Shown in pieces: positions 1 to 64,000 of a stretch of DNA of 64,000 nt. A program made the position numbers and the translations under genes. Every line of letters starts with the position of its first letter. Position 1 is the stretch's first letter. Source of the DNA: Raja brachyura (Eukaryota); contig OY740809.1 of the NCBI GenBank assembly GCA_963514005.1, forward strand, positions 18,352,001 through 18,416,000, read 5' to 3'. The notes beneath the pieces are model-generated. The model worked only from the letters and a program-made list of their open reading frames with translations, had not been told where the DNA came from and made no database searches.

Positions 1-570
1 AAACTACCCAGGCAGAGTATTAGGTATTGTTCTTCTCATAGAGTCGCAGTGTGGAAACAAGCCTTTCTGCCCAACTTACCCACACTGATCAACATGTCCC
101 ATCTGCACTAGTACCACTTGCCTGCATATGGCCCATATTCCTCTAAACCTGTCCTATCCATGTACCTGTCTAATTGCTTCTTAAACGTTGCAATAGTCCC
201 TGCCACAACTCCCTTCCATACACCAACCACCCTTTATATGAAAAAGTTTCCCCTCAGATTCCTATAAAATCTTTCCCCCTTCACATTAAACCTATTCCCT
301 ATGGACCTCGATTCCCCAACTCTGGGCAAAAGATTCTATGCGTCTACCCGATCTATTCCTCTCATGATTTTATACACATTGTATATACAGATGCTAGTTT
401 GGGTTTGTCCACACCTTGGCATTCGGGAAGACAAAGGATATACAGGTTGGTGTGAGAATGGGAAGGGGCCATGAACTGGGAGTTCATTAGGGCTAAGTAT
501 AATCTCAGTATTGTGCTTTTTAAAACAATTCTCATTCCATGTAACATCCATCAATAAATTCCACTCCTTC

Positions 571-785
571 CTGGTCTGAAGAAGGGACACAACTGGAAAT
601 GTTTCCTATCCAGGTTCTCCAGAGATGTGTGTAGAAAGGAACTGCAGATGCTAGTTTATACCGAAGATCGACACAAAGCCCTGGGTTCACTGCATTGTGT
701 CTATCTCCAGAGATGCTGCCTTCCCCGCTGAGTTACTCCAACACTTTTTGTCTCTTTTAGTAAATCAACATCCGCAGTTCGTTGT
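571..785. mobile_element. Nested, degraded Penelope-end (hammerhead) repeats
   Basis: gtctgaagaaggg... plus the agatgctgcc..cccgctgagttactcca tail on +, with a minus-strand tail fragment inside. Confidence 0.7.
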
Positions 786-934
786 ATTTCTATTTGATAT
801 CTCATTTGTACAACATGATTGCTTTTGGCTTCTGTTTTGACAACATGAAGTATAACAATAGAATGGTAACAAGTTCCCACGTTCTTCCGAATCTTTAAAT
901 CCCCACCTAACTAATGGACAATTCAACATAAAAT

Positions 935-1360
935 CAGGAGCAGCCAACTCTCACGCATTGAGCGTGAGAATCACGCATTTCGCCAAATTCTCATGCTCTC
1001 ACGCTGATCACAGAATTTTTCACGGTCTGTCCTGAGAAATTATGTGACCAATGAGAATTTCAAAACTAATATCAACTGCATGGGCCGCGGGTGTTGGGGA
1101 GCCGGGGCGGAGGGAGGGATGGAGTCTCAGTGTAAGAGTCCCGGGGGTTCGTTGGAAGCGTTGTGCCACTGCCGTGAGAGTCTCTGTGCTGACTTCGCCC
1201 TGGTGACCAGCATGGACCAGGCTGCGGCTCGGTGCATCCTGGAGAACAACCAGTGGCTGCTGGAAGTGGGTACCAAGCACTTTGCAGAAGCATTGGAAGA
1301 TAGTGGCCTTCAAATGGGGGTGGTTGGAGAAAGCATCCTCCTTGCCTGCTAGATTTTACC
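935..1360 (+). mobile_element. Putative DNA-transposon (hAT-like) left end carrying a captured gene fragment
   Basis: Starts CAGGAGCAGCCAACT, resembling CAGGG..GCCAAC hAT termini. Followed by clustered TCACGC motifs, including the inverted pair tctcacgc(949-956)/gcgtgaga(962-969). No matching right end seen. Confidence 0.45.
1119..1265 (+). pseudogene. TDP2: Orphan copy of a TDP2-like exon 1 (N-terminal UBA-like domain)
   Basis: MESQCKSPGGSLEALCHCRESLCADFALVTSMDQAAARCILENNQWLLE resembles the TDP2 N-terminus as recalled (RRLLCVEFASVASCDAAVAQCFLAENDWEME). Followed directly by a GT donor (GAA|gtgggt), preceded by GGGGCGGAGGG. No further TDP2-like exon found in the window. Confidence 0.6.
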
Positions 1361-1361
1361 T

Positions 1362-1475
1362 GCAGGACAGGTGACGTTTCAGTCTGAAGAAGGGTCTCGA
1401 CCCGAAACTTCACCCGTTCCTTCTCTCCAGGGATGCTGCCTGTCCCGCTGATTTTCTCCAGCATTTTTGTATCTA
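1362..1475 (+). mobile_element. Penelope-end (hammerhead) repeat with short inverted 5' piece
   Basis: ggtgacgtttc followed by agtctgaagaagggtctcgacccgaaacttcacc...gatgctgcctgtcccgctga. Confidence 0.8.
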
Positions 1476-3766
1476 ATTCTTGCTGATATGCCTTACTGGC
1501 TCATACCGGCTTCCATTTATGTCGATTGTGTTTGGAACTTGGGATCAGAGTTTCTTGACAAAAGATTGGCTATTTGCGACAGAGACAGAAAAAAAGGACA
1601 GTGGTGGCTTTGCACTCAATCACTGAGTATTTGCAATGCAGATGTCAATAAATCTGTAGATATTATGGAATCAAGGTATTCTGGGTTAGTGCCAGGAAGT
1701 GGTGCTGAGGTACTGGTCTTTCATTGTCACGTGCCAACATACAGTGAAATACTTTGTTGAATGTGCTATCCAGTGAAATCATACCATGCATGAGTACAAC
1801 AGGTATGCAAAAAGAGAAAGGTAGAATATGGTGTTACATCTACAGAGAAAGTGCAGCAGAAAGGAGGTAGGTTGGGAGATAGGGAATACATCCTTAATTC
1901 TTGAGAGATCTGTGCAAGAGTCTGATAACAGTGGGAAAGAAACTGTTCTTCAATCTGGTGTATGCTTTGGTATCTTCTTTCAAGCTCTTGTATGTCCTGC
2001 CCAATTGGAGAAGTGAGAAGAGGGTTATGACTGCGATGTGAGTGGTACTTGATTATGGTGACTGCTGTTGGCTGATGTTGTAAAAGACCAGTCACAATTT
2101 CATATGATTTCAAAATAATTCTATGTGTCTTCCTCATGCCAGATTAAATAACGCCTGGCTGTTATTTTAGCAAAATAATGCAACATTCTCTTAACCTTCC
2201 TGATTGCTGATCAGAACTGGTTGGAAGCAAAGTGAACCAGGATTTCTTTACACGTTTGTCTTAATTATTATTTCATAGTGTCCGTGAGCTGCGTATTTTT
2301 TTCTATGTGATATAATTTAAAGCTCATACAACATCTTGTTCTCCATACTATATCTGACCAACAGAAATAAAGTAATGAAACATGCAATTAATATCAGATT
2401 GCGAGAAATCTGCCTGTTTGCAGCATTTGTACTTTAGTTTGCAGATGGCAATTCAGTTAAAACAGATTTATCGTTACATCGGCTGGACAGGCAATTGAAG
2501 CAAATAGCCCTTAACCATTGTTCTGAAGAGCATGATTAATGGGATTCCTACCCTCCAGCAAAGCAATCCTCAAGGAGAGCAATCATTCAGTTATTGATGA
2601 TTGAGAGACAAATGGATCTCTCTTGTGTTATTCAAGCAGCCTCACACTCCGCCAACGCTCTACACCGTTTGCTTCACCTCAGTCACTGCAGATTTGAAAA
2701 TGAAAATCCTGAAGATGCAGGATGATTAGATCAACAGAGCACCACCTTTCTCTCCAGCTGGCCTAACAAGGGTGCGTTTCCAACTGCGAAACTGGCGCCC
2801 TTTGCAATTTCCATCAGCAGTATCATTTATCATCATATACTCTGTCTGACAAACGATATTCAGATTCCTTCAAACGAAACATCCCTTGCTTTACTCCGGT
2901 GACAGAAGCTTATTACTAATGCTTAAATTAAATTACTTTGCTTAATAAAGGAGGTGAGATTGAGAACAGGGTGAGCCTACAATTTAATATCTTCTTAATT
3001 TTGAACTACTATAGAAGTGGCTTCTGAGCATCACCTGAATGCCAAGATTAAATTACATCTTATTATTCACTTTCTATCAGCTGTAATTTTGTATTGTGTG
3101 TACCCAGGTCTTAATAAGCAGGAAATCAAGCTGAACATACACAAAGGTAAAGTGAGTTTGATTGGCGATTGTGAGAGATTAATCCACTATCTGCTGCCAC
3201 CTGACTAACAGGAGGATATATGAAGAAAAATGATTCTTATTTCCTTTAGAGAATTATGATTGTCAGGAAGCCACATAACCACATTTGTTTCATACATGCT
3301 GGGGATGAAGTTAAAATAATGTCCGTGTTTTCCCACTTATTTGGTGTCACGTTCTTGCCAGCACTATTATTTACTGAAAAGTTGTTACTTATAATGGGAA
3401 TAGTCATCAGATTAGACAGAGCTGGGAGAAGAAATACAAGGCCTTCCCTCAAGCACATCAAGCACTTGGTGCACGGATACGACAGGTCTGGAAGGATATG
3501 GGCCAAATGCAGGCAGGTGTAGCTGGGACATGTAGGCAAGTTGGCCGGTGTAGGCAAGTTAGGCCAAAGAGCCTGTTTCCATGCTGTCTCACTCTATGAC
3601 TATGACACCATCCATCAACATTCGCCTTATGCACCAGCAACCACCTCCTATTCACCATGCAGACTCAGATTTGCCAGGAATCATTCTTGCATGCAGCAGT
3701 ACAAGTGTACACTTGTGATTACCAGCTCCTGCTTCCATCACTGCCTCTAGCTACAGGAGTGCACTA

Positions 3767-3855
3767 GGGCCAAGTTATTTAAATAATGTCCTGGAATTAA
3801 AGTGAACTGGGCTAAGTTATTTAAATAATGCCCTGGAATTAACATGATCTGGGCT
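3767..3855. repeat. Tandem duplication, ~41-42 bp unit, two copies
   Basis: gggccaagttatttaaataatgtcctggaattaa and gggctaagttatttaaataatgccctggaattaa. Confidence 0.85.
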
Positions 3856-4861
3856 CACATCGGTGAAGTCGGCACACTGCCAGTCCCCCAATCACCCCCT
3901 CCTTTCACGGTCTCACGAGGCCAGTGGGCAACAAGGATATATATTGCAGCCATATAATATATTTGCATGCTATAAGCATGACTGACTTGGAATGAATGAG
4001 TCTGGAGCAAGATTGCCTTATATAAAGTAATTTCAGATGAAGATTGAACTGCTTTCTGAAGAAATGATTTGTAGTTGGGTCAAGGCTTCCATATATTTGC
4101 AGATAAAACAGGTAATTGGAAAATCTGTGTACCATAGCCCATTCCAATCACACGGTCAGGAGAGAAAATCCAATAGGAACTTAAATTTTCACACTAAATG
4201 ACGTTCAAAACCTTCTAATCGCTCCTGCTGATATTTGTGATTGGGTCTACCCAACATTTAATGCCCAGACTATTAAACGCAGTGTAATGGAGTATTGTTT
4301 GGGCGTGGATCAAAACTGTATTAAAGATTCATACATTGATCATGAATACCAAATAATATGATCTAGCTTGCAGTAATTCTGTACAGTTCACAGCTAAAAT
4401 CACAACTCTGCATGAGCATTTACTTTGTAAATTGCACCCAATTTGCAGATATAAGCAGGAGATGTGCCGCGATAATGCTTACATCTCGCATTCAGGAACG
4501 GAGCCGGCGGGCATTTTGGACTTGAGGATGGTTCTAAATTGTAAGCTATGTGAGAAAAGTTAAGGTGGGACTATAATAGCTCATGTTTATCTGAGGCAGA
4601 AAAAATATTACATTGCTGGTACTTGGCTGAGGTATGGAGATTGGAAGTGGACAGAGATCTAAAGGATGTCCACCGGAAAAAAAGGGCAAATAAAGGGAAA
4701 AACACTGAAAAATCAAGCAGGAAGGGAGCATTTGCGATTGAAGCTAGGATAAACGGAAGAGTTTTTAATAGCTATTTACGTTGTTTTTGGAATTAATTAA
4801 AAATGTGTCTTTCTATTATAATGCAAGCATTTCTTGCTATTCAGTTAACAGTAATCTTGTT

Positions 4862-4988
4862 AAAGAAGGAACTGCAGATGCTGGAAAATCGAGGGTACAC
4901 AAAAGGCTGGAGAAACTCAGCGGGTGCAGCAGCATCTAAGGAGAGAAGGAGATAGGCAACGGTTTGGGCCGAAACCCTTCTTCAGACT
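4862..4988 (-). mobile_element. Penelope-end (hammerhead) repeat
   Basis: Close reverse-complement match to 42986-43082. Confidence 0.85.
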
Positions 4989-5894
4989 TACTGTTAACAA
5001 GAATCAGTGAACCTAAAGAACACTTTGTTTTAATTTTTGGCTTTATGGTGCTCAGTGTAGTGAGGTGCCAGTCTACTTTCACCATCGCACCTGATGTGTA
5101 TGCTGACAGGAGAGGACAGGGTAAACCAGACACCATATCAGTAAAGACATTAACATGTATTTAGCCAATGCCTCGGGGATAGGATGCAATATAGATGGGT
5201 CAAGATGTGAGTCAGACTGTCATGCTGATTTGAAGCCAGCACTGCTCGATCATCACTTAATCTGAACACATGTTTAGCCACAGGAAGGACATGCTGCTGT
5301 ACTATTGCTATTTAAAAGGGTCACCATCTATTTGCAGGTTAGTTACTGACCAATTTGCAATGGTTGTCACTATAGATGAACACAAGTTTGATGGTTTTGG
5401 AGTCCATTAAAGTTGCTGGAGTGAACATGGGATGGTGTGGAAATTCTGATGGTACAAACACGCTAGTCAGGTTCTCCCAGATATTGGAATGTTGGAAGGC
5501 ATAAAGCTTGAGATGCAATATGTTAGGAAGAATGTTTGCAGGATATGCAGAGCTTAGTTGAATGAGCGGGGTGGGGGGAAATTAGAACCTCATGTAGATC
5601 AAAAACAGCCCCTCAGGTCATGATCACCATTAACACTTATCCCATTTTACTATTCGTAACAATTCCCGTCAATTCCCCGCAGGTTCTCCTGCTCACCTAC
5701 TCACTGCAGTTTACCTACTAACATGCCCACTTTTAGGATGTGAAAGGAAATGAGGGCGACAGAGGAAATTGACCCAGACAATGTACAATTTCTACACAAC
5801 ACTTAAGCCAGGATTGAACCAGGTCATTGCAGTTTCCAGGCTGGTTGTGGGGGAGAAATATAGGTGAAGTTTGCGATTGGGACACACACACATG

Positions 5895-6150
5895 CCTGCC
5901 TTCCCCCCTACCCCTTGATTCCGCTAGCCTCAAGAGCTCTATCTAACTCTCTTTTCAATTCATCCAGTGAATTAGCCTCCACTGCCTTCTGTGGCAGAGA
6001 GTTCCACAAATTCACAACTCTCTGGTTAAAGAAGTTTTTTTTAATCTCAGTTTTAAATGGCCCTTTATTCTTAAGACTGTGGCCCCTGGTTCAGGACTCC
6101 CCCAACATTGGGAACATTTTTTCCTGCATCTAGCTTGTCCAGTCCTTTCA
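5895..6150 (-). mobile_element. CR1 LINE 3' fragment
   Basis: Reverse complement of the 23170-23420 type sequence. Confidence 0.85.
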
Positions 6151-8796
6151 TATCAAGTTTTGAATAAGGACAAAGGCAAGGAGAAGCTGGGAAGGAGCAT
6201 GCGAGGTGTGTAGTAGGTTGGAGACCAGAAAGGCTTTACTAACTCTGGGGATCAAAATATTTGTGCAAACAGTATGGCGATGATAGTGGGACAAGCAACT
6301 GCAAACAGTTTAGATGGTGGATCTGGTGCCAGTATCATCCACTTCACCTGCATAAATAAAGTATGACTTTATATTTAATTATCAGCATAAAATGTGATAA
6401 AAGACCAGGACTTCTACATCAATATGGAAGGAATAATCTGCTCAATATCATTTCTCCTTTGGTAATTTTTTTTCCTTCAGTTACATTGACATTGACATCC
6501 CAGGATGTCATATTTTACCTAAGAAAACGTTGATGTTTACATTGTATTTTGCTTTGATTTGTACAAAACATATGTAGTCCACCAGAGTATAATTTCTCGA
6601 TGAATTTTACTCTCAATAATTTTACAATGTAGTGGATAGTATTCCCTGCCCACTCTTTAGGAAGGAAGTACTGCCCTTGAAGGGAATGCACTGGAGATTT
6701 ATCTGAACTACACCTGCACCTGGTTAATTAACAGAGTGGGATCACAAAATCAGGATTATGTCCTCTGGAATTTAGAGTGATTTAATTAAAGTGTTTATGA
6801 AATGTAAAGAAAATAACAAGTTCAGAGTGAGTAACCTTGCTTGCTGGTTGTGGAGTCTCAGTATAAATTCAAGTAAAACTTCTTAGAGGTAAAATGCAGC
6901 ACTATCAGTGCACAAAAGGACTGATAAAGGTTTGAGATGTTCTTCCTTGGAATACATTGACCTTGCATCAATTTTTAATTGCGATCTGAGTATAATAACA
7001 TTTTGTTGAGCAAAGATGGTGAAGGAAATGGAATATAGGTAAATAGTCAGGTCATACATAAGCCATAGTCTCATGGAATAAAACTGGTATGGAGGTCTAG
7101 TCGGTCCACTCCTGTTGGTGAGAGGGGCAAAATGTAAAGGAGATGTGTGGGGCAAGTTTTTTACACCGAGTGTGGTGTGTGACCAGAACATGCTGCCTGG
7201 GGTAGTGTGGGGGAAAACACAATAATGGTGTTTTAGAGGCTTTTGGATAGGCACATGGAAATACAGAAAATTGAGGTATACAGATCAAGTGCAGGCATAG
7301 GAGATTTGTTTAAAAGTGTAGGAAGCTCCTTCTCTCCAGAGATGCTGCCTGACCCACTGAGGTACTCCAGCATTTTGTGCTTATCTTTGAGATTAGATTA
7401 ACTCGGCGTCATGTTCGGCTTGGCCAAAGGCCCTGCTCCCGTGCTGCACCGTTCTATGTTGCTATGTTCTTGAACAGCACCACAAAAACAAATTATCTGG
7501 TTCTGAAGGCATTGACGGCTGTGGAATATTCCTGTGTCCACATTGACCGCAATACTTTCAGTATTACAAAACTAGCTATAGTTCAAAGCGAAAAGATACT
7601 AGTTGCAAAGTGCTTTGGATGTCCTGAGTTCTTGAAAGGTTTGAAATAAATTGATTTATTTTTTCTTTTTATTATTGTGTTTGTGCAGATATAGCGAAAT
7701 TTGACAAGAAAGAAAAATAGTGCACATAACACAGAGAAAGCACAATCTTGCAAACAATGCCAGTGCCTGAAATTAAAATATATATATATATTCTTTTGCT
7801 TCAAAGAAGAGTGGACATGAATCAAAAGATGACTGGGCCAGTTAGTGAATATAATGCTTGAGAGCATTTTGTACTGTTGATGTCAGTGTTCATCGAGAAA
7901 CAGTATAAATTAGAAGACATACTCAGTACAGCCTCACATAAAAATTGATTGTTTGTGAATTTGCAACAAAAAAAAATCATTGAAGCAGTTACTAAATTAG
8001 TTCACAAAGACAATCCAATAGATGGATTTTAGGGTCATAAAGTCATACAGCACAGAAAGATTCCAAAGATATTTAGCAAAGATATAGTTGTGGTCCAAGA
8101 AAATGTACTTAGAATTGCTGATTGAAAATTTGTTCAAGAACTGAAAGGTGATAAATAAGAAAGGCTTTGCAAAGAGCAATGTATGTATAGACATCAGCTC
8201 ATATTAAGCTACAGGGACCTAGCCTGGTGCCACATCAGCCCATGTTTATTAAAAAATAATTGATTCAAAAATTAACGTTACAAAGGTTGTTGCTTCCAGG
8301 AGTGTGGTCAGTTTACATCTACAGGAAAGATGTTTTAAGCACCAAATGCAGATGAAATTATGGAAGGAGCTGAAGATGTAATCTGTAATGGATAATATGA
8401 GGTAATGCATGTCCAATATGGAGAAAATTTCAGCTCAGCCTATTAACAAGCAAATATGAATTTCAAGTGTTGGAAAATATCTCAAAGCTGTTTTGTTATC
8501 ATTTAAAACATATTAAGTATTTATTTCTGCCTGAAATAAGATTCAATTTTTTTTTCCCACTACTCTTTGAGGTAGAAAATAGTACACTCAGAATCGTCAG
8601 TGGAAAAACTTACTTCATCGGTCAAATTGTGACCCATAGTTCTAGAATATTCCACACAAAGCAACTTCCCATCTACGTCCATGCCTCAGGTTTCTTATGC
8701 TTCAGTCAAGTCATCTCTCTTCTAAACTCCTGTAGATATAAGCCTGAGATAGATACTAATTGCTCATCTCAAAGTTGTACCATTTAGCACTATTAT

Positions 8797-9075
8797 TAGT
8801 TTAGTGGAGACAGGCCCTGCGGCCCACCGAGTCCGCGCCAACCAACGATCACCCATATACTAGTTTTATCCTACACACAAGGGACAATTTACAGAAGAGA
8901 ATTAACCTACAAACCTGCACGTCTTTGGAATGTTTTTGAGAAGCACCCGGAGAAAACCTGTGCGGTCACAGGAAGAATGTACAAACTCCACACAGATAAC
9001 TCCCATAGTCAGGATTGAACCCGGGTCTCTGGCGCTGTAAGGCAGCAACTCTACCGCTGCGCCACTGTGCCGCCC
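8797..9075 (-). mobile_element. tRNA-derived SINE (HE1/V-SINE-like)
   Basis: Minus strand has A box (tggcgcagcgg) and B box (ggttcaatcc), the central gtttgtacattct..ggtttt core and a (ctaaa)n tail. Confidence 0.85.
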
Positions 9076-10092
9076 CTCTCTTTGCTGATGCCATCATTCT
9101 AATGTCTTAAATCAATTTTCATAACCTCAAGTATTGAGTTTAAGAGCAAATAATTCTTACTTCCATAAAAAGATCTGCAACAGGTTGTAAGGCCGTCCAT
9201 TCAATTTTTTGTGAGCTCCGCTCTCTGAATGTTTCTGTTTGTATATATTTAATCTTCAAATTGAAAAAATGGATTTCAAATATTGAAGATGTGCCAACCA
9301 CCTACCTCTGAATATTTTTGTCTGACAAGCGTTCCTTGTCAGTGTCACTGACGGGCAGCGATGTTAGATTACCTGCACAGTCAATAAATGGTGGCAGCTG
9401 GGACCATAAGAGGGAAACCCTTTTGGACAGATGGCGAATCACGGAGATTGTGAGAAAACATACGGCCAAGCTGTGGGGAATAATACCAGTCGATTGTGTT
9501 TGGACCTGATTCAACAAGAGCTGGTGTTGGCAATACCAGCAGGAGCAAATAATATCAGACGTGTGGACTGTTGTACCGAGGATGGGGATGGAACAGTAAA
9601 CCGAAGGGCTTACCAGCGAGGGGGGAAGAGGCAAGTTTTCTTTCCTGCAAAGATACAAGAAATATTATTTTTTGGATGGTTATCAAGCTGACTAAGGTGG
9701 CTGCTTCCATTCTCACTCACCATGCCCGATTCTCTTCCCACCTCTGCTGCTTGCCACTGATATTCTCCAGGTATCCACCTCTTGGCTCCTCCACTTGCAA
9801 TCCCTGGGTGACGTTATCCAGGCGCATCATCTTCCACATGCATCGACAGCATCAGAATAAGGCCATTCAGCCCACCAAGTCTTTGCTGCCTCTCGGAACA
9901 ATCCCATCAATCCTATTTACCCAGTCTGAAATCCATTAAGGGATGCAGAGAAACTCCCTCAAGTTAAGTGTTGGGGGGGAAATAAGTAATTGCCTTTGGC
10001 CTTTATCACAAATTCCTTTCCTTACCTATTCGCTCTATCCCTAAGGCTTGCCCGCTGGTGAAGGCTGGAGAACACCATTCACAACCTCAACA

Positions 10093-10470
10093 TGTATAGG
10101 AAGGAACTGCAGATGCTAGTTTAAACCGAAGATAGGCACAAAATGCTGGAGTAATTCAGCGGGACTGGCAGCATCTCTGGAGAGAAGGAATGGGTGACGT
10201 TTCAGGTCGAAACCCTTCTTCAGACACTCACAGCCTTTGCATTCTACATAATAATTGACTGGGACTCTGGCCCCATTATCATCTCTGTCAACAAGGGAGA
10301 CAGCTTACACCTCGGGAATATCGCCTATCTCCTCCCCTGCCTCAGTCCATCTGCTGCTGAAATTCTCATCCCATTCTCTGAAGAAGGGCCTCGACCCGAA
10401 GCGTCACCTCTTCCTGTTCTCTAGAGATGCTGCCTGACCCACTGTGTTACTCCTGCATTTTGTGTCTATT
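10093..10470. mobile_element. Inverted pair of Penelope-end repeats around a short LINE(L2-like) remnant
   Basis: Minus copy 10093-10225, plus copy ~10377-10470. Confidence 0.8.
10192..10225 (-). ncRNA. Minimal type I hammerhead ribozyme motif (best-preserved copy)
   Basis: Minus strand reads GU-CUGAAGA-A-GGGU(UUCG)ACCU-GAAAC-GUC-ACCC: hammerhead core boxes, tetraloop stem II, palindromic ACGU helix III and a GUC cleavage triplet. Confidence 0.6.
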
Positions 10471-10573
10471 CTCATTGCTTCAAGATTGGATTGTGAGTGA
10501 ATCTTTCACATTGTCCACCCCTCCACTCCCAGCCATGGATCCAATGTAAACCTCACATCTCCACTTCTTTTTA

Positions 10574-10857
10574 AAGCCCTGTCACACAGTACAAGTTCAT
10601 TCCAAGAGCTCTCCCCAGTTTAAAAAAAATCAAACTCGTGGTAAGTACGGAGAATGAACGTAGTCAGAGCTCGGAGACGTCTCTTAGCGCTAACGGCAGG
10701 TAGCCACGGGAAGACTCGTGAAGATTTTTCAACATGTCGAAAAATGTCCACAAGAGCCCCGAGTACCGACGAGTGGCCATTACTGTAAATCTCTGAGTTG
10801 AATCAGGACAAACTCGGGAGAACTCTTGGAATGAACTCGTACCATGGGACAGGGGTT
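10574..10857. mobile_element. MITE, PIF/Harbinger-like
   Basis: ~40-bp imperfect TIRs (aagccctgtcacacagtacaagttcattccaagag / ctcttggaatgaactcgtaccatgggacaggggtt); TTA TSD at 10571-10573 and 10858-10860. Confidence 0.85.
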
Positions 10858-11322
10858 TTAAGATGGTTTTTAAATGCATTTTTGAAAAATATATAATCTC
10901 CTGAACAGATGAAATCTGTATTTATTCAAACTTCACTTCCAATGACACTGAGTAAAGCACAAAAGAGCTGCATTTGTTTATTTCCGCCAACCACCTTTAT
11001 GAAGATGACTCTTTCCACGCCATCATCACCTGTCTCCATACCTCTGTAACCTGTGACTACACTACAATCATTAGGGATATCTACTCCTAACTGAATTAGA
11101 GTAGTCCTGGGCTCATGATCCCCTTTGCAATTAGTTATAGAACAAAGAGCAGAATAATACAGCACAGGAACATAACTTTCAGGGGCCCTCAATGTTTGGA
11201 CGAGACGTAAGCCAGTCATATCATCACACACCAAGGTCAAAGGCAGAGGGTTTCTGTCACCCCTCCCACCACCCCTACAGTGTTCCTTCAAACCTATATC
11301 TTTCCTAATGCTTTTGGTTTAA

Positions 11323-11608
11323 CATAGAAACAGAGAAAATAGGTGCATGAGTAGGCCCTTTGAGCCAAGACTGCCATTCAATAAGCCCATGGTTGATCAT
11401 CAGTACCCCGTACCAGCTTTTTCCCCATATCCCTTGATTCTGTTAGCCCTAAGAGCTAAATCTAACTCTCTTGAAAAGATCCAATGAATTGGCCTCCACT
11501 GCCTTCAGTGGCAGAGAATTCCACAGATTCACAACTTTCTGGATGAAAAAGCTTTTCCTCATCTCAGTCCCCTTATTCTTAAACTGTGACCCCTGGTTCT
11601 GGACTCCA
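11323..11608 (-). mobile_element. CR1 LINE 3' fragment
   Basis: catagaaa tail complement plus ggcagagaattccacagattcacaac. Confidence 0.85.
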
Positions 11609-12240
11609 ACCAAGGATGCTAAGAGTACTCTAAGATCTCCTTATGTGACTCTGCTTCAGATTTTGTTTACTCCATTGAGTTACTCCAGCACTTTGTGTCT
11701 TTTTTTAAATCAGTGACACATCTGCAGATCCTTGTCATTACCCAATTGGCCTCCATCTTAGTTCTGAAGAAATATATAGGAACACAGTAACTTACTTACT
11801 TTGTTCAGCCTTTTTTGCATTAATTTGTTTAATGAACAGTTGTTGGTAGATTCATTGAGAGAGTAATCACAACTGACATAACATTTAATCATTTATTCAT
11901 GCACTGAGGTGTTGAGCCAAGCTATTTATTCACGTTTACAGTGAAGTTTGACCCTGCAACACATGTTGAACTCACATGTGAACATGCTATCAACTTAGAC
12001 AGATATTAAACGTGTGATCCTCTTCTCGCTTTGTATTATGGATCCTTTTAACTGTATCTCTGCGAGCCAAGTATGTTTAATTGAAGGGCAGTATTAGTAT
12101 TGACCTGGGGAAAACACAAGCGCCTGAAAATTGCAATTACTTTACATGGCTGTGTGCAGTAATTCTGCTTCCAAAGTATCAAGACCATCTGTTTGATTTT
12201 AGACAGAATGGATTGCAGTCGAATATAAGTACATGTACAC

Positions 12241-12660
12241 CTCTGGAGAGAAGGAATGGGTGACGTTTCGGGTTGAGACCCTTCACTAGTCTGATCTAGC
12301 ATGGGGGGACCCCGTGTGAGGGAGGGGAGGGTGGGGGGCATTCTAGTTTTAGAATCCTCTGGCCAGGGGATAGGCCTGCGTTTGTTTGTTTGCTTGCCCG
12401 TTTGGCCCGGTGAAGCCAGACAACAGTCACTTGTCTCTTTCTTTTTGTTTTCACTTTTAATTTCAAGTTTTTGTGTACCTTGCCGTGTCTGACTGTCGGC
12501 AAACCAATTTCCCTCCGGGGATGAATAAAGTTTTATCGTATCGTATTGACCCGAAACGTCATCCATTCCTCTCCAGAGATGCTGCCTGTCCCGCTGAGTT
12601 ACTCCAGATTTTTGTATCTATCTTCGTTTTAAACCAGCATCTGCAGTTCGTTCCTACAAA
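12241..12660. mobile_element. Inverted Penelope-end pair interrupted by a non-LTR 3' fragment (~12287-12547) ending AATAAAGTTTTATCGTATCGTA
   Basis: Minus-strand motif breaks at ~12286 and the plus-strand motif resumes at gacccgaaacgtc (~12548). The insert ends in a polyA signal plus short tandem tail. Confidence 0.7.
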
Positions 12661-13292
12661 TATGTACATGTGCTCTGTTTAATAAAACTCTTAAGGAAAA
12701 CAGAGCCAACTGAATCAGAAACAAAAGAATAAATTGCACGTCAGTCCATTAGATCTTTATTTCTCAGGATTATTATTCTGGACATGCGCTGACTTGTATA
12801 TTAGCACTGGTGAGCTCTGCTAATTTGCAATTGTAATGGGATAACAGATAACGTCTGTTTCCAGCAATTTTAAGCTGTCTTTTTTTTTAATGTTTAATTA
12901 GAGGGTTTCAAAAGTAAATTTAAACAATTAAAAAAAAGTCCAGATGTGTTTGCACTGGCAATGCCATCATTTATTTGCCATTCTTGGTGCCTCGAGAAGG
13001 TGGTGATAATGGGCCATGCTCTTGAACGACTATGGTGACTGTGTCGGACCCGAATGATCCAGGATTGTGATTCAGTGACAATGAAGGATATGTATTCAGA
13101 TCGTGTATCTGGCAAAGAGTGGAGAGATGCTCCATTCGCCTGTGGTGACGATTATCTATGCCTGACTATCAGAAACAACCATTTGTCATGCCGCAATAAC
13201 ATTTCGATGCATTTATAAATTGAAGTGAACGAAAAGGCATTGGACGGGGAAAGAAAACATGACCTGCTCCAGATCTTGTTGCAAAACGAGGA

Positions 13293-13612
13293 CTGCACAG
13301 TGCATACTTGGTAGAGTTGCTGCCTCACAGCACCAGAGACCTGGGTGTGATCCTGACCTCGAATGCTGTCTGTGTGGAGTTTGCATGTTCTCCCTGTGAC
13401 TGCGCAGGTTTCCTTCAGGTGGTCCGGTTTCCTCTCACATCCTAAAGTCGTGCAGGTTTCTAGGTTCATGGACTCTGTAAATTGCCCCGAGTGTGTAAGG
13501 GGTAGATGTGGAAGTTGGGTAACAAAGAATCAGTGTGAACGAGTGATCGATAGTCAGCGTGGACTTGGTGGGCTGAAGGGCCTGTTTCCATGCTGCATTT
13601 TTCAATCAATCG
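13293..13612 (+). mobile_element. tRNA-derived SINE (HE1/V-SINE-like)
   Basis: ggtagagttgctgcctcacagcaccagagacc...gggctgaagggcctgtttcc. Confidence 0.85.
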
Positions 13613-13729
13613 AACCTAGACATAGTCCATAAGTCCATTGAAATAGAGAGCACAGCCTAAAGCAATGCATGTTGGTGAGTTCATTTACAACCATCCGGAA
13701 AGATACATCTCAAAATTAATATGTAAACA

Positions 13730-13950
13730 TTGTAGGTGCTAGTTTATACTGAAGATAGATACAAAGTGCTGGAGCAACTCAGCAGGTCTGGAAGCATGAC
13801 TGAAGAAAAGGAACAGGTGATGTTTTGGGTTGGAAAGATCCTTCAGACAAAGGGACCCAACCAGACAGAGTCTGAAGGAGGGTTCCAACCCAATACGTCA
13901 CCTATTCCTTTTCACCAGAGTGAGCCTGGCCAGCCGAGTTGCTCCAACAT
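13730..13950. mobile_element. Inverted Penelope-end pair
   Basis: ...cttcagac-spacer-gtctgaagg... with the family tail on both arms. Confidence 0.7.
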
Positions 13951-14106
13951 GTTATCTCGACCACAAAATCAAGTAGTACTTGTCAAAAAAGTTGAGAGTC
14001 GAACAGGCTGCAATGCTACCTAAGAATTACAGTTTCAGTCGGCAAGGATGATTTGCAACAGTAGATGTAATGCCTTCTTCTCTTCCATTTTATGTTGGCT
14101 GTCCAG

Positions 14107-14327
14107 GTGCCCCAGGATGAATGGGGCAGCGGGTATCCAGGAGTGAACAAGGACGGGGAGATTCCTTGCCGGCGTATGCGCAGTGGCAGCTACATCAAAG
14201 CAATGGGGGATGACGAAAGTGGAGACTCAGATGCCAGCCCAAAGATGTCACCAAAGGGAGCTGCACAGCACGAGAACTATCTGAAATCAATCGCTGCGGG
14301 AAGCGGGAGTGAGAGGGGCCGCTCAAA
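14107..14327 (+). CDS. DLGAP3: DLGAP3 coding exon (first in window), GK-binding repeat region
   Basis: Acceptor gtccag|GTG, donor AA|gtgaga. VPQDEWGSGYPGVNKDGEIPCRRMRSGSYIKAMGDDESGDSDASPK...; ends in phase 2. Confidence 0.93.
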
Positions 14328-17300
14328 GTGAGATCACACAGCCTGCTGTTGTGATAAACATGTCTGCATTGTCTTGTGCCACTTTGTTCATTTGAGTTTC
14401 ATCATATTCATTTCAGAGATCTATAACACATGCAGCTTAAACACTGACAAGCATCATGGAAGTTTTCTGTACCAGTATCCTAAAAGCGAACCTGGTGGAA
14501 AAGCAAATGGATGCCATTTATTACATCGATTAGCCCTGATAGGAAAGCCAGACTTAGCTGAACTGTCAGGGGAGCTCAATGGTGTGTTTCTATTGACCTC
14601 AGCATCTCGTTAGATTGCACAGAGAGGAATTGTCCCCAGGGTTTTCACTCCAGATTACCAACAGTAACCTTTGCAGAGAGTGTGGGTTTGGGTTTGCTGG
14701 CATGAACATAGATGTTTTCATATGTTTAAAGTTTAAAGGAGATGCCTGGGCAAGTTTTCTACACAAAGAGTGATGGGTGGATGGAACCAGGGGTGGGGGT
14801 GGTGGAGTCAGATGAGACGGTCCCTGGAGTTGATTAGCCGTACAGTGAAAACTGTAAATTAAGTCTCTGTGATATTGTAGTCATAATGATCTTCAAATTG
14901 TGCCATTTGCATTTTATTTCACGGCTTTATTAACATTCTTTATAGAAACACACAAGTGCAATCTTCCATAAATCTACGCAGTGGGATATCGATTGGTATA
15001 TAATTTTTTTTTTCTTCTTGTGTTTCTTTTCATTATATTCTTTTAACTAACATCAAGATATTCCTCTCTGAACTCATAATATCACGAACTTCAACATAAA
15101 ATAGCGTGTGATTGCGGAAATGTTATGATACACATCCACAGAACCTGACAGAATAGGTTGAAGCATGTTATTTTAAGGGCAGGGAAGTTAGTAAAGGCCT
15201 GGTGAGTCTTAATTACTAACTCTCTGTTATTGAAATTACCTTTTATGAACATGCTATCATTCCTTAAGATTTTAATCATGATTAGAGTTTAGGAATATTT
15301 AAAATATGATTTTCCATTGACTACCTTTAATTTAATCTGTCCCAATGCTATCTTCCTTGCCTGTCTTTATTTTGCTGCCTGTGATTTGAAATGACTTGTC
15401 TCTCTGACTCGGGTTTCATGATTCAATCTCTGCATCCCACAGTAAGGATCCTCTGACCTGCTTTATTAAAGAAGTACAGAACCTGTTTACTGATCGCCTG
15501 GATCCCTTCCACAGGATGTCACGTTAGTCTACATAGAACATAAAACAGTACAGCACAGGAACAGGCGCTTCGGCCCACAATGTCTGTGCCGAACATGATG
15601 CCAAGATAAACTAATTTCAGCTGTCAGCATTTGATCCATATCCCCCCCAGTTCCTGCACGTCCATGTGAACCATCTAAAAGTATCTTAAAAGTCACGACA
15701 AATCTACCTCTACCACACTCCTGTTAGCACGTTCCATGCACCCATCATTCTTTGTGCAAAAAGCAAACGTGTCCCCCACATCTCATTTAAACTTTGTCCT
15801 ACTCATCTTAAAGTTATGCTCTCTAGATTTTTTCATCATAAGATCATGCGAGAGGGGTAGAATTAAGCCATTCGGCCCATCAAGTCTACTCTGCCATTCA
15901 ATCATGGCTGATCTACCTCTCACTCTTTACTCCATTCTCCTGCCTTCTCCCCATAACCTCTGACACCCATGCTAATCAAGAATCTATCTATCTCCGCCTT
16001 AAATGTGCCTTAAAATAGCTTATGTGGCAAGGAATTCCACAGATTCAGCACCCTCTGACGAAAGAAATTCCTCTTCATCTCCTTCCTGAAAGAACGTCCT
16101 TTAATTCTGAGTATATGACCTCTACTGGACTCTCCCATGAGTGGAAACATCCTCTCCACATCCACTCTATTCAAGCCTTTCACTATTTTGTACGTTTCCA
16201 CCCTGGGAGAAAGTTTTTGACTGTCAACCCTATCTGCACCTCACACCATTTTATATACTTTTATCAGGTCTCCCCTCAATCTCTGACGTTCCAGAGTAAA
16301 CAATCCATGTTTGTTCAACTCCCTCTTGTGACTTATACCCTCTAATCTAGGCATCATTCTGGTAAACTTGTACGTTCTCCAAAGTTTCCACATTCTCCCT
16401 GTATGGGCTGACCAAAACTGCACGCAATAATCCAAATGCATCATGACTTCCTGGCTCTTATACTCTTGGCCCGATCAATGAAAGTAAGCATAACATATGT
16501 GTTCTTTACCTCTCTATCTACTTGTGTTGCCACTTTCAGTAGGCTATGGACTTGGACCATAAGACTCCTCTGTACATCAATGCTGTCTTACCATTAATTG
16601 TATACTTTCCCCTTATATTTGACTTCCTAAAGTGCAATATCTTACACTTGGTCATATTAAACTCCATCTGCCATTTCTCAGCCCATGTCTACAGCTGATC
16701 TATATCCTGCTGTATACTTTGACTTCCTCACTCCAGCAATCTCCATATCACTTGCAAACGTACCAACTAACCCATCTACATTTATGTCCTTTATGTCCTT
16801 GTCATTCTTTTCACAATGGGCCTACTGTGACCACGAATATACTGTGGGCAAATCTAAGTGCCATACTGTCCAATAAATCCATCAAGGATTAGTTTAGTTT
16901 GGCGCAGAAACAATCACTTGGGCCCACCGAGTCCGCACCATCAAGTGATCCCCGTACACTAACACTATCCTACACACACCAGGGACAATTTATAATTTTA
17001 CCAAAGCCAATTAACCTACAACCCTGTACATCGTTGGAGTGTGGGAGGAAACCAGAGAACCCGGTAAAAATCCACGCAGTTTACGGTGAGAATTTCCAAA
17101 CTCCGTATAGACAGCATCCGTGTCTGGATCGAACCTGGGTCTCTGATACATGGATGTATGGTGTTAATAGCTCCCCACTTCTGTTTACCTATTTTAACTA
17201 TTTAAGTTTAGTAAAATAAAACACTGCTGGAAGTTTAGTTCCATAAATCTCACGTGGTAATATTAGGAACTGTTGTTACTTAATGAGCCAGAAACAGAGC

Positions 17301-20300
17301 AGTTGTGACATCCTGCACATTTTTTGATAATGTAGTACACTTAAGCCTACTTCTAGAAGTTGGGACTGTCTCTCCAAAATCTATCTGTTCTCCTCATTTT
17401 GGGTACTAATGTCTGATTACCATACTGTCCACTGGAAAGATCCATGGTATTTTAGCTTATATTCCATGCTCCAGTACTTTTTGTGTTTGCTTATATATTC
17501 TATGAGCTGCCTCCTGCATTTTTGAACACCCCGCTGTCAGAATCTTGCTCCAGCATTCACTGTCAGTTTTCAGTTCAATCTATTTGTCTTTAACTGGTTC
17601 GATCTGCAATGGTGTGCGGTTGTGTGCCGCCACCTAGAGGCATCAGTTGAAAGTGCAGAGACCGGGGATTTCAGTCTTGGTTAAATTGCCAGGAAGTGAT
17701 TTTTAATTCCAATACTTTACCATTTAGAATCATACATCCATTTTCTAATTTCAATTTTTGCTCTTTGCACACAATTTGATATGAAACAGCGAGCATATCT
17801 GTAGCTAACTCTGGTGAAAATAAGCAACACTGATCTGTTTGGACAGAATCCAACCCCGGCATTTTACAAGACATTTCAGTATTGTAAGTGTACTTAAGGG
17901 TGGCAGTAATAACATAGCAATCATCTGCAAAGGTTATTTTAGGAAGCATACAGATGAAATTGGCCCATTCAACTGACATTTTACTTGACACTTTCTCCAC
18001 AGGCTGAGGCTGCTGTAACATGCTTGAGAAGGCCTGTTTCATCGTTCCTTTCCATACCCAGTGCAGAAGAAAAAATATTCCTCATTTATATCTCCTCTTT
18101 CAAGTCTCGGAAGGTGTCAAAGCCCTTTACAGTGGTCATCAATGTAATGTTGGGGAGTGGGGGAGCTAATTGTGCGATACAGTGGCACAGCTGGTAGAGT
18201 TCCTGCCTCGCAACGCCAGAGAGCTGGGTTCGATCCCGACCTCGGGTGCCGTCTGTGTGCAATTTGCACCTTCTGCCCGTGACCGTGTGGATTTCCTCTG
18301 GGGGCTCCGGTTTCCTCCCAAAGATATGTGGGGGGGATGGTTAATTGCCCCTAGTGTAAAGGTGGGATAAAATAGAACTAGTGTGAACGGGTGATCGATG
18401 GTTGACATGGACTCAGTGGGCCGAGGGGCCTGTTTACCTGAAGATAAACACAAAATGCTGCGTTACTCAGCGGGTCAGGCAGCATCTCTGGAGAAAAGGT
18501 GACATTTCGGGTCAAGACCCTTCTTCAGGCCTGTTGCCCTAGAGTCTCTCTAAACTAAACTAAATAAACAAATTGGATGCAGGAAGTTATTTGTAAACAC
18601 CAATGTGATAGAGCAGGGAATCTGCTATTTTAGTTATGCTCGTTTGGGGATAAATAATGGCCAGGACACTGAGGATAACTCCTCTGCTCTTCTATTACAT
18701 AGCTCTTGTAATGTTTTACATCTGTCAAAAAGCTGATGGAACTTCATTTAATAATTTAGTTGATAGATAACACTCCCGGGTTAGCAACAAGCCCTCGACG
18801 CTGCCCGGAGGTGTTAGCCTGATTTATCTTCTCAGACCTCTGGTGCCTTTCTGACTCAGCAGCAAGATCTATCCAATTCTGATTTATATTTATGTTTCTG
18901 TTATATAACACTTGCCTCCCATGGCAGTTTGGCAAATAAGCATTGTTAACATCCACTGAATTTGCTGGAATGGAAAAGAGATGCTCACACAAAAGTTGGA
19001 CAAAACTTCTGACAATACTGCGCTTCCAATATGATCATCATTAATTTGCATTCCAATAAACCATGTCTAGGACCCTCTTCGAAGCATTGTTACGGGATAA
19101 GAGTCAGGTTGGGTTCTGAGTTATGGAGTTGGTTGTCATAGAGAAGGATGGCTAATTTGCATTTCAATAGACGAGAGACAGCCAATAATCGCAGTGCACT
19201 ATGCTCTATACCTCCATGCCTGAAGAGTGGAATTTGCTGCTCCATCTGATTTCTAATTCTACCTCTGGACTAACCAATCAGTCCAAGAACATTCCAAATG
19301 CCATTCAGCTAAGAATATCAAAGCCTCACTAATTCATTTGAAGGATTGGAGACAGAAGGCTCGGAGAATGGTGATATATTTAGAACGTTAAGACTGGGGG
19401 TGACATGAACAGGACATTTCAGGCAGAGGCAGCCTCCTATTCACTCGTGGATCAAATACCTGGGCATGGGTCATTACCACAGCTAAATGTGTCTGCTTTG
19501 ACCATGTTAGAAGCCCGAATAACAAATGTGTTGCACAGTAATTTCTATCTGCCTCCATTTGGTGACAATGTTTTGGCCAGCCACAGAGAAAGTTGAATAG
19601 GTTCAGGATCAGTCAAACTGAATGCCTGTGCAACTACATTGATTTTTTTTTGCATGTAATGAGTCGTACAGCGCAGAAACAACCCTTCGGCCCACCATGT
19701 CCATGCTGACTATTGCAGCCATTCATACCAATCCCATTTTCCTGCGCAACATTTATATCCTTGTCTGTCTTAGTGATTCAAATGCTTGTCTAAATGTTTC
19801 TTAAATGTTATGAAACTATCTATCTCCACCGCCACCTGAGGCAGCGCATTCTAGATTCCAACCACTCTCATTGTGAAAAATATGTCCCCTCAGATCCCTT
19901 CTAAACCTCTCACCTTCACTCTATGCACTCTTCTGGGAAAGTTACCCAACTTTGCTGCGAGATGCAGCTGTAGTTTGTTTCCTCGGCGTTCCACTCACGC
20001 TGCTCACTGAGTAAATCTTTGGATCACCGACCATGTTCTCTGAGTTATACGCCCCACTCCCACACACTGGCTGATAAAGTGTTGCCGACCAGTTATACTT
20101 CTCCCCGAAAGACCATATGTTATCAGTGAGGAATAACAAACAGCTGTGGAGTATTTATCCCCACATCAGAAAGTAACGCCAGCGAGTACTCTGAGCCATT
20201 CACAAACCGTCAGTCAGCATTAAGTCAGAACAGTACAGCACAGGAACAGACCCTCAGGTCCACAATGTCTATGCTGAACATGATGCCAAGATAATCTAAT

Positions 20301-23300
20301 CCCATCTGCCTGCAGGTTATACATATCTCCATTCCCTGCATATCCATGTGCCTATCTAAAAGCCTCTTAAGCGCCTGCTAAACGTAACAAGATTGAATTT
20401 CAGAAATAGAGTACAATGTATTCTTCTACTATATTGCATTGATAGTGCAAGCAACTGGGGAAGAACTGTGTATTCCACTGCCATTTGACTGTGACGTTAA
20501 ACCTACATACTATGTCTAGAGGAGCAGGAGACATTTCCCGGTACCCTTGCAAATAATGGTCCCCGAAAGCAACACCACCAGAACAAATTAACAGCAGATT
20601 TACCTCATTGGAGTTTATGTGCATTTTTGTTGCGATACTTGCCTTTGAAATGATAGTGACACTATTACCGAAGCAGTTTATTGGCTGTAAAGTGCTTTGA
20701 CATATTCGGCTGATATGAAAGGCACTATATAAATGTAAACTTTTACTGTTCCAAATTAATAACCTAGACAAATTAAAATGTTAGAAACAATTAACCACAA
20801 CCGTAACATAAAATATTGTAATTCATTTCTAACCAGAAAAAATTATGTGACATTGACTTTTGCCATTTGAACAAGAGTTGCATGATAATGAATCAATAGT
20901 CTCTTCTTACACTGTGCCTGATTCCCATTTTCTGTCGACATGCTGCAGATTTGCCATCAACCAATTTCTTCCCCAGTGCTGTTGCAATAAGTAATCTTTT
21001 GTCGTTAATGTTTTTCTGTCTGCCCATATAGGTTCAGCTGCAAACACTGTTCCGATCCGTACATATGTAGCCATTCCCATCTGCGAGGACAAACAGCAAT
21101 GAACTACAGCCTGGATAACCTGCACCGGTCTAGTATCCGCACTCCCTCCAAACATCAAGCCAGGAGTCAGGGCTACAGTCGAATGCTCAACGCCAACAAT
21201 CAGGTAAGATCAGGTATGACATTTTGCTTTTGACCATACCCCAGGCTGATGAGATCCACGTCAATGGAGTTAACCTTGGGATAAATCCAGTCTGCAGTGG
21301 CCCTTCGAATGATAACCAACATAAAGGATAATGGAGATCCTGTTTAAACTGTTTGAAATACAAGCTGCCAAAGGAGACTCAATGAAACCTCTTGTATTAT
21401 TTTATTAACGTTACATCTTTTCACCCCCAGGATCCAATGGAGCATCCTTTAAAAACAGACAGTCCACTCCCTTCTGATTGAAATTCAGCTATGGCTGTTT
21501 TCCAGGCATTTTGGGCATGTTGTCAGTCTGGTAATCATTGAATATAATACTGTGTCAATACTAAGCAGTCAGGGCAAAAACGGCTCTGCAGACTGAGGAT
21601 TGACACTGCGGACAGTAAAAATGCATTGCTTAGTACAGTAAATGATTCATCTGTTGGCAGCCAAGTGTTGTAGCTTACATTTATTTACCTGCCGCAAAGC
21701 ATGAAAGTCTAAATGGAAGATGGGATTACATAGTCAACGCCAACAGCATATGTGTAGTATCAACATGCAAACTGATCGAGTCTTAGTTCTGTGAGAGTCA
21801 GTGAGAGAACCATTGTGAGGCACCAAACAATGATCCTTAGCCTTCAGTGAACGTCCTGCTATGGATGCACCCACTATTTACTGGTCCAGTGGAGGTGACC
21901 TCTGTGAAGTTTTAGAGGAGCAGGGGTCAGTCTTCACAGGAGGGAGCCCTCTTTTACATTGAAAAAACAGACACAAAATGCTGGACTAACTCAGTGGGTC
22001 AGGCAGCATCTCTGTCGAACATGGATAGGTGATGTTTCGGGTCGGGATCTTCTTCAGGCTGATTGTAGTGCCGGGGGAGAAAGCTGGACAAAGCCTAGCG
22101 AGTGATAGGTGGATACAGGTGGGGGAGAGGAGGGGTGAGGGGGTTTACTGACAGGTGGTTGGACAAAGGCCAGCGATGAAAAACCATAAAATGTGGGATA
22201 AATAAAGATAAGGTGCGAATGGTGAAGCCAGAGGGAATATAGGGGGAAAGAGAAATGGGAAAAGGGAGGTGGGGAAGGGGAGACGGGGTATGTAGCCACA
22301 TGGGGAACGTGGAAGAGAGAAGGGGGAAAAAGGGGTCGGAGATGGAGGGAGAGGGGTTGTTCACAAGTTAGTTACCTAAAATTGGAGAATCGATATTTAT
22401 GCCGTTAACTTGTAAAATACTTAAATGGAATAGGAGGTGCAGTTCCTCCCGTTGTGCTTTAATCTGCATTATGTAGTGCACTGTGACAAATTCAATTATT
22501 ATTTTCTTAATTCCAGCATTTAGAGTAACATATACATTTTTCACGGCAGCAGGACTTGATCCTTAATTTATAAAAATCCTTCACCCTATTCTTTTAAGGA
22601 ATGGATCGCAGGTCAGTAATACAAGGGGAGGACATGGTGCATCCCCAACTGGGCTGCTGTCTCCTCCCAGTGTATATTGTTCTCTGTTTCAGATGCAAGA
22701 TTGCTGGAGTGGTTGTAATTAATGACACCTTTTACTTTCGGAACAGCAAACAGCTGGGAATATTGGGCCCATTTTTCAGCTGGTTATGAGCATGACCGTT
22801 GAATTTGATCTGTGGACAAGAAAGAATAATTATTTTCTCACTAGCGCAGCAGTGGATGCATTTGTGCTGAGCCCACTAATAATTCCTGTTGAGGGATGAA
22901 CAAAGCAGCAACATGCTTTCATTTCCTCGGCGAATCTACCATCCGGGTGTAGCTTTTTGATACAGGTCAGCTTTACGAGGTTCAGGAATATAACGGGTGA
23001 AAGACGATATATCTAATTATAAGTATTAAGTATATACTTTGAATATATACCAGACTGATTCCTGGGATGTCAGGACTGTCTTATGAGCAAAGACTGCATA
23101 GACTCGGTTTATACTCTCTAGAATTTAGGAGATTGAGAGGGGATCTTATAGAAACTTTAAAAATTCTTAAGGGGTTGGACAGGCTAGATGCTGGAAGATT
23201 GTTCCCGATGTTGGGGAGGTCCAGGACAAGGGGTCACAGCTTAAGGATAAGGGGGAAATCCTTTAGGACCGAGATGAGAAGGACTTTTTTCACACAGAGA

Positions 23301-26300
23301 GTGGTGGGTCTCTGGAACTCTCTGCCACAGAGGGTAGTTGAGGCCAGTTAGTTGGCTATATTTAAGAGGGAGTTAGATGTGGCCCTTGGGGCTAAGGGGA
23401 TCAGAGGGTATGGAGAGAAGGCAGGTACGGGATACAGAGTTGGATGATCAGCCATGATCATATTGAATGGCGGTGCAGGCTCGAAGGGCCGAATGGCCTA
23501 CTCCTGCACCTAATTTCTATGTTTCTATGAATGTTTCTTTTGGTCTGCATGGACAGCCACACCAGGTGAATCCAGACTAAAGCTTAAAAGCCTTTGTTGC
23601 AAAAGTATCCCTAATTAAGGGTTCTTTGAAAGTTCCAGGAACTATTTATATTTCAACCATCCATCAAGTAAAGTACATTGGAAGAATTTTGCAGCCACAG
23701 CTTAAGGACCTCAGCACAACCTGGAAATAATTAGTCTAACTATTTTAGCAATCAGGGCAACTCAATTAATTCCCCAGTTTTGTACGATTCTCAATCAACA
23801 TCCATGGCTCACAGCAGTGCAGCAGCCAGCTGTTGCAGAGGAGTTTAAAAATAAATGTAAATCAGGAAGACTTACTCAAATCAACAACTCAACCCAGTCA
23901 GGAAGACCAAACAACCCAATAGACGGATTTTCATCATGGAAGAAAATCACTTCTGAGTGCCTTTTGTCCACGTCTCAAAACTTCCACAGTATAAACCGGC
24001 CATTGTGTTTCTTGTAAACATTTGATAAACTCTCTAATGAGGGATTGACTGTTGTCTTCGACTCAAAATGGGCCAGGATTTGGCATTATAATTATTGAGA
24101 TGACCCAGATTTTAGAGATGAGATGTCTGTGTGTAATCTGCTGTCCCACTAAGTGCCCTCAAAATGTATTCACAAACTATGACTGGGAATTTTAACCTAC
24201 AGCACAGTATTGGTGGTGAGAATTGGAGGTGGGTATGGAATAAAAAACGTTAAATACGTATTACAAAGGTAAGTGCCTGGGTGAAGAAGAGCAATTTGCA
24301 GCTTTGATGCATCAATTATTTAGTAGCAGCATTGTTAAAAGTGCAGCAAGATAAATCTAACATGAAACAAATTTTACCTCCTTTAATAGGTAATGTGTTT
24401 ACTTCATAATAGATGGACGACGCTGATTTGAACAGGCAGTTCGAAGTGGTGTGTGAGTCAGTCTTTGGTGAAATGGAATCCCAGGCGGTGGAGGCTCTGG
24501 ACCTGCCTGGCTGCTTTCGCATGCGAAGCCACAGCTACCTACGTGCCATTCAAGCTGGTTGCTCACAGGACGATGACTGCTTGTCTGTATTTTCCATGTC
24601 AGCACCCATGATGCCTACTACAACTGTCAGTGCTATGAAACCCAGTACATGTAAGTACAGACATTGAGCATGATGGTCCAAACCAACCTTTGTTAATTGA
24701 AGTGACTCCAGCCCATCCAATTCTACAGATCAATCCTTCAGACACATTTGGAGCTATTCATACTGGAAAGTGATATAGTGGCTATGAAAGTGGAGTTTGA
24801 CTTATACATTTCAATATTTATATGCAGTTTAAATAAGGTGCACAAGTTTCTTAAATAGTTCGTCAACCTATGGGAGAACAAATTTTTAAAAAAGGGTTCC
24901 AGATGTAAATGTAGGAATAATGTAGATATTGCCTGACAGAATTTATAGCTTTCCTATCGCTTAAAAAAAAAAATGAAGTGGTACTTTCTCTATCAAACCT
25001 TATTTTCAGCCAGTTCTATGCTTTGGATCTGCTGTATGGCACAGATCAACAACATTGCACTATCACTTCCCTGTAGCATTGACGGCAATGGAAGAAGATT
25101 ACCACTGTTCTAAGCGCCTGCATCACTACCTTTTATTCGGTCTCCACCAGTGTTTAGTTTAGTGATCAAAATATTTTCCACAACCTCATTCTTCTCAAAA
25201 GCAGTTCACTGCAATAACATATCCCCTTTGGTAAATGAGTTCCAACATTAGAACAACAAGATGTTTAATATGCCTTACTTTACACTTTATTCTGAATTCA
25301 GTCAAGCAGTCAAAAGTTGAGAAAGATTATATTCAACTAATGCACTTCAGTCATTATACTGAGGAACCCAGTGGTTTATTGTAGTTTATCAAATCCTGAA
25401 AGACAAAGGCAGGAGTTGGTAAGGTTATGAGAAGGATAGGTTGGATCAGACCTAAGTGCAAAGATCCATCTATTCAGTAGCCTGTCACAAGTCATGATAA
25501 ATCCCTCATGGCTTTGCTGCCTTAACCTTGCATCTGGTCAAAATTTAACCTGGTCAAACTACAGGTCAAACTACAGATGAACTTTGGCAGACTCAATTCA
25601 TTTGCTTCACGTCATAACTCCTTCGTAAAACGATTGGAACTCAGCTGGTAATGATCTGTGGAGAGTTTACAAGGCCAACATTTTACACTACTGCGGTAAG
25701 CAGTGCTTTTTAAAGATGTTGCCCAAGCAGGTTATAGAGGATCTGCCCCATTTACCCTGGAAGTGGATTATCTATAGATTGGATGCCTGAAATAAGTCCT
25801 GTTTTGAACAAACGTAAGCAGGAAAAAATCATTTTTGAGGCAAGATTTTTTTTTGATGAACCGTTGACTGCACTTGATAAATTTCTAAAAAGAAATTATT
25901 GAGATTATCAGTGCTCTAAGACTTCAAAAATATTTGCCTTGAAAGTCCCTTTCATCCCTAATCGCCTGTTTTGTATGGAATGGAATGTAACTGCTCAGTC
26001 TTAGGGGTGAATCTGGTTCTTCCTGATATCTGAAAGACATTTCACACTTTGAATCATACTTATGGAGAAGTTTGTCTGTCAGATTTGCACTAAACCATGG
26101 CAATCTCTGTACAATATTCATATAAAATGTCCAAGATAAATCCGGCAGTATTCTTCCAAAGCACATCGATTGCTGGACACACACAAACCAACTAGGTTTT
26201 AACAGTGAAGATACATACAAGATAGACACAGCGGGCCAGGCAACATCTCTGGAGAAAAGGATACGTGATGTTTCATACCGAGACCCCGCTTCAGTTTTAA

Positions 26301-41300: not shown

Positions 41301-44300
41301 TCCCCCTTTGTTAAATCCCTCCCCACCTATGTTCAAGAAACCTCAAACACTCTCCGTCGGCTCCGCACATTCCGTTGTCCAGGCCCCCATCCTCTCATCT
41401 TCACCATGGACGTCCAGTCACTATACACCTGCATCCCCCACCAGGATGGTCTCAAAGCCCTCCGGTACTTCCTCGACCAGAGGAGCAACCCATACCCATC
41501 CACTGACACCCTCCTCCGCCTAGCGGAGTTGGTCCTTACCCTCAACAACTTCTCTTTTGACTCCTCCCATTTCCTCCAAACACAAGGCGTAGCTATGGGC
41601 ACACGCATGGGCCCTAGCTACGCCTGCCTCTTTGTCGGGCACGTCGAACAATCTTTGTTCTCGGCGTACCAGGGCCCCACCCCCGACCTTTACCTCCGTT
41701 ACATTGACGACTGCTTTGGTGTCACCTCCTGCACCCACGCAGAACTGACTGACTTCATCCATTTCACCACCAACTTCCATCTGGCACTCAAATATACTTG
41801 GACCATTTCCGACATTTCCCTACCATTCCTTGACCTCACCATCTCTATTGCAGGTGATACACTCCTGACTGACATCCACTACAAACCAACTGACTCCCAC
41901 AGCTACCTGGACTACTCTTCCTCCCACCCTGCTTCCTGTAAGGACTCCATCCCCTATTCCCAATTCCTCCGTCTACGCCGCATCTGCTCCCAGGATGACG
42001 TGTTCCACACCAGGTCATCGCAAATGTCCTCGTTCTTCAGAGAACGGGGTTTCCCCTCCCCCACTATAGATGAGGCTCGCACCAGGGTCTCCTCCATACC
42101 CCGCAACACTGCCCTCTCTCCCCATTCCCCCACTCACAACAAGGGCCGAGTCCCCCTGGTCCTCACCTTTCACCCCACCAGCCAGCGCATACAACAGATA
42201 GTCCTCCGCCAGTTTCGTCACCTCCAACGTGACCCCTCCACTCGCCACATCTTCCCATCTCCCCCCCTGTCTGCCTTCCGCAAAGACCGCTCCCTCCGCA
42301 ACTCCCTCGTCAATTCTTCCCTTCCCTCCCGCTCCACTCCTTCCCCGGGCACTTTCCCTTGCAACCGCAAGAGATGCTACACTTGTCCCTTCACCTCCCC
42401 CATCCACTCCTTTCAGGGACCCAAGCAGTCATTCCAAGTCCGACAGAGGTTCACCTGCACCTCCTCCAACCTCATCTACTGCATCCGTTGCTCCAGATGC
42501 CAGCTGATCTACATCGGTGAGATCGGCTGGGCGATCGTTTCGCCGAACACCTCCGCTCGGTCCGCAATAACCAACCCGACCTCCCAGTGGCTCAGCACTT
42601 CAACTCCCCCTCCCACTCCGTATCCGACCTCTCGGTCCTGGGCCTCCTCCACGGCCAGAGTGATCAACACCGCAAGTTGGAGGAACAGCACCTCATATTC
42701 CGCTTGGGGAGTCTGCATCCTCTGGGCTTAAACATTGAATTTTCTCAATTCTGTTAACCCAGACTGCCTCCCCCCCCACCTCTCCCTCAGCCCTCTGGCC
42801 CTGACATTCCTTCTCCATCTCCCCCCCCCCCCCCCCCAGTCGCACTAGCTTCTCATTTTCACACCACAAACAGCTTACAATGGCCTGCTTCCTTTATCAC
42901 CAATACTTTTTTGCATATCTTTCACTCATTGTTCCTTATCTCTCCACATCACTGTTTATATCTCTCGTTTCCCTGATCCCTGACCAGTCTGAAGAAGGGT
43001 CTCGACCCAAAACGCCGCCTATCTCCTTCGCTCCTTAGATGCTGTTGCACCCGCTGAGTTTCTCCAGCTTTTTGTGTAACCCAAGGACTTTCATGATCTC
43101 CACTCAATAATAAGGATCATACACACAAGAGACTGCAGATGCTGGAATCTTCAGCAAACAACAAAGTGCTGGAGAAGTCACTAGGTCAGGCAACATCTAT
43201 GGAGGGAAATGGACAGACGATATTTTGAGACTGAAGAAGGGACCTGATCCGAAACAGAACCTTGTCCCTTTCCCTCCACGAATGCTGCCTGACCACTGAG
43301 TTCCTCCAGCGCTTTGATTTTTAAATAAGGAATGGACATTTGGCTGAAGCATGGAAACAATGCTTGTGTCCACAAAATTGTGATCTAAGGGTGGGATGCC
43401 AACACCTTCATAGAGCAGGACAACCTCTGCAAGGTACTGTGCTTGATGCATTGTTTAATCAATTTTTCCTTTATTCTAGACATGCCAGATTTAAACGATC
43501 AAACAGTGTGACAACAAGTGTGCAGGCTGACCTGGAACTCGAAGGCATCCCGGGGGTGTGCGTGAGCACAGAGGACAAGGGCTTCCAGTTCAACCAGCCG
43601 TTTGAGCGGCATTCCTCAGAGCCAGAGCAGTCCAATGAGTACACGTCGTTCAGAACTGTTCACACACAGGGACAGTGGGCGTACAGGGATGATTACCGGA
43701 TGCGCTATGAGAGTGCTGACGCCCAGCGCCAGGATCACTGGGGAGAATCCAGTGTTCACAACCACCCAGAGCCCGGCAGAGTGTCTCCGTGCCACAGAGA
43801 TGGCGACTGGTTTATCAAGTTGCTGCAGGCAGAGGTAGAACGATTGGAGGGTTGGTGTCAGCAGATGGAGAGAGAAGCTGAGGACAATGACCTACCTGAA
43901 GAGGGTGAGTTCTGGCCACGTATTTAAGGGCCTGTCCCACTTGTGCGTCATTTGTGCAGCATTTATGCAACATAATTTACGCGTCACGACACATGACATG
44001 CACATGGTGAGGTGTGGTGGCATATGCAGTGACGCGCGGTAGCGCACGGCGCCCCAGGATTTTGGGATTCTCAAAATCCTCGCTCGCCACTAGCGTGACG
44101 AGCAAATGATGCCCAAGTGGGACAGGGCCTTTAAGTGCCTTAGTAAAAGTGTTATTCCATGATAACGATAATTTGCACTTGTTTCAAATGCCTTTCGAGA
44201 TGAGAAATGAATCCCTTAGATTCTTTCCCATCAGAACCTCTTTCATTTTATGTGTTGTCTCAAGGAATCGAAGATGCTGGAATTTTGCGTTGAATACAAG

Positions 44301-47300
44301 GTGCAGGAATAACTCAGCGGGTCAGGCAGATTCTCTGGGGAACATGAAGAGACGAGCTATCGGGTCAGGGAAGAAGAGTCCCGACTCAAAACGGTGCCTT
44401 TCCATGTCCTCCAGAGATTCTTCCTGGCCTGCTGATCGCACCAACACTTTGTGTTCATATTATATGTTATTTTGTTGCTGTGAAGACCTGAAATGTCACG
44501 CATTGCTTCCCTCCAGAGATGCTGCCTGTCCCGCTGAGTTACTCTAGCATTTTGTGTCTTTCTTTGGTGTAAACCAGCATCTGCAGTTCCTTCCTACACA
44601 TCACATGCGTTTGGGTGGGTTGACGAGTGGATATATTTTGATGCACAATGTTTCACATATTGTGGGGGACAATTTGTGATACGTTGTGAAAGGGTGCGGA
44701 TCTTTCTCTGTCCATTATCATCAGCTTGGGCAGCATCCTTAACCTGAGTTTGATATTGTTGCGTCATAATGAGTTTAGAAGTGTATAAAATATCTCCACT
44801 TTTCCCCCATTTTCCTATTGACATGCTCAGTTATTTTTCACGCCCTCCTTATATATATATAATCAACCGCTGCCAATCAAGCTGTTTCTGGCCATTCGAC
44901 CAGAGTATTTTATTGGCTGTCACGAGGAGGTGTGTGCAAATTTCTCCCAGTTTTATCCTTGTAGCTTGGTTCCCTCCTTACTCCCAAGCAATCTTTGGGA
45001 ATGCCTGGCACAAGTTTGATGCATAGCTCTCTACATCACCGTCTATATCTCTTGTTTCCCTTTCCCCTGACTCTCAGTCTGAAGAAGGGTCTCGACTCAA
45101 AATGCCATCGATTCCTTTTCTCCAGAGATGCTGTCTGATCCGCTGAGTTACTCCAGCTTTTTGTGTCTACCTTTCCTACACAATATTAGTTTAGTTCCGA
45201 ATATCAGCCCACCGAATCCATGCCCACCAGAGATCACCCATACACTATTTCTATCCTACACACTGGGGATGATTTACAGAAGCCAATTAACCTACAAACC
45301 TGGAAATTATCTAGATCAAACACACTAAAATTAAACTGCGATGTGAGAACAAGATCTTTTTGATGGGAAGTTTGCCCAAATTTCCTGACAGTAACATTAG
45401 TGTATGCTGGAAGATCAAACTTTCCAAAAATATTAGGGAATCATCATAAACATCTGAGCCTGGGAAAGTTTGGAATTGCACAAGCTTCTGATTATAGATG
45501 TGAAATTCAAACCACTGTGCAAATCCAAGTTTAGTGGAGAAGAGCATTTATTGTAGAATTGAGCTGAAAAACTTAATGCTGATAATCTTAATGTGTCATT
45601 TATTGAATTGGTTGAAAGATCCAGCTTGGAAAACTTTGGCCTTTGGCCCACCGAGTTGACATCGACCATCAATCGCCCATTCACATCAGTTCTATATTAT
45701 CCCACTTTTTGCATCAACTCTCTACACGCAAGGGGCAATTTACAGAGTCCAATGAACCTACAAACCCACACGTCTTTGGGAAGTGAAAGGAAACCGGAAC
45801 ACCCAGAGAAGACCCACGTGGTCACAGAGAGAACATGCAAACTCTACACAGATAGCTCCCATAGTCAGGATCAAACTCACGTCTCCGGTGATGTGAGGCA
45901 GCAGCTCTGCCACCTATGCCATCTTCTGCTCTTCCTTTCCCTAAAGGTGCATACTTTTCCTATGATATTGTTATGTATCACATCAATGAATCATATTGGC
46001 CAGTGGCCAATGTCTTGCATGAAATGTTGATAGGCCCATTTGACGTCCACTGTCCTAAATTAACTTTCTAATTTGAATCTCACTCTGCTATTCTTTTCCT
46101 TTAACTCAACAATTTTTCATTCAAGTCATTTTGATGGCTGCTGTTGACTCCACTGCCTTTCCCATTTCAACAGTACATTCCAGATTTGAGAAAGTTGCTG
46201 CAACAACAAATGTGAAAGATATTTGACCTTGATCTCCTCCTGGATGATGTCTCTTCATTCCACTACTGTAAAAAAACTCTGCCTCAGAGGGCGGTGGACG
46301 CTGGTTCTCTGGATACTTTCAAGAGAGAGCTAGATAGGGCTCTTAAAGATAACAAACTCAGGGGATATGGGGAGAAGGCAGGAACAGGGGTACTGATTAG
46401 GGATGTTCAGCCATGATCACATTGAATAGCGGTGCTGGCTCGATGGGCCGATTGGCCTACTCCTGCACCTATTGGCTAAGATACAACCTCTTCAAAACAT
46501 TTCACTTATTTTCTATCCCTATCACCTCGCAGAGACAACTGGCAGGATGATTATTTGATCCTGCACTCTTCTGTTAAGGTTACTGCACAGCTGTGTGATA
46601 TGTCTCCTTGTGGCACACAAAAGAGGCATTCATAAAATCCAGGGAGTCGACAGTCTGAACTCCCTTTCAATCAGCGGTTGAGAAAAATGAAGTTTTGGGA
46701 GCTAATTCGTTTAAGATTAATGATTTACAGATCTGGTGCAACATTTGTATTTAGAATCTAATGTATCTCTCCCTCTGTGTTTTAGTGCTTGAAAAGATCC
46801 GCAGTGCAGTGGGCAGCGCCCAACTTCTTATGTCACAGAAGTTCCAGCAGTTTTACCGACTTTGCCAGCAGAACATGGTAAATTGCCAGGGTGGAGGGAT
46901 GGGGCATGTCCTTCAGCTTAGAGAGGGGAGGGAATTGACTCTTTGAATTATTCTGTTCACATGCTGGAGAGCAGTTCTGAGCAACTATCTACCTCAGTGG
47001 AAAACCCTCAGACTATCTTTAATCGGACTTTGCTGGACTTTATCTTGCATTAAGTATTATTCCGTTTATCATGTATCTGTACACTGTGGATGGTTCGAAT
47101 GTAATCATGTCTTGTCTTTTCACTGACTGGTTAGCATGCAACAAAAGCTTTTCACTGTGCCTTGGTACACGTGACAATTGATGCATTTTATTTTGAAGAA
47201 GCTCCTGCTTTCAACCTTAGAACTTGCTAATCCTTTTATCAGCTGAGTGTTTGATGTCTCTGGGCTTGTACTCACTAGAGTTTAAAAGGATGAGTGGGGA

Positions 47301-50300
47301 TCTCATTGAAACTCACTGAATAATGAAAGGCATAGATAGAGTGGATGGGGAGAGAATGTTTCCATTAGTGGGAGAGTATAGGACCAGAAGGCACAGCCTC
47401 AAAGTAAAATGATGTACCTTTAAAATGGAAATGAGGAAGAATTTGTGGTGAATTTATGAATTCATGAATTAATTGAATTCAACCTGAATTAATTGTCACA
47501 GGCAGAAATGGAGCCATGTCATTGGGTATTTTTTAAATGCAGATTGATAGGTACTTGATTAGTAAGTTAGGCAGGCAGCATCTCTGGATAAAATGCATAG
47601 TGATGTTTCATATTGGGATCCATCTGTCTGAAGAAGGGTCCTGACCCGAAACATCGCCTATCCATTTTCTCTGGAGATGCTGCCTGACCCGCTGAGTTAC
47701 TCCAGCATTATGTGCCTATCATTTCAACACAGTGTTTTTCTTTGCAATAAAAACTGAATTGTCTTCAGGCATTAATGTTAAAATAAGGATCTTTCTTAGA
47801 TGTCATCTTCTGCCTCTCTTGAGTTTCTCTTTCCTACGCTCTCAATAAAACATCGGTAGGGAAAGTAACTGAGACGCATTTATCGGCCAGCTTGCAAGCT
47901 TTAGATTTTTTCCTGTTGTTGCTTCTTTTGTGTTCCCAGGATCCGAATGCTTTCCCTTTGCCTACCTCCCAGGACTTGGCGGGATTCTGGGATCTCTTGC
48001 AACTGTCTGTTGAGGATGTGACTTTGAAGTTTGATGAGTTGTTACAGATAAAGGCCAATAATTGGAAATTGCTGGAGGCTTCAGATAGAAAGGTAAGACG
48101 TGCATGAACTTGGCATGTACAAATCTGCGCATGCTGATTTAGCTTACTGAGCTAATACCTGAGTATGGTCAAATGTGTCTTGCAGAGGTGTTCTCACCAT
48201 AATAAGAAAATAAAATCCAACATGCACGTACAAACTTCAAGTCATGGTTGCAGGGCTGATTTTGATTAAAGTTTGTATAATTTCTGATCGAGAGACAATG
48301 ATGCAAAGCAACAAAAATAATAAAGAGCATAAATGTTTTTTTGACTATTCCAGACACATAATCCACTACTTAGTCATAACCTTTTACCACATAGGGTAAT
48401 CTCCCCTTGCTAATAATATTACAAATAGAAGAAAAAGTTTCAAAACTTTTTTTTAAGCAGAAGCAGCCACAGATACCAACATTGATAGAAAAATCTGGTA
48501 ATCAGGTGTGACATGAAGATCAATGGCAGTCGTAGTGGCCTTCCATCTACATTCTTGTAGTTAGGGCAATACATCAGGAGGAGAGACAGTGAATGTAGAG
48601 ATGGCCGAATGGGAAATCAAACGCATCCGGGAGCGTGATTTTGTCGAAGGAGTACGTGAACCATTCCGGAAATCTGAATGGGGGGATCTACTGATTAGTG
48701 AGCTCCATTTATTTAATGAAGGCCTACTGATGTTACAGAAAAGAGACAAGAAGCAGCCCAAAGATGGGGGAGTTATGGATGCGTGCAGGTGATAATGTAG
48801 GAACAGATTACTGTGGCAAAGTTATGTGGAGAAATCAAACGGAGGCCTAGTAATTTGGGAGTCAACATTCTTAGCCTGGGTTTAGAGAGGATGGTGATGA
48901 TTGCATTTTGATAATGATATCTCTCAGTGCAGTGATCTAGTTATGTGATGAACTCCTTCTTCATTTTACAAAGTCACCTTTCCCATACTCATCATGCGCC
49001 AACAGGTTATGTGTTCACAAGCACAATGAAATTGGTTTAGCACAGAAGCTGGAGCAATTTAGACAAATGTACAGTATCTACACAAAAGTGAACTCATTTA
49101 TGCTTCTGCTATTGTATTTTCTGCCCCCTGCAGTATCCTGCTCTTCCCAATCCTGCACTTACCCTTGCTGCCATATTTGCTTGCTGATACTTTGACTACA
49201 ACCCCTTTTGCTTCCAAGCCCCCTACTCTTGCTCATGCACCACTCACTCATTCTCCGCACCCTCTGTCAGCTCCCTCAAATCAAACAAGACATATCACTT
49301 TTCTGGAGCCATTTAACTTCTCCTTCAACCCCAGACCATGCCAGCTTCTTACCATCCAATGCTCATTCCCCAAACTCATCAAACTGTCTCTCTCCTCTGG
49401 CACATTTGCTCACTTTTTTCAAACCTATTACCATTAAACTCCTGTGAACTGCTGTAATTATTAACCAAGTGGAGACAAAAAGAGACATAATTTCCATCCC
49501 CTCACTCAAAAATCATCCAACAATATGTAAAAGTGAAATGATTTCATTCATTAGATGATATTAAGGATGTACAGTACATATGTTGCTCTCCATTGCCACC
49601 CTTGCCAATACACAATCACACACATATTTCTGAGCACACTTCTTGTTCTAAGTCTTCCAGCAACTATGCCCTCTAGTGTTGTTGTGTTATTTTGTGGTGT
49701 AACTGCATTTCCCTTGTAGAAACATCAGGTGCATTTTCACATTAACATTGTGTATTATTCTGAATTTGCCTGGTATCTCGGGTGTGAGATGAAAGAAAAC
49801 AGGTGTTCTTTACAAGGTTTCGAGGGTTTTCAAGATCAGTTTATTGTCACGTACAAATTAATGTACAATTAAATTCAGATTGCCACACGGTCATACCAAT
49901 AAAGAGCAACAAGACACCCATGCTCAACATGTGAATCTGTATAGTTAATCGCGAAGATAAACACTAGAATAGTTATGTTTATCCCGTCTGGCTCACAAGA
50001 CCGACACCATATAGTCACAATCTTCAAGGCCATTGTTTTCTCTCCTTATCCTCTGACTTGGCACACACTTTGACATTAACATCTCCATCGTTCTTGAATA
50101 GTTCAACTCCATTTGTGTTTTAATTTTCTTTCATTATTACCTTACCATCATGAGAATGCTTTTTTTATACCCTCTAATCCGGGCAACATCCTGGTGCACC
50201 TCCTCTGCACTCCCTCCAAAACCTCCCCGTTCAGTCCTGTAATGGGGTGAACAAAACCGCACACAATGTTCCCAATGCAGCCGAACCAATGTTTTATAAA

Positions 50301-50632
50301 GCGGCATCTCGACTGGCAAACACATGAGTTGACTAAAAAGGAAACTAGATTCGAAGAGGTAGACCGGAAATTGTACTAATGCAACTCATTATCCAAACTC
50401 TTTTTATTGATAGGATGAAATGAAGATGCCCCCTCCTATACCAAAGAAACCACCGAAGGGAAGGTTATCCCAGGCACGGGAGAAGTCATTGGAACTTGCA
50501 GACAGACAGAGGCAAGAAGCGAGGAAACGACTCATGGCTGCTAAAAGAGCAGCTTCGTATCGACAAAACTCTGCCACAGAGAGCGCAGATAGCATTGAAA
50601 TCTACATCCCCGAGGCTCAAACCAGGCTTTGA
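14107..50632 (+). CDS. DLGAP3: DLGAP3/SAPAP3-like gene, 3' nine coding exons (partial; 5' exons upstream of the window)
   Basis: Exons 14107-14327, 21032-21203, 24413-24650, 31036-31376, 36498-36592, 43480-43904, 46786-46877, 47940-48092, 50414-50632 splice in one frame (1956 nt). Peptides match DLGAP3 as I recall it: KDGEIPCRRMRSGSYIKAMGD, VCESVFGEMESQAVEALDLPGCFRMRSHSYLRAIQAGCSQDDDCL, RQRKWR, REFHSIGVQVE, FKRSNSVT.SVQADLELEG, FRTVHTQGQWAYR, and the C-terminal GH1 domain ending EAQTRL. Confidence 0.9.
15533..16790 (-). mobile_element. Nested CR1 LINE fragments (younger copy ~15834-16196 inside an older one)
   Basis: Minus ORFs 16010-16201 and 16241-16444 carry CR1 ORF2 motifs (HLDYCVQFWS, LERQRLRGDLI, RVLNLWNSLP); two separate 3' tails. 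Confidence 0.85.
16890..17144 (-). mobile_element. tRNA-derived SINE, 5'-truncated
   Basis: Same family on the reverse strand. Confidence 0.8.
18170..18566 (+). mobile_element. tRNA-derived SINE with a minus-strand Penelope-end repeat (~18438-18528) in its 3' tail
   Basis: A/B boxes at ~18183-18237; ggcctgtt appears on both sides of the insert; tail ctaaactaaac. Confidence 0.85.
21032..21203 (+). CDS. DLGAP3: DLGAP3 coding exon 2 in window (not in ORF track)
   Basis: Pyrimidine tract then catatag|G, donor CAG|gtaaga. 172 nt links phase 2 to phase 0. Reads FSCKHCSDPYICSHSHLRGQTAMNYSLDNLHRSSIRTPSKHQARSQGYSRMLNANNQ; the end resembles mammalian ...PGYSRSLTTGQ. Confidence 0.82.
21968..22450 (-). 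mobile_element. Penelope-like 3' fragment (terminal repeat, 3' UTR, degraded ORF end)
   Basis: Family terminus, purine-rich UTR complement, then a degenerate match to the endonuclease C-terminus. Confidence 0.7.
23049..23529 (+). mobile_element. CR1/HER1 LINE 3' end, young
   Basis: ORF 23067-23351 (LSYEQRLHRLGLYSLEFRRLRGDLIE...TRGHSLR...FFTQRVVGLWNSLP) is the CR1 ORF2 C-terminus; (tttctatg)n tail. Confidence 0.92.
24413..24650 (+). CDS. DLGAP3: DLGAP3 coding exon 3 in window
   Basis: aatag|ATG ... ACAT|gtaagt. MDDADLNRQFEVVCESVFGEMESQAVEALDLPGCFRMRSHSYLRAIQAGCSQDDDCL...; ends in phase 1. Confidence 0.95.
26421..26721 (-). mobile_element. tRNA-derived SINE
   Basis: Same family, degraded. 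Confidence 0.75.
29490..29760 (-). mobile_element. tRNA-derived SINE
   Basis: ggatcgaaccc (B box complement) at ~29700. Confidence 0.75.
30416..30730 (-). mobile_element. tRNA-derived SINE
   Basis: (tttag)n tail complement through gcagcaactctacc. Confidence 0.85.
31036..31376 (+). CDS. DLGAP3: DLGAP3 coding exon 4 in window
   Basis: ttccag|CA ... ATACAG|gtaaac. FTYKKAPPIPPRMATKPIISVTAQSSTESTQDAY...RQRKWRSSVGIQ. Confidence 0.93.
31525..31560. repeat. (GGGGAA)n simple repeat
   Basis: Direct reading. Confidence 0.85.
32812..33345 (-). mobile_element. Penelope-like 3' fragment
   Basis: Minus ORF 33173-33403 contains DLPVLGLLHCQSEAKHKLEEQYILRLG, homologous to the GIY-YIG tail at ~42625-42715; UTR and terminal repeat follow. 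Confidence 0.85.
35185..35655 (+). mobile_element. CR1 LINE 3' fragment, degraded
   Basis: gagtactgggtgcagttc...gggccgaagggcctgt...tctatgttcta. Confidence 0.75.
36498..36592 (+). CDS. DLGAP3: DLGAP3 coding exon 5 in window (dynein light chain-binding-type GVQV motif; not in ORF track)
   Basis: catcag|GTG ... AAACG|gtaagc. VDSSETMTDSDTESKGLREFHSIGVQVEDNK(R); 95 nt, phase 0 to 2. Confidence 0.93.
38190..39330 (+). mobile_element. Two adjacent CR1 3' fragments (~38190-38527 and ~38600-39330)
   Basis: Degenerate CR1 ORF2 end and 3' tails. Confidence 0.75.
38679..38898. mobile_element. Inverted Penelope-end pair with 15-bp TSD, inserted in a CR1 fragment
   Basis: ATGATCCCAGGGATA at 38664-38678 and 38899-38913. 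Confidence 0.85.
40175..40597 (+). mobile_element. SINE 5' part (40175-~40412) abutting a CR1 3' fragment (~40418-40597)
   Basis: SINE head and core, then aataaggggtaggccatttaggactgagatgaag...ggatgatcag. Confidence 0.75.
40600..40900 (-). mobile_element. RTE-clade LINE remnant
   Basis: Minus strand encodes WAGHI.RMPDTR.P...GQRKRFKDVLK across frameshifts, typical of the RTE ORF C-terminus. Confidence 0.65.
41117..43082 (+). mobile_element. Penelope-like retroelement, 5'-truncated, with 12-bp TSD
   Basis: AAGGACTTTCAT at 41105-41116 and 43083-43094. Contains RT and GIY-YIG coding sequence, a pyrimidine-rich 3' UTR and a terminal hammerhead-like repeat (42986-43082). Confidence 0.92.
41124..42757 (+). 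pseudogene. Penelope-like reverse transcriptase + GIY-YIG endonuclease ORF (truncated, one frameshift)
   Basis: Stop-free from 41124: FYLLPKIHK..PGRPIVS, TMDVQSLY, QTQGVAMG, YLRYIDD, LPFLDL, then NLIYCIRCSRCQLIYIGE. Frameshift at ~42522, after which the other frame reads RLGDRFAEH...LEEQHLIFRLGSLHPLGLNIEFSQFC to TAA at 42755-42757. Confidence 0.9.
43128..43320. mobile_element. Older inverted Penelope-end pair
   Basis: actgcagatgctgg...caacatct on minus, then ctgaagaagggacctgatccgaaac...gagttcctccagc on plus. Confidence 0.7.
43480..43904 (+). CDS. DLGAP3: DLGAP3 coding exon 6 in window (start of GH1/GKAP domain)
   Basis: ttctag|A ... GAGG|gtgagt. HARFKRSNSVTTSVQADLELEG...RDGDWFIKLLQAEVERLEGWCQQMEREAEDNDLPEE. 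Confidence 0.95.
43927..44130. mobile_element. MITE, PIF/Harbinger-like
   Basis: TIRs agggcctgtcccacttgtgcgtcattt / aaatgatgcccaagtgggacagggcct; TTA TSD at 43924-43926 and 44131-44133. Confidence 0.88.
44260..44600. mobile_element. Cluster of Penelope-end repeats
   Basis: Degraded inverted pair plus a plus-strand tail ending aaaccagcatctgcagttccttcctacaca. Confidence 0.7.
45026..45172 (+). mobile_element. Penelope-like 3' UTR and terminal repeat
   Basis: Matches ~42938-43080. Confidence 0.8.
45636..45922 (-). mobile_element. tRNA-derived SINE
   Basis: Same family on the reverse strand. Confidence 0.8.
46274..46475 (+). mobile_element. CR1 LINE 3' tail
   Basis: ctctgcctcagagggcggtgg...ggcctactcctgcacct. 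Confidence 0.85.
46786..46877 (+). CDS. DLGAP3: DLGAP3 coding exon 7 in window
   Basis: ttttag|TG ... ATG|gtaaat. VLEKIRSAVGSAQLLMSQKFQQFYRLCQQNM. Confidence 0.95.
47568..47720. mobile_element. Inverted Penelope-end pair
   Basis: caggcagcatctctgg... then gtctgaagaagggtcctgacccgaaacatc...gatgctgcctg. Confidence 0.75.
47940..48092 (+). CDS. DLGAP3: DLGAP3 coding exon 8 in window
   Basis: tcccag|GAT ... AAG|gtaaga. DPNAFPLPTSQDLAGFWDLLQLSVEDVTLKFDELLQIKANNWKLLEASDRK. Confidence 0.95.
50414..50632 (+). CDS. DLGAP3: DLGAP3 terminal coding exon with PDZ-binding C-terminus
   Basis: tgatag|GAT. DEMKMPPPIPKKP...RQRQEARKRLMAAKRAASYRQNSATESADSIEIYIPEAQTRL then TGA. Confidence 0.96.
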   Translation, partial: DEMKMPPPIPKKPPKGRLSQAREKSLELADRQRQEARKRLMAAKRAASYRQNSATESADSIEIYIPEAQTRL

Positions 50633-52700
50633 AGTCACACCATGCCGTTTGGCAGGAGCCTGTCTTTAACTTCAACTTCACTTCTCATATTCGAGGGAAG
50701 ATGAAACCAGACTATGGGCATAATTTGAATCCTGCTGTCTGGTCTCAGTTCTAGCAAGCATTAACATTCCTCTTGTGTTCCTTTATGTTGTCACGGTGGA
50801 CCAATTATATTTTCTTCAGTTTTTAATTGAAGCTGCAGTCGAACATATTTTGTGCACATGTTCTTTATAACGCATCTGACCATGTCACACCGAGGAAGCA
50901 TAATGTGGTAAACATCCCACATTCATTTTTATTTTTCAACTTTTTTTTCACTAGGAAACTGTGTTTCACCAGGACTAAGGACTAAACACCAGACCTGTGA
51001 CCCAGTGAAATTTTCATCATGCACTTTCACTGTAATTAACTTTCCATAATGCTCCTTGCCAGTGATGTATTCTTAACGTGTTAAATTTCACAGAGGCATT
51101 GTGACTGTAGCTGAATTTGTCTTAGGAATTAGTTTTTTTTAGAAGATGTCAGATTTACACACAAATCTGTGAGAGTCCAAAAACCAAAATCCGAATTTCC
51201 ATAGGAAATGGTTGGGAAAAAGCTGAGCTCAGTTGTTACTCGACTCGGTTATCCCTGGTATTCCATAAAAGTTTTCATTTGGAGATTGGGGTGGGATGAT
51301 TGATTGAAAACCATCCCTTTGCTTCTGGGACCTGAGTCTGAATCCAGCGCAAAACCCCTATCAGAAAACAACGTGACTTTGGTGGCAAAAGACACGCGAG
51401 CGAACCATAGAGTTACCAAACATAAGCAGCTCATCTCTGTCTCTCTGTTCATGGCCGCAAGAGGAAAGCTGAACCTAGTTCTCAGTAAGCATGAGTCCAC
51501 AGCACAAAACCTTGCCCATACCCTGCCGCTCACTCCTGCTGAATGAGTAGGCTGAGCTGACGTAAGAAGGGCTATAATGCCAGGCAAAGGGCTGGCCCTT
51601 CAGAGGGTCCAATTACTCATGTTGCTAGGACAATGTAGAGGAAGGTTTGCTGTCCGTCTGCCTGTGGGTATGTTTGACCTGGGAGAGATTGATTCTGACA
51701 GTGGGTGGGAACAAAGAGGAAACATGTGCCCTCTTCAACACTGTTAGGCCTCACTTGAGCACAATATTGTATTTTTAAAAAATGTGAATTTTAAAAATAT
51801 TATCATCCCCAAATTTTTTGATTAAGATCAGATTTACCCTGTGCATCAGCACTTGAGAGTAAGGAATGCAGAGAAAGTCGAGATAATAAGAAGAGCATAC
51901 CAAAATGGGGGAAAAGAATATACCAAAAGCTACAATGGAAATGATGATGCGGAGAGAAGGGGTTGGAAGCTTCAGCCAATATGTCCGAGTTGCTGCTGTG
52001 ACAATTTATTCACAGCGACCTAGAAAGTGTGAAATGGTTGTATTTGCATGTTAAGGTAATGCCGGGATGCATAGACTGAGAAAAGTGTGTAAAATGCAGT
52101 AGGCTGTATAGTGGCAAAAATTATTTGGGCTAAATCTCAAAGAGAATGAATGCGCGTTGTTTTGAAATTCCATAATATCAAGTGGCATATGATATTAAAC
52201 AGCATGATAAGCAGGGTCACTAAATGCAATGTTAACACAATTCCTGTGAAGATAGTCATGGGAGGAGCAGCCAGCAGAAGGATTGCAGAGGTCCTTGTTG
52301 CCGAGATGGCTGCAGTTTTGAAACGGTAATATTTCACATGCTGATTATCACTGGCCAACTATTCTTACTGATGGAACTGATCTCTATCAAAATCTTTCAG
52401 TGGATGGTTCAATCCTTGTCTGTATGGAAAGCCTTCAGCTAATTCTTCTACTCTGACTTTTATATCTGTACATGGAAGCCGACAAATGACTCGAGGCAAG
52501 TGTGATGACAACTGGCTTCTATATATAAAGATTTCTGCTGGTAGAGAATCGTCAATTGTTCTTCACATTCATTCACTATACAGATAGCTCTATACAGATA
52601 GGTCGTCCTGCAGGTTTTGTACCACATACTGGGGTATGACCCCCATGTACTTACGTAAGTTACCAATCAGTTCCAAATAACTCTGGACATTAATAATAAA
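50633..52700 (+). other. Probable 3' UTR of DLGAP3; candidate polyadenylation signal AATAAA at 52695-52700
   Basis: About 2 kb after the stop codon with no recognisable interspersed repeat; repeats resume after ~52.7 kb. The true end is not determinable (another AATAAA at 54635-54640). Confidence 0.4.
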
Positions 52701-52849
52701 TTTATAAACAGAAGGCACTGGAAATACTCAGTGGGACAAGTAGTACTTGTGGTGAGCGAACCAGAGTTTTTGGGGTAGAAATTTGACCTCTAACGAATGG
52801 ATTAAATGTATGATATATCACATGCACTGTCTCTAAACTTAACTTCCTC

Positions 52850-53146
52850 GAGTCATACAGCATGGAAGCAGGCCTTTCGGCCCACTGAGTCTGTGCCAAC
52901 CATCCACCATTCCCTTCGGTACACTAATCCCATTTTATTCTCCCCACATTCCCATTCACAGCACTCTGATTCACCTACACATCAGGGGGGAAATTTAAGG
53001 TGGCCAGTATCCCACCAAACTGCAGGATGAAACGGGGGGAAAACGATGCAGTCAAATGAACGAGGAAACTACACATAGCCTGCACCGGATAACAAGAGTG
53101 AACCAGATTACTGGAGTTGTGAGGCAGTTTCACTGAATGTGCCACG
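52850..53146 (-). mobile_element. tRNA-derived SINE, degraded
   Basis: caggcctttcggcccactgagtc... through gaggcag. Confidence 0.65.
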
Positions 53147-54947
53147 ATGAAATCAGTCATTTGAAAAGCAGAGTTCAATACACATGCACGACACATTTAA
53201 CGAGTCTCCATTCTAAAGTTTCAGGTGTAATAACGTGACGTTCTGACAAAAGGTCAATGATCCAAAACTTTGACTCTGTTTCTGCTGCCACAGGTGTATC
53301 CTGACCTCCTGTATGTTTCCAGCATTGTTTGATTTTATATCGGATTTCTAGCATCTGCAGTATTATTGCGTAGGAATTGTGATTTTTTTTTTCATGTCCA
53401 CATCAAAATCATCACAGGTTCCAAATTTGATTGGCATCCTAAAAATGCGTCAGCCACTCGATTGCAAAGAGTATTGAGATGTGTGCCCTGTATTCAAGTT
53501 AGCAAACAAAATGACTCCGATCACCAACATAGGATCTGCAACAAATGTTTATCAACGTGTTGTGTTTGAATTTACAGAAAGGAATGAGCTTGATGGGCCC
53601 AATCACTTTCCCCTTTAGCTCTGTATCCACTGCACTGTCAAACAATGGCATAGCATGACAGGATCCAGGGGTATCTCTTAAAAACATTGTTTCCCCAGAT
53701 CCTGTCAGTCTATTTTGCCCTGTAGATCTGCATTGTATAAAGCACATCCTGAGGTGCCATTTCGTTACTCTGTTTGACTGAAAGATCTTTACAACATGCT
53801 TCAGAGGTCTAATATAATAAAGTTAGGCTATTTGGAGGAACCAGGTTGTCAGACAATGCATCTAAAACCAGACTCTTCCAGTGTCTCGGTCATTGACTTG
53901 GAAATGCACATAAAGAAATATTCTTACCAAATATAAACTCTATTCATAGCTTTTTGTTCCATAAAATTAATTAGTTTCTCATCCATAATATATATCATAG
54001 CCTGTCAGGCAGTGAAGTTCTCAAAAAAAATCCTCAATATTAGTATCTAGGTAGAACAAAATGATATCTAATGTAATGGTTTTTATGTAGCAGCAGCTAA
54101 TAATCCTTGTTTACAACATCATACGTAGGCAAGGAAGACTTCAGCTGAATACCACCAATGACTCTTCTTTAGCTGATGAATTAGTACTCTTCCATGCTTA
54201 ACACCTCTTGCAAGAGCACATAGCAAGGGGGCAGAATCCATGCTGAGTGATGAGGGCTTTGGCTTCAGTGCCTACCATGAAGAATGGGTTGGGTAGCATC
54301 ACCGATGATCATGCTTGCCAGATCCTGAAAGACATAGATGAACCTTGCCCTCATTTAGCCATCTGTTTTGGATTTCTAATTCCATGCAATATTGGTTGTA
54401 ATGTTTGTATTGTCTTCACACTGGGTGTACTGTGCATTTTGTTTTCTGCCATCATCACCATACCTCACAGAATAGATTCAGAACTGAGCTTGTGGGTCCA
54501 CACTGTGTTCCACTACAAATTTAGTTCATGGGATAACAAATCCCTCGTTCCACCATTACTGCCAAGCAAAATGACGATGCCCGCATGTGTAAGCAATGCA
54601 AATGGAAGTTCACTGTGCAGCTGCATATGTGACAAATAAAACACTTTTTAATTATTGGAGCCAGGGCACCAAACGGGACAATTAGGAGTATAAAAACAAA
54701 AATGCATTCTCAGAGCAGCATAACGTGAACCCAAAATTGAGGTTTTGTGCTGCATGCTGTATGCTTGCTAAATGGTGAAAGCAGCATGCAGTGAACGGAA
54801 CAGCGCGGTGCCGCAGCGACAGAGTTGCTGCCTTGCAGCGAATGCAGCGCCAGAGACCCGGGCTGAGGACACTCAATACATTCCAAGCTAGGGCTTTAAT
54901 AACCTCCCAGTTGTAATGCTGCAAATAGCAAGCTTGAAATCCCACGC

Positions 54948-55343
54948 AGGCCACGGTGGCACAGCGGTAGAGTTGCTGCCTTACAGCGAATGCAGCGCCA
55001 GAGACCCGGGTTCGATCCCGACTTTGGGTTCTGTCTGTACGGAGTTTGCGTATTCTCCCCGTGACCTGCGTAGGTTTTCTCCGGGATCTTCAGTTTCCTC
55101 CCACACTCCAAAGACGTACAGGTTTGTAGGTTACACAAAAAGCTGGAGAAACTCAGCGGGTGCAGCAGCATCTAAGGAGTGAAGGAGATAGGCGACGTTT
55201 CGGGTCGAGACCCTTGGCTTGGTAAATGTAATAATTGTCCCTAGTGGGTGTAGGATAGTATTAATGTGCGGGGATCGCTGGTCGGTGTGGACCCGGTGGG
55301 CCGAAGGGTCTGTTTCCACGCTGTATCTCTAAACTAAATTAAA
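54948..55343 (+). mobile_element. Young tRNA-derived SINE with internal minus-strand Penelope-end insert (~55131-55215)
   Basis: CpG-rich, intact B box ggttcgatccc. A 5' fragment of the same variant (cagcgaatgcagcgcc) lies at ~54802-54862. Confidence 0.9.
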
Positions 55344-58300
55344 CACCTCTAGCCAAGTTGTTCCAGCACAGCTACAGTACTGACATCTATCCTACAAAGT
55401 GCCCAAGATGTTCTGTACACAAAAAGCAGGGCAAACTACCCACAATCATCAGCAGATGCAGAGGCCGTGTTATTGATTGTGCTGCCAATGGGTCTTATTA
55501 ACTGATAACCTGCTCACCTTGGGTTCCAAAGTGAAGATACGTGTTGACCACATTCTCCTAGTCTCTCGTCAAAAATTCATAGATAATAGAGCACCCCATG
55601 TTCAAATAAATTCATGGACAGGCTGGAGGTGGCAAATCGAATGCACGACAACCAAGTGGCAGGTGTTGACAATTCACAAGGAGAGTGACTAACAAGCTTG
55701 AAATTCAACAGCCTTACCAGAAATCAAACTGGATCAGATAATATACGTATCTTGGTTGCGAGAACAAAAGAAAAGATGAGTAATCTGCAGTGAGTGACTC
55801 CTGACAATCTAAAATAATTCTCATTTCATCGAGCACATATCAAGAGTTTGATGGAATGCACTCCATTTTGCACAGCTCCAGCAGCCCAAGAAACTCAACA
55901 ATCAAGGACTGCGCAGCCCTCTTGATTGATATCCTGTCCTAACACTACATATTCATTCCTATTGTCACTATGTATCATGCAGACAGAATGGACCACCTAC
56001 AAAATGCCCTGCAATTACTCACCAGGACTTCTTTAACAGCACCACACAAATTTACAAACCTCTACAAACTGGAAGATTCCAGGGCACTATCAAGTTACCC
56101 TCAAAGTCGCAGATCAATGTGACTTTGAAACACATTGCCATTTCTCTATTATTTTTGAGAATAAATTCTAACTGTTGAATAAATTCTCAAACTCACCCTT
56201 AACAGCAATGTAGAAGCACCTTCTCCATAAGGACTTTTGCAATTCAAGGTGATAATGACTTTCTCAAGAGTATTTAGTGAAGGACATTAGATGCTGACTT
56301 TCACAGCGGTTCATAATAATAAGTACTCTAACTGAAAAATGTACAAGGCTATTGGAAAAGAGCAAGAGGAACCAATTTAATATCTCTTTCAAAGAACCAG
56401 TATGAGCATAATGAGCCAAATGATCACCTTTTGTGCAATGCTATTCACTTACTTAGAAGTTGGAATTAGTTTTAATAAGAAATATTTAATTATTTTAATA
56501 ACTTGACATATTATAAACTCATATGAGGTTACATTCATAGCTGAATTTTTAAATTATTTTATACTTTGGATTTGAGCTGTTAATCTACCTATTTAGTTTC
56601 GGACGAATTGTACAGTTGTGTACATTTTCATTGTTACTTTAAGTTTACTCCTTATTTCTCATTCTTTTCAAAGCTAGCAGTTGACTGAGTTTTAACTGTT
56701 GACACTGCATGTAATTTGAGTCGAAAAAATAATTCAATGCCTGCTTCAAGCTAACTTTTGAGTTGCGAGTATATTCTCCACCTAATTGCCAGAGCTATAA
56801 ATTAGTGTTAGGTTCTTAATGGTGGGGGTTTCCACTTAGATTGATTAGGGGTTTCAACCAAGAAAAAAAATACTGCTAACAGAATTATGTTTTGTGTTCA
56901 GGAATTTTACACCATTATTGATTAAAGGATTGGCACATGCAATCTATAAAGGATCTGATTATTTAATGTTTGCAGATACAAATGAGAGGAACATGATTTG
57001 CTCTTGGCTCTAGCTGCAGTGGCTGGAATTCAGTTTTAATCCCATCTGCTGTTTAAAAATGAATGCTGCTAAATAGTGTTTTGCACATTAAATGTTAAAA
57101 TAGGAGCCTTTATTAGTTAGAAGTCTGATGTGTGCATTAAACCCAGATGAACAGGGTTTCGTGTACAGGAAACCAAGTGGAGAAAGGAAGGAGTTTCGAG
57201 TGGAGTAAATAAAAGTAATCTCCTTTCATTGAAAGAAGCAGGACAGATCCATTGATGGAAATAAGCCGACGTGAGCAACAATGGATATTGTAGCATATCT
57301 TCTTGTTGGTGGGTTATCGGGAATTGAACTACTCAATCATTTTCACAGTGGGGGTAAAATAAGTAAAATAATTTTATTGTAAATGAAATGTGATTTCCCC
57401 CTTTTTAAAGTTACTTATTTTAGAATCAAGCTTCAGTCACATACTGTATTATTATATGCATCAAGCTTCCATCACATACTGTAGGATGGGTTAGCAAGAA
57501 ATGAAACAATGTCAGTGCAAAATGATTTGAAATTGACGGTGGGGCTTAAGTGAATGGGATGTAGCAGACTCATTGCATCCAATGAAACATATTTTAACTC
57601 TCCTGTTAAGAAACATATTCCCAAACACTTTAATGGATTTTCTACTTTCTACCTTCTAAAATAGACAAGAGACTATAGGTGCAGGAGTAGGCCATTCGGC
57701 CCTTCGAGTCGGCACCGCAAAATCCAGCTGTAACTATGGTCGATCATCCTATGTAAAGAGCAGGGCTATGTATCAATGTTCAACTGGAGTAATAAAATTA
57801 TGAGTTCTGTGTCACAAAACTAAAAACAAAATTGTAATAAAATGACCAAAGGTGCCAAACGAGAAATCCCATACAGCTTAATCGGGGAGCTAGTTATTAT
57901 TCTGTGAAATGTCATTGTGTCTTAATCACTGAGTTCTTTAGACAAGAACGCAGACTAATTGAAACATTTTTTTTTCCTATTTTTAAGAATGCTCTGACCG
58001 AGAAATTTTTATTTAGTATTGCTGTAAAATGTCTTTCATCTTTTCAAAATTCCATACAAATGTTGTCATTTTATATGCATTCAGTGTTTACAAAAGAAGA
58101 TAAAAATATCACATACATTATTACCATCCATATACAGAATGACTAAGTTTCTGAAGTAATTAACTGTCTGTGAAGTGCATTGGGAATCCCGCAGGCCAAC
58201 AAGACCATACAAATGCAAGCTCTTTCCTTTTCCCTTTCACCACATGAAGCCACTGGGCAACATTGTAGGTTATTGGTTTCAGTGATCCTTATTCATTTTG

Positions 58301-58716
58301 TTCACTGTTGTTCTGCGTAATAAATGAATCCTTCTTCTATTTACATACATTATGTCTGTCCCTGTATTTTTCTGTGCAGAATCCCATTTGGGACTGGGAG
58401 AACTGAGAATGGTTATTCCTATCAAATGAGCCAAAAATCAATGTGAGAACAAATGTAGGAAGTTGCCAGAACCACTGGGATACCCCGACACAGTGGGGGA
58501 GAATCTCATTGCCATATTTATGGAAATTTCTTGTACCATTGAGAGAACTTCTAGGATATGTTTGTTTTGAAGATGAGCTAGGGTGCACAGTGCCAAGGAA
58601 TTATTTAACTGATTACAGTGGACGCAAACACCTGTCAGTTATTTTTGCTACAAATAGGCCTTGGCTTTTCAGAGACCATAGCCTCGAGGCTCAAACAGCA
58701 GTAGCTTCAGGTACTA

Positions 58717-59085
58717 TGTGTAGGAAGGAACTGCAGATGGTTTAAACCGAAGATACACACAAAATGCCGGAGTAACTCAGTGGGACAGGCAGCATCACTG
58801 GAGAGAAGGAATGGGTGACGTTTTGTGTCGAGACCCTTCTTCAGACTATCAACAGTGATGCAGAGAGTTATAGAACAAATTAATTAAAGATATTTAGATT
58901 GTTACTTTTTTGCATATCTATCATTCATTTGTTCTATATCTCTCTACATCACTGACTATATATCTCTCGTTTCCCTTTCCCCTGACTTGTCTGAAGAAGG
59001 GTCTCAACCCAAAACATCACCGATTTCTTCTCTAAAGAGATGCTGCCTATCCCGCTGAGTCACTCTGGCATTTTGTGTCCGTCTT
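58717..59085. mobile_element. Long inverted Penelope 3'-end structure with degenerate TSD
   Basis: Minus arm 58717-~58895, plus arm ~58900-59085. Flanked by tagcttcaggtacta (58702-58716) and tagcttcaaatgcta (59086-59100). Confidence 0.8.
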
Positions 59086-59550
59086 TAGCTTCAAATGCTA
59101 GTCATTGTATCAGCTGTGCCTGCCTTTACCCTAGGGCTCAGCCACTGAACCTGCACCAAGATTTGAAAGCTGGGGATATTGTAGGTATAAACCCAGAGAG
59201 ACCATGTCACTGCCCTCTACTTCATTGTCTTTATGTGCAACGGGTGGAGTTTTCCGTGTGGCTCCATGGGTCCTCCAAGGCAACGTTCAAGACCAACATC
59301 TGCAGCTGATGTTCAAATCTTATTTTGTAGTTAATATACTAAATATGGTATAGGTGGCCAAAATGTGCATTTTCTATAATTCAATGCATTTAAACTAACC
59401 AAATTTTCTTGCATCCTGCAAATGTGGAAATAACAGTGGAAGTAACAGCAAATAAATTCAATATCAGTGTAAAGGATGCGGCTACACAGCCCTCAGGGTG
59501 TTCTTTTGATCTTCAATTCCAGACAAAGGTTTGCTGAAACTTTAGTGGTT

Positions 59551-59805
59551 CATAAGTTTATAAGAACAGGCCCATCGAGTCTACTCTGCCATTCAATCAT
59601 GGCTGATCTTTCTTTTCCGCAACCCAATTCTCCTGCCTTCTCCCCATAACCTTTGATGCCCTTACTGATCAAGAACCTGTCAATCTCCGCTTTAAAAATA
59701 CCCAGTGACTTGCCCTCCAGGGCCATCAGTGACAACGAACACCACAGATTCACCACCCTCTGACTAAAGAAATCACTCCTTTCTAAAGTTACGTCCTTTT
59801 ATTCT
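59551..59805 (-). mobile_element. CR1 LINE 3' fragment
   Basis: Minus ORF 59550-59756 reads VNLWCSL...IFKAEIDRFL. Confidence 0.8.
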
Positions 59806-62191
59806 GCATACTTATTGCATCAGTGAAACAGTCACAAATTAATTTGTGGAATAGTTTAACTGGCAGAAATAATACGCACTGGCCATCTCTATTACTCCAG
59901 ATGTGGGTGGCTGCTAGGTTGTGATCCCAGGAATACACATAGCACAGACCAAACTAAGATTGTGGATTTCTTTCCTCAAGAGTATTAATCAACAAGTCAT
60001 TAATGTTGATGCTAAATTTTTCATTTCAGGTTTATTAACTGAAACATCCAACTATCACAATGGTGTTCATGCCCCAGATCATTGGTCCGGGCTATTGATA
60101 GTAGATCAGTGGTCTACCACCCCATCATTGCAATATGTGAGGCTTTAGTTACAAGACCAAACTTGAGAACAGGAGTTTGTGTTCCAATATATATATTTTT
60201 TTTTTTGCAATAATTTCCAGAATCCATATCATAGGGATATCTGAGGTAAAAGAAAACAGTGGGCTTCCTGGCACACAGATGCTTATAAAGGTGGCTGCAA
60301 ACAGTGTTCATTGATGGATGGTGACAGTATGGTAGTTGATTGTATGGTGATGGTCTTCTTGAGCCGTATGCAAAAAATATATTTCACTGTACTGAGTACA
60401 TGTGGTAACAAAGAAACCATTGACCATTGGATATCAGGTGGGAAAGATTACATTCAGTTGTTCTTAGTGAGATAAATCAATGTCTTCTAGACAATCGGCA
60501 AGTGTACCATTTCCTCATGAATATAAGATGTGTAAGGTAATTCAGTCTTCACTGTAATATTCGATACAGTTCAGTAGCCAGACAATAATGGACATTCACT
60601 TTGCCTGGCCATCTGCCTGATGACACCTCAGCAAAATGCCGGTGGATGTTTTTCGACTTTGACTATGCTTCTGAACCTGCTCCATGGCAATATTTGACAA
60701 TCTTCAGAAGAGGAGAGCAAATGGAAGCATTAAAATAAGGTTTAAATGTCCCTGTAAGTGACACATTGAAACAAAGCCCACCCACCCCACCTTAATTAAT
60801 CCCATTTAAAAATAATCTACTTATTAATCGGTGAATGCATTTCCTTCTGTATGCAAGGCCACCAATTTGTCAAAGTATTGAAGGTCAATGGGGCATGAAG
60901 GGCTCTGAAAACAGATATCATTGAAGTCAGTCTTAGGTACTTTTAGCGACTCCTATTGCTTTTATGAAAGGAAATGAGGTTGAATGATGCATTGCTATAA
61001 TAAGTAGTTGATTGTCACAAATCAAAATATTACTTCCTGCATATATTGAAGCTTCTCAATAAACGGTTGCAGTAGAAACAGAAAATTACTGCAATTGAGC
61101 TAATTGTTCATTAAATAAACACCTCTGACCATATACAACATTGAATGAAACCTTAGAATTTATTATTGTGCGTTAGCATGATTTGTAAATGTGTCGAGGA
61201 GTGCAGACAATACTCAGGCTTTGGCCATTAAATATATTTGAGACAATGATTCGACTGGGCATCACTGATAGTAAGAGATATCCTGATAAAGTGGAAATCA
61301 GTTCTGTGAGAGGTAATTGTCTATTTGTTTTAGAAAGTGAACTTGTTTAAGATATATCAGGTGTCGGTCTCCTAATCGTTTCTTGTTATGGTTTGCAGTG
61401 ATCAATACTGCATCTAAAGGCATTTTTCAACCACCATGGAGGCTAACTGCAGAAACAGTCTTATCCAAAACAAATTACATTTAAACAGCATTCCGTCCCT
61501 CAGAGTTCTTTTAGAAAAATTTGTTTAGAAAAATTGATGCTTCCTCCCACAGAAACTTACTTTTTAATATATTTTAAAGCTTCTTTCAAGATTTCCTTTG
61601 TCAGATCTCCAGTGACCACGCTTCTCACTGTTTCATTTGAAAGTACAAAAGTTAATTAGATCATGTGATAGGAGCAGAATTAGGCCATTCAGCCCATCAA
61701 GTCTACTCCGCCATTCAATCATGGCTGATCTTTCTCTGCCTTAAAAATATCCATTGAGTTGGGCTCCACAGCCTTCAGTGGCAATAAATTTCACTGAATT
61801 GGATTTTAATTGACTGTAGAAATAATTCATAGTTTTGGTTTTAATTATATGCAGAGCAGGGGACCAGAGATTACTGGAGAATATAACATGCTGCCCTTAT
61901 CCTAAAATATATTCCATTAAAGTTTCAATAAGGCTTTATAGAGTTTGTTTCTCAAGGTTTATGTGTCAAAAGCAATTACTATGTCCTTGTTACCCATAAA
62001 GCAGTTAATAAATGTAATTGATCTCACTGATGCCACATTCACACTTCTATTTTACAGTGTTTCATAAAAATTCATTTAAAGCCTTTCACAAATAATTATT
62101 GCATAGAATAATGCAATAGTTTAAACTTTTTTTAATGGGAATGTGAGTGAGGTGGCACTGCATACATACAATATTATATAAGTGTCTGTCC

Positions 62192-62201
62192 ATATATATA
62201 T

Positions 62202-62254
<53 letters not shown>
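62192..62254. repeat. Compound (TA)n(CA)n(TA)n microsatellite
   Basis: Direct reading. Confidence 0.95.
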
Positions 62255-62256
<2 letters not shown>

Positions 62257-63102
62257 TTCATTGATTGTACAAAATGAGACATTGATAAATATCTATCATT
62301 TGTACAATCTATATATATCAATGTATCCTTATGTACAATCAATCAATATATGCCATATTTAAATTGTTTACATAATGAAATGCACAATACCTATAAATCA
62401 ATATAGCTATGTCCTTGCTATTAGGCCTGTACCTGTCTCTATAAATAAATGTAAAGATAGATTTTGCGACATATAGAGTATTTTAGATAAGATTTTTTAT
62501 TGGTAGTCTCAAATCTGGCTGCCTATATTACAATCTGGACAACTGCCCATCTATGTTTAGGTGTCAATCTATCTATCTTTAGAACAAGAGCAACATCTCC
62601 TATTTTTTCACCAGTACACTTGACTGTTCTCCAATTATTTACAGGCTAGAAATGAATTCTGACAAAACATGATTGCAGTGTGGAGACTTTTGTATGCAAA
62701 ATTATAGTTTTAATCTACAGACTGTTTGATGCATATGGAAACAAATACCACAAATAATTCAACCAGAATGTCACTTCGTGTCAGAAATGTAGATTATTAG
62801 TAATATTGAAAAATACAGTTTTGTGTTTATGTTGTTAATTTGATTATCTGCTTTGCTTATTGTGATATTTTTGCAAAAGGCACTGATTTAAAAAAAATCT
62901 CTTCTGGATCTAAATGGATCAGCAATGTACTCAGCACTGTACATTCTACATGACAGTTTCCTATGGTTGACTGAAAGAAAAAAGGCTCATTTTGCCTCAG
63001 TATTAAAATTATTAGATAACACAAATTGTCAAACAAACGTTAACCACACATTTCTAATTATGTTAAACAATAAATGCCCTTGGTCAACCCTGTACATTTC
63101 TA

Positions 63103-63560
63103 GGTGTGGAAATAATGAACTGCAAATGCTGGATTACAAAAATGGACACAAAGTGCTGGAGCAACTCAGCGGGCCAGGCAGCATCTCTGGAGAATATGGA
63201 TAGGTGAATTTCAGATCGGGACCCTTCTTCAGACTGATTGTATGGGGGGCGAATAAACCTGGGCAGAGAGGAGAGGCAGGACCAAAGATCCTATAGCTAT
63301 AGGATCTTTGGGCAGGACAAAGGGTTATAGGTAATAGGTGAACACAGACATTGAGGGTTTTGATAGGCAGATGGCTGGAGCAAAACAGAAGGTGTGAGAC
63401 GCAAGGATCGAAGAGTCGCGAATTGTGACGCCAGAAGAAGGAATATGGGTGGAGGGGGAGGAGGAAGGGAGAAATAAGTGTGAGACCAGATGGGGCACAG
63501 GGAGGTGGTGGTAGAATAAAGAAGGGGTGTGGGGAAGAAGGGGGAGGGGTGGTTTAGAAA
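63103..63560 (-). mobile_element. Penelope-like 3' fragment
   Basis: Terminal repeat (gacccttcttcagac at ~63220) followed by purine-rich UTR complement similar to 22050-22350. Confidence 0.75.
63283..63310. mobile_element. 28-bp perfect palindrome with 8-bp TSD (collapsed TIR-only DNA transposon)
   Basis: CAAAGATCCTATAG|CTATAGGATCTTTG flanked by GGCAGGAC at 63275-63282 and 63311-63318. Confidence 0.75.
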
Positions 63561-64000
63561 TACTGCCAGACCAGCTGACTTACTCAAGGACTTTATGGTC
63601 CTGTACATTTTTCTCTGCTGTTGAGGCCTGCTTAAGAAGCTATCTTTTGCAAAGGTTCTCCCATTGTTAAAACATATTACCCATTCAACCCTCTACTCCC
63701 CTAACTTTAATACTTTCTGTATAAAGATAACAAAACATATCCTATTCATTGTGTGCATATTATCAACATTAATCTGAATTAACATCTTATGCATCAAAGT
63801 AACAAATAGCCCAAATGTTAGAATACTCCACAGATAGAAATTGAAGAGAAGTGATGTCATGGGGGTTTGAACGTAGCAGAAAAAGATGAGTTGAAAGGCT
63901 TCTTTCTGTGGAAACTCTAACAATCCTCAGCAAAATAAATATGGTCAATCTGAATCCAATCCCAAGGAGGCACAAGTTATTGAGACTGTTATTTTCCAAA

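Follow-up and report, generated by a model that had tools for sequence, protein, structure and literature searches.

The window analyzed here, a single 64-kb stretch of skate DNA studied from its sequence alone, contains many short repeats that resemble the end of a Penelope-like element (PLE) and carry a hammerhead motif, which raises the question of what these repeats are and how they were inserted. The first-pass annotation had described roughly 20 dispersed, retrozyme-like copies mobilized by the Penelope RT/EN. The segments are short and for the most part decayed remains of the end of a Penelope-type element, a kind of repeat that has already been described. The 11-mer CTGAAGAAGGG (up to one mismatch) matched the window 16 times against 1.49 expected, and CCCGAAACGT matched 11 times against 0.85 expected. 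A search with a profile of 12 copies from the window recovered 37 hits at E ≤ 0.5, of which 35 passed E < 1e-4; the reversed window yielded 0. These 35 family segments (18 on the + strand and 17 on the − strand) covered 3756 bp, or 5.9% of the window. With a covariance model of the hammerhead region, 22 window matches fell below E = 1e-4, 19 of them rows used in training the model; the earlier count therefore fits the hammerhead-bearing copies and understates the family.

The earlier proposal that the repeat forms the 3′ end of a TSD-bounded PLE was confirmed for the element at 41117–43082 (+), with 12-bp TSDs on both sides (41105–41116 and 43083–43094, both +; the left one reached 15 bp with one mismatch in another comparison). 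This 5′-truncated, dead copy has a Neptune-type linker (C-x4-C-x2-C), a Pfam RT match (E = 1.3e-4), and 1503 homologues; among the matches listed, many combined RT with PF26215 and some carried GIY-YIG (PF01541). Full-length relatives aligned from their residue ~262. The open frame (41118–42521 (+), 468 aa) covers RT, thumb, linker, and the start of GIY-YIG; it is broken just past the GIY-YIG motif, and the remainder of the endonuclease lies in another frame ending in a stop at 42755–42757. A single ORF with RT followed by a C-terminal GIY-YIG is recognizable, though truncated and frame-broken. By linker motif and domain order, the element is classed as EN+ Neptune-type; the CX2-5CxxC linker is common to Neptune and Nematis (PMC8557442). 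Downstream of the coding region are a pyrimidine-rich type A 3′ UTR (42758–42986 (+)), common to the copies at 32891 (−), 45079 (+), and 58991 (+), a hammerhead motif (42987–43018 (+), C3 at 42989) substituted at core positions 12 and 16.1 (A at G12 and C at U16.1), and a tail (43019–43082 (+)) whose end, at about +92 from C3, belongs to the proximal of two 3′-end classes.

A second 5′-truncated PLE (32793–33347 (−), 10-bp TSD) comprises the endonuclease C-terminus, type A UTR, hammerhead (32862–32893 (−)), and tail. Other long copies were observed at 21962–22370 (−; upstream region pyrimidine-rich and of type B, with an approximate 5′ limit), 45015–45174 (+; ~64 nt of type A UTR), 58718–59089 (head-to-head pair with type A UTR sequence in both arms), and 63110–63597 (long type B copy (−) with an inverted tail fragment (+), 11-bp TSD). 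The derivation of the family from a PLE pLTR/3′ end held, and a close relation to the PLE of this window was limited to 55215 (−) and 4993 (−), which were 95% and 89% identical to it; the other 31 comparable segments were 59–82% identical. On the copy tree, of which 3 of 27 branches were well supported, short copies were intermixed with UTR-bearing copies and formed no clade of their own.

By its sequence, the motif in the copies is a PLE-type minimal type I hammerhead, putatively self-cleaving. The core (CUGANGA ... GAAA ... UH) was the majority base at all 11 positions of the copy alignment. The strict core test was passed by 2 of 20 copies spanning C3–H17 (C3 at 10223 (−) and 18528 (−)), and the full consensus quoted in the first-pass annotation had 0 exact matches in the window. 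The extra base between 9 and 10.1 was A in 21 of 24 copies, G10.1–C11.1 was G-C in 12, G-U in 3, and unpaired in 4 of 19 copies, and the palindromic 15.2–16.2 positions read CG in 13 of 27 copies, the rest being mostly CpG decay products. A loop-less A-C-G-U helix III without loop III was the column majority. The extra base and helix III had thus been read correctly from the sequence; they are not unusual, as the base inserted after A9 and the palindromic 15.2–16.2 helix are general traits of metazoan PLE minimal hammerheads (PMC4209133). Helix II was 4 bp and helix I, in unspliced sequence, 2 bp.

Two stem II variants, located at 4966–4977 (−) and 10204–10215 (−), had been cited as keeping their pairing. 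As covariation, this failed: there were 0 two-sided changes in 151 cells (19 copies, whose close common origin weakens the test), the changes retained were all one-sided wobbles (e.g., G-C to G-U), and 500 of 500 shuffles paired at least as well as the real copies. Catalytic G12 decays in the copies as any CpG does; its CpG was intact in 11 of 28 copies, and three other CpGs were intact in 14 of 27, 13 of 27, and 15 of 30. Identity to the consensus was 236/249 in non-CpG core columns against 1568/1851 in the tail, and this excess core conservation is only suggestive without edge-biased columns (4 internal core columns, p = 0.096; subfamily comparison, 1/11 vs. 20/64, p = 0.12).

The copies are not simply dispersed, as had been assumed. 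Among neighbor pairs at most 320 bp apart, 11 of 14 were head-to-head, which 0 of 100,000 strand permutations reached. Such pairs were identified at 12238–12659 (12-bp TSD with one mismatch; ~245 nt of other sequence within the right arm), 13731–13955 (15-nt spacer; arms sisters on the tree with weak support), 35917–36082 (right arm with an N7=U core box and the cleavage triplet deleted), 38680–38902 (perfect 15-bp TSD; arms mutually nearest relatives), 43117–43316 (old, directly downstream of the PLE, 8-bp candidate TSD), 44261–44463 (old), and 47570–47728 (overlapping junction). The short copies at 10094–10225 (−; long tail, core intact) and 10377–10474 (+) are head-to-head across 149 nt and may be independent; a TSD shared by the two was sought and not found. 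The single head-to-tail neighbor, the copy at 44480–44600 (+), starts inside stem II, lacks core box 1, and has a long tail.

Single short copies were found at 4859–4988 (−; long tail, 89% identical to the PLE and of its subfamily, core box 2 mutated), 18433–18528 (−; core intact, inside another repeat, abutting 8-bp duplication), and 26197–26294 (−; abutting 7-bp duplication). Another (1364–1478 (+)) starts at C3−5 with a small inverted piece directly upstream, and a young copy with 95% identity to the PLE tail (55130–55215 (−)) starts at C3+6 within another repeat, without a TSD. The segments at 7327–7390 (+) and 11667–11734 (+) are tail-only fragments. Position 571, formerly taken as a separate first copy, belongs to one half of an old copy (563–627 and 704–783 (+)) split by a nested, TSD-bounded mini head-to-head unit of tail fragments only (628–703 (−); 12-bp duplication 616–627/704–715).

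TSDs scoring at least 10 enclosed 6 of 28 tested intervals (the whole units at 628, 12238, 32793, 38680, 41117, and 63110), whereas 1 of 60 random intervals scored 10 and none scored higher. Many units had no TSD, and TSDs of 7–8 bp are not significant alone (10 of 60 random intervals scored at least 8). The 3′ ends fell mainly into two classes relative to C3, +84 to +103 (17 of 34) and +115 to +130 (14 of 34), and in 9 of 10 pairs one arm, and only one, carried the optional tail of ~35 nt (p = 0.008). With their TSDs, head-to-head pairs, and tails, the copies bear the integration marks of a PLE RT/EN, in agreement with the mobilization originally proposed.

The 5′ ends were sharply clustered, with 15 of 34 (hand-called) within 8 nt (−5 to +2 relative to C3) against 0.7 expected. 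Because the boundaries were called by hand with the alignments already seen, the peak window is post hoc, and a ×25 correction was applied to it. The stretch from −6 to −49 contained no boundary; per nt, the stop rate was 0.11 in the peak and 0.002 upstream of it. Of the peak ends, 12 of 15 had a duplication or partner arm within 45 nt, and 10 of 15 lay next to an inverted arm, so that their position might be due to the palindrome alone. The peak site is palindromic (TCAG-N-CTGA) and initiator-like; the initiator YYANWYY occurred in 4 of 6 UTR-bearing copies (background 1.2% per position), which is weak evidence, and a DPE at +28 to +32 was not consistent. At the cleavage site, there were 0 of 34 starts within +23 to +33 (within 5 nt of C3+28).

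We consider it probable that the repeats are pLTR/3′-end units of Neptune-type PLEs, of at least three subfamilies, inserted by the PLE RT-endonuclease from uncut RNA. Judging from published work on PAc, the PLE protein would bind the RNA downstream of the hammerhead. It would make cuts staggered by 7–15 bp, the spacing seen in the TSDs. The cDNA would have two alternative internal start sites, lying at about +95 and at +125 to +130 from C3 and corresponding to the two observed 3′-end classes, and would be copied back through the uncut hammerhead, no copy beginning at the cleavage site, usually to stop 0–5 nt upstream of C3, where the ends are observed. One primed strand would give a single copy, and priming of both target strands, one per start site, would give a head-to-head pair whose cDNAs may be joined at the TCAG-N-CTGA palindrome or by microhomology. 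The hammerhead would be inherited cargo, maintained in masters and decaying neutrally in copies, with insertion independent of it.

Two readings of the fixed 5′ end suggest themselves: a short transcript of the pLTR may serve as template in the manner of a SINE, or the palindrome may guide the stop. We lean slightly toward the former, in which the boundary would mark where a short RNA transcribed from the pLTR itself begins; the unit would therefore be non-autonomous and SINE-like. Among the short copies, the 5′ end is fixed independently of the autonomous element, and this sharply shared start hints at propagation of the short unit through a transcript of its own. A distinct non-autonomous master would be favored by the sharp boundary and is not shown by the tree. 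The fuller proposal of a skate 95–135-nt "pLTR SINE", with a start at an initiator immediately upstream of the hammerhead core and with both RT start sites, copied in trans by the Neptune RT/EN, is tentative and, in our judgment, rather doubtful. If it applied, the head-to-head pairs would record two-strand priming of one cut, one strand per start site, possibly on two RNAs held via the palindromic hammerhead helix.

The strongest competitor, to which we give a substantial chance somewhat short of even, is that all copies came from full-length PLE RNA by truncation, with the TCAG-N-CTGA cDNA folding back or annealing to a partner cDNA; it departs from the preferred explanation in the 5′-peak step alone. 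The palindrome is present at pair junctions (38790–38800, 47620–47628, 13846–13872, and 12286–12298), palindromic inverted junctions in rotifer PLEs were read as self-priming (PMC3846280), dispersed minimal hammerheads were earlier ascribed to truncated PLEs (PMC4209133), and the intermingling of short and long copies on the tree also fits. However, the single copies at 18433–18528 and 26197–26294 have no inverted arm and yet share the identical start point, and the gap from −6 to −49 and the contrast in stop rates also count against this reading.

An unlikely alternative is that the motif is no working ribozyme even in masters and is kept as a protein-binding or promoter signal. Helix I, with only 2 bp, had a pairing probability of at most 0.02 in 8 of 8 folded copies, competing pairings hid core box 1, and the nearest-neighbor energy of the hammerhead dimer was −0.5 kcal/mol vs. 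−19.2 kcal/mol for the free cofold. The first-pass annotation had proposed an Rfam scan, whose 10 matches at E ≤ 5 included no hammerhead, and covariation was likewise lacking in stem II. Against this, all 11 core positions are column majorities in hammerhead order and spacing at the known pLTR position of PLEs, and the energy models leave out the tertiary contacts of the core. The poor folding energy is also expected because comparable PLE motifs are weak in vitro or dependent on the PLE protein (PMC4209133, PMC11167929).

We think it improbable that a 3′ splice site sets the 5′ boundary; in this reading, the pyrimidine tract and CAG before helix I would serve as acceptor and splicing might lengthen helix I. 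The 40 nt upstream were 68–80% pyrimidine in six contiguous UTR-bearing copies, the intron of Drosophila virilis Penelope stops where helix I begins (PMC4209133), and unspliced helix I is short. However, a shared upstream exon would be expected, whereas the sequence upstream of the short copies had background similarity to the UTR references and was unrelated by eye; the sole internal UTR deletion (58844 (−)) lacked clean splice ends, and the PLE 3′ UTRs in the window are pyrimidine-rich throughout.

We regard a retrozyme-like route, in which dimers self-cleave, circularize, and are reverse transcribed by the PLE, as very improbable. The consensus has a complete core and a 4-nt palindromic helix III, and vertebrate retrozymes are reported to arise from pLTRs and leave monomers, with one chondrichthyan genome positive (10.64898/2026.07.22.740005). 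However, the unit was absent from all 8 tandem arrays of the window, 1 of 14 close pairs was head-to-tail (its second copy being the one without core box 1), the 3′ ends are not cleavage-defined, and the units measure 95–135 nt against monomers of 150–450 bp with canonical cores (PMC7229834). The retrozyme label given earlier is thus unsupported because the tandem, canonical-core, and cleavage-site-boundary (0 of 34) tests failed. Reading the inverted pairs as MITE-like DNA transposons with terminal inverted repeats, the least probable option, accounts for duplications flanking inverted arms and is refuted by the variable ends, as the two arms differ in length in a fixed manner, the spacers are unrelated, duplications vary from 7 to 15 bp, and the arm sequence is the terminus of an RT-encoding element.

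The preferred explanation, insertion by the PLE RT-endonuclease, can be set beside known systems. As in PLE minimal hammerheads (PMC4209133), the copies have the core boxes, the insert between 9 and 10.1, G10.1–C11.1, palindromic 15.2–16.2, no loop III, a pLTR location, mostly dispersed singles, and nearby opposite-strand pairs; opposite-strand pairs 100–700 bp apart and genome-wide single copies were reported there. In contrast, helix II has 4 bp here against 7–8 bp in Schistosoma; helix I, with 2 bp, matches D. virilis and is shorter than the typical 4–5 bp (PMC4209133). The density of ~340 hammerhead regions per Mb in the window is not a like-for-like counterpart of the 4,000–9,000 descriptor hits counted in a coelacanth or Xenopus genome (PMC4209133). 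Two supplementary files of PMC4209133 contained no shark or skate terms.

EN+ PLE insertions (PMC8557442, PMC3846280) share with the window 5′ truncation, an inverted 5′-truncated copy, the junction palindrome, a tail of 30–40 bp at one end, TSDs of 8–10 bp around the unit, and trans-mobilization through pLTR sequence alone; unlike them, most units here are the terminal 95–135 nt only with a sharp common 5′ end, and the partial tandems giving direct pLTRs were absent from the window. In vitro, PAc, an Anolis Poseidon PLE, uses two RT start sites, both-strand extension, and uncleaved RNA (PMC11167929), which parallels the two 3′-end classes seen here and the both-strand extension and uncleaved template proposed here, as does the hammerhead just upstream of the start sites. 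PAc belongs to another clade and its ORF begins at stem II (PMC11167929), whereas the tail here, considered as an ORF start, had no codon periodicity by eye and no match to the N-termini of full-length homologues.

Non-LTR retrozymes (PMC7229834, 10.64898/2026.07.22.740005) are likewise non-coding, hammerhead-bearing, pLTR-related, and possibly dispersed as monomers, but they are defined by head-to-tail tandems, circular RNAs, and originally canonical hammerheads, and neither of the traits testable in the window (tandem units and cleavage-site ends) was found. The units are short like the non-autonomous Chlamys PLE derivatives such as MRC1 (PMC8557442) and the hammerhead SINE-like repeats of Schistosoma (PMC6765202), which have their 3′ end in common with an autonomous PLE or bear a promoter and a hammerhead; MRC1-type elements form pLTRs, often in head-to-tail arrays, and the Chlamys elements are mostly without hammerheads (PMC8557442). 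Unlike a classical SINE, the units had no tRNA-like head: a tRNA search of the window found none, and Rfam gave no tRNA-, 5S-, or 7SL-derived Pol III head.

If the window is typical (22 regions per 64 kb, scaled to a 2.13-Gb estimate for the little skate genome, PMC10115646), there would be about 7 × 10^5 hammerhead-derived loci genome-wide, some tens of thousands of them with intact cores. Should the pLTR SINE proposal be true, the repeats would be among the largest vertebrate hammerhead families and would preserve an extensive natural record of PLE insertions.

The window also contains a DLGAP/GKAP-family host gene, with a detected exon span of 14188–50630 (+) and a Pfam GKAP match (E = 1e-38) at 43520–43903. 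Further exons in this span, assigned by short motifs, presumably belong to the same gene. The repeat copies within 14188–50630 are intronic in it.

The repeat family proposed in the first-pass annotation was confirmed, with two short motifs occurring approximately 11 and 13 times more often than expected from shuffling of the window (16 matches against 1.49 expected and 11 against 0.85, respectively). A profile built on 12 window copies retrieved 35 segments at E < 1e-4, which corresponded to 3756 bp or 5.9% of the window, and none in the reversed window; the weak profile matches at 52712 (E 0.14) and 53242 (E 0.041) were excluded before all counts. A covariance model built for the hammerhead region gave 22 sites at E < 1e-4, of which 19 were its own training rows. 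The tree was built from the 30 of 35 segments with at least 60 nt. When the 1377 copy was translated in its antisense frame and used in a protein search for the repeat in the gene models of other species, none of the eight candidates reached E ≤ 10, which is weak evidence.

The repeat forms the 3' end of a 5'-truncated, probably Neptune-type Penelope-like element (PLE) at 41117–43082 on the + strand, which is bounded by a 12-bp target site duplication (TSD) and to which most copies are 59–82% identical. The PLE contains a 468-aa open RT frame (Pfam RVT_1 match at E 1.3e-4, under the curated cut-off), a C-x4-C-x2-C linker, and a frameshift-broken GIY-YIG domain, and it is devoid of approximately 260 N-terminal residues. 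Such a linker motif is characteristic of the Neptune and Nematis clades (PMC8557442), of which Neptune is the one reported in vertebrates (preprint 10.64898/2026.07.22.740005). By identity, the closest relatives among the matches listed were from Amblyraja (78%), Mobula (74%), and Chiloscyllium and Hypanus (both 70%), which points to an elasmobranch host, probably a skate. The young PLE is intronic and in sense orientation in a postsynaptic scaffold gene of the DLGAP/GKAP family, the exons of which were found on the + strand from at least 14188 to approximately 50630, with the stop near 50630; the gene is presumably most like DLGAP3.

Fourteen neighbor pairs of the repeat were located within 320 bp of each other, while random placement gave a mean of 5.8 and a maximum of 13 in 5000 trials. 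Eleven pairs were head-to-head, two tail-to-tail, and one head-to-tail, a composition reached in none of 100000 permutations; this head-to-head pairing had been overlooked in the first-pass annotation. One of the 11 (629/704) is a nested insertion, in which a very small inverted unit, flanked by a 12-bp TSD, splits the copy at 563–783, and it was excluded from the analysis of the remaining ten. Of the 28 intervals tested, six had strong duplications around whole units, among them three pairs and the nested unit, compared with one of 60 null intervals at score 10 and none higher; no 7–8-bp candidate duplication was individually significant. The 3' ends fell mainly into two classes approximately 35 nt apart, and the long 3' end was present on exactly one arm in nine of the ten pairs (p = 0.008). 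In the tree, the two arms were sisters in three pairs, with strong support in one, and firm resolution was obtained only for a PLE-like group of five copies. Inverted pairs, an optional tail, and TSDs around units are published marks of PLE insertion (PMC8557442, PMC3846280), and the unit arrangement and two 3' classes match the biochemistry of PAc (PMC11167929). Within the right arm of one TSD-bounded pair, approximately 245 nt of unrelated sequence (12299–12545) terminates with a short ATCGT repeat, reminiscent of the 3' end of a non-LTR retroelement. The flanks of the 4859 copy (4840–4858 and 4989–5010) contain inverted copies of each other in place of a clean TSD, a sequence pattern that suggests template jumping to the target DNA as the copy inserted.

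The 5' ends were called by hand on 34 arms, for which the segments at 563 and 704 were merged and the nested unit's 14-nt right arm was omitted. With positions counted from C3 of the hammerhead core, 15 starts were at −5 to +2, against 0.7 expected; seven of the others were inside the hammerhead, five in the tail, and seven at −50 or further upstream. No start among the 34 arms was observed at −49 to −6 or within 5 nt of +28, the start of the cleavage product. As 12 of the 15 peak starts are delimited within 45 nt by a duplication or partner arm, the peak does not merely reflect unrecognized UTR, of which at least two types were found upstream of the repeat. At 63294–63318, within its type B upstream region, the 63110 unit has a perfect 25-nt inverted repeat. 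A pyrimidine tract with CAG ends at the peak site. By the initiator and DPE consensus, four of the six UTR-bearing copies have an initiator-like match there, and a DPE at +28 to +32 was inconsistent among the six.

We consider it likely that these units are terminal repeat (pLTR)/3'-end units inserted by the PLE RT/EN from uncut RNA. Published PLE work has described internal priming by the RT/EN with uncut RNA as the template (PMC11167929); priming of both target strands would produce the head-to-head pairs, and a short RNA may be the template. Because the pLTR of Drosophila virilis Penelope contains an internal promoter (PMC2377424) and the pLTR sequence alone is mobile in trans (PMC3846280), a short pLTR transcript is a plausible insertion template. 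The peak site is also a near-palindrome (TCAG-N-CTGA), and truncation guided by the palindrome could take the place of the short template; we would give the short template a little better than an even chance and the truncation a little less than one. The retrozyme-like reading of the first-pass annotation did not hold in the tests of tandem arrangement and unit boundaries, by which the repeat differs from retrozymes as defined in PMC7229834 and the preprint 10.64898/2026.07.22.740005; no tandem array in the window contained the repeat unit. Neither a tRNA search nor an Rfam scan of the window revealed a Pol III SINE head. A reading of the inverted pairs as MITEs was rejected.

In the hammerhead region, column majorities gave a complete core in which an additional A follows A9; helix I has 2 bp, stem II has 4 bp and is capped by a tetraloop, and the ACGU palindrome is without a loop. 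The stem II variants quoted in the first-pass annotation were present at the positions given there, but its full consensus occurred in no copy. The extra base and palindromic helix III were also present but are not new, as an inserted base, a G10.1–C11.1 pair, and a 15.2–16.2 palindrome are already listed for minimal hammerheads of metazoan PLEs (PMC4209133). The core was intact in two of the 20 copies spanning C3–H17, and an independent descriptor, which gave one match in three of 100 shuffles, recovered the same two. Both are antisense to the host gene (0/9 on the + and 2/11 on the − strand, too few copies for a test), and the motif of the PLE has two core changes. The proposed pairing of stem II variants was not supported by covariation, with no two-sided change in 151 cells from 19 copies selected for a recognizable hammerhead region and equally good pairing in 500 of 500 shuffles; the Rfam hammerhead scan of the window returned no hammerhead match. 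In two independent units (1364–1386 and 38771–38796), stem II was removed by the same kind of internal deletion between GAA/TTC microhomologies.

The CpG with G12, the catalytic residue in hammerhead numbering, was intact in 11 of 28 copies, similar to other CpGs, and thus the copies decay neutrally. The expected excess conservation of the core was observed in the raw counts, where non-CpG core columns exceeded the tail (236/249 vs. 1568/1851; column test p = 0.002), but six of the ten core columns are at the alignment edge and the four internal ones gave p = 0.096, and differences between subfamily majorities gave p = 0.12; selection on the hammerhead in master elements is therefore only suggested. 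The predicted pairing probability of helix I was ≤0.02 in eight copies, and predicted energies were −0.5 kcal/mol for the hammerhead dimer vs. −19.2 kcal/mol for the free cofold, so that predicted folding disfavors the active form. As published PLE hammerheads are likewise weak or protein-assisted (PMC4209133, PMC11167929), the motif may be active all the same. RNAalifold on 20 copies gave a near-absent consensus structure (three pairs, −0.55 kcal/mol), and a conserved tail hairpin is thus unsupported, although individual copies do fold one. The repeat consensus has six short self-complementary segments over 130 nt (at C3−1, +13, +44, +70, +101, and +114), which are possible dimer contacts. 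Lunse et al. (RNA Biol) reportedly dealt with PLE hammerhead dimers.

The repeat is a member of the PLE minimal hammerhead kind, with a short helix I, and a normal EN+ PLE insertion family. Minimal hammerheads as dispersed single copies, and as pairs on opposite strands, have been on record since 2014 (PMC4209133), chondrichthyan families in the supplements of the retrozyme preprint (10.64898/2026.07.22.740005) may bear on novelty, and the family may already be catalogued, e.g., in Repbase or Dfam. Literature searches of open-access papers, one of which covered the best 25 of 3,139 matches, listed no shark or ray account of it. The known association of PLE pLTRs with minimal hammerheads is extended here to an elasmobranch, at high density, and two in vitro points from one lizard element (uncut RNA template and two RT start sites) gain genomic support. 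The main interest lies in the fixed 5' end and asymmetric pairs rather than the ribozyme core. Should the short unit produce a transcript of its own, it would be a non-autonomous partner of Neptune elements that carries a Pol II promoter. Whether PLE hammerheads are parasites of PLEs has been raised as a question (PMC8557442), and the abundance and sharp ends of the repeat make the role of these hammerheads testable by genome-wide end counts.

The window also contains 250–350-bp repeats with up to approximately 10 overlapping self-matches each (8796–9075, 11323–11607, 13295–13610, 18179–18430, 23176–23529, 26421–26721, 29511–29760, 30424–30732, 45607–45921, 54949–55344, and others). The copy at 54949–55344, which we take to resemble an elasmobranch HE1-type SINE, hosts the 55130 hammerhead copy, and the 18433 copy is likewise inside such a repeat. 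Further multi-copy repeats with several self-matches (5895–6141, 38937–39325, 40420–40599, and 47250–47566) are probably LINE 3' fragments, one of which interrupts or adjoins the 47570 pair.
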